DNA of 64,000 bases from Myxococcota bacterium (GTDB taxonomy: Bacteria > Myxococcota_A > UBA9160 > UBA6930): assembly GCA_965223415.1 (NCBI GenBank), contig OZ245002.1, positions 3,456,001 to 3,520,000 of the forward strand. Direction: 5' to 3'. The notes under the pieces are model-generated. The model worked only from the letters and a program-made list of their open reading frames with translations, ran no database searches and had not been told where the DNA came from. Shown piece by piece: positions 1 to 64,000 of this stretch. Position 1 is the first letter of the stretch. Every line of letters begins with the position of its first letter. The translations under genes were made by a program, and so were the position numbers.

Positions 1-335
1 ACGCCTACCGGGCCCAGGGCTTCCGGTTCGCCCTCGACGACACCGGCGCCGGCTATGCGAGCCTCCAGGCCGTGATCGAGCTGGAGCCGGAGTTCATCAA
101 GGTGGACCGCGCCCTCGTGACCGGCCTCGACACGGACCCGGCCCGCCAGGCCCTGCTGCAGGCGCTGCAATCCGTCGCGCGCACGATCGGTGCCAAGATC
201 ATCGGCGAGGGTCTCGATACGCTCGAGGAGCTCGAGATGCTGAAGGAGCTCGAGATCTCCTTCGGCCAGGGCTGGCTGTTCGGCAAGCCCACGCCCCTGC
301 GCGCCGGGGGCGACGCGGACGACGGGCAACGCTGA
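1..335 (+). CDS. EAL-domain (c-di-GMP phosphodiesterase-type) protein, C-terminal part, truncated by window edge
   Basis: Frame open from base 3: GFRFALDDTGAGYAS...PEFIKVDR...IIGEGLDT...GQGWLFGKP, typical EAL motifs. Confidence 0.9.
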   Translation, partial: AYRAQGFRFALDDTGAGYASLQAVIELEPEFIKVDRALVTGLDTDPARQALLQALQSVARTIGAKIIGEGLDTLEELEMLKELEISFGQGWLFGKPTPLRAGGDADDGQR

Positions 336-350
336 CGTATCCTTCCTGCC

Positions 351-1130
351 ATGCTGGCAGGATTCGACTCCGTCACGAAGACCCTTCTCGGCGTGCCCCG
401 CACGGTCCATCGTCGCGGCGAAGGCCCCGGCGTGCTGGTGATGCACGAGATCCCGGGCATCACGCCGGAGGTCGCGCGCTTCGCCCGCACGGTCGCCGAC
501 GCGGGCTACAGCGTCGCCCTCCCCGAGCTCTTCGGCGTGCTCGAGAAGCCCATCTCGGGTGGCTACGTGCTCGGCCAGATGGCGCGGGCCTGCATCAGCC
601 GGGAGTTCCACGTGCTGGCCGCCCACGGCACCAGCCCGATCACCGACTGGCTTCGCGCCCTGGCGCGCGATCTCCACGAGGAGGTGGGTGGCAAGGGCGT
701 CGGTGCCATCGGCATGTGCCTGACGGGCAATTTCGCCCTGGCGCTGATGATGGAGCCGTCCCTGATGGCGCCGGTCCTCTCCCAGCCCTCGCTCCCCTTT
801 CCCTTCGGCAAGGCGCGGCGGCGCGCGCTGCACGTCACGCCGGAGCAGCTCGCCTGCGTGAAGGAGCGCGCCGCCGAGGGCGTCGGCGTCCTCGGCCTGC
901 GCTTCAGCCACGACCCCATGTGCCCTCCCGAGCGCTTCGAGACCTTGCGACGGGAGCTCGGCGACGGCTTCGAGGGCATCGAGATCGACTCCGGCCCCGG
1001 CAACCCCCACGGCCTTACCCGCATGGCCCACAGCGTGGTGACCACCGATCTCGTCGACGAGGCAGGGCACCCGACCCGGGAGGCCCTCGATCGCGTGCTC
1101 GGGCTGTTCGAGGAGCGGCTCAAGGGCTAG
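351..1130 (+). CDS. Dienelactone hydrolase family protein
   Basis: HEIPG motif, G-x-C-x-x-G nucleophile region (GMCLTG), C-terminal His (AHSV). Confidence 0.85.
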   Translation: MLAGFDSVTKTLLGVPRTVHRRGEGPGVLVMHEIPGITPEVARFARTVADAGYSVALPELFGVLEKPISGGYVLGQMARACISREFHVLAAHGTSPITDWLRALARDLHEEVGGKGVGAIGMCLTGNFALALMMEPSLMAPVLSQPSLPFPFGKARRRALHVTPEQLACVKERAAEGVGVLGLRFSHDPMCPPERFETLRRELGDGFEGIEIDSGPGNPHGLTRMAHSVVTTDLVDEAGHPTREALDRVLGLFEERLKG

Positions 1131-1993
1131 GCAGGGGCCCGCCTCCGCCAGGAGTCGAAGCTGAAGAGCGCCAGGGCGATCCAGATGCACGAGAAGGCGA
1201 CGGCGTGGGCGCCGGACCAGGGCTCCTCGTAGACGAAGAGGGCCAGCAGGAATCCGATGCTCGGCGCGATGTACTGGAAGAGGCCTAGCATCGATAGGGG
1301 CAGACGGCGCGCTGCGCTGCCGAACCAGAGCAGGGGGAGCGCCGTCGCGGGCCCCGCGCCGACGAGGAGGCTCTCTTCCAACGGACTCAGGCCTCCGCCC
1401 AGCGCTCCGCCCACCGGCTCGACGCCGACCATCAGGAAGAGCGCGGCGAGAGGAGCCAGCAGGCCCGTCTCGAAGGAGAGGGCCGGGATCGGTCGGGCGT
1501 GGCAGAGCTTGTGCACCAAGCCGTAGAGGCCGAACGACATGGCCAGGGCGAGAGACACCCACGGCAGCCCCGCGAACCGCCAGCCCAGCACCGCGACCCC
1601 GGCGGCGGCGACCGCCACCGCGAGCGCCTGCAACGGCCACAGGCGCTCGCCCAGGAAGAGCCGGCCGAGGAAGACGCTGAGGAGCGGATTCAGGTAGTAG
1701 CCGAAGCTCGCCTCGAGCAGCTGGTCGTGGTTCACGGCCCAGATGTAGACGAGCCAGTTCACCCCGATCAGGACGCCGGCGAGCCCGAGGAAGAGCGCCT
1801 CCCGGGGGCGGCTGCGCACGGCGAGGAGCTCCGGCAGCCGACGCAGGACGCCCAGCAGCAGCAACGTGAACGCGACGGTACCGATCACCCGCCAGGCGAG
1901 GATCTCCGCCGCGGGCACGGCGGCGAGCGCCTTCCAGTAGACCGGCAGCACTCCCCACGCGCCGTAGGCGAGCAGGGCGTAGACGACTCCCAT
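1127..1993 (-). CDS. rarD: EamA/RarD family transporter
   Basis: MGVVYALLAYGAWG..., NWLVYIWAVN, EASFGYYLNPL, QYIAPS; start reset to ATG 1993 inside the longer ORF. Confidence 0.9.
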   Translation of the reverse strand: MGVVYALLAYGAWGVLPVYWKALAAVPAAEILAWRVIGTVAFTLLLLGVLRRLPELLAVRSRPREALFLGLAGVLIGVNWLVYIWAVNHDQLLEASFGYYLNPLLSVFLGRLFLGERLWPLQALAVAVAAAGVAVLGWRFAGLPWVSLALAMSFGLYGLVHKLCHARPIPALSFETGLLAPLAALFLMVGVEPVGGALGGGLSPLEESLLVGAGPATALPLLWFGSAARRLPLSMLGLFQYIAPSIGFLLALFVYEEPWSGAHAVAFSCIWIALALFSFDSWRRRAPA

Positions 1994-2011
1994 GGGTGGT
2001 AAGCTCCGCGC

Positions 2012-2797
2012 GTGATCGTGCTCCACGAGCTCGTGAAGCGCTACGGGGACGGACACGAAGTCGACGGGGGAGCGGCAGCGGTGGACGGCGTCTCGCTGCG
2101 CGTGCCCCAGGGCGAATGCGTGTTCCTCGTAGGGGGCTCGGGCTGCGGCAAGACCACGACCCTCAAGATGATCAATCGCCTGATCGAGCCCACGGCCGGG
2201 CGGGTCGAGATCGACGGCCATGATCATCGCGAGCTGCCTGGTCACGAGCTGCGGCGACGCATCGGCTACGGCTTCCAGCAGGTCGGGCTCTTCCCGCACC
2301 TGACCGTCGCAGAGAACGTCGGCATCACGCCGGAGCTGCTCGGCTGGGAGCGCGAGCGCATCACCGCCCGGGTGGAGGAGCTGCTCCAGCGCGTCGAGCT
2401 GTCGCCGGCGGAGTTCGGCGGGCGAGCGCCGGCCGAGCTCTCCGGAGGCCAGCAGCAGCGGGTCGGCCTGGCGCGCGCCCTCGCCGCCGAGCCGGACATC
2501 CTGCTCCTCGACGAGCCCTTCGGCGCCCTGGACCCGCTCACCCGCGACCGCCTCCAGGACGCCTTTCGCCGCCTGCGGGAGGACCTCGCGCTCACGGTGA
2601 TGTTCGTGAGCCACGACATGGTCGAGGCGCTGCTCCTCGCCGATCGCATCGCGGTGATGGAGGCCGGTCGCGTGCTGCAGATCGGCACGCCCGCCGAGCT
2701 GATGGCTGCGCCGGCCCATCCGCGCGTCGCCGAGCTGCTGGACACTCCGCGCCGACAGCGCGACGCCGTCGACCGCCTGCTGGGTGCCGGTGCGTGA
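2012..2797 (+). CDS. Osmoprotectant (glycine betaine/choline-type) ABC transporter ATP-binding protein
   Basis: Walker A GSGCGKTT, LKMINRLIEPT, LSGGQQQR, LLLDEPFGALD. Confidence 0.92.
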   Translation: MIVLHELVKRYGDGHEVDGGAAAVDGVSLRVPQGECVFLVGGSGCGKTTTLKMINRLIEPTAGRVEIDGHDHRELPGHELRRRIGYGFQQVGLFPHLTVAENVGITPELLGWERERITARVEELLQRVELSPAEFGGRAPAELSGGQQQRVGLARALAAEPDILLLDEPFGALDPLTRDRLQDAFRRLREDLALTVMFVSHDMVEALLLADRIAVMEAGRVLQIGTPAELMAAPAHPRVAELLDTPRRQRDAVDRLLGAGA

Positions 2798-4362
2798 GCG
2801 ACCAGCTCGCGCTCCTCCCCGAGCGGCTGACCGCCCATCTCCAGCTCACGCTGGTCGCGCTGGCCGTCGGCATGGCCCTCGCGATTCCCCTCGGAATCGC
2901 GGTGACGCGACGACGCAACCTCGAGGGAGGGGTGCTCGGCGTGGCCAGCGTCATCCAGACGATTCCCAGCCTGGCGCTGCTCGCGATCATGGTGCCGACC
3001 CTCGCGGCGCTGGCCGTCTGGCTCGAGACCCTGGGCATCGAGCTGCGCAGCATCGGCTATCCGCCCGCCATCGTGGCCCTGGCGCTCTACAGCATCCTGC
3101 CGATCCTGCGGAACACGGTGGCTGGGATCGGCGGAGTGGATCCTGCCCTGGTCGAGGCGGCCCGCGGAGTGGGGATGACCTCCGCCCAGCAGCTGCGTCG
3201 GGTGGAGCTGCCCCTGGCCCTCCCGGTGATCGTGGCCGGCGTGCGCACGGCGGCGGTGTGGGTGGTCGGCACGGCCACCCTCTCGACGCCGGTCGGCGCG
3301 ACGAGCCTTGGCAACTTCATCTTCACCGGCCTGCAGACCCGGAACTTCACGGCGGTGTGGGTCGGCTGCCTCGCCGCGGCGGCGTTGGCGCTGCTCCTCG
3401 ATGGCCTCATCGCAGCGCTCGAGTCCGGCGTGCGTCGCCGCCGCCGCGGGAGGGTCGGTGCGGCCCTGGCGGTTCTGCTCGGGCTCTACGCCTACGTCGG
3501 CTGGGCCTTCGTCGCCGACGCCGGTCGCGACGCGGGGCGCCCCGTCCTGATCGGCTCCAAGAGCTTCACCGAGCAGTACATCCTCTCCGAGCTCGTGGCG
3601 GGCTGGGTGCGGGCGGACACCGGCCGCGAATCCCGGGCGCTCGAGTCCCTGGGCTCGACAGTCGCCTTCGACGCCCTGCGGGACAGTCAGATCGATCTCT
3701 ACGTGGACTACTCCGGCACGGTCTGGGCCACCCTGATGAAGCGGGAAGGCCTCCCCGAGAGCCGCCAGGCCGTGCTGCAGGAGGTGCGGGACTGGCTCGC
3801 CGCCGAGCACGACGTCACCCTGGTCGCCGCCCTCGGCTTCGAGAACACCTACGCCCTCGGCATGCGCGCCGATCGGGCCCGCGAGCTCGGGGTGACGCGC
3901 ATTGGCCAGCTGCCGCGGGTCGCGCCCCGCCTCTCGATCGGGGGCGACCTGGAGTTCTTCAGCCGCGCCGAGTGGAAGGCCCTCGACGCCACCTACGGCC
4001 TGCCCTTCGCCGAGCAACGCAGCATGGATCCCGGCCTCATGTACCAGGCCGTCGCGGCGCGCGAGGTGGACGTGATCAGCGCCTTCTCCACCGACGGTCG
4101 CATCGCCGCCTACGACCTGGTGCTGCTCGAGGACGACCGGGGCGTGATCCCGCCCTACGATGCGATCCTGCTGGCGAGCCCGCGCCTGCGCCGGGAGCTG
4201 CCGGAGGTGGTCGAAGCGCTGGGCGAGCTCGACGGATCGATCGACGAGCCTCGCATGCAGCGGCTGAACTACGCCGTCGACGAGGAGGGCGAGAGCCCGG
4301 CGGCGGTGGCGGAGCGACTGCTCACCGAGCTCCGTGGAGAGGCCGGGCGGGTGGCGCCCTAG
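2794..4362 (+). CDS. Osmoprotectant ABC transporter fused permease/substrate-binding protein
   Basis: QTIPSLAL, EAARGVGM (EAA loop), then GSKSFTEQYIL, GFENTYAL, FSTDGRI, PPYDA; GTGA overlap with the ATPase. Confidence 0.92.
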   Translation: MSDQLALLPERLTAHLQLTLVALAVGMALAIPLGIAVTRRRNLEGGVLGVASVIQTIPSLALLAIMVPTLAALAVWLETLGIELRSIGYPPAIVALALYSILPILRNTVAGIGGVDPALVEAARGVGMTSAQQLRRVELPLALPVIVAGVRTAAVWVVGTATLSTPVGATSLGNFIFTGLQTRNFTAVWVGCLAAAALALLLDGLIAALESGVRRRRRGRVGAALAVLLGLYAYVGWAFVADAGRDAGRPVLIGSKSFTEQYILSELVAGWVRADTGRESRALESLGSTVAFDALRDSQIDLYVDYSGTVWATLMKREGLPESRQAVLQEVRDWLAAEHDVTLVAALGFENTYALGMRADRARELGVTRIGQLPRVAPRLSIGGDLEFFSRAEWKALDATYGLPFAEQRSMDPGLMYQAVAAREVDVISAFSTDGRIAAYDLVLLEDDRGVIPPYDAILLASPRLRRELPEVVEALGELDGSIDEPRMQRLNYAVDEEGESPAAVAERLLTELRGEAGRVAP

Positions 4363-5632
4363 CAGGCTGCTGAAATTCGGCGCTGAGAGGCGCCAGAACG
4401 CCAGAGGGCGCGGGTCCCCGCGGCCCGCTCGGCTCGCTCTTCGATCCCGGAAGCGATCCGGGGTACCTCGTCTCGATGCAGGTGCGTCATGTGACCTCTA
4501 CGAGGTTGCGTATGCGGACCAGGTTGTAGACCGCCGCCGTGAAGACGAACATCCACCCGACCCGATCCGTGCCCCGGTGACGCGTCTTTCGCATTCCCCC
4601 GACCGTCTTCATCCAACCGAAGCACTCCTCGATCCGCTTGCGTTTGTGCTGGCTGATCGCGTAGCCCTCGTGACGGACCGTGCGACCGTCGATCCGGCTG
4701 GCCCGATTCGTCGTGTGCTGCGCCACGTGCGGCGTGATGTTGCGCTTCCGGCAGCCCGCCACGAACTCCTCGGTGTCGTAGCCCTTGTCCCCGCCCAGCG
4801 TGATCCGGCGCCTTCCCGCCACGTCCTCCGCCATCTCCAGCGCTGCCAGCCGCTCGGCGTAGCCATCGGCCTCCGTCAGCAGCGCCGAGACGATCAGGCC
4901 GTTGCGGTTCTCCGTCAGCAGATGGCCCATGTAGGCCAGCTGCGAGGTCTGGCCCTTCTTGCGCGCCAGCCGCGCCTCGGGATCCGTCGTCGATTCGTGC
5001 GTCGCGTTGCTCCGCCGCTCTCCCCGAAAGTTCACCGTCGGGTTGCCCGGATCGTCGTCTCCGTCGTCCCCCGAGCCGTCCTTCGCCCGGAAGCTCTTCT
5101 GGCTCGCCCACGCCTCGATCAGCGTGCCATCCACCGTGAAGTGCTCCGACGACAGAAGGCCGTGGTCCTTTCCCTGCGCCAGCACCGCCTCAAAGAACGC
5201 CTCCGCCACGTCCCCTTCCAGCAGCCGGTCCCGGTTCTTCGTGAAGACCGTCGGGACCCAGACCGCATCCTCCATCCCCAGCCCTACGAACCAACGGAAC
5301 AGCAGGTTGTACTCGAGCTGCTCCATCAGCTGGCGCTCACTCCGGATCGAGTAGAGCACCTGCAGCAACAGAGCCCGCAGCAGCCGCTCCGGTGGGATCG
5401 ACGGCCGGCCCGTCGACGCGTAGAGCTCCGAGAACCGCCGAGACAGGCCCCTCAGCGCCTCGTCCACCATCGCCCGCATGGGGCGAAGCGGATGATCCTC
5501 CGGAATCCGCGTCTCCAGCGAGACGTAGCTGAACATCGAACCCTGCTCTCGGTCGCTGCCGCGCATCCTCTCTCCCCCCGACCCATCTTCTACCATCGAG
5601 AACACGGAAACGCAGGGTTTTTCAGCAGCCTG
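4363..5632 (-). mobile_element. IS5-family insertion sequence, 1270 bp, apparently intact
   Basis: 13-bp perfect terminal inverted repeats CAGGCTGCTGAAA (4363-4375) / TTTCAGCAGCCTG (5620-5632); CTAG on both sides (4359-4362, 5633-5636) as target duplication. Confidence 0.93.
4487..5566 (-). CDS. IS5-family DDE transposase
   Basis: GRPSIPPERLLRALLLQ...SERQL...FRWFVGL, VDGT, GDKGYD, RKRIEECFG; ATG 5566 follows a purine-rich SD. Confidence 0.93.
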   Translation of the reverse strand: MRGSDREQGSMFSYVSLETRIPEDHPLRPMRAMVDEALRGLSRRFSELYASTGRPSIPPERLLRALLLQVLYSIRSERQLMEQLEYNLLFRWFVGLGMEDAVWVPTVFTKNRDRLLEGDVAEAFFEAVLAQGKDHGLLSSEHFTVDGTLIEAWASQKSFRAKDGSGDDGDDDPGNPTVNFRGERRSNATHESTTDPEARLARKKGQTSQLAYMGHLLTENRNGLIVSALLTEADGYAERLAALEMAEDVAGRRRITLGGDKGYDTEEFVAGCRKRNITPHVAQHTTNRASRIDGRTVRHEGYAISQHKRKRIEECFGWMKTVGGMRKTRHRGTDRVGWMFVFTAAVYNLVRIRNLVEVT

Positions 5633-5645
5633 CTAGGCCGCCTCG

Positions 5646-6686
5646 TTACCACATCGCCACCGGCGAGCCGATCGAGCCGGTCGCGCCTGCGATGGGCACC
5701 GGTGTGTAGAGGTAGGCGAAGCGGTAGACGCCGCGCTCCACCAGCTCCGAGAGCTTCAGGTTCTCCTGGTTCACGATGCCGTGGCGCACCTGCAGGAAGG
5801 TGTGGGCGCAGAACTCGCAGTCCGGGTCCTCGCCGGGGACGGCGTCGACGGGCCAGGTGTCGGCGCCGGTCACGCCCGCCTTGCCCTCGGCGAGCCAGCG
5901 TGCGACCTCGATGCCAATGCCGGGGCAGCCGTCGTTGTACCTGGCGTTGTCCGCGATCCAATACTTCTCCCAGCCGGTGCGGAAGAGCACCGCGTCGCCG
6001 GGCTGGAGCTCGAACTCGGCCATGCCCTGCAGGGCGAGGGCCTTCTTCACGTCGGCCAGGGTGATGACCTCGCCGCGCTCCATCGAATCGACGCCCCGGG
6101 CCGCGGCGACGTCGATCAGCACGCCGCGGGCCACGATCGGGTGCAGCTTCTCCGTGCCGAGCTCGGCCAGGCCGTAGGGCCGGTTGATCTGCGCGGCGGT
6201 GTAGCCGTTGTAGTAGCGGACCTGGCCCAGGTCACCGGGCGAGCCGATCTGGATGCCGATGTGTCCGAGGCCGTCGAACTGGGTGCCGACCTGGCCGATC
6301 TCGGTGGCCAGGAACTCGTCGTTCCAGATGCCCTGGTTCTTGCCCACCGGTCCGCCGGTCGGCGCGCCGGGGATGCGCAGGGCGAAGCTGCGGCCGCCGA
6401 AGAGCGGCATGTCCGCGCTGTAGACCTGGCCGATCTTCACGCTCCGGCCCTTCCGGATCTCGGCGAGGGCCCGCTTCACCACCTCCGGCTTCGTGTACCA
6501 GTTGGTCGAGCCGGCCTGGTCGCCCTCGCCCCACAACGGGTTGGGCCACCAGCGCTCGCCGAGGGGCGTCTCCATGCAGTCGCCGTCGACCCAGGCCTTG
6601 CCCCCCAGGTGTCGGAAGGCGTCGCAATCTGCGAGAGCCGGCGCGGCCGCCAGCCACACCGCTGCGGCGAGGACCGGACTACGCAT
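5646..6686 (-). CDS. Cyclase-family (kynurenine formamidase-like) metal-dependent hydrolase with signal peptide
   Basis: QVGTQFDGLGH, RGVLIDV, GDAVLFRTGW, ENLKL, GATGS; N-terminal ...APALA signal. Confidence 0.85.
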   Translation of the reverse strand: MRSPVLAAAVWLAAAPALADCDAFRHLGGKAWVDGDCMETPLGERWWPNPLWGEGDQAGSTNWYTKPEVVKRALAEIRKGRSVKIGQVYSADMPLFGGRSFALRIPGAPTGGPVGKNQGIWNDEFLATEIGQVGTQFDGLGHIGIQIGSPGDLGQVRYYNGYTAAQINRPYGLAELGTEKLHPIVARGVLIDVAAARGVDSMERGEVITLADVKKALALQGMAEFELQPGDAVLFRTGWEKYWIADNARYNDGCPGIGIEVARWLAEGKAGVTGADTWPVDAVPGEDPDCEFCAHTFLQVRHGIVNQENLKLSELVERGVYRFAYLYTPVPIAGATGSIGSPVAMW

Positions 6687-7566
6687 CGGACTTGTCTCCT
6701 CCCAACATGGCCGCGAAGGCCTCCGGGGTGCCCGGCGGAGGCTCTCCCACCGGGTCGCGCCCCTCGATGATGTTGCGCATGAACGTCTCGATCATGCTCT
6801 CCCAGGGGTGGGGAAGCACGTAGAAGCGCTTCTCCTGGATGGCCGCGGCGACGATGCGTCCGACCTCCAGGGGATCCATGCCGCCGGAGATGAGGCCCTC
6901 CACCACCTTGCGCATGGCCTCGGCCTCCGGCGGGATCTCGACGGCCGGCCGCGGCGTCTCCGGGCGGTTGCGTTCCGAGCTGGCGATGTTGGTCGCTACC
7001 CACCCGGGGCACAGGACCGAGACGCCGACGTGGGGCCCGCGCATCTGCAGGTTGCTCCACAGGGCCTCGGAGATCGCTCGGCAGGCGTGCTTGGTCACGC
7101 CGTAGATTCCGCCGCCCGGCATGAGCCCCGCCATGGAGGCCGTGTTCACCACATGGCCCTCGTCCTGCTCCAGCAGGATCGGGACGAAGGCCCGGATGCC
7201 GTGGACGACGCCCATCAGGTTCACGCCCATCACCCAGTCCCACTCGTCGAGGGGCGCCTCCCAGATGCCGCCGGGTGAGCCGCCGGCGACGCCGGCGTTG
7301 TTGCACACGACGTGGGCCGCGCCGTACTCGTCGAGGGTCCGCCCCGCCAGGGCGTCGACCGCCTCGGGCTTGGAGACGTCGCACGGGACGCCGATCGCCG
7401 TCGCTCCGTCGGCGCGCAGGCCGGCCACCACGTCGTCCAGGACCGCCTGCTCGATGTCGGCGATCACGAGCTTCATCCCCTCTTCCGCGAAGGCCCGGGC
7501 CATGCCCAGGCCGATGCCGCTCGCTCCACCGGTGACGACGGCGACCCGATTTCGAAGGCGTTCCAT
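6679..7566 (-). CDS. Short-chain dehydrogenase/reductase
   Basis: TGGASGIG, NNAG, NTAS, YGVTK; SD before ATG 7566. Confidence 0.92.
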   Translation of the reverse strand: MERLRNRVAVVTGGASGIGLGMARAFAEEGMKLVIADIEQAVLDDVVAGLRADGATAIGVPCDVSKPEAVDALAGRTLDEYGAAHVVCNNAGVAGGSPGGIWEAPLDEWDWVMGVNLMGVVHGIRAFVPILLEQDEGHVVNTASMAGLMPGGGIYGVTKHACRAISEALWSNLQMRGPHVGVSVLCPGWVATNIASSERNRPETPRPAVEIPPEAEAMRKVVEGLISGGMDPLEVGRIVAAAIQEKRFYVLPHPWESMIETFMRNIIEGRDPVGEPPPGTPEAFAAMLGGDKSDA

Positions 7567-7628
7567 GGCATCCCTCCTCTCCAGGTCGGCCCACGCTAGC
7601 CCGTCCATGCCTGGTCTACACTGGCCTC

Positions 7629-8816
7629 ATGAAGTTCGGGATCTTCTACGAGCACCAGCTGCCGCGCCCCTGGGACGAAGAGAGCGAGTACCGCCTCCTC
7701 CAGCAGTCCCTGGAGCAGATCGAGCTCGCCGACCGGCTGGGCTTCGACTACGCGTGGGAGGTGGAGCACCACTTCCTGGAGGAGTACTCCCACTCCTCCG
7801 CGCCCGAGGTGTTCCTCGCGGCGGCCAGCCAGCGCACCCGAGACATCCGGTTGGGACACGGCATCGTCCAGTTGACGACGAACCATCCAGCGCGGGTCGC
7901 CGAGCGGGTCTCCACCCTCGATCTCCTCTCCCACGGCCGGGTCGAGCTGGGCATCGGCGAGGGGTCGAGCGTCACCGAGCTGCACCCCTTCGACCGGCGC
8001 TTCCGCGACAAGCGCGCCGTCTGGGAAGACGCAGTGCGCTGTATCCTGCCAATGTTCCAGAAGGAGGCCTGGGAGTACCACGGCGAGTACTTCGATTTCC
8101 CGCTGCGCAACGTGGTGCCGAAGCCGCGCCAGAAACCCCACCCGCCGCTCTGGGTCGCCTGCTCCCAGTTCGAGACGATCGAGATGTGCGGCCGCCGCGG
8201 CATGGGCGTGCTCTCGTTCCAGTTCATCTCGTCCGACATGGCCAGGGCCTGGGTGCACGCCTACTACAACGCCTACACCCGGCGCCTGGAGCTGCTGGCC
8301 GACTACGCGACCAATCCGAACATCGCCGTGGTGAGCCCCTTCATGTGCGCGGAGACCGACGAGGCGGCCCTCGAGAAGAGCGACGGTTCGAGCTTCTTCC
8401 AGTTCGCCCTGCTGTTCTACAACCGCCACGGCCCGATCGAGCCCGGCTCCATCAGCCTGTGGGACGAGTACCAGAAGTGGCGGGAGACCGAAGAAGGCAA
8501 GCGCCTGCGGCGCAACCGCGGCCTGATCGGCTCTCCGGAGGTGCTGCGCGAACGTCTCCGCAAGTTCGAGGCCTCCCACGTCGATCAGGTGATCCTGATC
8601 AACCAGGCGGGTCGCAACACCCACGAGGACATCTGCGAGAGCCTCGAGCTCTTCGCGCGCGAGGTGATGCCCGAGTTCCACGAGCGCGACGGCGAGCATC
8701 AGGCCTGGAAGCAGAAGGTGCTGGCGGGCGACATCGAGCTCGATGAGATCGATCCGTCCGAGCTGACGCCGATCTCCCTGCAGAACCCGAACTGGAAGAA
8801 GCAGCACGGGCTCTAG
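7629..8816 (+). CDS. Luciferase-like (LLM) flavin-dependent oxidoreductase
   Basis: MKFGIF, WEVEHHF, SAPEVFLA, HPARVAER, PKPRQKPHPPLW. Confidence 0.9.
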   Translation: MKFGIFYEHQLPRPWDEESEYRLLQQSLEQIELADRLGFDYAWEVEHHFLEEYSHSSAPEVFLAAASQRTRDIRLGHGIVQLTTNHPARVAERVSTLDLLSHGRVELGIGEGSSVTELHPFDRRFRDKRAVWEDAVRCILPMFQKEAWEYHGEYFDFPLRNVVPKPRQKPHPPLWVACSQFETIEMCGRRGMGVLSFQFISSDMARAWVHAYYNAYTRRLELLADYATNPNIAVVSPFMCAETDEAALEKSDGSSFFQFALLFYNRHGPIEPGSISLWDEYQKWRETEEGKRLRRNRGLIGSPEVLRERLRKFEASHVDQVILINQAGRNTHEDICESLELFAREVMPEFHERDGEHQAWKQKVLAGDIELDEIDPSELTPISLQNPNWKKQHGL

Positions 8817-8822
8817 CGGAGG

Positions 8823-10013
8823 TCAGCCCCCGGAGATCGCGAGCTCCGCCGCCGGGTCGGCCGGTGTGTCGTCCCGCAGGTGGTCGAAGAAACCCTCGGG
8901 AAGGGCGACCTTCTGGGTGCCCGACTTCTTGCCGCGGGGAACGCGCATCGCCTCCGGCGGGAAGGCGAGGGACGGGTCCACGTCGGCGAGCACGTCCCCG
9001 AGCTCCGCCAGGGTGGTCACCTGGACCAGGCGGCCGCGCAGGCGCGCACTCCCGGGGAAGCCCTTCGTGTACCAGGTAGCGTGGCGCCGGAAGGCGCGCA
9101 TGGCGGGGCCCTCGCCGAAGAAGTCGGCGAGGAGCCGCGCGTGCTCGAGCATGGTGGCGCGGACGGCGCCGAGGCACGGCGGGTCCTCGGGCTCGCGGCC
9201 GGCGAAGACGCAGGCGAGGTCGCGGAACAGCCAGGGCCGGCCCAGGCAGCCGCGGCCGACCACGACGCCGTCGCAGCCGGTCCGTCGCATCATGCGCAGG
9301 GCGTCCCAGGCCTCCCAGACGTCGCCGTTGCCGAGCACCGGGATGCCGGTCACGGCTTCCTTCAGACGGGCGATGGCGCTCCAATCGGCCTCGCCGTCGT
9401 AGAGCTGGGCTGCCGTTCGGGCGTGGAGCGCGATGGCGGCGCAGCCCTCGACTTCGCCGATGCGGCCGGCCTCGAGGTAGGTCGTGAGGCGCTCGTCGAT
9501 GCCGATGCGGAGCTTGATCGTCACCGGCACCGGGCCGGCGTGCTGCACCACGGCGCGAACGATCTTCGCGAGGAGAGCGGGCCGGGCCGGGATCGCCGCG
9601 CCCCCGCCCTTGCGGGTGACCTTGCGGACCGGGCAGCCGAAGTTCAGGTCGATGTGGTCCACGCGGCCCTCGGAGACGAGCCACGCGGTAGCGCGACCCA
9701 TGCTCTCCGGGTCGACGCCGTAGAGCTGGAGGCTGCGGGGCGCTTCGTCCGGCCCGAAGGCCGCGAGGCGGCGGCTCTTCGGGCTGCCCTCCACGAGCGC
9801 CCGGGCCGTGATCATCTCGCTCACGTAGAGCCCGGCGCGGAGGCCTCCGAACCGGCGGCACAGGGTGCGGAAAGGGGCGTTGGTCACGCCGGCCATCGGC
9901 GCGAGGACGAAGGGCACGGCGACCTCGAGGGGCCCGATGCGGAGCGGCGCGAACTCGCCAGGGCGCGCCGGCGGGACGTCCTTGTTCAGCGGGCTCCGGT
10001 AGCGAGGGTCCAC
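8823..10013 (-). CDS. dusB: tRNA-dihydrouridine synthase
   Basis: LAPMAGVT, SEM, IDLNFGCP, HART, GNGDV, VGRG. Confidence 0.9.
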   Translation of the reverse strand: MDPRYRSPLNKDVPPARPGEFAPLRIGPLEVAVPFVLAPMAGVTNAPFRTLCRRFGGLRAGLYVSEMITARALVEGSPKSRRLAAFGPDEAPRSLQLYGVDPESMGRATAWLVSEGRVDHIDLNFGCPVRKVTRKGGGAAIPARPALLAKIVRAVVQHAGPVPVTIKLRIGIDERLTTYLEAGRIGEVEGCAAIALHARTAAQLYDGEADWSAIARLKEAVTGIPVLGNGDVWEAWDALRMMRRTGCDGVVVGRGCLGRPWLFRDLACVFAGREPEDPPCLGAVRATMLEHARLLADFFGEGPAMRAFRRHATWYTKGFPGSARLRGRLVQVTTLAELGDVLADVDPSLAFPPEAMRVPRGKKSGTQKVALPEGFFDHLRDDTPADPAAELAISGG

Positions 10014-10017
10014 GGGC

Positions 10018-10290
10018 TCAGGGAGTGCGCGTGACCATCCGGTCGATCGCGTGGACCGGAGCCTGGTCCCCCGCCATCAGGTGTTTGATCGTCGCGTAGA
10101 CCGCTTGCTGCTGCTTCACCCGGGAGAGGCCCTCGAAGCCGGCCGAGACCACCTCTACCTCGAAGTGCCCGGGGCTGGCCGCCCGCACGGACACCTCGGC
10201 CTCGGGCAGCCCCTCGCGGATCGCCTGCTCGAGCTGGGTCGCGATCTCCTCGGGCTTGGGCGGAGGGGAGCTCAGGATCTGGATGGCCAT
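10018..10290 (-). CDS. BolA/IbaG family protein
   Basis: HFEVEVVSAGFEGLSRVKQQQAVY...VHAI. Confidence 0.9.
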   Translation of the reverse strand: MAIQILSSPPPKPEEIATQLEQAIREGLPEAEVSVRAASPGHFEVEVVSAGFEGLSRVKQQQAVYATIKHLMAGDQAPVHAIDRMVTRTP

Positions 10291-10366
10291 CGGGACAAGT
10301 TAACAAATGGACGCGGCCCCAACGCAGCGGACACGACGCAACAGACAGAACCGGCCCCTTGCGCAA

Positions 10367-10624
10367 CTAGGGGCAGGAAATGCGGGTGGGGGGGCGGTTC
10401 GTGCAGGCGAGCTCGTCGTCCATGCCGCCTGCGGCGGTGCCACAGGCGGTGCGGAGGGCGCCGGCCAGGGCCTCGTCGCGGGTGGCGGCGGCGGCGCGGG
10501 CGCAGTGGGTGCCGCCGGCGGCGGTGACGCAGACTTCGCACTCCACCTGGCCGCTGCGCAGGGTGGCGAAGGCCAGGAGGGCGACGAAGGTCGCGATGCC
10601 CAGGACCGTCCAGACCGCCCGCAT
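10367..10624 (-). CDS. Small membrane-anchored Cys-rich hypothetical protein (6 Cys)
   Basis: N-terminal hydrophobic segment; start codon overlaps the protease stop (TGATG). Confidence 0.65.
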   Translation of the reverse strand: MRAVWTVLGIATFVALLAFATLRSGQVECEVCVTAAGGTHCARAAAATRDEALAGALRTACGTAAGGMDDELACTNRPPTRISCP

Positions 10625-12630
10625 CAGCGGGAGAGCAGGATCAGGTCGGCGAGCACGCGCAGGGCCTCCTCGGCGTGGGGCGAGAGCTCGTCGTCGTCGC
10701 CGTGGTCGGCGCCGGCCGGCACCGAGGCGGCGGCGTTGCCCGCGGCGGGCTTGCCGTCGTTCGCGGCCAGCGGCTCCTCGTCGGAGCGCCCGTTGCGTTC
10801 GGCGATCAGGTCGGCAAGGCGGACGATGCCCTCCTCCGACTTCCGCTCGGCCAGCTCCTCGCGCATGGTGGTGAAGAACTCGTTCTCGGTCTGGCGCTGC
10901 TCCGAGCGGCGGGCCAGCTCGACCAGCAGCTCGTTCGTGACCGGCTTCCAGCTCCGGGGTCGGGCCCCGTTCTCGAGGAAGGGATCGATCGACGGGGCGC
11001 GCAGGGAGTGGGCCTGGGCGCTCTCGCCGAACTCGTCGGTGGCGAAGAGCGACGGCGTCACCACGTCCGCCGCCACCCCGGCGTGCTGGGTCGAGCTGCC
11101 CCCGGGCCGGAAGAAGAGGCCGGTCGTCACCTTGAGGGCGCCCAGGCCCGGCCGCAGCGGGAACAGGCTCTGCACCGTACCCTTGCCGAAGGTGTGGTCG
11201 TCCCCGACCACCACGGCGCGCCGGTAGTCCTTGAGCGCGCCGGCCAGGATCTCCGAGGCCGAGGCGCTGACTCGGGACGTCAGGATCACGAGCGGTCCGT
11301 CGTAGAGCACCGAGTCGTCCGGGTCGGGCAGCACCCGGCCCCGATCGCCGCCGTCGCGGACGGCGACCACGCCGCCCTCCTCGATGAAGAAGCCCGAGAT
11401 CGTGACCGCGTCCTCGAGCAGGCCGCCGCCGTTGCGCGAGAGGTCGAGGAGCAGCCCGTCGAGCTTCTCGCGACGCACCTGGGCGAGGAGGCGCCGCACG
11501 TCCCGCGAGCCCAGCCGCTTGGCCGGGTCGCGATCGCCGCCGTAGAAGGACGGCAGGTCGAGGACGCCGACGCGCAGCGTCTTGCCCTCCGTCTCCACGC
11601 TCTCGATGCGCAGCTTGGCCGCCTGCTGCTCCAGGTCGATCTTGTCCCGCTGGATCGCGACCTTGAACCGCTCCGTCGACTCGCCCTGCCGCAAGACGGT
11701 CAGCTGCACCCGCGTGCCCTTGCGCCCCCGGATCAGCCGGACGACGTCGCGCAGCGCCATGTCGATGATGTCGACCGGGTCGCGCCCCTCCTCGGCCACT
11801 GCGACGATGCGATCACCGGGCTCGAGCGCCGAGGCGCGATCCGTCGCGCCGCCGGGGATGACCTGCTCCACCACCGCATAGCCGTCCCGCTCGGTGAGGG
11901 CGACGCCGATGCCCTCCAGCGAGAGCTCCATCTGGATCTGGAAGTCCTCCCACACGTGATTCGACAGGTAGGAGGAATGGGGATCGAGGGCGTTGGCGAA
12001 GGCGTCGAGGAACTGGGCGTAGAGATCCTCCCGGCTGAGCTCGGCGACGCGCTTCGTGACCAGTTCGTAGCGGTGGATGATCCGCTGCTTGGCCTCTTCG
12101 AGGGTCGCGTCCGCCTCCAGGTAGTTGGAGATCTGGAAGTGGACCAAGGTGCGGAGCAGCTCGTCCCGCTCCGCCTTGGTGGCCGGGGAGCCGCGCTCGT
12201 CCGGATCGAGGAGCAGGCTCGCCTGGGTGTCGAGGCTGTAGTCGTCCCGGGCCACGAAGCCCCGCACGAAGCCCTCGATCTCCCGGTTGCGGCCCAGCAC
12301 GTCCTGGTGGAGGCGGCGAAGCCGGCTGCAATCGCTCGAGCGGGTCTCGAGGAAGAGCGAGCGGAGCGAGGCCTCCAGCTCTGCCCGCTCGGACTCGAGG
12401 AAGAACACCCGCTGGGGATCGAGCCGCTTCAGATAGGTCTGGATCGTGCGGCTGCGGATCCCTTCGTCGAGCTGGTGGGCCGCGATGTGCTTCTGGAAGA
12501 AGAAGGTCGTGAGGTCCGGGATGTCGCCACAGGTGAGGGCCGCCCGGGCTGTCGTCGGCAGGATGAGGACGACGGCGAGAAAGAGCGCGGGCCCGGCCGC
12601 GTACCGGCCGGGCCGGAAGAAGACGGCCAT
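10624..12630 (-). CDS. Carboxy-terminal processing protease (S41A, Prc/Tsp-like)
   Basis: Signal peptide, LDPHSSYL, PDZ region (LEGIG...LIRGRKGT), DLSRNGGGLL, SASASEI, TFGKGTVQ. Confidence 0.92.
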   Translation of the reverse strand: MAVFFRPGRYAAGPALFLAVVLILPTTARAALTCGDIPDLTTFFFQKHIAAHQLDEGIRSRTIQTYLKRLDPQRVFFLESERAELEASLRSLFLETRSSDCSRLRRLHQDVLGRNREIEGFVRGFVARDDYSLDTQASLLLDPDERGSPATKAERDELLRTLVHFQISNYLEADATLEEAKQRIIHRYELVTKRVAELSREDLYAQFLDAFANALDPHSSYLSNHVWEDFQIQMELSLEGIGVALTERDGYAVVEQVIPGGATDRASALEPGDRIVAVAEEGRDPVDIIDMALRDVVRLIRGRKGTRVQLTVLRQGESTERFKVAIQRDKIDLEQQAAKLRIESVETEGKTLRVGVLDLPSFYGGDRDPAKRLGSRDVRRLLAQVRREKLDGLLLDLSRNGGGLLEDAVTISGFFIEEGGVVAVRDGGDRGRVLPDPDDSVLYDGPLVILTSRVSASASEILAGALKDYRRAVVVGDDHTFGKGTVQSLFPLRPGLGALKVTTGLFFRPGGSSTQHAGVAADVVTPSLFATDEFGESAQAHSLRAPSIDPFLENGARPRSWKPVTNELLVELARRSEQRQTENEFFTTMREELAERKSEEGIVRLADLIAERNGRSDEEPLAANDGKPAAGNAAASVPAGADHGDDDELSPHAEEALRVLADLILLSR

Positions 12631-12674
12631 CCGGGCAAGCTAGCTGACCACCCCCGGGGCCGGAAGCGGGTCCC

Positions 12675-13592
12675 TCAGGGGCGCGGGAGGCCCAGAGAGG
12701 CCAGGTGGTCACCGTCGTGGGCCACGGCCAGGGTGAATCCGTGCTCGCGTTCCAGGCCCGCCAGGAAGCGCCGCATGCGGCCGAGCTGGCCGTCCGCCTC
12801 CGGGACGATCAGGAGCCGGTAGAGCAGCGCCTTCGGGCGGTCGATCCGCGCCGACTCCACGTCGTTCACCACGTCGCCGGTGAAGATCACCCGGCGGGGG
12901 CCGTCCGACGCTGCCACGGAAGCGGCCAGCATCTGGCTGCCCGGGGTGTGACCGGCGGCGTGGATCAACGCGACGCCCGGGAAGCCCGGCACGGCGGCCG
13001 CCGTCCCTTCCGGCACCACGGTGCGCTGGAGGCAGCCCGCTTCGTCGAGGAGATCCGACGTGCTGCCGGTGGTGTAGTTCGTGAGCTCGGCCTGGGCGCG
13101 CACCTGGAAGATCGGCAGCGGCGCGCCGCCGCGGGCTTCGCAGAGGGACCCCGCGCCCTCCACGTGGTCGAAGTGCAGGTGGGTGATCACGACCCCCGCC
13201 ACGCGGCCCGCCAGGGGGCCGAGCTGCTCGCCCACCGAGCCGAAGGTCTCCACCGGCTCGGCGCCCAGCCGCTCGAAGATCGACGAGAAGTCGCGTGCGC
13301 CTTCGGGGCTCATGCCCAGGTCGACGAGCAGCAGGCGACCGTCGCTCCAGCCGAGGGCAAAGGACGGGTGCGTGAGCAGCCGCGGCGGCGGAGCGAAGCT
13401 CGTCTGCCGCGCCGTCTCCAACCACGCGAGGCGAACCGGTCGATCCCGCTCCTCGTCCAGCGCGAGGAGGGAGGACGCCGGCGGCGGGTCCGGGTCCAGC
13501 TCGCGAATCTGGAGCTGGGCCGGGGTCAGGAGCCCAGCTACCACGAGGACGAGGGCCAGCAGCAAGAGGCCGATCAGGCGCAGCCAACGCAC
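12675..13592 (-). CDS. MBL-fold metallo-hydrolase, N-terminally anchored
   Basis: THLHFDH, GHTPGS, TGD, AHD. Confidence 0.88.
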   Translation of the reverse strand: MRWLRLIGLLLLALVLVVAGLLTPAQLQIRELDPDPPPASSLLALDEERDRPVRLAWLETARQTSFAPPPRLLTHPSFALGWSDGRLLLVDLGMSPEGARDFSSIFERLGAEPVETFGSVGEQLGPLAGRVAGVVITHLHFDHVEGAGSLCEARGGAPLPIFQVRAQAELTNYTTGSTSDLLDEAGCLQRTVVPEGTAAAVPGFPGVALIHAAGHTPGSQMLAASVAASDGPRRVIFTGDVVNDVESARIDRPKALLYRLLIVPEADGQLGRMRRFLAGLEREHGFTLAVAHDGDHLASLGLPRP

Positions 13593-13602
13593 GGTGTCTC
13601 CC

Positions 13603-14343
13603 TCAAGCCTCGATGGGTTCGGTTCCGACGAAAGCCAGGACGTCCGGCCGGCACACGTAGCGGACCGGCGGGATCTCCAGGCGGCCGTCGGCGATCGAGG
13701 CGGAGACCGGATGGTAGGGGTCGAGACGCGGGTCGCCCCAGGCGGCTCCGTCGAAGTGCGCGAGGTGCGGGCGCAGGCGCTCGGCGCGCTCCAGCCGGGC
13801 CTCCGGCTCGATCTGGATGAGGCGCAGGCCCCGGGGAAGGTGGGCGAGGGTGAGGGAGGAGGAGTACTGCACGTCGCCGGGCGCGAGCGGCTCCGGGTCG
13901 ACGGCCTCGAGCTCGAGGGTCGGCGCCTCGTCCACGGCCACCCGGAGCAGGATCGCGTCGTAGCCCCGGGAGAGCTCCACGCGGCCGCGGCGGATCGGGA
14001 AGCCGAGCTCTTCGGCCAGGGCCGCGCCGGCCGCTTCCGCGTCGCACACGGCGCCGGTGACGAAGCCGCGCGGGCGGGCGCCGCTGCGGCACTGGGCGCG
14101 GGTCTGGACCAGTCGGAAGGGCCCCCAGGGCGAGCGCTCGCAGGCCCAGGCCTGCAACACCAGGGCGGCGGGATTGGTCGGGTGCAGCCCCGGGGGCAGG
14201 ACGGCCTCGCGGGCGCTGCGGGGCATCTCGAACATGGCCTGCAGCACGGTCACGCCTTCCAGGACGAGGGTCTCGCGAGGCAGGGCCGCGACCTGCGGGC
14301 GGCCGCGGCCGAGCGCCACGGGATCGGCGCGGCCGACCATCAT
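13603..14343 (-). CDS. Acetoacetate decarboxylase-family protein
   Basis: C-terminal 246 aa of a long ORF; LPPGLHPT, SPWGPF; ATGA overlap with the upstream LLM gene. Confidence 0.6.
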   Translation of the reverse strand: MMVGRADPVALGRGRPQVAALPRETLVLEGVTVLQAMFEMPRSAREAVLPPGLHPTNPAALVLQAWACERSPWGPFRLVQTRAQCRSGARPRGFVTGAVCDAEAAGAALAEELGFPIRRGRVELSRGYDAILLRVAVDEAPTLELEAVDPEPLAPGDVQYSSSLTLAHLPRGLRLIQIEPEARLERAERLRPHLAHFDGAAWGDPRLDPYHPVSASIADGRLEIPPVRYVCRPDVLAFVGTEPIEA

Positions 14344-15431
14344 CGGGGGGTGTCTCCCGGGAACGCCGGCATCACCTCGCGGGCGAATAGCCGCATGCTC
14401 TCGAGCACCTCCGCCTGGGGGATCGTCTCCAGGCCGTTCAACAGGAAGTTGATGCCGTCGATGCCCATCGACTCCCAGTGCTTGATGGCGTCGACGATGT
14501 GGGCCGGATCGCCCACACAGATGCCCTCGGCAACGCCGGTCGGGTCCCCCGGGCTGCCACCGCGCTTCGGCGGGCTCGGCGCCAGGTTCGCCAGCGATTG
14601 ATAGGCGCGGGTCGGGTAGGCCTCGCGCGTCCACAGTAGGTGCGCGTTGGCCAGCCCGAAGGTGCCGACCAGCCGCATCCCGGTCTCCGCCGCCCGCTTC
14701 GGGTCCTCGTGGCAGTAGAGGAAGTTGAGCGTGGTCACCTGGTCGTTCACCACCGACGACACCGGGTCGCACTGCTGGATGCGCCGATGATAGGCCCGGG
14801 TGCGTCGCTCCTGCTCCGCGTAGCCCGCGGCCGCGACGCCCAGACACCCGATGCCGCGATCCGCCGCGTCCAGCTCGGTGCCCGGGCTCGTCACCGTCAC
14901 CCACAGCGGCGGGTGGGGCTGCTGGAGCGGCTTCGGCAGGACGTTTCGCTCGGGCATCGAGAAGCAGCGGCCTTGGTAGGCCAGCGGCTCCTCTGCCCAG
15001 AGCTTCGGGAGCACGCGCACGAACTCGTCCCATGTCTTCTTGGTGTCGTCGGGATCGACGCCGAAGCCGCCCAGCTCCGTCCAGGTCGAGGAGCGGGCGG
15101 TGCCGAGCTCCAGCCGCCCCCCGGAGATCAGGTCCAGCGTGGCGGCGCGCTCCGCCACCCGGATCGGGTGGTTCATTTCCGGCACACACACCACCGCGCC
15201 GTGGCCCACCCGGACCCGCTCGGTCTGGGCCGCCACCGCGCTCAGCACCACCTCGGGGGCGGAGCAGTGGGAGTACTCCTCCAGGAAGTGATGCTCGACG
15301 GCCCACACCCACTCGAAGCCCAGCTCGTCGGCGAGGCGCGCCTGCTCCAGGGCGTTCTCGAACACCTGCCGCTCGACCCCGCCCTCGAAGGGCAGTGGCG
15401 TCGACATCTCGAAGAAGATTCCGAAGCGCAC
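14340..15431 (-). CDS. Luciferase-like (LLM) flavin-dependent oxidoreductase
   Basis: (M)RFGIF, WAVEHHFLEEYSH, HPIRVAER, PKPLQQPHPPLW; GGAGGA SD before GTG 15431. Confidence 0.9.
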   Translation of the reverse strand: MRFGIFFEMSTPLPFEGGVERQVFENALEQARLADELGFEWVWAVEHHFLEEYSHCSAPEVVLSAVAAQTERVRVGHGAVVCVPEMNHPIRVAERAATLDLISGGRLELGTARSSTWTELGGFGVDPDDTKKTWDEFVRVLPKLWAEEPLAYQGRCFSMPERNVLPKPLQQPHPPLWVTVTSPGTELDAADRGIGCLGVAAAGYAEQERRTRAYHRRIQQCDPVSSVVNDQVTTLNFLYCHEDPKRAAETGMRLVGTFGLANAHLLWTREAYPTRAYQSLANLAPSPPKRGGSPGDPTGVAEGICVGDPAHIVDAIKHWESMGIDGINFLLNGLETIPQAEVLESMRLFAREVMPAFPGDTPR

Positions 15432-15525
15432 GGGGCGGCTCCTCCGGCGGGCCAGTGTGCCGAACTTGGGGGGCGTGGGCAGGGTCGGAATCTGCAACAC
15501 TTCGGGAGACGACCAGGGAGGACCG

Positions 15526-16656
15526 ATGGAGCACCCGACGCCCGGGGGGATCGAGGCCCGTGTCCGGGTCGCTGCCCCGATTGCCGTGGCGTTCGTCCTG
15601 GCGTCCGCCGGCTCGGCCGCCTGGCGCGTCTCGGACGAGCGGTGGCTCCACGCCGGGCTGCTCGCAGCGGCCGCCGTCGCCTACCTCGTGGTCTGGCTCG
15701 GCATGAGGCGCACGCAGAAGGCGGATCCCTGGGTGCCGCTGCTGATCGCGCTGCTGACCGCGACGAGCTGCGTCATCGCGGTCCTGACGGCGGGCGCGGC
15801 GCTCGGCCCGGCCGTGCTGATGGCCCTGCTCCCGATCCTGGGCAGCCTGTTGGTCTCGCCCGCGACGGGCGGCTGGGTCGCGATCGCCGTGTGCGGCTCC
15901 CTGGCGGTGGCGGGCTTCGCCCCGCCGCTCCTGCAGGCGGAGGCACACGTGTTGGGCCAGCCGACCACCCTCGCCGCGATCGGCGTGCTCGCCGTGAGCT
16001 CCTGGGCGGCGAGCGCCTACTACGAGCGCGCCCGCCGGTCGAGCGAGGCGCGCTACATCGCGCTGCGTGAGGAGGCCGAGCGGACGGCGGCGCGCTTCCG
16101 CGCCTACGCCGAGAACGCCCGCGACGTCGTCGCCGAGCTGGCCGAGGACGGCACCATCCTCTACGCGAGCCCCGGTCACGAGCCGATGCTCGGACGGGCC
16201 GCCGAAGAGCTCCTGGGCCGGGCGGACGCGGACGAGATCGTCCATCCCGACGACTATCCCCGGGTCGCCGCGTTCTTCGCCGACATCGTCGCCGGTGGAG
16301 GGGAGGGCGGCGTCTCCGCCCGCTACCTTCGTCCGGACCGCAGCGTGCGCTGGTTGCAGCTCCGCGGCCGCGCCTATTGCAACTCCGACGGCGAGGGCCG
16401 GGTCGTCCTCTTCGCCCGGGACGAGACGCCCGAGCGGGAGGCCGCCGAAGAGCGAGAGGCCCTGATCACGCGCCTCCAGGAAGCCCTCGACAGCATCGAG
16501 ACCCTGCGCGGCATCGTCCCCATCTGCGCCGAGTGCAAGAAGGTTCGCCGGGAAGACGGCGCCTGGGAGCAGGTCGAAGCCTACGTCGCCGCCCATTCCC
16601 TCGCCGACTTCTCCCACGGCTTGTGCGACGACTGCCTGGCCCGCCACGACACGTGA
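15526..16656 (+). CDS. Membrane sensor-like protein: multi-TM region, PAS domain, C-terminal Cys-rich motif
   Basis: Hydrophobic N-half; DGTILYASP...VHPDD...RWL PAS signature; ICAECKK...SHGLCDDC tail; GGAGG SD. Confidence 0.82.
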   Translation: MEHPTPGGIEARVRVAAPIAVAFVLASAGSAAWRVSDERWLHAGLLAAAAVAYLVVWLGMRRTQKADPWVPLLIALLTATSCVIAVLTAGAALGPAVLMALLPILGSLLVSPATGGWVAIAVCGSLAVAGFAPPLLQAEAHVLGQPTTLAAIGVLAVSSWAASAYYERARRSSEARYIALREEAERTAARFRAYAENARDVVAELAEDGTILYASPGHEPMLGRAAEELLGRADADEIVHPDDYPRVAAFFADIVAGGGEGGVSARYLRPDRSVRWLQLRGRAYCNSDGEGRVVLFARDETPEREAAEEREALITRLQEALDSIETLRGIVPICAECKKVRREDGAWEQVEAYVAAHSLADFSHGLCDDCLARHDT

Positions 16657-16687
16657 CCCCAGGGATCGGACGCGGTACCCCTTGGCC

Positions 16688-17434
16688 ATGGGTCTCCGCG
16701 GTCTCGAAAGCGCGACGGTTCTCGTCACGGGAGCGGCCAGCGGCATCGGCCGGGCGGTCGCCCGACGGCTGGCGGAAGAGGGTGCACGGGTCGGCATCTT
16801 CGACCGGGACGCGCCGGGGGCGAGGGCGGTCGCGGAGGAGATCGGCGGACGGGCCTGGGAGGTGGACGTTTCCCGGGGCGAGGCAGTGGACCGGGGCGTC
16901 GCGGCCTGCGAGGCGGAGCTCGGACCGATCGCCGGGCTCGTGAACAACGCCGGCTGGGACAAGGCGGCGCCCTTCCTCGATACCGACGAGGCGCTCTGGC
17001 GGCAGGTGATCGACGTCAATCTCTACGGGCCCCTGCACGTCAGCCACGCCGTGCTGCGCCGCATGACCTCGCGCGGACGCGGGCGCGTGGTGAGCATCGC
17101 CTCGGACGCCGGCCGCGTGGGCTCGAGCGGCGAGGCGGTGTATGCGGCCTGCAAGGCCGGCGTCGTCGCCCTCTCCAAGTCGGTGGCCCGGGAGCTGGCG
17201 CGCCAGGGCATCACCCTGAACGTCGTCTCGCCGGGCCCGACGGATACGAAGCTCTTCGCCGACTTCGACGAGACCGGCAAGCTCGCGGGCGCCCTCGAGC
17301 GCGCCATCCCCATGCGGCGGCTGGGCCAGCCCGAGGACTATCCCGGCCTGGTCGCCTTCCTCCTGTCCGACGACGCGGCCTTCATCACGGGCCAGACCAT
17401 CAGCGTCTCGGGCGGGCTCACCATGCACGGCTGA
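16688..17434 (+). CDS. SDR, 2-hydroxycyclohexanecarboxyl-CoA dehydrogenase (BadH)-like
   Basis: TGAASGIG, NNAGWD, SDAGRVGSSGEAVYAACK, SVSGGLTMHG; adjacent to a BadI-like gene. Confidence 0.8.
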   Translation: MGLRGLESATVLVTGAASGIGRAVARRLAEEGARVGIFDRDAPGARAVAEEIGGRAWEVDVSRGEAVDRGVAACEAELGPIAGLVNNAGWDKAAPFLDTDEALWRQVIDVNLYGPLHVSHAVLRRMTSRGRGRVVSIASDAGRVGSSGEAVYAACKAGVVALSKSVARELARQGITLNVVSPGPTDTKLFADFDETGKLAGALERAIPMRRLGQPEDYPGLVAFLLSDDAAFITGQTISVSGGLTMHG

Positions 17435-17448
17435 GGGCGGACGAGGTC

Positions 17449-18237
17449 ATGGACTACGAAGACCTGCTGTACGAGGTGCGCGACCACGTCGCCACGATCA
17501 CGTTGAATCGTCCCGAGGTGCTGAACGCGTTTCGCGCGCGCACTTGCGTCGAGCTGGTCGACGCCTTCCAGCGGGCCGGCTACGACCGGGAGGTGGGCGC
17601 CATCGTGCTCACCGGCGCCGGCGAGCGCGCCTTCTGCACCGGTGGCGACCAGTCGAGTCACGACGAGAGCGGCGGCTACGGCGGCGGGCGCGGCGTGATC
17701 GGCATGCCCATTGACGAGGTGCACTCGGTGATTCGCGACGTGCCCAAGCCGGTGGTCGCGAAGGTGCGCGGCTATGCCATCGGCGGCGGCAACGTGCTGG
17801 CCACGATCTGCGATCTCACGCTGGCGGCCGAGAGCGCGGTGTTCGGCCAGGTCGGCCCCAAGATGGGCTCGGTCGACCCGGGTTTCGGCACCGCTTACCT
17901 GGCGCGGGTGGTCGGCGAGAAGAAGGCCCGGGAGATGTGGTTCCTCTGCAAGCGCTATTCGGCGGAGGAGGCGCGGGAGATGGGCCTCGTCAACGAGGTC
18001 GTGCCCGACGGGGAGCTGGACGCGACGGTCGCCTCCTGGTGCAAGGAGCTGGTGGAGCGGAGCCCCACGGCCGTCGCCCTGGCCAAACGCTCCTTCAACG
18101 CGGACACCGAGTCGATCCGCGGCATCGGCTCGCTGGGGATGCAGGGCCTCGCCCTCTACTACGGCACCGAGGAGTCGAAGGAGGGCGGCGAAGCCCTGCG
18201 GGCCAAGCGCACGCCCGAGTTCCGGAAGTACACGTGA
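17449..18237 (+). CDS. Crotonase-family ring hydrolase, BadI/MenB-like
   Basis: AFCTGGDQ, GYAIGGG, FGQVGPKMGSVDPGFG, EKKAREMWF. Confidence 0.85.
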   Translation: MDYEDLLYEVRDHVATITLNRPEVLNAFRARTCVELVDAFQRAGYDREVGAIVLTGAGERAFCTGGDQSSHDESGGYGGGRGVIGMPIDEVHSVIRDVPKPVVAKVRGYAIGGGNVLATICDLTLAAESAVFGQVGPKMGSVDPGFGTAYLARVVGEKKAREMWFLCKRYSAEEAREMGLVNEVVPDGELDATVASWCKELVERSPTAVALAKRSFNADTESIRGIGSLGMQGLALYYGTEESKEGGEALRAKRTPEFRKYT

Positions 18238-18710
18238 GTTGGCTGCCGACCGAGGCGAACGGGAGCACTCCCTTCGAGCGGGTCTTCGCGCTGCGTCCCA
18301 ACCTGTTCGAGGCGTGGGCGGAGTTCGCGAGCCTCTTCTGGGAGCGGCGGCTGGTCGATCCCGTGCTCCTCGAGCTGTGCCGTCTGCGGATCGCCCAGCT
18401 GAACGGCGCGGCCTGGAACCAGTCGACACGGATGGAGGAGGCCCGCGCCGCCGGGCTCGACGAGCAGAAGATCGCCGCCCTGGCCGATTGGCCGAGGAGT
18501 CCGCTCTTCTCGCCCCTCGAGTGCGCTTGCCTCGGCTTCGCCGAGCAGTTCGTGCTCGACCCGAACGGCATCAACGATGCGGACGCGGCGCCGGTCACCG
18601 CCGCGCTGGGCGACGCCGGCACCGTCGCCTTCGTGGAGGCCCTGGCCGTCTTCGACGGGTTCTCCCGCTTCTCGCGTCTGCTGGGCATCGCGCCCGCGGA
18701 GGATGCATGA
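18234..18710 (+). CDS. Carboxymuconolactone decarboxylase/AhpD-like protein lacking CxxC
   Basis: ELCRLRIAQL, W..SPLFS..E...L.FAE; GTGA overlap. Confidence 0.72.
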   Translation: MSWLPTEANGSTPFERVFALRPNLFEAWAEFASLFWERRLVDPVLLELCRLRIAQLNGAAWNQSTRMEEARAAGLDEQKIAALADWPRSPLFSPLECACLGFAEQFVLDPNGINDADAAPVTAALGDAGTVAFVEALAVFDGFSRFSRLLGIAPAEDA

Positions 18711-19240
18711 GCGAGCTCCGTGTCGCGCTTCCCGAGGCCCGCGGCGACGACCCGATCAGTGGCAGCGTGCTGGCGCACCAGCCCGAGGCTCTGGCGGCGT
18801 TCAACCGGCTGTACGGCATCCTCTGGAGCCGCGGCGAAGTGGATCAGTTCACCAAGGAGCTGGCGCGCATCCGCAACGCGCGGCTGGTGAACTGCACGAT
18901 CTGCAAGGCGATCCGCTTCTCCGGCGCGCGGGCCGAGGGGCTCGGCGAGGATGTGGTGGACCTGATCCACGACGGCTACGCCGAGGGCCCGCTGGCGCCG
19001 CGCCACAAGGTGGTGCTGCGCCTCACCGACGCCTTCCTGGCCGGCGGCGACGCCGCCCTCCCCGAGGAGCTCCGGACCGAGCTGCTCCGGCACTACACGC
19101 CCTCCCAGATCGTCGAGCTGGGGGCGGCGATCGCGCTCTTCATGGGCTTCTCGAAGATCGCGGTCGCCCTGGGCGGGTTGCCGGATCGGATTCCGGTCCA
19201 CGAGCAGCCGACGCCGGAGCCGCCCGCGGAAGAGACTTGA
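18707..19240 (+). CDS. Carboxymuconolactone decarboxylase/AhpD-like protein with CxxC
   Basis: KELARIRNARLVNCTIC, QIVEL; ATGA overlap. Confidence 0.78.
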   Translation: MSELRVALPEARGDDPISGSVLAHQPEALAAFNRLYGILWSRGEVDQFTKELARIRNARLVNCTICKAIRFSGARAEGLGEDVVDLIHDGYAEGPLAPRHKVVLRLTDAFLAGGDAALPEELRTELLRHYTPSQIVELGAAIALFMGFSKIAVALGGLPDRIPVHEQPTPEPPAEET

Positions 19241-19282
19241 CCCGACTGGCCGGCCGGCTCAATATTCAACCCAGTGGTTGAA
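19237..19282 (+). promoter_or_regulatory. Sigma70-like promoter and palindromic ArsR operator overlapping the start codon
   Basis: TTGACC (19237-19242), AATATT (19261-19266), inverted repeat TTCAACC-N4-GGTTGAA (19265-19282). Confidence 0.75.
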
Positions 19283-19603
19283 CGACTGGATCGCACCTTC
19301 GCCGCACTGGCCGACCCGACCCGCCGGGCAATCCTCGGGCGCCTGCGGCGCGGCCCCGCCACCGTCGGCCAGGTCGCGGCCCCCTTCGACATTTCCCTGA
19401 ACGCGGTCTCGAAGCACGTGCGGGTGCTCGAAGAGGCGGGGCTCGTGGTGCGCCGCGTCGAGGGTCGCGAGCACCGGCTGCGGCTGCGCGCCCAGCCCCT
19501 GCGCTCCGTCGCCCGGTACGCCGAGGGCTACGCGGAGTGCTGGGAGAAGCGCCTCGACGCCCTGGAAGAGCATCTCCGCTCCACCGGAAGGGGCCGGCGA
19601 TGA
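19274..19603 (+). CDS. ArsR/SmtB family transcriptional regulator
   Basis: FAALADPTRRAIL, AVSKHVRVLEEAGLV...GRE. Confidence 0.92.
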   Translation: MVERLDRTFAALADPTRRAILGRLRRGPATVGQVAAPFDISLNAVSKHVRVLEEAGLVVRRVEGREHRLRLRAQPLRSVARYAEGYAECWEKRLDALEEHLRSTGRGRR

Positions 19604-20028
19604 GCCGGCGGATCGTCCAGGAGCGCCTCCTCGAAGCGCCGCCCGAAGAGGTCTTCGCGGCCTGGAGCGCCCCGGACGCGCTCTCGCGCTTCATGTGCCC
19701 CGGGGAGGACATGCGGCCCGCGACGGTCGACGTCGACTTCCGCGTCGGCGGCCGCTTCCGCATCGTCATGCACGGCTCCGAGCGGGACTACGGGCAGAGC
19801 GGCGAGTACCTGGAGAACGAGCGTCCGAAGCGCCTGGTCTTCTCCTGGGTGTCGGACTTCGTCCCCGAGGCCGAATCCAGGACCCGTGTCACCCTCACCC
19901 TCGAGCCCGCCGGCGCCGGGCGGACGCGGCTGCGGCTCGAGCACGACGAGCTTCCGGAGACGGACACCTACGCCGGTCACGAGGCCGGTTGGGCCCGCAT
20001 CCTCGAACTCATGGGCAAGGAGACCTGA
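19600..20028 (+). CDS. SRPBCC/AHSA1 domain protein
   Basis: APPEEVFAAW, DFRVGGRF, GEYLE...RLVFSW, GW. Confidence 0.88.
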   Translation: MSRRIVQERLLEAPPEEVFAAWSAPDALSRFMCPGEDMRPATVDVDFRVGGRFRIVMHGSERDYGQSGEYLENERPKRLVFSWVSDFVPEAESRTRVTLTLEPAGAGRTRLRLEHDELPETDTYAGHEAGWARILELMGKET

Positions 20029-20029
20029 C

Positions 20030-20692
20030 ATGACCGCCGGACGCCATCCCGCCGAAACCCCCGCCTACGCGAAGCTGCGCGACGAGCTGCAGGAGGCCGA
20101 GATCGCCTTGCGCGACCAGCGCGAGCGCGTGGCCGAGCTGCGGCGCCGCCTGCCCCTGGATACGGCCGCCGCCGACGTGACCCTCGAGGAGATCCGCGAC
20201 GGGCAGCGCGTGCCTGTCAAGCTCTCCGAGCTCTTCACGGACGCGGACAAGCCGCTCGTCCTGATGCACTTCATGTTCGGCGGTAGCCAGGCTTCGCCCT
20301 GTCCCATGTGCACGATGTGGGCGGACGGGTACGACGGCGCCATTCCCCACATCGCGCAGCGCGCCAACTTCGCGGTGCTCGTCGCAGGCGACGTGGGCGC
20401 CTTCTCCGACTACGCCCGCAGCCGCGGCTGGCGGCACCTGCGTCTCGTGTCCGCCGCGGGCTCCGGGCTCAAGGCCGAGCTGGGCTTCGAGACCGAGGAG
20501 GGCGCCCAGCTCCCGGGCGTCTCGGTCTATCGCCGCGGCCAGGACGGCGCTCTCACCCACGTCTACTCCCAGTGCGCCTTCCTGGGCGAGGCCGGGTTCC
20601 GCGGCATGGACCTCTTCTCGCCGGTCTGGCACTACTTCGACCTGCTGCCGGAGGGGCGCGGCGACTTCATGCCCGGCAAGTCCTACGCTTGA
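20030..20692 (+). CDS. DUF899 family (thioredoxin-like) protein
   Basis: VAELRRRLP, HFMFG...CPMCTMWADG, DLLPEGR. Confidence 0.85.
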   Translation: MTAGRHPAETPAYAKLRDELQEAEIALRDQRERVAELRRRLPLDTAAADVTLEEIRDGQRVPVKLSELFTDADKPLVLMHFMFGGSQASPCPMCTMWADGYDGAIPHIAQRANFAVLVAGDVGAFSDYARSRGWRHLRLVSAAGSGLKAELGFETEEGAQLPGVSVYRRGQDGALTHVYSQCAFLGEAGFRGMDLFSPVWHYFDLLPEGRGDFMPGKSYA

Positions 20693-20876
20693 GCAGGTGC
20701 GTCGCTCTCGTCGCCGCCGACCGCTTCGCTCCCGCCATCCGGCCCCACGCGCCGGAGGCCGAGGTGCGGGTGCTGGACGGCGCCAGCCACCTCGGGCTGG
20801 TCGGCGAGGCCCGCCTGGCGGAGGACCTGGTGGCCTGGATCGCCGCGTCGGCGCCTTGATCCCCGGGTCGGGCGTC

Positions 20877-21620
20877 CTACTCCGGCCGCAGGTAGCGGTG
20901 GACGAAGGCGTCCGTCGGCGTTTCCATCTCGAAGAAGGGCTTCTCCCGGGTGTCGTCCGGCTGGCGAAGGAAGTCCGCTTCCGCGTCGAAGCGGAAGCCC
21001 GCCGCCTCGAGCTCTCCCCGCAGGAGCGCGGCGTCGATGCGGTGGACCGTCTCGCCCGCCTCGGGGCCGGCGCCGGGCTTCGCGTGGTGATCGATGACGA
21101 CCAGCGCGCCGCCCGGGCGGAGCGCGGCCAGCAGCCGGGCGTTCATGGCCGCCCGGTCGACGTCGCCGTAGAGCGTGTCGTGGTAGATGAAGACCATGGT
21201 GATGAGATCGAGCCCCGTGGCCTCCGGCGGCAGCGGGTCCACGAACTGCCGGTCGACGCGGACCGCCCCCTTCATGGCGGGACGCTCGAAGAGCGCGGGC
21301 CAGGCTTCCTTCACGTACTTCTCGATCACGTAGGGCGTGTTGTGGGCGAAGACCGTGCCGGATTCGCCGACGGCGCGGGCCAGGAGCTCGGCGGTGTAGC
21401 CACTGCCGGCTCCCAGGTCCGCGACCTTCATGCCGGGCGCGACGCCCGTGAAGACGAGCAGCTCCGCCGGCTTTCGCCGCCCGTCCCGCTCGCGGTCCGC
21501 GTCCGTGCGGTCCGCGGCGCCGACCAGGGCGGCGGCCTCGGCGGGGGTGAGGGCGGAGGCGGCCGGAGCCGCCAGGAGGAGGAGGGAGGGGAGGGCGATC
21601 GCGCGGAGGAAGAAGTGCAT
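20877..21620 (-). CDS. Class I SAM-dependent methyltransferase with predicted signal peptide
   Basis: RDGRRKPAELL, DLGAGSGY, YHD, LRPGG, IDH, HRID; hydrophobic N-terminus ending ASA. Confidence 0.85.
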   Translation of the reverse strand: MHFFLRAIALPSLLLLAAPAASALTPAEAAALVGAADRTDADRERDGRRKPAELLVFTGVAPGMKVADLGAGSGYTAELLARAVGESGTVFAHNTPYVIEKYVKEAWPALFERPAMKGAVRVDRQFVDPLPPEATGLDLITMVFIYHDTLYGDVDRAAMNARLLAALRPGGALVVIDHHAKPGAGPEAGETVHRIDAALLRGELEAAGFRFDAEADFLRQPDDTREKPFFEMETPTDAFVHRYLRPE

Positions 21621-21642
21621 CGCCCGATGGTAGGGCCTTCGG

Positions 21643-22405
21643 ATGCGCGCCACCGCGGCGCTCGTCGCCGGGCTGCTCCTGCTGCTCGCGGCCCCGCCCG
21701 GCGGCGCTCAGGTCGCCGACCCGGTCCCGGACGTTCCCCAGGGCCCCCGAGGTGTCGCCGCCCGGCACGTGGTTACCGCTGCCCGACAGCGGGAGCCTGG
21801 CGAAGCCGCGGGCCCGGCCGATGACCCTCGTCGGCGACGGCGCGGGGCGGCGCTTCGTCGTCGACCACAACGGGCTCCTCTACCAGCTCCACGCGGATGA
21901 CTCACTGTCGGTCTTCCTCGACCTGGCCGCCGCCACCAGTCTCGTGGCGAACCAGTGCCAGAAGGGCCTCGCCTCCGCCGCCTTCCACCCGGACGACCAC
22001 GTTTCCGGAGCGGCCGGCTTCGGCAAGCTCTACACGGCCAGCAGCCAGCCGGCGAGCGTGACGCCGGACTTCCCGGTGCCGGCGGGCGGGCCCACCTCCC
22101 ACCACTCGGTGGTCCACGAGTGGGACGTGGACCCGACGGATCCGAACGCCGGCGGCGTCTCCGCCGGCGCCGCCCCGGACCCGAACGGCGCCGACCCCCA
22201 GTGCCCGGCTGCCTGGGGCGACCGGGAGGCGTCGCTCGGCGGCGGGGGGTGTGGGCTCGGACCGGAGCTCGTCGGGCTGCTGCCGTTGCTCTTGGCGTGG
22301 CGCAGGCGGCGGGGGTCGCGACGGCCCGTTCAGTCGGCCGGCTCCGGGAAGAGCCCGACGATCAGCGGGTCGTGGTCGGAGGCGCGGAAGGGATCCGGCA
22401 CGTAG
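21643..22405 (+). pseudogene. Decayed exported PQQ-dependent sugar (glucose/sorbosone) dehydrogenase-like gene with CGLGPEL tail
   Basis: Signal-peptide ORF at 21643 shifts frame near 21777; the second frame has RFVVDHNG...FLDL...GLASAAFHPD...GKLYT, then jumps to a C-terminal tail. Confidence 0.7.
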
Positions 22406-24182
22406 AGCCCGGGCGGGCGATCCTCGCGGTAGTCGAGCAGTCGCAGCTCATCGCTGTTCGTGTGCCACACGGCCGCTCCGCCGATACGGGGCAGCAGTGC
22501 GGGATGGGCCAGCGCGTGGTCGAGCCTTCCCGCCCCGCCGTCGAACACGAAGCTGTAGGCCTCCGGATCTCCCTGCCATTCGAAGAGGTCGACGTAGCCC
22601 GCGGAGGCGAGGGCCGTCAGCGGGTCCTCCCGGGGATGGCATTCAGGTCGCCGACGATCAACACCGGTGCACCGCCGGAGTGGGTCGGGTCCGTGGCAAG
22701 CCACTCGGCGAGTGCGGCGGCGCCCCGGAGCCGCGTTCCGTTGCAGCGCCCCTGTCCATCGCCCGTATCCGGATCGCCGGCCGCATCGCAGGAGGAGCCC
22801 TTCGACTTGAAGTGGTTCACGACGAGGGTGAGATGCTCACCGCTCGCCAGGTGGCGGAAGGTCTGGGCGAGGCTCGGCCGGTTGCGGGTCGAATCGAAGT
22901 CCTCGTGGGCCAGGGCATCGAGCACCGCCGGGACGCCGACCGGCTCCAGGAGGTCGGGTCGATAGAGGAGGCCGACGGAGATGGCGTGGGAGCCGAGGGC
23001 TCCCGGTCCCGGGTCGACGATCGCGAAGGGCGCCGCCGGCACGTGGCGCGCGAGGGCATCGGCCAGCTCGCGGGCGGCGCTTCCGGGCCCGACGCCGTTG
23101 TTCTCGAGCTCCGCCAGGGCGATCAGGTGGGCATCCGCGGCCGCCAGGGTCGCCACCAGCTTGGCGCGCTGGCGCTCGAGCTCGAGGGGGCTGCGGGCAC
23201 CGCGGGTCGGGAAGCCGCCTCCGCGGCCGTCGCCGTTGAAGTGGTTGCCGACGTTCCAGGCGAGCACGCGGAGCGCGCCGGCGACGTCCGGCGGCCCGGT
23301 GGGACGAAGCGCCGTGCTCTCGAAGCGAACGGGGCGGGTGGGCTGGATCCGGTAGCGGCCGAAGGCGAAGTCCAGCACGCCTTCGACGGGTCCACCCAGA
23401 TCGCCCAGGCGCAGGGGCAGGCCGTGCATCGTCTCGAGGTAGGGCGGAGGCGTCGGGTCCCGGAGCCGGCTGCCATCGTCGAGCAGGATGCGGCGCCGGG
23501 CATGATCGGCATGCCGCGCCCGGGCTTCCCGACCCGGCCAGGCGACCTGGGTCGGCGCGGGCAGGCGGCCTCCCGCGGCGAGAACGACCTCGCCGAAGCG
23601 CCCCGCAGCGAAGTGGTCGGTCAGTGTCAGGCCGCTGTCCAAGCGCACGGCCATGCCCTCCCATCGCTCCCACTCCGCCTCGGAAGGAACCGGCAGCTCC
23701 ACGCCGGCGGGGGTCGCTCGCCCGCCGGGTTCGCAGCGGATCACGCTCTCGATCCCTCCGAGCTCCGTCAGTCCGAAGAACTCCCGGACCCGGCCGCTCA
23801 CCCGCACCGTGTCGCCGGTACGGACGTCGACGGCAGCGCTGCCGTCGAAGACGAAGAGCCCCTCCGAGGTGCCCGGATCCGCGTCGGCGTGGGCGTCCTC
23901 CTCCTGGAGGAAGAAGCCGCCGAGACCCTCCGGGTAGCCCTGGAAATCGCCCACCACGACACCCTCCACCACGACGCCGGCCCGACCAGCGAGTGGACTC
24001 GAGAGGCCGGCTCCCTGGATCTCGTGGACCCGCGTTGCCGGAGCGCCGCAGACGTCCGGCGGATGCACGACGGAGCAGCGCGCTCCGAGGCCGAGGACGG
24101 CGGCGAGGACGAGGGCCCCGGCGTGGGCGGGAGAGCGGGCGGGGAAGGAGCGGGACGCGAGACGTCGCGCCGGCATGGTCAC
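22330..24182 (-). pseudogene. ExeM/NucH-family extracellular endonuclease, frameshifted
   Basis: GFFLQ, SEGLFVF, EGMAV, NHFKSKG, GDLNA in one frame; EDP...LDH...ASDHDP in another; 1-nt deletion at 22637/22638. Confidence 0.85.
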
Positions 24183-24412
24183 CTCTGACAGACCGGAGTC
24201 TGCTCTTCGGGACCGCTGCGCGATCGGATCTCGCGGGGGTGAGCGAGGCGCGGCGCCTCCACTCCACTTCTAGCAGGTGGACGGACCCGGAGCGAGTGCC
24301 TGCCCGACCGTCGCCGGCAGCGGCTCCTGTTCCCGCTCCCGCGAGGGCCCCCGTGAGCGAGGCGGAGGAGCGCCTCGGCTCCAGCTCAGGAAGGCGGTGC
24401 CCCGCCCGGGCC

Positions 24413-25858
<1,446 letters not shown>

Positions 25859-25913
25859 GGGGGCGACTCCTTGGGTGCGGGCGCGCGGGCCCGAAGAAGG
25901 CTGGGATTGTATT

Positions 25914-25931
25914 CATCCGTTTATGCGGATG
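25914..25931. promoter_or_regulatory. Palindromic operator candidate upstream of ahcY
   Basis: CATCCG-N6-CGGATG in an AT-richer divergent intergenic region. Confidence 0.5.
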
Positions 25932-25986
25932 CAATGGTGCATTTCTTGAGACTCGGATCCCCTGGGGGATCAGCTAGCTTCCGAGC

Positions 25987-26568
25987 ATGCGAACGGCCCT
26001 GCTCGCCCTGCTCGTCCTGCTGGCCGCCGGGGCGGTGGCGGCTCCGGACTCCCCTCTCGGCGTGACGGTTCGCCGGATCGACGGAAAAGAGGAGGCGCTC
26101 TCCCGTCACGCGGGCAAGGTCCTCCTGATCGTGAACGTGGCGAGCCAGTGCGGCTTCACCCCCCAGTACGAGGGGCTGGAGGCGCTCCACGAGCGCTACC
26201 GGGAGCGCGGGCTCGTGGTCCTGGGCTTCCCCTCCAACGACTTCGCCGGTCGGGAGCCCGGCAGCGACGCGGAGATCGCCGATTTCTGCCGCGCGAACTG
26301 GGGCGTGACCTTTCCGATGTACGCCAAGCTGCACGTCGCCGGCCCGGACCAGCATCCGCTCTACGCCTACCTGACCGGCCTTCCCGTGCCCCTCGGAGGC
26401 CCCGTCGAGTGGAACTTCCAGAAGTACCTGGTCGGCCGGGACGGCCGGGTCGCCGACCGCATCGCGCCCGCCATCGAGCCGCTCGCGGACGAGCTGGTCG
26501 GGAAGATCGAGATCCTGCTGGACGAGCCGGTGCCTACGGATAGCGGAGGCCGCAGAGCTCCTCGCTGA
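25987..26568 (+). CDS. Glutathione peroxidase (Cys-type) with signal peptide
   Basis: NVASQCGFTPQY, GFPSNDF..REPG, WNFQKYL. Confidence 0.93.
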   Translation: MRTALLALLVLLAAGAVAAPDSPLGVTVRRIDGKEEALSRHAGKVLLIVNVASQCGFTPQYEGLEALHERYRERGLVVLGFPSNDFAGREPGSDAEIADFCRANWGVTFPMYAKLHVAGPDQHPLYAYLTGLPVPLGGPVEWNFQKYLVGRDGRVADRIAPAIEPLADELVGKIEILLDEPVPTDSGGRRAPR

Positions 26569-26611
26569 TCTCCCACAATCGCCGGGCCGTCTCGGGGTGG
26601 GTCGCGTGGGA

Positions 26612-26965
26612 CGCCCGCACTTCCCGATCAACCTGGCGGACCTGCTCTTGCGCCACGGCAGCGCGAACCACAAGCGGGAGACGATCGCGTTCTCGAAGCG
26701 GAGGCAGGGGGCGCTGTACCGGGCGGCGATCTGGGTGGTGTGGCGGAACTACGTGAAGTGGAGCGCCGAGGGCAAGCGCAGCGATCCCCCGGCGGTGCAG
26801 CTCGGGATCGTCCCGACACGGCTCTCGGTGAACGAGATCCTCTCGCGTCGCCTCTTCCCGTGGCGCCAGGAGCTCGCGCCCTGGCTCACGGCCTGCTACC
26901 GCGGCCGAATCCGCACGCGATGCCTCGCGAGGCAGAGGACGCACCGACTTCGCTACGCGGACTGA
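26612..26965 (+). pseudogene. C-terminal fragment of a putative transposase (IS1-like)
   Basis: HKRETIAFSKR...WRNY...PAVQLG resembles IS1-type C-termini (RxTxxFSK, PAMxxG); N-terminus absent. Confidence 0.5.
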
Positions 26966-27030
26966 GCGACCGATCCCCGTGAACGAGGGGGCACCTCCCC
27001 CCCCCCCAGACCCAATCTTCGATCCACAAC

Positions 27031-28281
27031 TCACTCCATGCGTGCGGCGTCGGTCGTCGCCGCCACGATCCCGACCAGCACCAGCATCGCGCCACCCAGC
27101 GCCATCAGCGAGCCCCCGGGTCCGAGGGTGGCGGTGGTGTATCCGGCCATGAGCGAGCCCACCGGTGCCGCGCCGAGGAAGCCGAGCTGGTTGACCGCGA
27201 GGACCCGGCCGCGGGAGGGACCGCGGGCGCGCTCCTGGAAGAGGGTGCGGCTCATGTTCATGAAGACCGAGCCGCAGAGCCCCCAGCCCAGGGTCGCCGC
27301 CACGGCGCCCCCGTAGGGCACGCCGCTGCCGGCGGCCATCAGGCACAGCCCGCCGCTCGCCAGGGCCAGCGCGAGGGCGCGGCCCTTGCGCCGGATGCCG
27401 CCGCGCTTCAGGAGCACGAGGCTTCCCGCGATCGTGCCGATCGGGAACATCATCATCAGCAGCGAGAGCTGCTGCACACTGCCGCCGTAGACGTCGCGTA
27501 CCAGCAGCGGGAAGACGACGTGGTAGCTGCCCATGAAGAACAGGCCGACCCCGGCCACGAGCAGCAACACCGGACGCAGCTCCGAAGCCCACACGAAGCG
27601 CACGCCCTCGGTCATCTCGCCCAGTGAGAGGCGGCGTGCGGGGGGGACGTCGCGCTTGGCGCGGGCCGGGAGACGCCGGGCGAAGAGCGACCCCGCGGCC
27701 AGCACGACGGCCTGCACGGCGAGGGCCGCCTCGGTGCCGATCCAGCGGGCGGCACCGACGATGGTCATACCCACGGTCTGAGAGCCGAACTGGACCACCG
27801 TAACGCCGGTGACCGCTCGCCCGAGGTCGTCGCCGGCGACCGTCGACAGGATGCTGTCGCGGGCCGGATTGCTGAAGGCGCTGCTCATGCCGACGCCCAG
27901 GCCGCAGAGCACGAGCACCGGAAGCGAGAGCCAGCCGCCCGCCACGGCGGCGAGGAGCAGGGCCACGGGGATCACGGCACCCAGATGGAGGACGATGAGC
28001 AGGCGCCGCGGGTCGAAGCGGTCGGCGATGGCACCGCCCACGAGAAGGAAGCTCAGGTTCGAGACCAGCACGGACATCTGCGCGAGGCCGGTGGTCTCGG
28101 CGCTGGCCTGGAGCACGCCGACGACGAGCCACGGGAAGAGCACCTGCTGCATGCCCCAGCCCCCGAACCAGGACGAGATCGTCCCGAGGTAGGAGACGAA
28201 CTGCCGGCGCCGCTCGCGCTCGGCGGCTGCGCCGGTGGGGGAGGGCGACGGCGGGCCGGGTTCGCGGGCGGGCTCCGCCAT
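27031..28281 (-). CDS. MFS transporter
   Basis: GAIADRFDPRRLL motif A, about 12 hydrophobic segments, RGRV. Confidence 0.9.
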   Translation of the reverse strand: MAEPAREPGPPSPSPTGAAAERERRRQFVSYLGTISSWFGGWGMQQVLFPWLVVGVLQASAETTGLAQMSVLVSNLSFLLVGGAIADRFDPRRLLIVLHLGAVIPVALLLAAVAGGWLSLPVLVLCGLGVGMSSAFSNPARDSILSTVAGDDLGRAVTGVTVVQFGSQTVGMTIVGAARWIGTEAALAVQAVVLAAGSLFARRLPARAKRDVPPARRLSLGEMTEGVRFVWASELRPVLLLVAGVGLFFMGSYHVVFPLLVRDVYGGSVQQLSLLMMMFPIGTIAGSLVLLKRGGIRRKGRALALALASGGLCLMAAGSGVPYGGAVAATLGWGLCGSVFMNMSRTLFQERARGPSRGRVLAVNQLGFLGAAPVGSLMAGYTTATLGPGGSLMALGGAMLVLVGIVAATTDAARME

Positions 28282-28346
28282 CCGGCGATGGTACCGGTCG
28301 CCCGCCGGGTCGCGTAGAGTCAACGGCCGATTCCGGAGGAGTGCCC

Positions 28347-29228
28347 ATGCGCCTCGGCCTGCAGGTTCCGAACTTCACCTGGCCCGGCGGAGCGGACGCG
28401 ATCGCCGGCACGCTCCGGCAGATCGCCGAGACCGCCGACGAGGGCGGCTTCGCCAGCCTCTGGGTCATGGATCACTTCTTCCAGATCCCGCTGGTCGGAC
28501 GGCCCGAGACCGACATGCTGGAGGGCTACGGCGCCCTCCACTACCTGGCGGGCCTCACGCGCCGCGTGCGGCTGGGCACGATGGTGACCGGGGTGACCTA
28601 TCGCCATCCCGGGGTGCTGGTGAAGACCGTGAGCACGCTGGACGTGCTCTCCGGCGGGCGCGCGACCCTCGGGATCGGCGCCGCCTGGTTCGACCGCGAG
28701 CACCACGGCCTGGGGGTTCCGTACCCGCCCCTGGGCGAGCGCTTCGAGCGTCTCGAGGAGACGCTGCAGATCGCTGAGCAGATGTGGTCCGAGGACGACG
28801 GGCCCTACGAGGGCCACCACTACCAGCTCGCCGAGACCCTGTGCGTGCCCCGGCCGCTCCAGCGGCCGCGGCCGCCGATCCTGATCGGCGGCATGGGCGA
28901 GCGCAAGACCCTGCGTCTCGTCGCCCTCTACGGCGACGCCTGCAACCTCTTCACCTTCATGGGCATGGACGAGCTGGGCCGCAAGCTCGACGTGCTCCGC
29001 CGCCACTGCGAAGACGTCGAGCGGGACTTCGACGAGCTCGAGCGCACCAGCCTCTCGACCATCCAGCTCGGCCCCGAGCACATGAGCGTCCCCGACGTCA
29101 TCGCCCACTGCCGCCAGCTCGCAGACCTCGGTATCCAGCACGCCATCGTGAACCTCCCCGACGTCCACGACATCACGCCCCTCGAGACCCTCGCCAAGGA
29201 AGTCGTCCCCGAGATCACCGGCTTCTGA
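28347..29228 (+). CDS. LLM-class oxidoreductase, predicted F420-dependent type
   Basis: WVMDHFFQI, GTMVTGVTYRHPG, LGIGAAW, GGMGERKTL. Confidence 0.85.
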   Translation: MRLGLQVPNFTWPGGADAIAGTLRQIAETADEGGFASLWVMDHFFQIPLVGRPETDMLEGYGALHYLAGLTRRVRLGTMVTGVTYRHPGVLVKTVSTLDVLSGGRATLGIGAAWFDREHHGLGVPYPPLGERFERLEETLQIAEQMWSEDDGPYEGHHYQLAETLCVPRPLQRPRPPILIGGMGERKTLRLVALYGDACNLFTFMGMDELGRKLDVLRRHCEDVERDFDELERTSLSTIQLGPEHMSVPDVIAHCRQLADLGIQHAIVNLPDVHDITPLETLAKEVVPEITGF

Positions 29229-30708
29229 ACGTTCCCTCTGCCGCGTTGAGGATGGTGCGGGCGCCTTGTTGGCCGGAGGTGATGACGCCGGTGATGCCGC
29301 CGCCGGGCTGGGTCCAGTGGCCGGCGAGGTGGAGCCCACGAATGGGAGTCGTCGGGTCGGGGCGGCCGGGGCCCACCTGGGCGGGGGTGAGGGCGAAGCC
29401 GTAGAGGGCGCCGGCCTCGTTGCGGGTGTAGCGCTCGAGGGTGCGGGGCGTGGCGCCTTCGCGGAAGCGGATCGCCGGACCGAGGCCGGGCAGCCGCGCC
29501 GCGGCGGCCTGGATCAACGCCTCGGTGAGCTCCTCCTTGCGGGCCGGCCAGGGGCCCGCGTCGGCGCCGAGCAGCGTGGTCAGCACCAGCAGGTGCTCGT
29601 CGTCCGGCGCCAGCGACGGGTCCAGCCCGGTCGGGACCGTGGCGGTGAACCAGCTGGGCCGGCCCGCGAGCGCAGTGCCGTAGGCCGCCTCGTGGTCGAC
29701 GCCGTCGTAGAAGAAGGTCTCGTGGACCCTCGCCGGCAGCGCGGCGCGCTCCACCGCCAGGTAGACCACGAAGCCGGAGATCGAGGCCTCGAGGCGTTCG
29801 AGCTGGCGCCGCGAGCCCGCCGGGATGTGCTCCCGCCCGATCAGCTCGAAGGCGGTCTGCCGGGCGTCCGCGTTCGAGACCACGACCGGCGCGGCGATGC
29901 GCTGCCCGTTCTCGAGCACGATGCCCCGCGCCGCCTCGTCCGACACCAGGATGCGTCGGACTGGACTGCGCAGCAGGATCTCTCCCCCGTGGCTCTCCAC
30001 CGCATGGGCCAGGGCCCGCGCCAGGTTCTGGAAGCTGCCGCGCGCGTAGATTGCGCCCGCCTCCAGGTAGGAGACGAGCATCGTCGACCAGTAGAGGAAC
30101 GAGAGCTTCGAGGGCGGCAGGCCCAGGTAGGGCCACAGGGCGGTGAGCGCCGCCCGCGCGGCGGGATCGCGCACCTGGGATTCGAGCACGTCGGCCACGC
30201 TGGCGCGCCGGTGCCGCAGGAGCGCCGGGAAGCGGCTGGCCCGGCGCAGGATCTCCATCGGTGAGTCGAGCAACGCCGCCCGGTCCGTCTCCCGCGCGAT
30301 GTCCGCGCACTCGGTGAGGAAGGCGCGAATGCCCTTCTCTTCCTTCGGGAAGGCCGCCACGTGGGCCTCGCCGAAGCCCTCCAGGTCGCCCGGCACCTCC
30401 AGGCGCGTACCCGGCAGCTCGACGGCGTAGAAGGGCTCGACCGGCAGCCCCTCGCAGCGATCCGCCACGCCGAGCTCTTCGAGCAGCGCCTCGACGCGCC
30501 CGCGACCCACCACGTGCACCGCCGAGTCGAACAGCCGGCGCCCGCGGCGGAAGGCGTGGGCGTAGCCGCCGACCCGGTCGTGCCGCTCGACGACGAGCAC
30601 CCGCCTTCCCGCCCTGGCCAGCAGGGCGGCCGCCGTGAGGCCGCCGATCCCGCTCCCCACCACGACGATGTCGTAGTGATCGCTGCGCGCCTCCGGGTGG
30701 AACCGCAA
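29215..30708 (-). CDS. Phytoene desaturase-family FAD-dependent oxidoreductase
   Basis: GSGIGG, VGGYAH.F, ATPRTLERYT...GALYG, LAGHWTQPGGG. Confidence 0.85.
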   Translation of the reverse strand: MRFHPEARSDHYDIVVVGSGIGGLTAAALLARAGRRVLVVERHDRVGGYAHAFRRGRRLFDSAVHVVGRGRVEALLEELGVADRCEGLPVEPFYAVELPGTRLEVPGDLEGFGEAHVAAFPKEEKGIRAFLTECADIARETDRAALLDSPMEILRRASRFPALLRHRRASVADVLESQVRDPAARAALTALWPYLGLPPSKLSFLYWSTMLVSYLEAGAIYARGSFQNLARALAHAVESHGGEILLRSPVRRILVSDEAARGIVLENGQRIAAPVVVSNADARQTAFELIGREHIPAGSRRQLERLEASISGFVVYLAVERAALPARVHETFFYDGVDHEAAYGTALAGRPSWFTATVPTGLDPSLAPDDEHLLVLTTLLGADAGPWPARKEELTEALIQAAAARLPGLGPAIRFREGATPRTLERYTRNEAGALYGFALTPAQVGPGRPDPTTPIRGLHLAGHWTQPGGGITGVITSGQQGARTILNAAEGTFRSR

Positions 30709-30723
30709 TGGGGCGGCCGCGCT

Positions 30724-31971
30724 TCAGCGGATCTCGAGCTCGGCGGGATCGTTGCCCGCCAGCCCGTAGCGGCACATGAACTCGACCAGCCCGAGGCTGT
30801 AGGGGTTGGTCGTGTCCTCACCGGTGAAGATGCGCGGCATGTGGCGACGGAAGTGGAAGTCCATCATCCGCCCCACCGGCGTCCGTCGAACGTACTCGCC
30901 GACCCGGAACATCGTGAGCAGCCGACCGCTGTAGTAGTAGCCGGCGACCCGCTGCCAGACCGTGAGGTTGTGCAGCACGAGCTTCTGGTACTTCTCGAGG
31001 GCTCGATCGGTGCCCTTGAGCAGCGCCTTCGCCAGCGCTTCGGCGCTCTGCATGCCGATCAGCATCCCGCTCGAGAAGACCGGGTCGACGAAGCCGAAGG
31101 AGTCGCCGACCAGCGACCAGTTCGGCCCTACGCCGCGCTCGGTGCGCAGCTGGTAGTTCGTGTAGCGGATCACCGGTGTCGTCCTCCGCGCGTCCTTCGC
31201 CCATTCACGGGTGTGCGCGTCCGCCTGGAGGTAGGCGTCGAACTGCTCCTCGGCGGTCTTGCCGAAGCCGCGGACGAATTCGCTGCCGATCACGATGCCG
31301 ACGGACACGCGATCGCGTAGGGGGATGCGCCAGCTCCAGCCGTGCTCGAGGCGATCGGTGTGGACGTTGCCCTCGACCTCCATGGGCACGCCCTCCATGT
31401 GGGCGTGCAGCGCCGCGTCCTTGCGATCGCCCTCGATCGACGGCAGGTCGAGGAAGCGGGCGACCAGACGGTTGCGCCCGGTCGCGTCGACGATCCAGTC
31501 CGGCTCGCCGCCCAGCACCGGTCGCGCCGCCTCGAGGCTGGCTTCGTCCAGGCGCAGGCTCTCGCCGTCGTCGCTCTCGAGGCCGACCGAATGCTCCACC
31601 TGCTGGGCGCCGGCGTTCAGGGCGGCCTGGAGGAGGGTCGCGTCGAAGCGATCTCGGGGGACGTTGTAGGAGTAGGTGGTCTTTGCCGACGGCACCTCGT
31701 GGAACTTGAAGCTCATACCGTCCTGGAGACTGAAGACGAAGGTGGCGCCGCCCTTGAAGCGGCTGTAGGAGGCCACCTCCTTCTCGACGCCCAGCTTGCG
31801 CAGGTAGGGCACGATCGCCGGGACGAGGGACTCACCGACGATGATCGGCGGCCGCTTGCCGCGGGTGAAGAGCGCGACGTCCACGCCCTCCCTCGCCAGG
31901 TACGTCGCGACGGCCGAGCCGGCCGGGCCGCCGCCGAGGATCGCCACCTTCCGGAGCGTTCGCTTCGCCAT
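30724..31971 (-). CDS. Flavin-dependent halogenase-like protein
   Basis: GGGPAG, VGESL, Lys in KGGA, GWSWRIP (WxWxIP), GFVDPVFSSG. Confidence 0.82.
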   Translation of the reverse strand: MAKRTLRKVAILGGGPAGSAVATYLAREGVDVALFTRGKRPPIIVGESLVPAIVPYLRKLGVEKEVASYSRFKGGATFVFSLQDGMSFKFHEVPSAKTTYSYNVPRDRFDATLLQAALNAGAQQVEHSVGLESDDGESLRLDEASLEAARPVLGGEPDWIVDATGRNRLVARFLDLPSIEGDRKDAALHAHMEGVPMEVEGNVHTDRLEHGWSWRIPLRDRVSVGIVIGSEFVRGFGKTAEEQFDAYLQADAHTREWAKDARRTTPVIRYTNYQLRTERGVGPNWSLVGDSFGFVDPVFSSGMLIGMQSAEALAKALLKGTDRALEKYQKLVLHNLTVWQRVAGYYYSGRLLTMFRVGEYVRRTPVGRMMDFHFRRHMPRIFTGEDTTNPYSLGLVEFMCRYGLAGNDPAELEIR

Positions 31972-32276
31972 CGCGGCGCAGTCTAGCCCTAATCGGGCAT
32001 TCGGCTCGGAGTGAGGTGGCTGCGAGTCGGCGCTCGGAGGAGCAAGGCGCGGCCCCCTGCGTTCCGCACGACGACCCGCATCCTTGCGGGTGTTGCGCAG
32101 AGCGGCAGGCCCGGTTCCGGGTCGCGCCGACCGCGAGCGCTGCCCCGCGGCCACCTCACCGCGGCTCGAGGGGCAGCCAATGCGGCGTCGGAGCCAGCCC
32201 CCGTCCGCGTGGCCGCGAAAGGCTGGGGCCTTTCGCCTCGTGCCTTCCCGGGGAGGTTGCGCGAGACTCCGCGGCG

Positions 32277-32537
32277 ATGTCGGACTGGACCCGCGAGAAG
32301 CTGACCGCGCGCGTCTTCGAGATCCTCCGGGACGAGCTGCTCGAGGTGTCGGGCGAGTTCACGCCCGGCTCCGACCTGATCGAAGCGGGCCTCGACTCCC
32401 TCGCGGTCACCCAGCTCATGCTGGCCATCGAGGAGTGCACCGGCGTGTGGGTGGACGAGAGCCTGCTCACGCCCGAGAACCTCGAGACGGCGGAGACCCT
32501 GGCCGCCTGCGTGCACGAGCAGATCCAAGGGGCTTGA
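32277..32537 (+). CDS. Acyl/peptidyl carrier protein
   Basis: GLDSL phosphopantetheine Ser motif, 86 aa, acidic. Confidence 0.9.
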   Translation: MSDWTREKLTARVFEILRDELLEVSGEFTPGSDLIEAGLDSLAVTQLMLAIEECTGVWVDESLLTPENLETAETLAACVHEQIQGA

Positions 32538-32543
32538 GGCCAC

Positions 32544-33878
32544 GTGCCCCAGCGCGCGCACCCCCCGATTCCCCTGACCGGCGCGGACTGCTTCCTGCGC
32601 GCCTTCGACGACGAGGTGCGGCGCCGCGGCAGCGCGAGCCACGCCTCCCAGCTGGTGCTGAGGCTGGGGCCGGGCTTCGACCTGCCGGCCTTCGAGAAGC
32701 AGCTGGCGCTCGCCTGTGGAGCCCACCCGATCCTGCACGCGCCCATCCGGCGCCGCTTCCGGCTGGGCCCGCCCGCCTATCGACCCGACCGGGCCCGGGC
32801 CGACCGCCTGCCCCGCGTCGACACCCATCCCATCCAGGAGGGGACGACGCTGCCCGAGCTCTTCTTCTCGCGGCTGAACGAGCGCTTCCGCGCCGATCGG
32901 GGCGAGCTGCTGCGCGTCGACGCCGTGCCCCGGCCGTCGGGCACCGACCTGGCCTTCACCTGGCTGCACATGCTCTTCGACGGCGCCGGAAGCGAGGTCT
33001 TCCTCGAGTGGCTCGAAGCGGTGCACCGGGGCGAGCGCAGCGTGACGGAGCTGCCCCCGGACGACATGGCGGTCTCGCCGGGCCTGCCGGAGGGGCTCTC
33101 GGCCCGCGAGCGCGGCCGCCGCGCCACCGCCTGGCAGGCCTGGATGGCGTCGATGGCGGAGCCGCGCCCGCGCTCCCTGGCCGGCCCGCTGGCGACGGTG
33201 CGCCAGGCCCTCCGCTACGACCTGCTCAGTCTTCCGCCGGACGAGACCACAGCGGTGGCGGAGCGCGCCAAGCAGAAGGCCGGCTTCCTGACGCCGATGC
33301 TCTTCTACCTGGCGTGTGCCGTCCGCGCCCACGCGGCCGTGTTCCGGGCGCGCGGCGTCGATCCGGGCGCCTTCGTGGTGCCGCTGCCGGTGAACGTCCG
33401 CCCCAAGGGCAGCGAGCAGGCCATCTTCCGGACCCGCGTCTCGCTGCTCTGGTTCCGCGTGCTGCCGGGCCAGGCGGAGGACCTGGATGAGCTGATCGCG
33501 GAGCTCAAGCGTCAGCGCGTCGCCGCCATCAAGGCGGGGCACGTGGAGGGCGGGGTGATCGCGATGGACTACGCCCGCTTCGCGCCCATGCGCCTCTACG
33601 CCCACATGGCCCGCCGTGCGATGAAGGGCGAGCTGTGCTCCTTCTTCTTCGCCTTCACCGGCGAGTTCGCCGGAGGCCTCGACCGCTTTTTCGGGGCGCC
33701 CATCGAGAACGCCTTCCACGCGCCGCCGGTTCCCACCTCGCCCGGCAGCAGCGCCGCCATGAGCCTGCGCGCCGGTCGGCTGAACGTGAGCCACGTGCAG
33801 CAGGCGGGGCTCCTCGACGAGGGCGAGCGGGCGCTCTTCCGGGAGACGCTGCGCGCGGACCTGCTGGGTCGCCCGTGA
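32544..33878 (+). CDS. Stand-alone condensation-domain-like / CoA-dependent acyltransferase
   Basis: LHMLFDGAG (HxxxDG), PVNVRP, 444 aa, directly after an ACP. Confidence 0.7.
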   Translation: MPQRAHPPIPLTGADCFLRAFDDEVRRRGSASHASQLVLRLGPGFDLPAFEKQLALACGAHPILHAPIRRRFRLGPPAYRPDRARADRLPRVDTHPIQEGTTLPELFFSRLNERFRADRGELLRVDAVPRPSGTDLAFTWLHMLFDGAGSEVFLEWLEAVHRGERSVTELPPDDMAVSPGLPEGLSARERGRRATAWQAWMASMAEPRPRSLAGPLATVRQALRYDLLSLPPDETTAVAERAKQKAGFLTPMLFYLACAVRAHAAVFRARGVDPGAFVVPLPVNVRPKGSEQAIFRTRVSLLWFRVLPGQAEDLDELIAELKRQRVAAIKAGHVEGGVIAMDYARFAPMRLYAHMARRAMKGELCSFFFAFTGEFAGGLDRFFGAPIENAFHAPPVPTSPGSSAAMSLRAGRLNVSHVQQAGLLDEGERALFRETLRADLLGRP

Positions 33879-35140
33879 CCGGGCGCTACGACGTCGCGGT
33901 CGTCGGCGGCGGCTCCGCGGGGGTGGCCGCGGCGTTGGCGGCGGCGGGGCACGGCGCGCGGACCCTGCTCCTCGAGGCGAGCGATCGCTTCGGGGGCAAC
34001 GCCAGCCTGGCCCTGGTGCACACGATCTGCGGCCTGTACCTGCCGGCGGACGGTCCGGTGGCGAAGCCCGCGCATCCCGGCCTTCCGACCCGGCTCGCCC
34101 GGCGCCTGCAGCGAGCGGGCGCCGCCGGTGAGCCCGAGCGCGCGGGGCGCGTCTTTTTCCTGCCGATCGATCCGCGGGCCTATGGCGCGGCGTTGGCCGA
34201 GGCGGTCGCCGAGGCGAAGGGGCTCGTTGCCGCCACCGACACGAAGGCCCTCGCGATCGCCGAGGACGGCGGGGGATTCGTTCTTCGCCATGCGCGCGGG
34301 GAAGTGCAGGCTTCGCTGCTGGTCGACGCCACCGGCGACGCGGCGGTCGCCGCCCAGCTCGGCGCCGAGCGCACTGCCGAGCCTCCCGAGCGCCTCCAGC
34401 TCCCCTCCTACATCGTCGCCCTGCGCGGCGTCGGGGCGGCAGGGCTCGAGGGCTACGCCCGTCTCCAGCTGACCGCCGCCGTGGCGGGCGCGGCCCGCCA
34501 CGGCGAGCTCCCGGCCGGCTGCGAATCGGTCGTGGTGCGCTCCGGCCCGGCGCCGGGCACGGCCTACCTGACGTTAGGCGTCGCCCGGCCCGAAGGCCGG
34601 CCCTACGCGCCCCTGGACGTCGCCTGTCGGGAAGAGCTCGAGGCCGGCGCGCGGCGCGCCGCCGAGCGGGTGGTCGAGCACCTGCGGAAGACGCGGGCGG
34701 CGTTCGCGTGGGCCGAGGTCGACGCATGGCCCGCCCGCCTCGGCCTCCGGGAGACCGCGCGGCTGCGCAGCGAGATCGAGCTCGACCGGGAGGACGTCGT
34801 CCGCGGGCGCCGGCGCGACGACGAGGTGGCGCTCTCGACCTGGCCCGTCGAGCTGTGGCGCGATCACCGGCGCGCGCGCTTCGAGCACCCGGACGGGCCC
34901 TGCGGCGTGCCCCTCGGCGCGCTGCGCAGCCGCAGTCACCTCCGGCTCGGCTGTGCCGGCCGTTGCATGGGCGGCAGCCAGGAAGCCCTCGGCGCGCTGC
35001 GGGTGATCGGCACGGCCCTGGCGACCGGTGAGGCCATCGGGATCGCGGCGGCGCTGGCCGCCGACGCGGGCGGTACGCTCGCGGACGTGGAGCCCGCACG
35101 GGTGCGAGCGGCCACCGGGGGAGGATCCCACGCCCCATGA
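33875..35140 (+). CDS. FAD-dependent oxidoreductase
   Basis: YDVAVVGGGSAG, DATGD, RET, AGRC, RVIGTALATGEA. Confidence 0.85.
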   Translation: MTGRYDVAVVGGGSAGVAAALAAAGHGARTLLLEASDRFGGNASLALVHTICGLYLPADGPVAKPAHPGLPTRLARRLQRAGAAGEPERAGRVFFLPIDPRAYGAALAEAVAEAKGLVAATDTKALAIAEDGGGFVLRHARGEVQASLLVDATGDAAVAAQLGAERTAEPPERLQLPSYIVALRGVGAAGLEGYARLQLTAAVAGAARHGELPAGCESVVVRSGPAPGTAYLTLGVARPEGRPYAPLDVACREELEAGARRAAERVVEHLRKTRAAFAWAEVDAWPARLGLRETARLRSEIELDREDVVRGRRRDDEVALSTWPVELWRDHRRARFEHPDGPCGVPLGALRSRSHLRLGCAGRCMGGSQEALGALRVIGTALATGEAIGIAAALAADAGGTLADVEPARVRAATGGGSHAP

Positions 35141-36573
35141 CGGACACGGTGCTCGACGCGATACGTGCCCACGCCGGGAAGCGCCCCGACGCTCCGGCCT
35201 GGATCGCCGACCGGGGCGACGGCGAGGCGACGGCCGGCCGCTACGGCGAGCTCGTGGAGTGCTTCGACGCCCAGGCGGCCCGGCTGCAGCAGGTGGGGCT
35301 GCGTCCGGGCGAGCGCTGGGGCCTGGTGGCGCCCCAGGGCGCTGCCTTCATCGAGCATGCGCTGGGGCTGCTGGCTGCGGACGCCTGCCTCGTGCCGATC
35401 CCCGACGATACGGCCGGCCCGGCTCTCGAAGCCTTCGCCGAGCGCGCGCGACTGCACGGCCTGGTGCACATCGATCGCGACGGCGAGGCCCGGATCCTGC
35501 CCCGCGCGAACCCGGGCACCGTCGACGGCGGGGACGACGCGGCCTTCCGCGCCCTGCACCCGGCCTACCTGCGCTTCACCTCGGGCACGACCCACCGCCG
35601 CAAGGGGGTGATCCTCGGCCACGCGCGCATCCTGGAGCGCCTGGTGGCCGCGAACCGCGGTCTCGGCATCGGCGCGGGGGATCGGATCCTGTGGCTGCTG
35701 CCGATGGCCCATCACTTCGTCGTGTCGATCCTGCTCTACCTGCGCTACGGCGCGACGATCCTGCTGCCGAAGAGCTCCCTCGCGAAGGACGTGCTCGCCT
35801 TCGCCGGCCGCGAGGGCGCCAGCGTTTTCTACGCCTCGCCCTACCACTACAACCTGCTCGCCAAGGACGGCGGGGAGGAGCCGCTCGACGACGTGCGTCT
35901 CGCGATCTCCACCGCGGAGGGCCTTCGCCCGGAGATCGCCGAGCGCTTCGCGGTCCGCTACGGGAAGCCGCTGCGCCAGGCCCTCGGCATCATCGAGGTC
36001 GGGCTGCCGGTGATCGACCTCGAGGATCCTCGCCCCGGCGCCCTCGGCCGTCCGCTGCCGAACTACGAGGTGTGGCTGCGCGCCGAGGACGGGAGCCCGG
36101 TCGGGTCCTCGTCCCCGGAGCGTACCGGCGAGATCTGCATCCGCGGCCCCGGGCTCTTCGATGCCTACCTCGAGCCCTGGACGCCCTCCGCCCGCGTGCT
36201 CGAGCCGGACGGCTTCCGCACCGGCGACCAGGGATGGTTCGACGAGGGCGGTCGGCTCCACCTGGCCGGCCGGCGCGCCAACCGCATCAACATGGCGGGG
36301 ATGAAGTTCTTCAGCGAAGAGGTCGAGGCGATCCTGGACCGGGTGCCCGGCGTGCGTCGGAGCCGGGTCTCCGCCCGCGCCCACCCCCACCTTGGCGAGA
36401 TCCCCGTGGCCGAGCTCGAGCTGGAGGAGGGCGCCGACGCCCCGGACCGCAAGGCCCTCATGGCCCACTGCCGCACCCACCTCGCGACCTACAAGGTCCC
36501 CCGCCAGTTCGATGTCGTCGACTCCCTCCCCCTCACCCCCACCGGCAAGCTCGCCCGCCACACCGACCCCTGA
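35137..36573 (+). CDS. AMP-binding acyl-CoA/ACP ligase
   Basis: FTSGTTHRRKG, FRTGD, GRR...GMK, TGK. Confidence 0.9.
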   Translation: MTDTVLDAIRAHAGKRPDAPAWIADRGDGEATAGRYGELVECFDAQAARLQQVGLRPGERWGLVAPQGAAFIEHALGLLAADACLVPIPDDTAGPALEAFAERARLHGLVHIDRDGEARILPRANPGTVDGGDDAAFRALHPAYLRFTSGTTHRRKGVILGHARILERLVAANRGLGIGAGDRILWLLPMAHHFVVSILLYLRYGATILLPKSSLAKDVLAFAGREGASVFYASPYHYNLLAKDGGEEPLDDVRLAISTAEGLRPEIAERFAVRYGKPLRQALGIIEVGLPVIDLEDPRPGALGRPLPNYEVWLRAEDGSPVGSSSPERTGEICIRGPGLFDAYLEPWTPSARVLEPDGFRTGDQGWFDEGGRLHLAGRRANRINMAGMKFFSEEVEAILDRVPGVRRSRVSARAHPHLGEIPVAELELEEGADAPDRKALMAHCRTHLATYKVPRQFDVVDSLPLTPTGKLARHTDP

Positions 36574-36589
36574 GATCGCAAGAACGCCG

Positions 36590-36666
36590 ACGCAAGAGTG
36601 GGGACGTTCCTTGCATCTTGCGTTCTTCGAGAACGCAAGATGCAAGGAACGTCCCCACTCTTGCGT
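36590..36666. repeat. Palindromic intergenic repeat, copy 1 (37-bp perfect arms, 3-nt loop)
   Basis: ACGCAAGAGTGGGGACGTTCCTTGCATCTTGCGTTCT-tcg-reverse complement; lies between convergent genes. Confidence 0.95.
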
Positions 36667-36668
36667 GT

Positions 36669-37133
36669 TCAGAGCCAGCGCTTCACTCGTTCGGCGTAGG
36701 CGTCGTAGGCGTCGCAGAACCTGCGTCGGAGGGCGGGCTCTTCGATCTTCACCACGTAGAGGTGGGCGAGGGCGAAGAAGCCGGCGGCGTAGAGGAGCAG
36801 CAGGGGGCAGGCGAAGGCCCAGGCCTCGGCGAGCAACACCACCACGTAGAGCAGGTACATGGGGTTGCGCGACCAGCGGTAGGGGCCCTCGGCGACGAAG
36901 GCCTGGGGCGGGTCGAAGGGGGCCGGGGTGCCGCGGCCCGCGCGCACGAAACGGGCGATCTGAACGGCGAGCACGCCGAGCGCGAGGGCGAGGCCGGCCT
37001 TCGCCGCCGGGCCGCTTCGGGCCCAGCCCAGGGCGAAGCTGCTCCCCGCAGCGCGCAGCACGAGCCAGGGCCCCAGCCCGAAGAACATCGCCGCGAACCA
37101 GGCCATCACGGCCAGGGTCTTCGCGGCGATCAC
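36669..37133 (-). CDS. Isoprenylcysteine carboxylmethyltransferase/PEMT-family membrane protein
   Basis: GRGTPAPFDPP, GPYRWSRNPMY, EEPAL..RF...Y..Y...V.RW. Confidence 0.88.
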   Translation of the reverse strand: MIAAKTLAVMAWFAAMFFGLGPWLVLRAAGSSFALGWARSGPAAKAGLALALGVLAVQIARFVRAGRGTPAPFDPPQAFVAEGPYRWSRNPMYLLYVVVLLAEAWAFACPLLLLYAAGFFALAHLYVVKIEEPALRRRFCDAYDAYAERVKRWL

Positions 37134-38656
37134 GGCTCCAGGCCGAGGGCTCCGGCCCGATGCAGCTCGAGGACCCGGGCGATGTCGCCGTCCTGGCGGC
37201 GATCCTGCTCGAGACCCGGAACCGCCTTGCGCACGGCGTCCCGCAGCAGGCCGGCCCGGCGGCCGGGGATCTGGCCCTCGCGCTCGCGGAGATCGACGGC
37301 CTGGCAGACGGCGAGCAGTGCGATCGCGGCTACCTGCTCGGTCAGCTCGGCGATGCGCAGGCCGTCGCGGGCGGCGATCGTGCCCATGCTCACCTTGTCC
37401 TGGTTGTGGCTCTCGGTGCTCCGGCTGAAGGCCGCCGCCGGCATGGTGAGCTTCTGGGCCTCGGCCGCCAGCGCCGACGCGCTGATCTGCATCGCCTTGA
37501 ATCCGTGGTGGACGAGGGCGCCCTCGCCGGTCGCGGCCACCAGGTTCTCCGGCAGGCCGCCGCTGGTGGCGGGGCTGCACAGGAGGGCGAGCTGGCGATC
37601 GAGGAGGTCGGCCACGCTCGCGATCGCGGCCTTGAGCGTGTCCATCGCCAGGGCGACGTGGCCGCCGTAGAAGTTGCCGCCGTGCAGCACGTCTCCGCGC
37701 TCCGGGTCCACCAGCGGGTTGTCGTTCACGCCGTTCACCTCGATCTCGAGCAGCTCGCCGGCGAAGTCGGCCGCGTCGAGCAGCACTCCGAGGACGTGAG
37801 GCGAGCAGCGGACCGAATAGCGATCCTGCAGGCGATCCAGGGGCAGGGCTTCGTCGCGCTCGAGATCCGCGCGGATCCAGTGGGCAGCGCGCTCGCTGCC
37901 CCGGTGGGGCTTCCAGGCGAAGATGCGCCGGTCGAAGTGCTCCGGGTTGCCGTGGCACACCTCGCTGGCCAGGGCGCTCACCGCGGCGCCCAGCCGCGCC
38001 ACGCGCACGGCCCGCTCCCAGACCAAGCAGCCGAGCGCGGCCATCACGCTGGTGCCGTTCATCAGGGCGAGGCTCTCCTTCGGCCCCAGCCGCAGCGGCG
38101 GGATCCCGAGCTCCGCCCAGGCCCGGGTGGCCGGGACCACCCGCCCGGCGAAGCTCACCTCGCGCTCGCCGATCAGCATCGCAGCCAGGTAGGAGAGCGG
38201 CGTGAGGTCGCCGCTGGCTCCCACCGAGCCCTCCGCGGGAATGCGCGGCAGCAGACGATGCTCGAGGGCCGTGCACAGGCGCTCGAGCAGCGCCGCACTC
38301 ACGCCCGAGTGACCGCGGGCCAGGGACGCCGTCCGCACCACCAGCACGGCGGCGGCCTCGTCGTCGTCGAGGATGCGCCCGGTGCCGCAGCCGTGGAAGC
38401 GCAGCAGCTGGTGGGGCAGCTCGTCCTGCAGCTCCTGCGGGATGGCGTTGCCCACCGAGGCCCCCACGCCGGTGGTCACGCCGTACACGGCGCCGCCCCG
38501 GGCGAGCCGCTTCTTCACCGCCTCCTGTCCGGCGCGCAGCCGCTCCCGGAAGCCGGCGTCCTCCCACAGGGCCATGGGGCGCTCGCCTCGGGCCAGCGCC
38601 AGGACGTCCGGAAGCCGCAAGGGCGCCTGGCCCAGCCAGAAGGTCTCGCCATCCAC
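37130..38656 (-). CDS. Aromatic amino acid ammonia-lyase (HAL/PAL/TAL family)
   Basis: YGVTTG, GSVGASGDL (MIO-forming ASG), NGT, QDRYSVRC, NDNP, GGNF, HNQDKVSMG. Confidence 0.93.
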   Translation of the reverse strand: MDGETFWLGQAPLRLPDVLALARGERPMALWEDAGFRERLRAGQEAVKKRLARGGAVYGVTTGVGASVGNAIPQELQDELPHQLLRFHGCGTGRILDDDEAAAVLVVRTASLARGHSGVSAALLERLCTALEHRLLPRIPAEGSVGASGDLTPLSYLAAMLIGEREVSFAGRVVPATRAWAELGIPPLRLGPKESLALMNGTSVMAALGCLVWERAVRVARLGAAVSALASEVCHGNPEHFDRRIFAWKPHRGSERAAHWIRADLERDEALPLDRLQDRYSVRCSPHVLGVLLDAADFAGELLEIEVNGVNDNPLVDPERGDVLHGGNFYGGHVALAMDTLKAAIASVADLLDRQLALLCSPATSGGLPENLVAATGEGALVHHGFKAMQISASALAAEAQKLTMPAAAFSRSTESHNQDKVSMGTIAARDGLRIAELTEQVAAIALLAVCQAVDLREREGQIPGRRAGLLRDAVRKAVPGLEQDRRQDGDIARVLELHRAGALGLEP

Positions 38657-38737
38657 GCCCCGGATCCTACCCGCAGCGGGGCGGGATGTCCCCGGGGGCC
38701 GACCGACGGAAGCCGGCTCCGGTATCGTCTGCCCGCT

Positions 38738-39502
38738 GTGGGACGGAGGCTCTCCTTGGCGTGGCGTCGGCTCCGAACCGGACTGGGCTTCGCGTACTAC
38801 GGGCTCGGCCTGGTCGCCATTGCCGCCTGGCTGGGCCTGCGCAGCGCCGTCGGGGCTCCGCTCGCCCGCGACGCCGCCCAGCGGCTGCTGCAGCACGGAT
38901 ACGACAGCTTCGTCACCGTGATGCAGGCCCTCGGCCTGCTCCACCTCCGGGAGTCCGGGCTCGAGGCCCTGAAGGGGCCCGGGCCGCGGCTGGTCGTGGT
39001 GAATCATCCGTCGCTGATCGACTCGGCGCTCGTCGTGCGCCACCTGCCCCAGTCCGACAACTTCGTGAGCCCCACCTGGCAGCGTGTCCCTTTCTTCCGC
39101 AGCATCGCCGACGGGGTGGAGGCGATCCCCTCCGACGGAGGCAACGCCTCCGTCGACGAGGCCGTCCGGCGGTTGCGCGCCGGCCGCTGCGTGGTGATGT
39201 TCCCGGAGGGCACGCGTTCGCCCCGAGACGGCCTCGGTCGTTTCGGGCGCGGGGCGGCCCACGTCGCTCTCCGGAGCGGCTGCGATCTGATTCCCGTGGT
39301 GATCCGGATGGATCCCCCGACGTTGAAGAAGGGCGAGCGCTGGCATGAGGTTCCCGATCGGACGCCGAACGTGGAGCTGCGGGTGATGCCGCCGCTCTCC
39401 CCGGGCAAGGTCCTGACCGGCGACGAGCCTCCGATGCTGGCCGCCCGCAAGCTCACGGCCGCGCTCCGCGACCTCTACGAGAAGGTGCTCGATCTTGAGT
39501 AG
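38738..39502 (+). CDS. PlsC-type acyltransferase (ApeD-like)
   Basis: NHPSLID, FPEGTRS. Confidence 0.88.
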   Translation: MGRRLSLAWRRLRTGLGFAYYGLGLVAIAAWLGLRSAVGAPLARDAAQRLLQHGYDSFVTVMQALGLLHLRESGLEALKGPGPRLVVVNHPSLIDSALVVRHLPQSDNFVSPTWQRVPFFRSIADGVEAIPSDGGNASVDEAVRRLRAGRCVVMFPEGTRSPRDGLGRFGRGAAHVALRSGCDLIPVVIRMDPPTLKKGERWHEVPDRTPNVELRVMPPLSPGKVLTGDEPPMLAARKLTAALRDLYEKVLDLE

Positions 39503-39758
39503 CGACGCGCTCCACCTGGAAATCAAGAAGATCATCGTCGAGTCGCTGGCGCTGGAGGACATCGCGCCGGAGGAGATCGAGACGGAGGCGCCGCTCTTCG
39601 TCGAGGGCCTCGGGCTCGACTCGATCGACGCCCTCGAGCTCGCCATGGCCCTGGAGGAGAAGTACGGCGTGACGGTCGGCGACGACCCGGACGAGAACCA
39701 GAAGATCTTCTTCTCCGTTGCGAGTCTCGCGCAGTTCGTCACGGAGCAGCGCGGCTAG
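39495..39758 (+). CDS. Acyl carrier protein (ApeE-like)
   Basis: PLFVEGLGLDSIDALEL. Confidence 0.92.
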   Translation: MSSDALHLEIKKIIVESLALEDIAPEEIETEAPLFVEGLGLDSIDALELAMALEEKYGVTVGDDPDENQKIFFSVASLAQFVTEQRG

Positions 39759-39763
39759 GACGG

Positions 39764-40009
39764 GTGGCTTCCCCCGAAGAGATCTGGGGCACCGTCCGCG
39801 AGGTGCTGAGTGCCGAGTTCGAGTTCGACGAGGCCGAGCTGCGTCCGGCGGCCCATCTCACCGACGATCTCGACCTCGACAGCGTCGACGCGGTGGCCCT
39901 CCTGGTGCGCCTCGAGGACGCCACCGGGCTCGAGCTGGGCGAGGACGACCTGCGCTCCCTCGTGACGCTGCAGGACGTGGTCGACCTGGTGGCGGCGCGG
40001 CTGGCCTGA
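39764..40009 (+). CDS. Acyl carrier protein (ApeF-like)
   Basis: DLDLDSVDAV; tandem ACP pair. Confidence 0.9.
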   Translation: MASPEEIWGTVREVLSAEFEFDEAELRPAAHLTDDLDLDSVDAVALLVRLEDATGLELGEDDLRSLVTLQDVVDLVAARLA

Positions 40010-40012
40010 CCG

Positions 40013-41761
40013 GTGCGCGCCGTTCCCCTCCACCTGCTCCTGGACGAGCCGCGGGCCGGCGACAGCGCCGTTGCCTGGGATCGCCAGGGAACCCGGAGCT
40101 GGGAAGCCTTCACCGGCGAGGTCGGCGGCCTCGCCCGGCGCCTCGAGGGGCCGGCGGGCGCGCGCTTCCTGCTCGACGTGTCGAGCAGCTACGCCTTCGC
40201 CGTCGGCCTCTACGCCGCGGCGCGGGTCGGCGGGGTCGCCCTGGTGCCGCCGAATCGCCAGCCGGGCACCCTGCGCGAGCTGGCGGCCCGCTGCGACGCC
40301 GTGCTCCACGACGCGGCCGGCGGCTCCGCGGGTGCGCCGCCGATCGACCCCCTCGCGTATTCGGGCGAGCCCTGGCCGGGAGAGCTCGACCCCGAGCGGC
40401 CGGTCGTGCAGCTCTTCACCTCCGGGACCACGGGAAGCGCGAAGGAGATCCCGAAGGCGTTGCGGCACCTCGGCGAGGTGGAGGAGCTGGAGCGGCGGGT
40501 GGGAGCGGACCTCCCCCCGGACGTCCGCGTGTACGGAACGGCGCCGCACCAGCACCTCTACGGGCTCCTGCTCCGCGTGCTCTGGCCCCTCGCCACGGGG
40601 CGCCCCTTCCAGGGCGAGAGCCTGCTGCGCCCGGAGGAGCTCCTGCCACGTCTGGCGGAGGCGCCGTCGTCGGTGCTGGTCGCGACGCCGGCCCACCTCC
40701 GTCACCTGACGGTGCGTCCCGAGCTCCGCCAGCTCCGCGGGCGCGTGCGCCGCGTGCTCTCCTCCGGCGGGCCCCTGGCGCCGGTGACCGCGGCCGCCGT
40801 CGAGGAGGCGCTCGGCGCCCCGCCCCTCGAGATGCTCGGCTCCACCGAGACCGGGGGCGTCGCCACGCGCACCCAGCCGGGCAGCACCGAGCCGGGCAGG
40901 GCCTGGGTGCCCCTCGGTCGGGTGCAGGTGCGCCAGGATCCGGCCTCCGGGCGGCTGCGCGTCGCCTCTCCCTTCGTCTCGGTCGGCGCCGAGACCCGGG
41001 CGCCCGGCGTGCTCGAGTTCGAGATGGGGGATCGCGCGGAGGTGGAGGGCGACGGGAGCTTCGTCTTGCGGGGCCGAGCCGACCGGGTGGTGAAGATCGG
41101 CGAGAAGCGGCTCTCGCTGCCGGACATGGAGAGCCGGCTGCGCGAGCACGTCCGGGTGGACGACTGCGCCCTCGTCGACGTCGACCGCGGCGCGGAGGCG
41201 CGGGTGGCGGCGGTGGTGGCGCTCTCGCCGGAAGGACGCGCCGCCCTGGCCGCGGACGGTCGTCGTGAGCTGGTGCGGACGCTCCAGACCTGGCTCGCCA
41301 CGCACTGGGACCGGGTGATGCTGCCGCGGGTCTGGCGCTTCGTCCCCGCCCTGCCCGCCGACGAGCGCGGCAAGCTCACCCGCGAGGCGCTGCTGGCCAT
41401 CGCCCGGGAGCGCCCGCGCAGCCCGGAGACGCTCGGCGACGAGCGCGACGGCGACCGCCTGGCGCGTCGGCTGCGCGTGCCCGCCGACCTCGCCGCGCTC
41501 GAAGGCCACTTCCCCGGGCACCCGGTCGTTCCCGGCGCGGCCCAGGTCGGCTGGGCCTTGGCCGCCGCGGAGGAGCTCGCCGGCCATGCGCTGCGTGTCG
41601 TAGGCGTGGAGGCCCTCAAGTTCAAGGAGATGCTCCTGCCCGGCGCCGAGGTGCTGCTCGAGCTCGAGCTCGACCGGCCGGGCTCCCGCGTCCGGTTCAC
41701 GATCGCCCACGAAGGAGGTGAGCACGCCTCCGGCCGCCTCCTCCTCGGGGACCCGCCGTGA
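40013..41761 (+). CDS. Acyl-ACP synthetase fused to FabA/Z-like dehydratase (ApeH-ApeI-like)
   Basis: FTSGTTG..K, QHLYG, GSTETGG, GRADRVVKIGEKR, C-terminal GHFPGHPVVPG. Confidence 0.88.
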   Translation: MRAVPLHLLLDEPRAGDSAVAWDRQGTRSWEAFTGEVGGLARRLEGPAGARFLLDVSSSYAFAVGLYAAARVGGVALVPPNRQPGTLRELAARCDAVLHDAAGGSAGAPPIDPLAYSGEPWPGELDPERPVVQLFTSGTTGSAKEIPKALRHLGEVEELERRVGADLPPDVRVYGTAPHQHLYGLLLRVLWPLATGRPFQGESLLRPEELLPRLAEAPSSVLVATPAHLRHLTVRPELRQLRGRVRRVLSSGGPLAPVTAAAVEEALGAPPLEMLGSTETGGVATRTQPGSTEPGRAWVPLGRVQVRQDPASGRLRVASPFVSVGAETRAPGVLEFEMGDRAEVEGDGSFVLRGRADRVVKIGEKRLSLPDMESRLREHVRVDDCALVDVDRGAEARVAAVVALSPEGRAALAADGRRELVRTLQTWLATHWDRVMLPRVWRFVPALPADERGKLTREALLAIARERPRSPETLGDERDGDRLARRLRVPADLAALEGHFPGHPVVPGAAQVGWALAAAEELAGHALRVVGVEALKFKEMLLPGAEVLLELELDRPGSRVRFTIAHEGGEHASGRLLLGDPP

Positions 41762-42516
41762 AGCCCGCCCTGCTGATCCCCGTTCACCAGCACGCGGAGC
41801 CCCTGGCCGCGGTGCTCGACGGGCTGGCCGGCTACGGCCTGCCCTGCTTCGTCATCGACGACGGCAGCGACGCGGCGAACCGTGAGCGCATGCAGGAGCT
41901 GGCCCGCAGTCACGACTTCGTCGAGCTGCACCACCGGGCCCACAACGGCGGCAAGGGGCTGGTGCTGCGCAGCGGCTTCCGGCTCGCGGCCCATCGCGGC
42001 TACAGCCACGTGATCCACCTGGACGCGGACGGCCAGCACGCGCCGGCGGACGTGCCGCGTTTCCTCGAAGCCATGTCCACCCATCCGGACGCGCTGGTGC
42101 TCGGCGCGCCGCGCTTCGACGCCTCGGTGCCGAGAGCGCGGCTCGCGAGCCGTCAGCTCTCCCGCTTCTTCGTGTGGCTGGCCACGCTCTCCTTCGCCGT
42201 CGAGGACCCCCTGGTGGGCTTCCGCGGCGTTCCCCTGGAGCCGACCCTCTCGCTCCTCGACCGGGTGCGCACCGGTGACCACATGGAGTTCGAGCCGGAG
42301 CTCGCCGTGCGCCTGGTGTGGGAGGGCGTGCCGGTGGTGAACCTGCCGACGCCCATCGTCTACCCGGAAGGCGGCCATTCGAACTTCGACGTGATCTGGG
42401 ACGACCTGCGGCTCGCCTGGCTCTACACCCGGCTCTGCACGGGCATGCTCCCGCGCACGCCACGGCTCCTGTGGCGGCGGCCCACGGCGCTGCCGCTCCT
42501 GGTCGAGAGCACGTGA
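41758..42516 (+). CDS. Glycosyltransferase family 2 (ApeJ N-domain-like)
   Basis: IDDGS, NGGKG, DADGQH, GFR. Confidence 0.9.
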   Translation: MKPALLIPVHQHAEPLAAVLDGLAGYGLPCFVIDDGSDAANRERMQELARSHDFVELHHRAHNGGKGLVLRSGFRLAAHRGYSHVIHLDADGQHAPADVPRFLEAMSTHPDALVLGAPRFDASVPRARLASRQLSRFFVWLATLSFAVEDPLVGFRGVPLEPTLSLLDRVRTGDHMEFEPELAVRLVWEGVPVVNLPTPIVYPEGGHSNFDVIWDDLRLAWLYTRLCTGMLPRTPRLLWRRPTALPLLVEST

Positions 42517-43466
42517 GCGCCGCCACCTCGAACCCGCCGGCCTGGGCCCAGGCGGCCGAGTCGGGCTCCCTCCTCGCCATGCGGGTCATGCGCGGCATCT
42601 ACCGCGTGCTCGGTCGTCGGCTCTCCCGAGCGTTGCTCTGGCCGATCGCGCTCTACTTCACCGCGGTGAACGGGGTCTCGCGCCGGGCGCACCGAAGCTA
42701 CCTCTCCCGGCTGCGCGCGACGACGCCCGACGCCACGCTGCCGTCGCCCAGCTTTCGGACCGCGCTGCGTCACACCCACGAGTTCGCGGTGAACCTCTTC
42801 GACCGCATGATCGCGTGGGGTGGCGAGCTCGACGACATCGAGTTCCTGCACCGGGGCTCCGAGCACCTGTTCGCCCTGGCCGAGCGGGGCGAGGGCGCGA
42901 TCCTGCTGGGCTCCCATCTCGGCAGCTTCGACATGATGCGGCTGCTCGCCGGACGGCACGGTCTCGTGGTGAACGTGCTCATGTACACCCGGCACGCGGA
43001 GCAGATCGGGCGCTTCCTCGCCCAGCTCGATCCCGAGCACCCGGTGCGCGTGATCTCCCTGGACCCCTCCTCCACCCGCACCGCCTTCGAGATCCGCCAG
43101 TGCCTCGAGCGCGGCGAGTTCGTGGGCATCCTCGGGGATCGGCTCTGGCCCGCGGACGCCGGGCGCCGGGAGTGGGTTCCCTTCTTCGGGGAGCCGGCGC
43201 CTTTCTCCCTCCGTCCGTTCCTGCTGGCGGGCGTGCTCGGCGCGCCTCTGCTCTTCGCCCTGTGCGTGCGGCGCGGCTCCTCCACCTACGAGGCCGTGGT
43301 CGAGCCCCTGCACGAAGGCGGTCCGGTGCCCCGGCGGGAGCGCGACGCCCGGGCCCGGGAGTGGCTCGCCGCGTACGTGGCGCGGCTCGAGGACGGCTGT
43401 CGCTCCGCGCCCTATCAGTGGTTCAACTTTCACGACACCTGGCAGGAGAAGGGAGGCGCCCGGTGA
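42513..43466 (+). CDS. LpxL-family acyltransferase (ApeJ C-domain-like)
   Basis: SHLGSFD, GDR, PYQWFNF. Confidence 0.85.
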   Translation: MSAATSNPPAWAQAAESGSLLAMRVMRGIYRVLGRRLSRALLWPIALYFTAVNGVSRRAHRSYLSRLRATTPDATLPSPSFRTALRHTHEFAVNLFDRMIAWGGELDDIEFLHRGSEHLFALAERGEGAILLGSHLGSFDMMRLLAGRHGLVVNVLMYTRHAEQIGRFLAQLDPEHPVRVISLDPSSTRTAFEIRQCLERGEFVGILGDRLWPADAGRREWVPFFGEPAPFSLRPFLLAGVLGAPLLFALCVRRGSSTYEAVVEPLHEGGPVPRRERDARAREWLAAYVARLEDGCRSAPYQWFNFHDTWQEKGGAR

Positions 43467-43927
43467 GCTTTCCGGCCATCGAGGAGCTGGTGCCCCACGC
43501 AGGCCCGATGTGCCTGCTCGATCGCGTGCTGCGCCACGACGAGGAGGAGACGGCCTGCGCGGTGCGACCCGAGGCGAGTGGCGCCCTGGCTCTGGGGGAC
43601 GGTCGGCTCCCGGCCAGCGTGGCCCTCGAGTGGATGGCCCAGTGCATCGCCGTCGACGGAGGTCTGCGCGCCCGGGCCCACGGCGTGCCTCCGCGCCCCG
43701 GCCTCTTCCTTGGTGCGCGACGGGCTTCGCTCCCGGGGGACGCCTTCGACCCGGACGGCGAGCTGGTCGTCGTCGCGCGCCGGGTGCGCGGCTCCGGGCG
43801 GGGTGCCCATGCCTTCGCCTGCCGGCTCGAGGCGCCCGGCGCCGGAGCGCTGGCCGAAGGCACGCTCCAGGTGATGATCGCCGAGGACCTCGCCTCCCTC
43901 TCCGGCGGGAGCGGCCCGTGGCGTTGA
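43463..43927 (+). CDS. Hotdog dehydratase (ApeP-like)
   Basis: LVPHAGPMCLLD, EWMAQ, GLFLGAR. Confidence 0.85.
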   Translation: MSFPAIEELVPHAGPMCLLDRVLRHDEEETACAVRPEASGALALGDGRLPASVALEWMAQCIAVDGGLRARAHGVPPRPGLFLGARRASLPGDAFDPDGELVVVARRVRGSGRGAHAFACRLEAPGAGALAEGTLQVMIAEDLASLSGGSGPWR

Positions 43928-44667
43928 GGCGAAGGCGGGAGGCCGGGGACGCTCCGCGCCGGGTGCTCGTCACCGGCGCCAGTGGCGGCCTCGGTCGCCC
44001 CATCGCCCTGGCCCTCGCGCGGGAGGGCTTCGGCGTCATCGTCCACTACGGCCGCCGGGCCGAGGCGGCAGAGGCGACGGCGGAGGCCTGCGGCGCCGGA
44101 GCGCGGGTGCTCGGCTTCGACGTGGCCGATCGCGACGCCGCCCGCGCCGCACTGGCCACGGAGCTCGAGGAGCACGGCCCCTTCTGGGGCGTCGTCTGCA
44201 GTGCCGGCATCCACGACGATGCGGCCTTCCCCGCCATGGGTGCGGAGGCCTGGGACCGCGTCCTGCGCACGAACCTGGACGCCTTCCACCACGTGGTCCA
44301 GCCCCTCGTGATGCCGATGGTGCGCGCCCGGCGCGGCGGACGGATCGTGACGATCTCGTCGGTGAGCGGCCAGATCGGCAACCGCGGCCAGGTGAACTAC
44401 GCGGCCTCCAAGGCCGGCCTGATCGGGGCCAGCCGCGCCCTCGCCCTCGAGCTGGCTGGTCGCGCCATCACGGTGAACAGCGTGGCGCCGGGCCTGATCG
44501 AGACCGAGATGGTGGACGCGGAACGCGCGGAGGCGCTGCGCGCCCTGATCCCGATGCAGCGCCTCGGGACCGCCGCGGAGGTGGCTGCGGTGGTGGCCTT
44601 TCTCTTCTCCGACGGCGCGGCCTATGTTACGGGCCAGACGATCGGAGTGAACGGAGGCCTCGCGTGA
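43918..44667 (+). CDS. fabG: 3-oxoacyl-ACP reductase (ApeQ/FabG-like)
   Basis: TGASGGLG, DAAFP, GNRGQVNYAASK, VAPGLIETEM, VNGG. Confidence 0.9.
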   Translation: MALRRRREAGDAPRRVLVTGASGGLGRPIALALAREGFGVIVHYGRRAEAAEATAEACGAGARVLGFDVADRDAARAALATELEEHGPFWGVVCSAGIHDDAAFPAMGAEAWDRVLRTNLDAFHHVVQPLVMPMVRARRGGRIVTISSVSGQIGNRGQVNYAASKAGLIGASRALALELAGRAITVNSVAPGLIETEMVDAERAEALRALIPMQRLGTAAEVAAVVAFLFSDGAAYVTGQTIGVNGGLA

Positions 44668-46220
44668 AGCTCGACGTGGCGATCCTCGGCGGCGGCATGG
44701 CAGGAAGTCTGCTCGCGCGCCAGCTCGGCCGCGAGGCGCCGGGCCTCCGGATCGGGCTCTTCGAGAAGAGCACCGAGCCCTCCTACAAGGTCGGCGAGAG
44801 CACCGTCGAGATCGGCAGCTCCTACCTGATCCGCCGCGTCGGCCTCTCGCGCTACCTGTACGAGCAGCACCTGCCGAAGAACGGGCTCCGCTACTTCTTC
44901 GACGACGCGTCCAAGCAGAGCGAGCTGACCGGGATGAGCGAGATCGGCACGGTCAACCTGCCCTTCCATCCCTCCTTCCAGGTCGATCGGGCGCGCCTCG
45001 ACGCGGACCTCCTCGCCATGAACGAGCAGGCGGGCATCCTCGTGCACACGGGCACGCGGGTCGAGGACGTGGAGCCGGGGCAGGGCGGCTCGCCCCACGC
45101 GTTCCGCATCGTCCGCGAAGGGAAGAGCGAGCGGGTCGAGTGCCGCTGGCTCCTCGACGCCAGCGGGCGCGCAGCGCTGCTCTCCCGGGCGCTGGAGCTG
45201 CGGGTCCGGGAGGAGAACCATCCGGTGCTCTCGGTGTGGGGGCGCTTCGAGGGCGTCGCCGACGTGGACGATTGGGGCGATCCGGCGTTCTCCGCCCGCG
45301 TTCGGCACACGGCCCGCGGCATCTCGACGATCCACTTCTGCTACCCGGGCTATTGGATCTGGTTCATCCCGCTCGGCCACGGCCTGACCAGCATCGGCGT
45401 GGTGGGCGATCCGCCCGGCGAGTTCGGCGCCCTGCGCACCGAAGGAGGCTTTCGGGCGTTCCTGGAGTCCCACCGCGCGATCGCCTCGTTGCTCACCCGC
45501 GCGAAGGCGGTGGACGTCGCCGGGCTCAAGAACTTCTCCTACGGGACGCGCCGGTACTTCTCGGCGGATCGCTGGGGCCTGGTCGGGGAGGCGGCGGCCT
45601 TCGCCGATCCCCTCTACAGCCCCGGCGCCGATTTCATCGCCCTCGAGAACGACTTCCTCTGCGATCTCGTGAAGCGCGATCTGGCCGGCGAGCCCGACGC
45701 CGAGCTCGAGCGCCGGGTGGAGCTCTACGACGCCTTCATGGCCTTCCGTCTGGAGGCGGCCATGCGCCTCTACCGCGGGCTCTACGGGCTCCTCGGCAGC
45801 TTCGAGCTGATGCGCATGAAGTGGGACTTCGACATCGGCTGCTACTTCAACCTGTGGGTCGCGCCCTACTTCCTGGACGAGTACCTGGACGAGACCTTCC
45901 TTCGCCGCCAGGTGCGCCAGCAGCGCTTCGTGCTCCAGGCGCTCTCGAACTTCGCGGACCTGTTCCGTGCCGCCGAGGCGCACCTGCGCGAACGGGGCGA
46001 CTACCACCGCTCCAACCAGGGCATCTTCTCCTACGGCCTCGAGAACATCGACTTCATCGAGCAGGTGGGCCTGCCGCGCAGTCAGCGGGAGGTCCTCGAG
46101 AAGACCGCCGAGATCTTCAACGGCGTGCGCCGCCGGGGGCTCGAGCTGCTCGGGCGCGAGGGGGACTCGGACGCCCCCCTTCCGCTGACGAGCATGATGA
46201 CGCCGAACCCGCTCTTCTGA
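44664..46220 (+). CDS. Flavin-dependent halogenase-like protein
   Basis: GGGMAG, KVGES, PKNG, GYWIWFIP (WxWxIP), FADPLYSPG. Confidence 0.8.
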   Translation: MKLDVAILGGGMAGSLLARQLGREAPGLRIGLFEKSTEPSYKVGESTVEIGSSYLIRRVGLSRYLYEQHLPKNGLRYFFDDASKQSELTGMSEIGTVNLPFHPSFQVDRARLDADLLAMNEQAGILVHTGTRVEDVEPGQGGSPHAFRIVREGKSERVECRWLLDASGRAALLSRALELRVREENHPVLSVWGRFEGVADVDDWGDPAFSARVRHTARGISTIHFCYPGYWIWFIPLGHGLTSIGVVGDPPGEFGALRTEGGFRAFLESHRAIASLLTRAKAVDVAGLKNFSYGTRRYFSADRWGLVGEAAAFADPLYSPGADFIALENDFLCDLVKRDLAGEPDAELERRVELYDAFMAFRLEAAMRLYRGLYGLLGSFELMRMKWDFDIGCYFNLWVAPYFLDEYLDETFLRRQVRQQRFVLQALSNFADLFRAAEAHLRERGDYHRSNQGIFSYGLENIDFIEQVGLPRSQREVLEKTAEIFNGVRRRGLELLGREGDSDAPLPLTSMMTPNPLF

Positions 46221-46233
46221 GACCCGCCCGGCG

Positions 46234-46944
46234 ATGGCCCACCGGCACCCGTTCCGTTCGCCGCCCCCGCCCGCGGTGGGCCTCGCCGTGCTCGGCGTCG
46301 CGCTGGTGGCGGCCTATCCCTTCGCGCTCGAATGGGCGCTCCAACGCTTCGGGCTGCGCCCGGTGGCGATCGCCCTGTTCGCGAGCGGAGCCCTGGGCCT
46401 CGCCTGGCGCTGGCGGGGGATCACGGCTCCGGCGTTGCGGCCGACCCAGCTCGGTATCCTGGCTCTCCTGGCCCTCGCCGCCGTGCAGGAGAGCCGCGCC
46501 CCCCTGCTCCTGGTTCCGGCGGCGATCCAGCTCGGCCTGGCCGGCTACTTCCTCGCGAGCCTCCGGCCCGGGGATTCGGTGGTCGAGCGCATGGCCCATG
46601 TCATGCAGCCCTACCTCCCGGACTGGATCCGCCCCTACTGCCGGATCGTGACCGTCCTCTGGGCCCTCTTCTTCCTCGGCAACGCCGTCGCCATCACGGT
46701 CCTCGCCGCCGACGCGGACCCGCAGCGCTGGCGCAGCTGGACGGGCATCGGCCTCTACGTGACCGCGCTCGCGCTCCAGGCCGTCGAGTCCGTGTTCCGC
46801 AAGTCGTGGTTCCGCGCCTTCGACGAGGGACCGATCGATCGGCTGTTCGCGCGTCTGTTTCCGCCGGAGCGCACGGCCCGGGGACGGCGGTCGATGGAGT
46901 ACATTCGCCGGATGCGAACCGTTCTCGGAATGGAGGAGCCGTGA
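46234..46944 (+). CDS. Membrane protein of APE-type clusters (ApeG/COG4648-like)
   Basis: AYPF, SL...SVVERMA, YCRIVTVLWALFF..N. Confidence 0.75.
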   Translation: MAHRHPFRSPPPPAVGLAVLGVALVAAYPFALEWALQRFGLRPVAIALFASGALGLAWRWRGITAPALRPTQLGILALLALAAVQESRAPLLLVPAAIQLGLAGYFLASLRPGDSVVERMAHVMQPYLPDWIRPYCRIVTVLWALFFLGNAVAITVLAADADPQRWRSWTGIGLYVTALALQAVESVFRKSWFRAFDEGPIDRLFARLFPPERTARGRRSMEYIRRMRTVLGMEEP

Positions 46945-48176
46945 GCGAGCGGCGAGTGGTGGTGACCGGCATGGCCGGCATCTCGCCGATCGGCTCCAGC
47001 TGGGAGGAGGTGCGCCAGGCCCTTCGCGAGGGCCGCTCCGGCGTCGCCCACTGGGACGCGCTGGCGGCGGTGGAGGGCGTGCGAACCCGCCTCGCCGCGC
47101 CCGCTCCGGATCCCGAGCTCACCGGCGCGCCGCGCAAGAAGCTCCGCGGCATGGGCCGCGTCTCCCGCCTTGCCACCTGGGCCACCGGTCGGGCCCTCGA
47201 GGCGGCGGGGCTCGCCGGCGATCCGGTCCTCTCCGACGGCCGCACCGGCCTGGCCTACGGCTCCACCTCGGGCAGCCCCCCCGACATGGTCGATTTCGCG
47301 CGGGCCTTCGGCATCGATCGCCGGGTGAAGGGCGTCGTGCCGGTCCAGTACGTGAAGCTGATGAGCCACACCTGCGCCGCGAACTTGGCCCAGTTCTTCG
47401 AGATCCGCGGCGCCGTGCTGCCCACGCCGAGCGCCTGCACCTCCGGAAGCCAGGCGGTCGGCGCCGGCTACGAGCAGATCCGCTTCGGGCGCCAGGAGCT
47501 GATGGTCTGCGGCGGCGCCGAGGAGCTCCACGAGATCGAGGTCGGCGTCTTCGACCTGATGTTCGCCACGTCCACCCGCAACGACGCGCCCGCCGCGGCC
47601 TGCCGGCCCTTCGATGCCGAGCGGGACGGCCTGGTGGTGGGGGAGGGCGCCGCCACCCTCGTCCTCGAGTCCCTGGAGCACGCCCGGGCCCGGGGCGCCC
47701 CGATCCTCGCCGAGGTGATCGGCTACGGTACCAACTGCGACGGCCTGCACCTGATGGCGCCGGATCCGACGGGCATGGAAGGCGCCATGCAGCGCGCCCT
47801 CGCCGACGCGCGCCTCGACCCGGCCCGCGTCGACTACGTTTGCGCCCACGCCACCGCCACCGAGGCCGGCGATGTCGCCGAGAGCACGGCCACCCGCCGC
47901 GCCTACGGCCGGGCGCTTCCGGTGAGCTCCCTCAAGGGCCACCTCGCCCACACCCTCGGCGCCTGCGGAGCCCTCGAGGCGTGGATCACGATCGGGATGC
48001 TCCGGGAGGGCTGGCTCGCGCCCACCCTGAACCTGGAGCAGGTCGATCCTCGCTGCGCCGAGCTGGACTACGTGGCCGGTGCACCCCGCGAAGCCGCTCC
48101 CGAGATCGTCGCCAGCAACAACTTCGCCTTCGGCGGGATCAACACGTCACTCCTCTTTCGGCGGTTCGAGGTCTAG
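46941..48176 (+). CDS. Beta-ketoacyl-ACP synthase (ApeR-like)
   Basis: AYGSTSGS, MSHT, SACTSGSQ (catalytic Cys), HATAT, HTLGACG, NNFAFGG. Confidence 0.92.
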   Translation: MSERRVVVTGMAGISPIGSSWEEVRQALREGRSGVAHWDALAAVEGVRTRLAAPAPDPELTGAPRKKLRGMGRVSRLATWATGRALEAAGLAGDPVLSDGRTGLAYGSTSGSPPDMVDFARAFGIDRRVKGVVPVQYVKLMSHTCAANLAQFFEIRGAVLPTPSACTSGSQAVGAGYEQIRFGRQELMVCGGAEELHEIEVGVFDLMFATSTRNDAPAAACRPFDAERDGLVVGEGAATLVLESLEHARARGAPILAEVIGYGTNCDGLHLMAPDPTGMEGAMQRALADARLDPARVDYVCAHATATEAGDVAESTATRRAYGRALPVSSLKGHLAHTLGACGALEAWITIGMLREGWLAPTLNLEQVDPRCAELDYVAGAPREAAPEIVASNNFAFGGINTSLLFRRFEV

Positions 48177-48191
48177 AATCGAGAGGGGGAG

Positions 48192-48215
48192 ATGGGGCAT
48201 TTCGCCCCATATCTT
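48192..48215 (+). terminator. Hairpin after the APE operon, possible terminator
   Basis: ATGGGGC-ATTTC-GCCCCAT followed by ATCTT; weak U tract. Confidence 0.4.
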
Positions 48216-48312
48216 GATGCGGATCCGCATGCCGGAGCGGTGCTGAGCTTCCGCTGAAGCAGCACACGGCGTCATCGCCCACCCTGGTCCTCGGGCCAGG
48301 AAGGGAGACGCC

Positions 48313-49692
48313 ATGACACGACCCATCCACTCCGCAGTAGGGACGGCCATCCTGGCGTGCCTGCTCACCGCCGGATCCGCGATGGCCGCCGTCTTCCAGG
48401 TGACCACGACGTGGGACCTACCGGACGACGCGCCCGGCGACGGCGTCTGTTCCACCCTCGTTCCCATCGGCCCGCCGGTCGGCTTCCCGCCAACACCCCC
48501 GATGGGCTTCCGTTGCACGTTCCGAGGGGCGCTGCAGGAGGCCAATCGGATCCCGGGGGCGGACGAGGTGCTTCTGCCGGCCGCCAGCATGGCGGTGATC
48601 CTGGACGACGACGATCCATTCGCGCTCACCGAGGACGTGGCCATCCGCGGTGCCGGGATCGCGACGACGACGCTCACGCTGTCGGGCACCCGCTCTCTGG
48701 ACGCGGGCCCGGCTGCCCTCGAGCTCAGCGACGTGACCCTCCTGAACTCCGGGACCAACCAAGCCGTCGTGCGAGGATGGCGCGAGGTCACGCTCAGGCG
48801 CGTGGTTGCAAGCGGCTTCTCCCGTCTCGCTCAGACATCCTCTCCTCTGGGCGTCCTGACAGTCGAAGACTCCATGATCGAGGACACCGTCGACGGTCTC
48901 CGGGCGATCGGAGGGCGGTTGGTCGTCGATCGCTCTCGCGTCGAGACCGTCCTGAACGCCTCGGGGGGAGTGGGCGTGGCCATCGCCGGGAGTGCGGTCG
49001 TGCTTCGCGACACAACCGTCGAAGGGGAAGGTGTCGGGGTTTCCGTGACGGTAGGTCCGCCGCCGACGATCTCGATCGAGAGGTCGACCCTTCGCGGGCT
49101 CGCGTGGGCAATCTGGACCTCGACCTCGGTGAGCGTCTCCGAGATCTGGGTGTCGAACTCGACGCTCTCGGGGAATGCTGGAGGCATCGGTGTCGACGAC
49201 GCCGGCGACGTCGTGCTCGAGCACGTCACGCTGACGGGTTCCGGCTACGCGGGATTGGCCGTCGGAAGCCTCGGCGTCGACTCGCTGATCCTCGATCACG
49301 CCATCGTCGCGGGGAACGCGATCGACTGCTTCTTCGCCTTCTACACCGAGGTGGAGTCCCGCTACTCACTCGACGGCGACGGAAGCTGCGGCCTCACGGA
49401 TCTCACCGACCTCCCCGCGACCGATCCAGCGTTGCTGCCTCTTGCCGACAACGGCGGACCCACGTGGACCCACTCGCTGGCCTCGGGGAGTCCGGCGCTC
49501 GATGGAGGAGACACCGCCTGCTCCGTGTCTGTCGACCAGCGCGGCGAGCCGCGGCCCCGAGGCACCGCGTGTGATCTCGGTGCCTTCGAGGGCCCGGCTC
49601 CCTCTGGAGGCCCGGCCTGTGGCCTCGGTGCGGAGCTGGTTCTGGCGCTGCCGCTCCTGACGGCCTGGCGCCGGCGAACCCGCGCGCCGTGA
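48313..49692 (+). CDS. Exported beta-helix-like protein: CSLREA-like N-terminus, choice-of-anchor-Q-like C-domain, CGLGAEL tail
   Basis: Signal peptide ...AMA; VTTTWD...GDGVC...CTFRGALQEAN; PLADNGGPTWTH...GSPA...DQRG...CDLGAFE. Confidence 0.82.
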   Translation: MTRPIHSAVGTAILACLLTAGSAMAAVFQVTTTWDLPDDAPGDGVCSTLVPIGPPVGFPPTPPMGFRCTFRGALQEANRIPGADEVLLPAASMAVILDDDDPFALTEDVAIRGAGIATTTLTLSGTRSLDAGPAALELSDVTLLNSGTNQAVVRGWREVTLRRVVASGFSRLAQTSSPLGVLTVEDSMIEDTVDGLRAIGGRLVVDRSRVETVLNASGGVGVAIAGSAVVLRDTTVEGEGVGVSVTVGPPPTISIERSTLRGLAWAIWTSTSVSVSEIWVSNSTLSGNAGGIGVDDAGDVVLEHVTLTGSGYAGLAVGSLGVDSLILDHAIVAGNAIDCFFAFYTEVESRYSLDGDGSCGLTDLTDLPATDPALLPLADNGGPTWTHSLASGSPALDGGDTACSVSVDQRGEPRPRGTACDLGAFEGPAPSGGPACGLGAELVLALPLLTAWRRRTRAP

Positions 49693-49908
49693 CCGCGTGG
49701 AGCCGCGGATCGCCGCTGCCGCGATCGTAGGAGGGGCGATCGAGATGCGGCGCTCCCATTGAGTCCTCGCCTCATGTCGCCGCGCCCTGGGATTCGAGAC
49801 GGAGGTCCTCCACGCGAACCCGCTCTCTGCAGGAGGCGCCTCCGTGGCCGCCCGCGGCGACGGAACGGATTGTCGCGCACTCCCGCAGGAGGATGCGGAA
49901 GCTTCGCG

Positions 49909-51108
49909 TCACCTCCTCGGCACGGCGCGGGGCGCGCCGAGCTTCCTGCGCCGACGGAGGGATCCGAGCGCCGGCAGCAGAAGGGCCAGCTCCGGGCCGA
50001 TGCCGCAGGTCGGGCCTCCCCCGCCGGCGGGCTGCCACTCGAAGGCCCCGAGATCGCAGGCCGGCCCCTGTGGCCGCAGCTCTCCTCGCTGGTCGGTCGT
50101 CGGGAGGCATGTCGCGGCGCCGGCGTCGCGGGCCGGGCTTCCGGCGGGCAGTCCGTGGGTCCAGGTCGGTCCCCCGCGATCGGCCAGCGCGAGGAGCTGG
50201 GGGTCTGTCGCCGGAAGGTCCGTGGGATCCGCGAGGCCGCAGGAGCCATCGCTGTCGAGCGAGTGAGTCGAGACGACGATGGCCTGGCCGATCCCGGAGA
50301 AATCGCAATCGGCCGCGGCGCTGCCCGCAAGGATCGTATGGTCCAGATACAGGGTGAGCTGGTCCGCATCGCCACCCACTGCGCTCTGCTGGGACTCCGC
50401 GACCGTGACGTTCTCGAGCCGCACGATCGCGTTCGCATAGAGCTGGATGGCCGCGCCGTTGTTCGAGAAGGTCGAGTTGCGGGCCCAGAGGTCCATCGGA
50501 AGCGTGTTCGAGAGAGACACGCCCTCTCCGCAGTTCAGGACCGTCGTGCCTTCGAGAGCGACGAAGTGCCGGGCGAGAATCGCGCGAGGAGCGTACATCT
50601 CGCAGTCGAGAGTCGAGTCCACAGCGGTCACGTAGTTGCCGAAGACCATCGTGTTCCCGATGTCCCGCACGGTCACCCGATCCAGGTCGACGTTCGTGGT
50701 GCTGATCGCCCAATCGCTCTCGAGGATCTCCGTGTCGGTGGCAAGCACCGAAGATCCGCTCGGGAAACCCGACTCGTGGACGGCGAAGTTCCAATCCCGA
50801 ATGCGCGAGTCCATGACCTCGAGTGAGCCACCGCTCTCCGTCTCGATCGCATGGGTGATCAGCGAGCGGTCACCCTCGAGGGCGAGCGAGCGGATCTCGA
50901 GCGTGCCGCCGTGCAGGTGGTCGAAGCCGTCTCCGCCGGTCACGCGGACGATCGTGGCATCCCTCCCGGTGCCGACGATCTCCACGTCGTCCAGTACGTC
51001 CAGATCACCGATCGCGGCGACGTCGTCGTCGATCCCTGCAGATGGATCGAGGCTCTGGACGTCGAACGTGCCGGTCGGAAGCGACACCACGTCGGCGCCG
51101 GGGGCGAG
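49909..51108 (-). pseudogene. Paralogue of 48313-49692 lacking its N-terminus, with CGIGPEL tail
   Basis: Similarity starts at PGADVVSLP; shares SLDSDGSCGL.D.TDLPATDP...GGPTWTH...DQRG...CDLGAFE; no in-frame signal peptide upstream. Confidence 0.65.
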
Positions 51109-51192
51109 GGGGATCTGCTGAGGTTCCGCTGAAGCGACGTGGGCCCGGATTCCCCACGGTGCTCCTCGCGTTCCACCATGGAGGACCCTTCG

Positions 51193-51753
51193 ATGCCTTC
51201 GTCCCTCGGCCGCCTCGCCTCCGCTGCTCTCCTGCTCCTGGCCCTGACGCCTGGCAGCGCGTCTGCCCAGTCCTGGCCCGGCTGGCCGCCCCTCGACCCC
51301 TGCCTCTTCGACCCGCTCCCGGCGACGGGCTGCGAGCTGCCCGACTTTCGCTGGCTCGCACCCGCCACCCAGGTGGTCCCGGCGGGCACGTGGACCTGGA
51401 CCTTCGTGTCCCTCCAGCTCCACAACCGGGGCGGCGCCTCCGGCGCGCCCGCCCAGGCGATCTTCCGCGTGTCCGAAGGGCAGATCGTGGCCATCGTCAG
51501 CTCCCAGCCGACCTCGGCCTGGCCGGATCAGGGCCTCCTCGGCACGAGCCCGCCCGATCCCACCCGGTGGACGAGCACCTTCGCGCCCGGGCTCGCTGCG
51601 GCCGAATCGCTCGACCTGGGCGTCTGGATCCTCTCGGACGCGGGCACGCAGCCGATCCTCACGGCGACGGCCAACGCGGACTTCCACTGGGGAACGACGT
51701 GGCTCCCGGAGGAGATCACCCGCGCGAACAACGCGCTCGTGGTCGGACCCTAG
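51193..51753 (+). CDS. Exported hypothetical protein, possibly CARDB/Ig-like
   Basis: GGAGGA SD, signal peptide ...ASA, HNRG and C-terminal E..RANN. Confidence 0.6.
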   Translation: MPSSLGRLASAALLLLALTPGSASAQSWPGWPPLDPCLFDPLPATGCELPDFRWLAPATQVVPAGTWTWTFVSLQLHNRGGASGAPAQAIFRVSEGQIVAIVSSQPTSAWPDQGLLGTSPPDPTRWTSTFAPGLAAAESLDLGVWILSDAGTQPILTATANADFHWGTTWLPEEITRANNALVVGP

Positions 51754-51759
51754 GCAGCT

Positions 51760-52488
51760 TCAGGCGCGCTCGAAGCACCAACGGTGGCGCGCCGATGCCA
51801 CCGTGAACGACGACTCGCCGGCGAGCCAGCCGCGCAGGAACTCGACGGCCGGTGGCCAGGGCAGGGGCTCGGCGTCGGGCCCCGCGCGCTCGAGCCCGAC
51901 CTCGAGCCGGCCTTCGCCCTCGCCGGGATCGAGCAGAAGGCCCACGCCGTAGGCGCAGGCGGGCTCGTCCACCAGGGCCGCGAAGACCGGATCGAGGGGC
52001 ACGTCTCCCATCACGAAGAGCACCGGGCGCTCGGGCTCGCGTTCCAGGTGGCCGAGGGCCTCCAGCAGCCCGCAGCCGAAGCTGTCGTCCCGGGCGGCGA
52101 GGGAGCTCGAGGCCTGGCGGTTGCCCATCGCGATGGAGAACAGGCCGGCCTGGGCGTTGTGCACGGTGTGGCTGAAGATCGCGGGCGAGATGCGCTCGTT
52201 CCGGGCCACGTTCTCGAGCAGCCCCACGGATTCGTTGATGCTCCCGTGGCGCGAGGCGAACACGGTTCGCACGCCCTCCCGCTCCTCTTCGGGGCAGCCT
52301 TCCGCCGCGACCTTCAGCAGGATCTTCGAGAGCGGCGTGCAGCGGCGGCGGAGCATGGCCGGCAGGAATTTCGCGTCGGGAACGCCTTCGGCGGCGAGCG
52401 GGTACGGAGCCCCGGCCCAGGTGATCCAATCGTCGGCGCTCTCCAGCCCCGGCGCCCAGGCACTCCATCCCCGGAGCCGCGTCTTCAC
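51760..52488 (-). CDS. Ketosynthase chain-length factor (ApeC-like)
   Basis: WSAWAPG, LPAMLRRR, FASRHG, SPAIFSHTVHNA, LLEA; short, no KS catalytic motif. Confidence 0.85.
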   Translation of the reverse strand: MKTRLRGWSAWAPGLESADDWITWAGAPYPLAAEGVPDAKFLPAMLRRRCTPLSKILLKVAAEGCPEEEREGVRTVFASRHGSINESVGLLENVARNERISPAIFSHTVHNAQAGLFSIAMGNRQASSSLAARDDSFGCGLLEALGHLEREPERPVLFVMGDVPLDPVFAALVDEPACAYGVGLLLDPGEGEGRLEVGLERAGPDAEPLPWPPAVEFLRGWLAGESSFTVASARHRWCFERA

Positions 52489-52533
52489 GGGGTGCTTCGC
52501 TCCCGGAGCCGCGTCTTCACGGCGTGCTTCGCT
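52470..52533. repeat. 32-bp tandem duplication across the KS stop / CLF start junction
   Basis: CCCGGAGCCGCGTCTTCACGG[G/C]GTGCTTCGCT twice (52470-52501, 52502-52533), one mismatch. Confidence 0.95.
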
Positions 52534-53716
52534 CCAGTACCAGCGTGCAGTTGTTGCCGCCGAAGCCGAAGGAGTTGGTGAGGACGAGCGTCCGGTCTCC
52601 GACGGGGGCCGACTCACCCTTGCCGGCCAGCCGGATGGGAGCGCAGGCGGGATCGAGCTCGCCGTCGAAGACGTGGGGCGGCAGGTCCAGGACGCCTTCG
52701 TGTCCGCCCGCGAGGACGAGCCAGCTGAAGGCCGCCTCCAGGGCGCCCGCGGCGCCGAGGGTGTGGCCGACGAGGGGCTTGGTCGAGCTGCAGGGGACGT
52801 CGCGGCCGAGCACCCGGTCGACCGCCAGACTCTCCATGGCGTCGTTGAGCGGCGTGCCGGTGCCGTGGAGGTTGACGTAGGCGATGTCGCCGGGCGCCGC
52901 GCTGGCGTCGTCGAGGGCGCGGCGCATGGCGTTCTCCGCACCCCGACCCTCCGGATCCGGCGCGGACATGTGGTGGGCCTCGCTCGATTCGCCCACGCCC
53001 GCGAGCTGGATGCCGCCCGGGTCGCCGGTCACGAGGAACACGGCGGCGCCCTCGCCGAGGGTGAGCCCGCGCCGGTTCACGCTCATGGGGTTGGTCGCCT
53101 CGGGAGCCACCGCCTGGAGGGCGGCGAAACCGCCGGTCGTGAGGCCGCACAGGGTGTCCGCGGCGCCGGCGACCACCGCATCGCACAGCCCGAGCCGCAG
53201 CAGGGAGCGGGCGGAGGCCAGGGCCCGCGCGCCGGAGGAGCAGGCCGTCGAGAGCGTGTAGGCCGGGCCCTCCGCACCGAGCCAGCGCGCCGTGAACTCG
53301 GCGATGCCGCCGAACTCGAGCTGGGCGTAGTCGAAGGCCGGCGCCAGGGCCGACGTCTCCAGGTGGTGGCGGATCGCCACCTCGGCGTCGGCGACGCCCG
53401 ACGTGCTCGTGCCCATGACGACGCCGATGCGCTTCGGCCCGAAGCGTTGCACCGCCTCCCGAAGCGGCGCTTCGATCTGTTGCAGGGCGGCCAGGGCCAT
53501 CGCGTTGTTGCGACACGCGAACGCGGAAAGCTCGGGCGGGATTTCGGGCAGTGGCTCGTTCACTGCGGCGACGACCATCGGCTCGTCGGCCGCGGGCACG
53601 TCGCGCAGGGAGAGGCGGGTCGTGTCGCCGCTCAGCAGACGGGCCCAGGTCTCCTCTGCGCTCGAGCCGAGCGCCTGGATCTGACCCATGGCGGCGAGGG
53701 AGCACGGCGCAGTCAT
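52517..53716 (-). CDS. Beta-ketoacyl-ACP synthase (ApeO-like)
   Basis: RNN, GTSTSG, STACSSG, GEGAA, HGTGT, GHTLGAAG, SFGFGGNN. Confidence 0.92.
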   Translation of the reverse strand: MTAPCSLAAMGQIQALGSSAEETWARLLSGDTTRLSLRDVPAADEPMVVAAVNEPLPEIPPELSAFACRNNAMALAALQQIEAPLREAVQRFGPKRIGVVMGTSTSGVADAEVAIRHHLETSALAPAFDYAQLEFGGIAEFTARWLGAEGPAYTLSTACSSGARALASARSLLRLGLCDAVVAGAADTLCGLTTGGFAALQAVAPEATNPMSVNRRGLTLGEGAAVFLVTGDPGGIQLAGVGESSEAHHMSAPDPEGRGAENAMRRALDDASAAPGDIAYVNLHGTGTPLNDAMESLAVDRVLGRDVPCSSTKPLVGHTLGAAGALEAAFSWLVLAGGHEGVLDLPPHVFDGELDPACAPIRLAGKGESAPVGDRTLVLTNSFGFGGNNCTLVLERSTP

Positions 53717-53771
53717 CCCCTCGACGATACCTGCTCGTCGGGGGGACAGCCTGGGTGCGAGGTGTGAGCCC

Positions 53772-54122
53772 CTAGAACGGGTAGACGCTGCCCATCGGAT
53801 GGGGCAGCGGGAGCCGCTTGTTCAGCGCCTCGTTGCGCAGCTCGGCGGTTCCCTCCGCGGAGAAGCGGCCGGAGGAGGCCGGCTGGTTCATCCGCGGCAG
53901 CTGCACGTCGCGGGGGTCGCGAATGCCGCTCGTCGAGAGATAGGGGCGACCGCGCCAGCGATCGTGGGTCGAGAGGCGCACCTTCTCGGGGCGGGCCTCG
54001 TCGCCCTTGGCCTTCGCCTCGGCCACGGCTTCGTCCTGGGGCTCGGCGGTCGGCGAATCGGCCCAGGCACTGCCGGCGAACAGGAAGCTCGCTGCCACCA
54101 ACAGCAACAGCATGCGGATCAT
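53772..54122 (-). CDS. Small exported hypothetical protein (116 aa)
   Basis: GGAGGA SD; MIRMLLLLVAASFLFAGSAWA signal peptide. Confidence 0.7.
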   Translation of the reverse strand: MIRMLLLLVAASFLFAGSAWADSPTAEPQDEAVAEAKAKGDEARPEKVRLSTHDRWRGRPYLSTSGIRDPRDVQLPRMNQPASSGRFSAEGTAELRNEALNKRLPLPHPMGSVYPF

Positions 54123-54164
54123 CGGATCCCTCCTCCGGGGGCGCCACGGTTCGTCCCCTGGAAG

Positions 54165-54180
54165 AGCAAGCTGCGTGCCA
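54165..54180 (-). promoter_or_regulatory. Sigma-54 (-24/-12) promoter
   Basis: TGGCACGCAGCTTGCT on the minus strand matches TGGCACG-N4-TTGCW; 43 nt upstream of ATG 54122. Confidence 0.8.
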
Positions 54181-54313
54181 CGCAGGACGCAGGAGCGTTC
54201 GCTAGGCGAGCCCTGACTCCCAGTCCACGCAGCCGCCGGCGTCGTCCGCCGCTTGGGGCGGCGTGCAGCCCGCCGCTTGCGATGCGGGCCCGCGGCTCCT
54301 GGGGCGTCGGGGA

Positions 54314-56761
54314 TCAGCTGGGGGGTGACGACGGGGGCGGATCGCCGCGGTCGCCACCTTCGGGCCGCCGCCCGCGCCCGCGTCGCCTTCGTCCGCGGCT
54401 GCCGCGCCGCCTCCGCTTGTTCCGGCTCCGCGACTCGCCGTCGTCGGAGGCGCGGGCCTCGGCGCCGTTCGCGTTTCGCCGCCCCCGGTTGCCGCCGGCG
54501 CTCGCCGCGGCGCCGCCGGAGCGGCGCCCGCCCTTGCGGCGCTTCTGGCCCCGTCGCCGGCTTCCGCCACTTCCCGACTTGCCCCGCCCGCGTCGCCGAC
54601 GCTCCTCGCCCTTGGGAGGCGCCAGCGGCTCCCAGAAGCTGTCCGGTCGATCCGCCTGGCCGCGGCAGACGTCGCACATGCCGCAGGGCTCGGTGGTCTC
54701 CTCGCCGAAGTACTCGCGCAGGAAGTTTGCCCGGCACTCGGCGTCGAGGGCGTAGTCGGCGACGGCGTCGAGACGCCTCGCGTCCTGGGTGCGCAGGGTC
54801 TCGAACTGGCCGGCCAGCTCCCGGGCCTTCTCCTCGAACTCCTCCGGCGCCACGATCACGTACACCGCGTCCTGGTCCCACTTGACCAGGGTCGCCTCTT
54901 CCATGAGCGCGAGGAGCGCGCCGGTGGTGCGCGCGCCGAGCTCCGCCGACAGCGCCAGGGCCTGGAGGCTCGGGATCTTCTCCTCGAGGGCCCAGGCGGC
55001 CAGGGCCCGGGCCAGCTTGTAGAGCTGCTCGGGCCGCACGCGGCTGCGCGCCAGGAGCGCCTCGTGGATGGCCCGGTCCTCGGACGAGAAGAGCAGGATG
55101 CAGTTGGCGCGGCGGCCGTCGCGTCCGGCACGGCCCGCCTCCTGGACGTACTGCTCGAGGGAGGCCGGGGACTGGTAGTGGAGGACGTAGCGGATGTCCG
55201 ACTTGTCGATGCCGAGGCCGAAGGCGTTCGTCGCCACCATCACCGTGCGCCGGCCGCGCTGCATGAACGCGTTCTGGTTCTTGGTGCGCTCGGAGGCGGT
55301 CATCTTGCCGTGGTAGCGGTGGGCCGGGACGCCGAAGCGTTTCAGCACGGCCCAGATCTCGTCCACCTCCCGGGTCGTCGCGCAGTAGATGATTCCCGGC
55401 CGGCGCACCCGCAGGGCCAGCCGCGCCAGCGCGCGCAGGCGCTGGCCTCCCGCACAGTGCAGCACGTCGAAGGCCAGGTTCGAGCGGTGGGGCGAGGTCG
55501 CGACCAGGTGCGGATCCCGCATTCCGACGAAGCGGATGATCGCCATCCGCACCTTCTCGGTGGCGGTGGCGGTGAGCGCCAGCACCGGCGGCGCGCCCAT
55601 GGCGCGCAGTCGTTCGCCGATCTGGAGATAGGCGGGGCGGAAGTCGTAGCCCCACTCGGAGATGCAGTGGGCCTCGTCGACGGCGGCCAGGGCGACGCCG
55701 GATTCGATCAGCGCCTCGGAGGCGTCGGGGGCGGCGAGGGTCTCCGGCGTGGTCATCACCAGCACGCGTTCGCCGCTGCGGATGCGCGCCAGCGCCTCCT
55801 TGCGCTTGCCGCCGCGGATCGTGCCGTCGAGGCGCACGCAGGGCACGCCGAGCTTCTGGAGCTTGTCGTACTGATCCTGCATCAGCGCGAGGAGCGGCGA
55901 GATCACCACCACCGGCTTCGACAGGATCATCGACGGGATCTGGTAGCAGGCGGACTTCCCGAAGCCGGTGGGAAGGATCATCATCACGTCCTTCCCGCTG
56001 AGCCCCTGCTCGATCACCTCCTCCTGCTCCGGGTGGAGCTGGCGGATGCCGAGGCGGAGCGCCGCCTTGCGCATGGCCTCCAGGCGCTCCTCGTGGGTGT
56101 CGAGGGGCACCGGGCCCTCGAAGACGGGCCCGGACGGGATCTCGAGCTCTTCTTCGGGCTCGAGGTCGTCCTCGTCTTCCTCGAGCTGGGCGCCGAGGGC
56201 GGCGGCCTCGGCCTGCAGCTCCTCCAGGGCGTCCTCGATGCTCTCGACCGCGGCGAGCTTCGTCACCGGCTCGCCGTCGTCCACCGGCGCGTCCTCCGGG
56301 ACCTCCGGCTCGTCGTCGAGGTCGAACATCTCCTCGGCCACCGAGAACTCCTCGGGCTCGAGGGTCTCCGGCGCGGGCTTCGCGCGCTTGCGGGCGGCCG
56401 GGCGGCGCTTGGGGCGCTCGTCTTCGCTCACGTCGTCGTCCGCTGCCTTCGCATCGGCGTTGGCCTTCTTGCGGGTGGCCTTCTTCGGGGAGGCCTTCCG
56501 CGTGGTCTTCTTCGCGGTCGCCTTCTTCGAGGTCGCCTTCTTGGTGCTCGTGGTGGAGGCCTTCTTCGTCGAAGCCACCTTCGTGGCGGTCTTGCGGGTC
56601 GCCTTCTTGGTCGAAGCCACCTTCGCGGCGGTCTTGCGGGTCGCCTTCTTGGTGGCCGCCTTCTTCGTGGACGGCTTCTTGCGCGTCCCTCGCCCGCTGC
56701 CGGACGAGTCCGCGCCCTCGTCGGACGCGTCGGACTCGCCGTCGGTCGGATCACTAGCCAA
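54314..56761 (-). CDS. recQ: RecQ-family DNA helicase with Lys/Ala-rich and acidic N-terminal extension and Arg/Gly-rich tail
   Basis: PTGFGKS, DEAHCISEWG.DFRPAY, LTATAT, ATNAFGLGIDK, QEAGRAGRDG, C...CGMCDVC; TTG start after GAGGAG. Confidence 0.9.
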   Translation of the reverse strand: MASDPTDGESDASDEGADSSGSGRGTRKKPSTKKAATKKATRKTAAKVASTKKATRKTATKVASTKKASTTSTKKATSKKATAKKTTRKASPKKATRKKANADAKAADDDVSEDERPKRRPAARKRAKPAPETLEPEEFSVAEEMFDLDDEPEVPEDAPVDDGEPVTKLAAVESIEDALEELQAEAAALGAQLEEDEDDLEPEEELEIPSGPVFEGPVPLDTHEERLEAMRKAALRLGIRQLHPEQEEVIEQGLSGKDVMMILPTGFGKSACYQIPSMILSKPVVVISPLLALMQDQYDKLQKLGVPCVRLDGTIRGGKRKEALARIRSGERVLVMTTPETLAAPDASEALIESGVALAAVDEAHCISEWGYDFRPAYLQIGERLRAMGAPPVLALTATATEKVRMAIIRFVGMRDPHLVATSPHRSNLAFDVLHCAGGQRLRALARLALRVRRPGIIYCATTREVDEIWAVLKRFGVPAHRYHGKMTASERTKNQNAFMQRGRRTVMVATNAFGLGIDKSDIRYVLHYQSPASLEQYVQEAGRAGRDGRRANCILLFSSEDRAIHEALLARSRVRPEQLYKLARALAAWALEEKIPSLQALALSAELGARTTGALLALMEEATLVKWDQDAVYVIVAPEEFEEKARELAGQFETLRTQDARRLDAVADYALDAECRANFLREYFGEETTEPCGMCDVCRGQADRPDSFWEPLAPPKGEERRRRGRGKSGSGGSRRRGQKRRKGGRRSGGAAASAGGNRGRRNANGAEARASDDGESRSRNKRRRRGSRGRRRRGRGRRPEGGDRGDPPPSSPPS
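56559..56653. repeat. 42-bp in-frame tandem repeat (TRKTAxKVASTKKA) in the recQ N-terminus
   Basis: Two near-identical units at 56559-56600 and 56601-56642 plus a partial unit. Confidence 0.88.
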
Positions 56762-57030
56762 TCTGCTCCTCACGCAGGGCGGCACCGCTCCAGGGCGCGC
56801 CAGCAGCACGGCCACGGAGCCCAGGCCTCGTCACGCCGCCTCGGGGGCACAGGGGAGGTCCGGGTGCCTGCCAGGCTTGCGGCGTCGAGAGACGGGCCGC
56901 GGTCCTCCATGGGTTACAGAATTTCGCGGCGCGCCACCATGGACCCACGAAATTGGTCCCCGCGGGGGCGTTGCGTGGCCCGACCCCGCTTCTAACCTGC
57001 CCCCGCCTTTCTCCAGGAGTCGACACCGCC

Positions 57031-58017
57031 GTGCCCGCACCCCCCGTGATCGCTCAGAACCTGACGACCCTCTCCAAGCACCTCGCTGGGCGCGCCCTCG
57101 ACCCCGGCTTGGCGGGAGTGCTCGAGGCCCTCGCCCTGGGCTGCAAGGCCATCGGCCACCGGGTGCGGCGGGCGCGGATCGAGGACGACATCGTCGGCGT
57201 GGCGGGCGGCGAAAACGTGTTCGGCGAGGTGCAGCAGAAGCTCGACGTGCTCTCGGACGAAATGCTCCTCCAGTGCCTGCGGGAGGCGCCGGCAGCGGGG
57301 GTGTACGCCTCCGAGGAGCAGGAGGGGGCGATCGTGCTGCGGCCGGCGAGCGAGGGCGGCCGCTACGCGGTGCTGGCCGATCCCCTCGACGGCTCGTCCA
57401 ACATCGACGTGGCGGTGAGCGTGGGGACCATCTTCAGCGTCCTCCCCAACGACCGGCCCGACGCTGAGAGCGCCGAGGCGGTGCTCCAGCCCGGCCGCAA
57501 CCAGGTGGCGGCAGGCTACGTGCTCTACGGCTCGTCGATCGTCCTGGTGCTGGCGACGGCCGGCGGCGTCGACATGTACACCCTCGACCCGGTGCTCGGC
57601 GACTTCGTGCTGGTCAAGGAGGGCATCGAGATCCCGGCGGAGAGGAAGATCTACTCGATCAACGAGGCCTACGTGAACGACTTCGACGCGGGGCTCAAGG
57701 CTTACCTCGAGTTCGCCCACGGCGCGGGATACGCCGCCCGCTACATCGGTTCGATGGTCGCCGACGTCCACCGCACGCTTCTGAAGGGGGGCGTGTTCAT
57801 CTATCCGGCCACGGCGAAGGCGCCCCAGGGCAAGCTCCGGCTGATGTACGAGGGCAACCCGATGGGCTTCGTGATCGAGCGGGCGGGCGGCGCGGCCTCC
57901 GCTGGCGCGGCGGCGATCCTCGACGCCGTGCCCGCGCAGGTGCACGACCGCACGCCGGTCATCCTCGGCTCGAAGCTCGAGGTGGAGCACGTCACCTCCC
58001 GGACCCACCCCGCCTAG
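57031..58017 (+). CDS. fbp: Fructose-1,6-bisphosphatase class 1
   Basis: GEVQQKLDV, ASEE, DPLDGSSNID, YSINE, RYIGSMVADVHR, GKLRLMYE. Confidence 0.95.
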   Translation: MPAPPVIAQNLTTLSKHLAGRALDPGLAGVLEALALGCKAIGHRVRRARIEDDIVGVAGGENVFGEVQQKLDVLSDEMLLQCLREAPAAGVYASEEQEGAIVLRPASEGGRYAVLADPLDGSSNIDVAVSVGTIFSVLPNDRPDAESAEAVLQPGRNQVAAGYVLYGSSIVLVLATAGGVDMYTLDPVLGDFVLVKEGIEIPAERKIYSINEAYVNDFDAGLKAYLEFAHGAGYAARYIGSMVADVHRTLLKGGVFIYPATAKAPQGKLRLMYEGNPMGFVIERAGGAASAGAAAILDAVPAQVHDRTPVILGSKLEVEHVTSRTHPA

Positions 58018-58863
58018 ATGCGCGTCGCGAACCGCGCCGGCCGGTTGGTGTGGCTCGGCGAGGGCACGGCTCTCGACGTGGAGCGCGCCACCGGCGGCCG
58101 CTTCGGCCCGGACCCGATGGACGCCTTCACCGACTGGGAGGCGCTGCGGGCCCTCGCCGAGGGCGTGTCGCCGGACGACGGCGAGCCCTGTGCTCCGGCG
58201 GAGCTCGGCCCCTGCGTGCCCCGGCCGGGTGCCGTCTACGCGATCGGCCTCAACTACCGGGACCACGCGGCGGAGGCGGGTCTGCCGGAGCCCGGCTCGC
58301 CGATGGTGTTCACCAAGTTCCCGGCGTGCCTTGCCGGACCCGAGGCCCCGGTGCGCCTCTCCTCCGACCGGGTCGACTGGGAGGCGGAGCTCGTCGTCGT
58401 GATCGGCCGCCCCTGCACCGCCGTCTCCGAGGCCGACGGGTTCGCGGCGGTGGCGGGCTACTGCGTGGGCCAGGACGTCTCCGACCGCCGCATGCAGTTC
58501 AAGGACAAGCCCGCCCAGTTCTCCCTCGGCAAGTCGCTGCCGGGATTCGGGCCGATCGGGCCGGCCGTGACGAGCTTGGACCGGCTGGCCGATCCCCTGG
58601 ACCTGGCGATCACCTGCGATCTCGACGGCGAGCGGGTGCAGGAGAGCCGCACCCGCGAGATGATCTTCCCGGTGCCCGCGCTGGTGGCGTTCCTCTCGCG
58701 CCACATCCCCCTCGCGCCCGGCGACCTCGTCTTCACGGGCACGCCGGCGGGGGTGGGCTCCGTGCGCACGCCGCGGCGCTACCTGCAGGCGGGCGAGCAG
58801 CTGACGACCCGCATCGAGGGCCTGGGCGCGCTCCACAACCGCTGCGTGGCCGCCGCCGGATGA
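58018..58863 (+). CDS. Fumarylacetoacetate hydrolase family protein
   Basis: IGLNYRDH, FTK, DWEAEL, QDVSDR, GKS, TGTPAGVG. Confidence 0.92.
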   Translation: MRVANRAGRLVWLGEGTALDVERATGGRFGPDPMDAFTDWEALRALAEGVSPDDGEPCAPAELGPCVPRPGAVYAIGLNYRDHAAEAGLPEPGSPMVFTKFPACLAGPEAPVRLSSDRVDWEAELVVVIGRPCTAVSEADGFAAVAGYCVGQDVSDRRMQFKDKPAQFSLGKSLPGFGPIGPAVTSLDRLADPLDLAITCDLDGERVQESRTREMIFPVPALVAFLSRHIPLAPGDLVFTGTPAGVGSVRTPRRYLQAGEQLTTRIEGLGALHNRCVAAAG

Positions 58864-59675
58864 GCCGCCTGCGCGTCGACCGGCTGGACGACGCGCGCCT
58901 CGCCGACTACCGGCAGCTTGCCGGGCCGGATCGGCTGGCGGGCCGGGGCCTGTTCGTGGCCGAGAGCCGCCACGTGCTGCGCCGGCTGATCGACGCCGGC
59001 CGCTTCCGTGTGCGGTCCGTGTTGCTCGCGGAGACGGCGGAGCGGGAGACGGCGCCCTGGCTCGTGCGGCTGGATCCGCAAGTTCCCGTCCACGTGGCGC
59101 CGCGGGCGCTGCTCTCCGAGCTGGCCGGCTACCGCGTGCACCAGGGCTGCCTGGCGATCGCGGAGCGGGGCGAGCCCCTCGAGCCGGCGGTTCTGATCCG
59201 GGCCGCCGCCGAGGCCGGGGGGCGGCTCCTGGTGCTGGACGGCGTGGCGAACCCGGACAACGTCGGCGGGCTCTTCCGCAACGCCCGGGCGTTCGCGGCG
59301 AGCGGCGTGCTCTTGGTGGGCGGCGGCGATCCCCTCTATCGCAAGGCCGTCCGGGTCTCGGTGGGCGCGACCCTCGAGGTGCCCTTCGCCCGGGTGGGGA
59401 GCTGGCCCGTGGCGGCGGAGGCGCTCCAGAGGGACGGCCTCCTCCGCGTCGCCGCTGTCACCGATCCGGCGGCGCCGGCCGTGCAGGAGCAGGCGCCCCG
59501 CCTGGCCGGCCAGCCTCTGGCCCTGGTGGTCGGCGACGAGGGGCAGGGCCTCGCACCGGCCGTGCTCGCCCAGTGCGACACCCGGGTCACGGTTCCGATG
59601 GCGGCGGGCATCGACTCCCTGAACGTGGCCGCCGCGGCCGGCATCCTGCTCCATCACCTGGCGGGGCTGGCGTGA
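58860..59675 (+). CDS. TrmH/SpoU family RNA methyltransferase
   Basis: HQG, NPDNVGGLFR, GDEGQGL, PM...DSLNVA. Confidence 0.9.
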   Translation: MSRLRVDRLDDARLADYRQLAGPDRLAGRGLFVAESRHVLRRLIDAGRFRVRSVLLAETAERETAPWLVRLDPQVPVHVAPRALLSELAGYRVHQGCLAIAERGEPLEPAVLIRAAAEAGGRLLVLDGVANPDNVGGLFRNARAFAASGVLLVGGGDPLYRKAVRVSVGATLEVPFARVGSWPVAAEALQRDGLLRVAAVTDPAAPAVQEQAPRLAGQPLALVVGDEGQGLAPAVLAQCDTRVTVPMAAGIDSLNVAAAAGILLHHLAGLA

Positions 59676-60517
59676 GTCGCGTGCTCGTCGCGGGCTGCGG
59701 CTGGCTGGGCGGCGCCCTCGCCCGCCGGCTCGTGGTCGGGGGCCACGAGGTGCTCGGCCTGCGCCGCGGCGACGCGCCGCTTCCCGAAGGCGTCGTGCCG
59801 TTGCAGGCGGATCTCGCGGAGCCTTCGAGCCTGGCCGGGCTCCCGCGCGCCGTCGACGCGGTGGTCTACGCCGCGTCCCCGGGCGAGCGCAGCGACGCGG
59901 CCTACGAGCGAACCTTCGTCACCGGTGTGCGGAACCTGCGGGAGGCCCTGACACGGGGCTCGCCGGAGCTGGCGCGCTTCGTCTTCGTGTCGAGCACGGC
60001 GGTCTATTCCCAGCGGGACGGCTCCTGGGTGGACGAGGGCTCGCCCGCGGAGCCCACCCACTTCTCGGGGCGGAGGCTCCTGCTTGGCGAGCGCCTGGCG
60101 CGGGACGGACCGGGGGCGGGCTGCGCCCTGCGTCTGGGCGGGCTCTACGGTCCCGGACGCACGGGCCTGCTGGACCGGGTCCGCCGCGGGGAGGCGCGCT
60201 ACGCCCCCGGTCCGCCCCGCTACGCGAACCGCATCCATCGGGACGACGCGGTCTCCGTGCTGGAGCACCTGCTCATGGCCGAGGCGCCGCCGGTCTGCCT
60301 GCTCGGCGTGGACAGCGCACCCGCTCCCGAGCGCGAGGTGCTCGAAGGGCTCGCCGATCGGCTGGGCGCGCCGGCGCCGAGGCCCGCCGAGCCCGCGGCC
60401 GGCAGCCGGGCGGCGCTCGGCAATCGGCGCTGCAGCAACGCCCTCCTCCTCGCCCGTGGCCTGCGGCTCCGGTATCCGAGCTGGCGCGAGGGTTACGAGG
60501 CGCTCCTCGCCGGCTAG
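59672..60517 (+). CDS. NAD-dependent epimerase/atypical SDR
   Basis: AGCGWLG, VSSTAVY, LRLGGLYGPGR, NRIHRDD. Confidence 0.88.
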   Translation: MSRVLVAGCGWLGGALARRLVVGGHEVLGLRRGDAPLPEGVVPLQADLAEPSSLAGLPRAVDAVVYAASPGERSDAAYERTFVTGVRNLREALTRGSPELARFVFVSSTAVYSQRDGSWVDEGSPAEPTHFSGRRLLLGERLARDGPGAGCALRLGGLYGPGRTGLLDRVRRGEARYAPGPPRYANRIHRDDAVSVLEHLLMAEAPPVCLLGVDSAPAPEREVLEGLADRLGAPAPRPAEPAAGSRAALGNRRCSNALLLARGLRLRYPSWREGYEALLAG

Positions 60518-60551
60518 GGTTCCTGGACGAACGGGCTTCCCCGGGAGAACC

Positions 60552-61361
60552 ATGCGTAGCCTCGCCCTCCTGATCCTCCTCGTCGCCGGCCCCGCCGGCG
60601 CTGGCACCTTCCTCGTGCTCGAGACCACCCGTCTCGACGACGGCAGCCTCCTCGAGCGCACCGAGCTGCGCGCCGACGGCACGCGGCTCCGCGTCGATAC
60701 CGACGGCGGCCGGAGCAGCGTCGTCTACCTGGCGGAGGAGCGGACGGTGCGTGTCCTGAACCACGCGGAGCGCTCCTACCTCGAGGTCGACCAGCAGACC
60801 ACCCAGCAGGTGGCGCGCGGCCTCGAGAAGGTGAATCGGGAGCTGCGGGATCGCCTCGACTCCCTTCCCGCGAGCCAGCGTGCCGCCGCCGAACGGCTGC
60901 TGAACCAGACCCTCGGGCCCGGCGCCGAGACGAAGCGCCCCGAGGTGGTGGTGGTTCCGACCGGCGGCAGCGACGAGATCGAAGGCCATGCCTGCCGCGA
61001 GTTCGACGTCCTCCGCGACGGCACCCGCGTGGCGGACGTCTGCAAGGCGGAGTACGCAGAGGTCGGCGTGGCGCCCGAGACCCTGGGCGCCTTGCGCGAG
61101 CTCGCTGGCTTCCTGCGCGAGAGCCTTGCGGCTCTCGCGCCCGAGGGCCTGCGCGGCCGCAGCCTCGACGCCCTCGACTCCTTCGATCACCTCGACGGCG
61201 TGCCCTTGCGCATCCGCGCCTACGAGAGCGGCACCCCTGTCCGCCAGAGCCGCATCACCGACATCGTCACCCGCACGCTCCCGAAGACCGACTTCGCGGT
61301 CCCCGACGGCTACACCAAGAGCGTCGGCCTCAACATCCGCGAGCACATCGGCTCGCCCTGA
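60552..61361 (+). CDS. Exported hypothetical protein (DUF4412-like)
   Basis: Signal peptide, LRVD, ERSYLEVD, TG...I.G..C, F.VPDGY. Confidence 0.7.
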   Translation: MRSLALLILLVAGPAGAGTFLVLETTRLDDGSLLERTELRADGTRLRVDTDGGRSSVVYLAEERTVRVLNHAERSYLEVDQQTTQQVARGLEKVNRELRDRLDSLPASQRAAAERLLNQTLGPGAETKRPEVVVVPTGGSDEIEGHACREFDVLRDGTRVADVCKAEYAEVGVAPETLGALRELAGFLRESLAALAPEGLRGRSLDALDSFDHLDGVPLRIRAYESGTPVRQSRITDIVTRTLPKTDFAVPDGYTKSVGLNIREHIGSP

Positions 61362-61368
61362 CCGCAAC

Positions 61369-61454
61369 AACGCAAGAGTGGGGACGTTCCTTGCATCTTG
61401 CATTCTTGCGCTCCGAAGGATGCAAGATGCAAGGAACGTCCCCACTCTTGCGTT
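61369..61454. repeat. Palindromic intergenic repeat, copy 2 (35-bp perfect arms, 16-nt centre)
   Basis: AACGCAAGAGTGGGGACGTTCCTTGCATCTTGCAT (61369-61403) and its reverse complement (61420-61454); lies between convergent genes. Confidence 0.95.
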
Positions 61455-61455
61455 T

Positions 61456-62520
61456 CTAGTCTTCGGGGACGAGGGACTCGAAGCGGGCCTTGTCGATGGC
61501 CTTCATGTAGGCGTCGCGAGGGCCGATCACGTTCTGCTGGACGAGCTCCATCAGGGCGTCGTCCATGGCCTGCATGCCATCGCTCTTCCCGGACTGGATG
61601 ATCGAGCTGATCATCTGGGTGTTGCCCTCGCGGATCAGGTTCGGGAGGCCCTGGGTGCGCAGCAGGATCTCGTTCACGGCGACGCGGCCGCCGCCGTCGG
61701 CCTTGGGCAGCAGCAGCTGCGAGACCACCGCGGCCAGGGATTCGGACAGGCTGATCCGCACCTGGGCCTGCTCGCTGGCGGGGAAGGCGTCGATGATCCG
61801 GTCGATGGTCTTGGCGGCACCGTTGGTGTGCAGGGTGCCGAACACGAGCATTCCCATCTCGGCCGCGGTGATTGCCATCGCGATCGTCTCCTGGTCGCGC
61901 ATCTCGCCCACCAGCACGACGTCCGCGTCCTGGCGCACGGCGGCCCGCAGGGCCGGCGCGAAGCCCTGGGAGTGCTCGCCCACCTCCCGGTGGCTCATCA
62001 CCGATTCCCGGTTCTGGTGCACGAACTCCACCGGATCCTCGATGGTGACGATGTGCTTGGCCTGCTCGCGGTTGATCTTGTCGATGATCGCGGCCAGGGT
62101 GGTCGACTTGCCGGACCCGGTGGGCCCGGTGACGACCACGAGCCCCTGCTGCAGCTCCGCCAGGCGCGCTACCGCCGGCGGCAGCTTCAGCTCCTCGAGG
62201 CTGATGATCTCCTCCGGGATGATCCGGAACACCGCCCCCGCGCCGTTCTGCTGCATGAAGTAGTTGGCGCGGAAGCGCGCGACCCCCTCGAGGCCGTAGG
62301 CGAAGTCCATGTCGTGGCTGCGCAGGTACTCCTCCCAGTGTCGCTCGCCGGCGATCGGCTCGAGGAGCTGGGTCAGGTGCTCGTGGGTGAGCGGCTCCCA
62401 TCCCTCCACCGGGGCCAGCTGGCCCTTGGCGCGGATGCGCGGCTCGAGGCCGGCCGCCAGGTGGAGGTCCGAGCCGCCCACCTCCTTCAGTGTTCGAAGC
62501 AGTTCGTCGACCTGGGGCAC
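61456..62520 (-). CDS. pilT: Type IV pilus retraction ATPase PilT family
   Basis: SDLHL, RFRAN, GPTGSGKST, TIEDPVE, VGEMRD, GTLHT, NLIRE. Confidence 0.93.
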   Translation of the reverse strand: MPQVDELLRTLKEVGGSDLHLAAGLEPRIRAKGQLAPVEGWEPLTHEHLTQLLEPIAGERHWEEYLRSHDMDFAYGLEGVARFRANYFMQQNGAGAVFRIIPEEIISLEELKLPPAVARLAELQQGLVVVTGPTGSGKSTTLAAIIDKINREQAKHIVTIEDPVEFVHQNRESVMSHREVGEHSQGFAPALRAAVRQDADVVLVGEMRDQETIAMAITAAEMGMLVFGTLHTNGAAKTIDRIIDAFPASEQAQVRISLSESLAAVVSQLLLPKADGGGRVAVNEILLRTQGLPNLIREGNTQMISSIIQSGKSDGMQAMDDALMELVQQNVIGPRDAYMKAIDKARFESLVPED

Positions 62521-62530
62521 GGGCTCTCCT

Positions 62531-64000
<1,470 letters not shown>

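Follow-up and report, generated by a model that had tools for sequence, protein, structure and literature searches.

Three open reading frames in one stretch of a Myxococcota genome end in the same short Cys-containing tail, which raises the question of whether this tail sorts or anchors exported proteins and, if so, which enzymes act on it. The window analyzed here is a 64,000-nucleotide stretch (contig OZ245002.1 of GenBank assembly GCA_965223415.1, positions 3,456,001 to 3,520,000; GTDB lineage Bacteria; Myxococcota_A; UBA9160; UBA6930) of a 5.83-Mb genome (G000). A reading made from the sequence alone (the sequence-only reading) had proposed a lineage-specific, Cys-containing C-terminal signal for sorting or lipid anchoring, a proposal now supported by copy number, C-terminal position, unrelated hosts, signal peptides, a PEP-CTERM homolog, and poor coverage by existing models.

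Three tails and their hosts in the window

The motifs, coordinates, and spacing first reported at 22250 (+), 49618 (+), and 50007 (−) were exact. The proposed CG[LI]GxEL signature was present, with a wider position 3 (L, F, I, V, or M) and with P, F, A, or V at position 5; the consensus is C-G-[LFI]-G-[PFAV]-E-L-x3-L-P-x-L-x3-RRRR, and variants are named here for position 5. The preceding linker is Gly-rich, as described, and also rich in Ser, Pro, and Thr.

21643..22405, + strand: remnant host of tail copy 1 (signal peptide beginning at 21643, with the remainder in another frame)
22250..22312, + strand: tail copy 1, Pro variant, on the gene remnant (stop 51 residues past the Cys)
48313..49692, + strand: intact host of tail copy 2, 459 aa (signal peptide, beta-helix region [PF13229], choice-of-anchor Q domain, tail)
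49618..49692, + strand: tail copy 2, Ala variant (end 24 residues past the Cys)
49909..51130, − strand: host of tail copy 3, a 5′-truncated paralog of the copy 2 host (choice-of-anchor Q domain, without signal peptide)
49942..50007, − strand: tail copy 3, Pro variant (stop 32 residues past the Cys)

The window thus holds one intact tail gene (copy 2) and two remnants (copies 1 and 3). Two hosts had been credited with intact N termini and signal peptides, which holds for copy 2; in the copy 1 remnant, the signal peptide lies in another frame. The body of the copy 1 host shows an apparent internal deletion (open reading frame, 217 aa). The breaks in this gene are not long-read errors, and a faulty assembly was rejected as their origin, since a short-read contig that may come from the source sample carries them too and agrees with the window at every base over 21400-24400. 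Of the two unrelated host families first proposed, one stands as a pair of choice-of-anchor Q paralogs, the copy 2 and copy 3 hosts (45 to 47% identity over 170 to 177 aa; copy 2 host against NF041518, 83 bits, cutoff 25), and the likeness of the copy 1 host to sugar dehydrogenases is our own reading of a protein that matched no family model. The copy 3 open reading frame as called extends to 51687, and its portion above ~51130 is not coding-like.

Conservation, distribution, and known C-terminal signals

A motif search beyond the window, filtered for motif, hydrophobic stretch, basic cluster, and nearby stop (Cys up to 60 residues from the end allowed), gave 15 tail copies in G000, compared with none in 10 of 10 block-shuffled translations; among the raw motif matches, 16/23 were tails near a stop. 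Eleven copies are on intact, mostly unrelated proteins, all with signal peptides (11/11, by eye), and four are on remnants, two of them in the window. A DNA repeat in place of a protein motif was rejected, as synonymous positions differ among the 15 G000 copies, whose DNA identity over 22 codons averages 0.60 and peaks at 0.77. Other genomes carry up to 31 copies, and 110 tail hosts, many of them partial, fell into 63 groups, with the Cys no more than 35 residues from the C terminus in 94 of the 110 tails. The predicted enrichment for signal peptides was found with a heuristic of our own (47/56 full-length hosts versus 531/3,781 control open reading frames). The tail is conserved as protein, at the end of many unrelated Sec-type exported proteins.

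The signature, hydrophobic stretch, and basic cluster by which Haft defines tripartite C-terminal signals are all present. The invariance of C, G, G, and E is partly imposed by the search patterns, and one Glu-to-Gly variant was found (locus L175). Glu6 and Pro12 fall inside the tail helix (80% of 110 tails), and the best 17 residues have a hydropathy of 1.65 (1.66 in the PEP-CTERM tails of G000), so the tail could span a membrane. That property, together with the lack of a cognate protease described below, would also suit a plain membrane anchor, uncleaved and unlipidated, with its Cys structural or in a disulfide and its Glu and Pro serving membrane packing. We regard such an anchor as decidedly unlikely: it needs no near-invariant motif across genome families, and it leaves the link between Pro tails and an Lgt paralog (below) unexplained. 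Two further points speak against it. In 39 of 47 hosts, an even number of Cys residues precedes the tail, which usually leaves the tail Cys without a partner, and one host (2645564 of G000) has a homolog (39% identity over 280 aa) with PEP-CTERM in place of the tail. Tail-less homologs were found for three other hosts, and an N-terminal lipobox was found in 0/47.

Tails occur in 103 of the 201 genomes of the class, G000 included (577 matches), and no full match was found in 131 other Myxococcota genomes; the tail is best explained as a C-terminal sorting signal of this one class. In a pattern scan of the whole collection, which gave at least 80 loci, 65 of the 80 listed passed the filter, a few of them visibly by chance, and the titles among the matches listed were mostly Myxococcota or Deltaproteobacteria, with some naming other phyla.

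When scored against existing CTERM models, as the sequence-only reading had suggested, 3/66 tails exceeded any NCBIfam cutoff (TIGR03382, two; GlyGly-CTERM, one). With MYXO-CTERM (TIGR03901, TIGR03382; MrtX/MrtC/MrtP), the tail shares phylum, tripartite layout, an invariant Cys, occurrence on numerous unrelated exported proteins, type II secretion in the genome, and predicted Cys lipidation before surface display. It differs in being shorter (first Arg 17 to 18 residues past the Cys), in its single Cys, in the near-invariant G-x-G-x-E-L, in its tie to an Lgt paralog, and in Glu6 and Pro12, since the MYXO-CTERM helix has neither charged nor Pro residues (Haft, 10.1101/2023.06.07.544157). The myxosortase model (NF040914, Mrt_core) has the opposite distribution, passing in 128/131 genomes outside the class and 1/201 inside it (best score in G000, 26 bits; cutoff, 100). 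If the tail were a MYXO-CTERM that had diverged along with the myxosortase cutting it, and so belonged to that family, this would account for the common phylum, layout, and Cys, for weak TIGR03901 matches in 11/66 tails, and for the two tails passing TIGR03382, and lineage-specific forms are said to need custom models (Haft, 10.1101/2023.06.07.544157). We nonetheless think this very improbable, given the near absence of Mrt_core, the Glu and Pro, and the failure of all 66 tails at TIGR03901 (best score, 19.0; cutoff, 20), a model that found 11 to 76 matches in each of five control genomes. None of the 15 G000 tails passed TIGR03901 or TIGR03382, and the TIGR03901 matches above cutoff in that genome were PEP-CTERM tails.

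Use of the tail as an exosortase substrate, a PEP-CTERM variant in which G-P-E-L echoes P-E-P, would draw on the two exosortases and 39 PEP-CTERM tails (by pattern) of G000 and on the PEP-CTERM gene that heads the cassette described below. It seems scarcely credible: position 5 is Pro in less than half of tails, Glu lies ~12 residues ahead of the Arg cluster versus ~16 in the PEP-CTERM tails of G000, and no tail passed any PEP-CTERM model.

Synerg-CTERM (TIGR04564; MrtS, NF040589), the most frequent weak match (15/66 tails), resembles the tail in its single Cys, which follows a linker of Ser and Gly, and in the Pro of its Leu-rich helix, but it lacks the Glu, belongs to another phylum, and matched no tail at cutoff (0/66; best score, 19.9 of 22.5). 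CGP-CTERM (TIGR04288, MrtA) is equally short (20 aa) and begins Cys-Gly, and JDVT-CTERM (NF033191, MrtJ) has a conserved acidic residue and a Pro in its helix and a dedicated enzyme adjoining; models for both matched 0/66 tails, and the neighbors in the cassette described below are an Lgt and a PAP2 protein rather than a protease.

Candidate partner enzymes

The window contains no processing enzyme, as the sequence-only reading correctly noted, and no cognate protease was found in 44 tail neighborhoods. A cognate Rce1-like protease was sought among 60 proteins from six tail-positive and five tail-negative genomes and rejected, all of them falling in clades common to both groups. A small single-Glu Rce1-like clade was present in 11/40 tail-positive and 0/40 tail-negative genomes; it is not the general enzyme, as it was found in 0/18 genomes of G000's family and had no tail gene within a few kilobases where neighbors were listed. 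The Rce1-like proteins of G000 scored far below the MrtS and MrtJ cutoffs (best MrtS score, 44 versus 130), and a second LspA showed no link to the tail (3/4 tail-positive genomes, 1/1 tail-negative genome). Five rhomboids were counted, like the exosortases, in G000 only. No protease compared across genomes tracks the tail.

A tail gene, a divergent Lgt paralog (Lgt2; called at E < 1e−60), and a PAP2 gene are adjacent in 14 genomes from four families, in the order PEP-CTERM gene > DUF7467 protein with tail > Lgt2 >< PAP2, and the tail in all 14 cassettes is the Pro variant. This adjacency, and the tracking of Lgt2 by the Pro variant, are the new observations here. In G000, the genes are dispersed:

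G000:C1:3948152-3948916: Lgt2, outside the window
G000:C1:1324376-1325041: PAP2
688602-690556: broken cassette remnant, the only cassette trace in G000

Lgt2 was found in 38 of the 200 other genomes of the class, 37 of them tail positive (base rate, 102/200). Among tail-positive genomes, the Pro variant occurred in 29/37 with Lgt2 versus 1/65 without it (18/24 versus 0/43 at ≥90% completeness), counts that overstate independence, since Pro tail and Lgt2 sit together on the DNA in 14 genomes and the genomes share ancestry. The variant was also present in 15 of 23 genomes with Lgt2 outside a cassette and, within four host families common to both genome groups, on 20/23 hosts with Lgt2 versus 0/13 without. 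The PAP2 clade was found in 26/200 genomes, every one of which has Lgt2 and a Pro tail. As exceptions, eight genomes with Lgt2 and tails show no Pro-Glu tail, and in one genome (G132, 85% complete) a Pro tail was present and Lgt2 was not found. The tail in itself does not depend on Lgt2, which is missing from 65 of 102 tail-positive genomes, some with 20 to 31 tails.

Lgt2 matches PF01790 (96.6 bits; cutoff, 24.9), and both it and the ordinary Lgt copy fall below the TIGR00544 cutoff of 118.9 (68 and 78, respectively). Its predicted structure (pLDDT, 94.5) has the Lgt fold (TM score, 0.82 to Escherichia coli Lgt, 5AZB), and the equivalents of the active-site-lining residues R143, Y235, and R239 are kept in 96/96 aligned Lgt2 sequences. 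None of the 96 has a His where E. coli has H103, and Cys replaces N146; the ordinary Lgt of the class likewise lacks H103 (0/47) and N146. Ordinary Lgt has H-P-T-Q, whereas Lgt2 has invariant H-D-H and F-D-L-G.

The tail could instead be a sorting signal with which Lgt2 and PAP2 merely co-travelled while serving lipid synthesis or ordinary lipoproteins, the Pro tail of the cassette having later been copied to other genes. The presence of Pro in every cassette, a DUF7467 host with a Phe tail in a genome without Lgt2 (G019), the quick tree in which Lgt2 follows family lines within one family (f1), and the related Lgts described next would all fit. We judge this rather unlikely: Lgt2 and PAP2 were retained in G000 after its cassette broke up; within its genus, the 18 pattern matches from the two genomes lacking Lgt2 include no Pro, while all three with Lgt2 have Pro tails; and the synonymous divergence of the G000 tails argues against recent copying.

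A wider Lgt2-like clade occurs in 79 of the 131 other Myxococcota genomes (hand count, E < 1e−45), and 11 of these have no other Lgt match, so a member can be an ordinary Lgt. This clade is unsupported as the general lipidating enzyme of MYXO-CTERM: two genomes that lack it have 76 and 11 MYXO-CTERM matches, and no Lgt2-like gene lay beside a myxosortase among the loci listed. At L163, three consecutive genes encode a protein with a GCGC-type tail, part of a myxosortase-like protein, and a related Lgt, and at L175 (one genome besides the 14) Lgt2 directly precedes an unrelated gene with a variant tail. An isoprenylcysteine-methyltransferase-like gene head-to-head with Lgt2 in G000 (NF040696, 34 bits of 160) was set aside, as it was not beside other Lgt2 genes among the loci listed.

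Proposed pathway

We put at roughly 60% the probability that the tail is a C-terminal sorting signal of a new Cys type and that Lgt-family enzymes lipidate its Cys, with Lgt2 serving the Pro variant; the chemistry is inferred. Sec would export the host, and its signal peptide would be removed. The Arg cluster would stay cytoplasmic, and the 17-residue stretch would span the inner membrane so that the unpaired Cys faces the periplasm, a predicted topology that mirrors that of a lipoprotein signal peptide. An Lgt-family enzyme would then move diacylglycerol from phosphatidylglycerol onto the Cys, with ordinary Lgt assumed to serve the Phe, Ala, and Val variants, Lgt2 needed for the Pro variant, and PAP2 perhaps supplying or turning over the lipid donor. 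In the weakest step, the peptide past the Cys would probably be cut off by a housekeeping Rce1-like protease, not myxosortase, or retained. Type II secretion, for which GspD scored over cutoff in G000, would carry the lipid-anchored protein to the surface.

The substrates of E. coli Lgt (5AZB; review, PMC8689077) resemble the tail in their basic cluster, short hydrophobic stretch, and Cys with adjacent Gly, although the chain direction is reversed and the residues beside the Cys do not exactly mirror a lipobox. A bolder version, possible rather than probable, is a myxosortase-independent, mirror-image lipoprotein pathway in which Lgt-family enzymes lipidate a C-terminal Cys, Lgt2 and PAP2 read the Pro variant, and the tail, broken by Glu and Pro, needs no protease or one of a kind new to sorting.

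An Lgt-like enzyme has been predicted to act on the MYXO-CTERM Cys and was called unidentified (Guo et al., 2025, PMC11980579); Lgt2 is a candidate gene, with a named substrate, for that predicted step in signals of this type. A single residue, Pro versus Phe, Ala, or Val at position 5, may predict which Lgt acts, and, if true, the pairing of Pro with Lgt2 would give a first rule, readable from sequence, for the specificity with which Cys-type C-terminal signals are lipidated. The tail defines a putative anchoring signal for surface enzymes (proteases, phosphoesterases, dehydrogenases, and hydrolases) of an uncultured class lacking myxosortase, and with 577 matches in 201 genomes, a profile model could bring annotation to several hundred proteins. 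Three points add to the sequence-only reading: the link between the tail and an Lgt paralog that lies outside the window, the class-wide scarcity of myxosortase, and the remnant state of two window genes.

The cysteine tail and its hosts

The sequence-only reading placed three copies of a cysteine-containing C-terminal tail in the window, with a single spacing; the spacing and all three positions were borne out, as follows:

22250 (+), tail copy 1
49618 (+), tail copy 2
50007 (-), tail copy 3

The genome containing the window (G000) is a single contig of 5.83 Mb (G+C content, 71%; 97% complete). A loose pattern run over all of it gave 23 matches, 16 of which were tails near a stop (one of these degenerate). 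A profile built from the 15 good copies scored those copies at 33 to 50 bits (by construction) and the next match at 11.6 bits, and its search of the whole genome found no further member; the filter giving 15 gave 0 in each of 10 block-shuffled translations. Intact proteins, each with an N-terminal signal peptide (judged by eye), carry 11 of the copies at their ends; the other four lie on remnants, window copies 1 and 3 among them. Because a short-read contig, possibly from the source sample, is identical over window positions 21400 to 24400, the breaks in the copy-1 gene are in the DNA itself. Hosts (most model matches being below cut-off) included an S8 protease, a metallophosphoesterase-like protein, beta-propellers, an alpha/beta hydrolase, a sugar dehydrogenase with a dihaem cytochrome, and FG-GAP and TolB-like repeat proteins. 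Acidic double-disulfide repeats precede the tail in 7 of 10 scanned hosts, and one host has a paralog (39% identical) ending in PEP-CTERM instead. Two further features were noted in the window:

22330-24182 (-), extracellular-nuclease-like gene (by reading) in two frames, adjoining the broken copy-1 gene; same in the short-read contig
46332-57000, fatty-acid-synthase-like cluster (ketoacyl synthases, by ORF reading) on both sides of two choice-of-anchor Q genes

Among 110 distinct tails from fetched loci, the consensus was C1, G2, position 3 (L 66%, F 17%, I 12%), G4, position 5 (P 41%, F 36%, A 15%, V 6%), E6, L7, x3, L11, P12, x, L14, x3, and R18 to R21. The search pattern demanded C, G, G, and E, so that their invariance carries no independent weight; a single Glu-to-Gly variant turned up (locus L175). 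The first Arg/Lys fell at position 18 in 64 tails and at position 19 in 26, and 17-residue hydropathy equaled that of 39 G000 PEP-CTERM tails (1.65 versus 1.66). The tail is a conserved protein feature of exported proteins: the suspected enrichment for signal peptides was found by our own heuristic in 47 of 56 full-length hosts, versus 531 of 3,781 control ORFs. None of those 47 had a lipobox, and the number of Cys residues ahead of the tail Cys was even in 39 of 47 hosts. We put the probability that the tail is a sorting signal at about 0.9. The ORF with the Glu-to-Gly variant, immediately behind a gene for the divergent Lgt paralog Lgt2, has the look of a read-through of two genes:

L175:5631-9401 (-), single ORF: PEP-CTERM tail in its interior, followed by another signal peptide and, at the end, the Cys tail

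Distribution, existing models, and proteases

That the signal is of the Cys type and lineage specific also held, the tail being real and, among the Myxococcota genomes compared, restricted to one class, probably UBA9160. Close relatives of Lgt2 bear Myxococcota names at NCBI. The profile gave 577 matches, spread over 103 of the 201 class genomes: 100 of the 169 in the order of G000 and 3 of the 32 from the other family, with one of the 3 weak. In contrast, 131 genomes of other classes gave only seven partial matches, all with E values above 0.004. A 2026 preprint renames UBA9160 as Vahlivitia and places it in Myxococcota_A (10.64898/2026.07.10.737566).

Existing CTERM models seldom recognized the tail, as its residues had led the sequence-only reading to expect. 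Of 66 tails scored, 2 passed TIGR03382, 1 passed GlyGly-CTERM, and none passed TIGR03901 or Synerg-CTERM; neither CGP-CTERM nor JDVT-CTERM gave a match. TIGR03901 found 11 to 76 matches in each of five other-class genomes, showing that the models perform where expected; in G000, both of its matches over cut-off were PEP-CTERM tails and thus false positives. The tail would work as MYXO-CTERM does, but membership tests place it outside that family. The class lacks myxosortase (NF040914): 128 of 131 other-class genomes had it above cut-off, versus none of 30 from the class and, in a larger draw, 1 of 201. That one genome (G190) carries its myxosortase standing alone (L307) and, elsewhere, three genes in a row:

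L163:9547-13533 (-), 916-aa protein with a GCGC-type Cys tail, partly deleted myxosortase-like gene, Lgt2-related gene

A pattern search of all of G000 gives 39 PEP-CTERM tails, alongside which the genome has two exosortases, five rhomboids, five Rce1-like proteins, and two LspA genes.

No protease tracked the tail across 44 tail loci and the Rce1-like clades. At those loci, 39 genes for membrane proteins lie no more than 4 kb from a tail, and only Lgt2, its partner PAP2, and transporter-like genes recurred among them, plus one pair of another type. Three clades of Rce1-like proteins are shared by genomes with and without the tail and are candidates as housekeeping processing enzymes. A single-Glu Rce1-like clade (L275, L278, and L279) was present in 11 of 40 tail-positive versus 0 of 40 tail-negative genomes, and its gene adjoins a PEP-CTERM gene in G068. 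In tail-positive G063, an Lgt gene is convergent with an Rce1-like protease gene (L593:6841-8880).

Link of the tail to Lgt2 and PAP2

In genomes with few copies, a recurring order near tails was a PEP-CTERM gene, an ~925-aa DUF7467 tail protein, a gene of the Lgt family, and PAP2 in convergent orientation; adjacent tail gene, Lgt2, and PAP2 (the cassette) were found in 14 genomes of four families. G000 carries Lgt2, PAP2, and a broken cassette remnant, all unlinked:

3948152-3948916, the one of two Lgt genes in the Lgt2 clade (373 bits versus 64 for the other)
688602-690556 (-), cassette remnant: intact PEP-CTERM gene, then a frameshifted, truncated DUF7467 gene without tail

Of 200 other class genomes, 38 carry Lgt2 (E < 1e-60), and 37 of those 38 also carry the tail. 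In the remaining 65 tail-positive genomes, the search gave ordinary Lgt only in 51, a relative at greater distance in 3, and nothing in 11. Among the tail-negative genomes, 97 remained; a search of 80 of these at the lower threshold gave one with a distant relative. The PAP2 clade (26 of 200 class genomes) was accompanied by Lgt2 every time; its protein matched PgpB and an inositol-ceramide synthase only weakly.

A quick-method tree of 81 sequences parts an Lgt2-like clade from ordinary Lgt by a long branch. The predicted fold of Lgt2 resembles Escherichia coli Lgt, equivalents of R143, Y235, and R239 are retained, H-D-H is invariant, and F-D-L-G stands in place of the H-P-T seen in 46 of 47 ordinary copies. 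His103, the proposed catalytic base of E. coli Lgt (PMC8689077), is absent from the aligned Lgt2 sequences and from ordinary Lgt of the class. The wider Lgt2-like clade (E < 1e-45, hand count) occurs in 79 of 131 other Myxococcota genomes and is the sole Lgt match in 11; a role as the universal MYXO-CTERM enzyme is not supported, since the clade is missing from two MYXO-CTERM-rich genomes. A 632-aa Lgt-like ORF in G033 has, at its own C-terminus, a linker rich in Gly, a hydrophobic stretch, and a cluster of Arg (L596:6870-8828, +).

The proline variant and a proposed lipidation route

The association of Pro at position 5 with Lgt2 was noticed first and then tested with two DNA patterns on the same 201 genomes. 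Raw matches for Pro versus Phe/Ala/Val/Leu/Ser were 74 versus 69 in 37 tail-positive genomes with Lgt2 and 2 versus 258 in 65 without it (background in 98 tail-negative genomes, 5 and 12). Thirty loci per pattern were translated, and the Pro matches of two genomes (G157 and G169) were no tails and were dropped; genome counts otherwise rest on raw matches. Pro tails occurred in 29 of 37 tail-positive genomes with Lgt2 versus 1 of 65 without (18 of 24 versus 0 of 43 at ≥90% completeness), a contrast whose significance is overstated owing to kinship among the genomes and to physical linkage in 14 cases. G132 (85% complete) has a Pro tail and no Lgt2 found. All 26 PAP2 genomes have a Pro match, and 15 of 23 genomes whose Lgt2 lies outside the cassette have Pro tails; within the genus of G000, three Lgt2 genomes have Pro tails, whereas Pro is found in 0 of 18 for the two without Lgt2. 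In a set of 128 translated tails, a sample that is nonrandom because loci were partly chosen by the same patterns, Pro was present in 46 of 65 from Lgt2 genomes versus 1 of 63 from others, and in 20 of 23 versus 0 of 13 for four host families common to both groups. The DUF7467 host also occurs with a Phe tail in the absence of Lgt2, which fits a Pro switch yet shows that this host does not need Lgt2.

Lgt moves diacylglycerol from phosphatidylglycerol onto a Cys on the inner membrane's outer face (PMC8689077). We propose that the tail acts as a reversed lipoprotein signal lipidated on its Cys, with the Pro variant depending on Lgt2 and PAP2 supplying or recycling donor lipid; this model as a whole we rate as somewhat better than an even bet. 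Most tail-positive genomes are without Lgt2, so ordinary Lgt must act there if the model holds. The tail may be cleaved by a housekeeping Rce1-like protein or stay uncleaved. MrtX cleavage requires the Cys, and surface display proceeds via the T2SS (Guo et al., PMC11980579); GspD is present in G000.

Haft (10.1101/2023.06.07.544157) defines four Cys-type signals and calls the modifying enzyme unknown, and Guo et al. (PMC11980579) put Lgt forward as the leading candidate for an enzyme still to be identified. The literature searched on MYXO-CTERM/CTERM with Lgt, Myxococcus lgt paralogs, and UBA9160/Vahlivitia sorting, with subscription journals and supplements outside its scope, did not describe the tail. 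The main value of the finding is that the Pro/Lgt2 rule makes this missing lipidation step testable.

Isoprenylcysteine-methyltransferase-like neighbors could be an echo of the eukaryotic CAAX pathway, or chance:

G000, 3948932-3949657 (+), such a gene head-to-head with Lgt2
L588:5382-5981 (+), in G042, similar-looking gene in head-to-head orientation to its only tail gene
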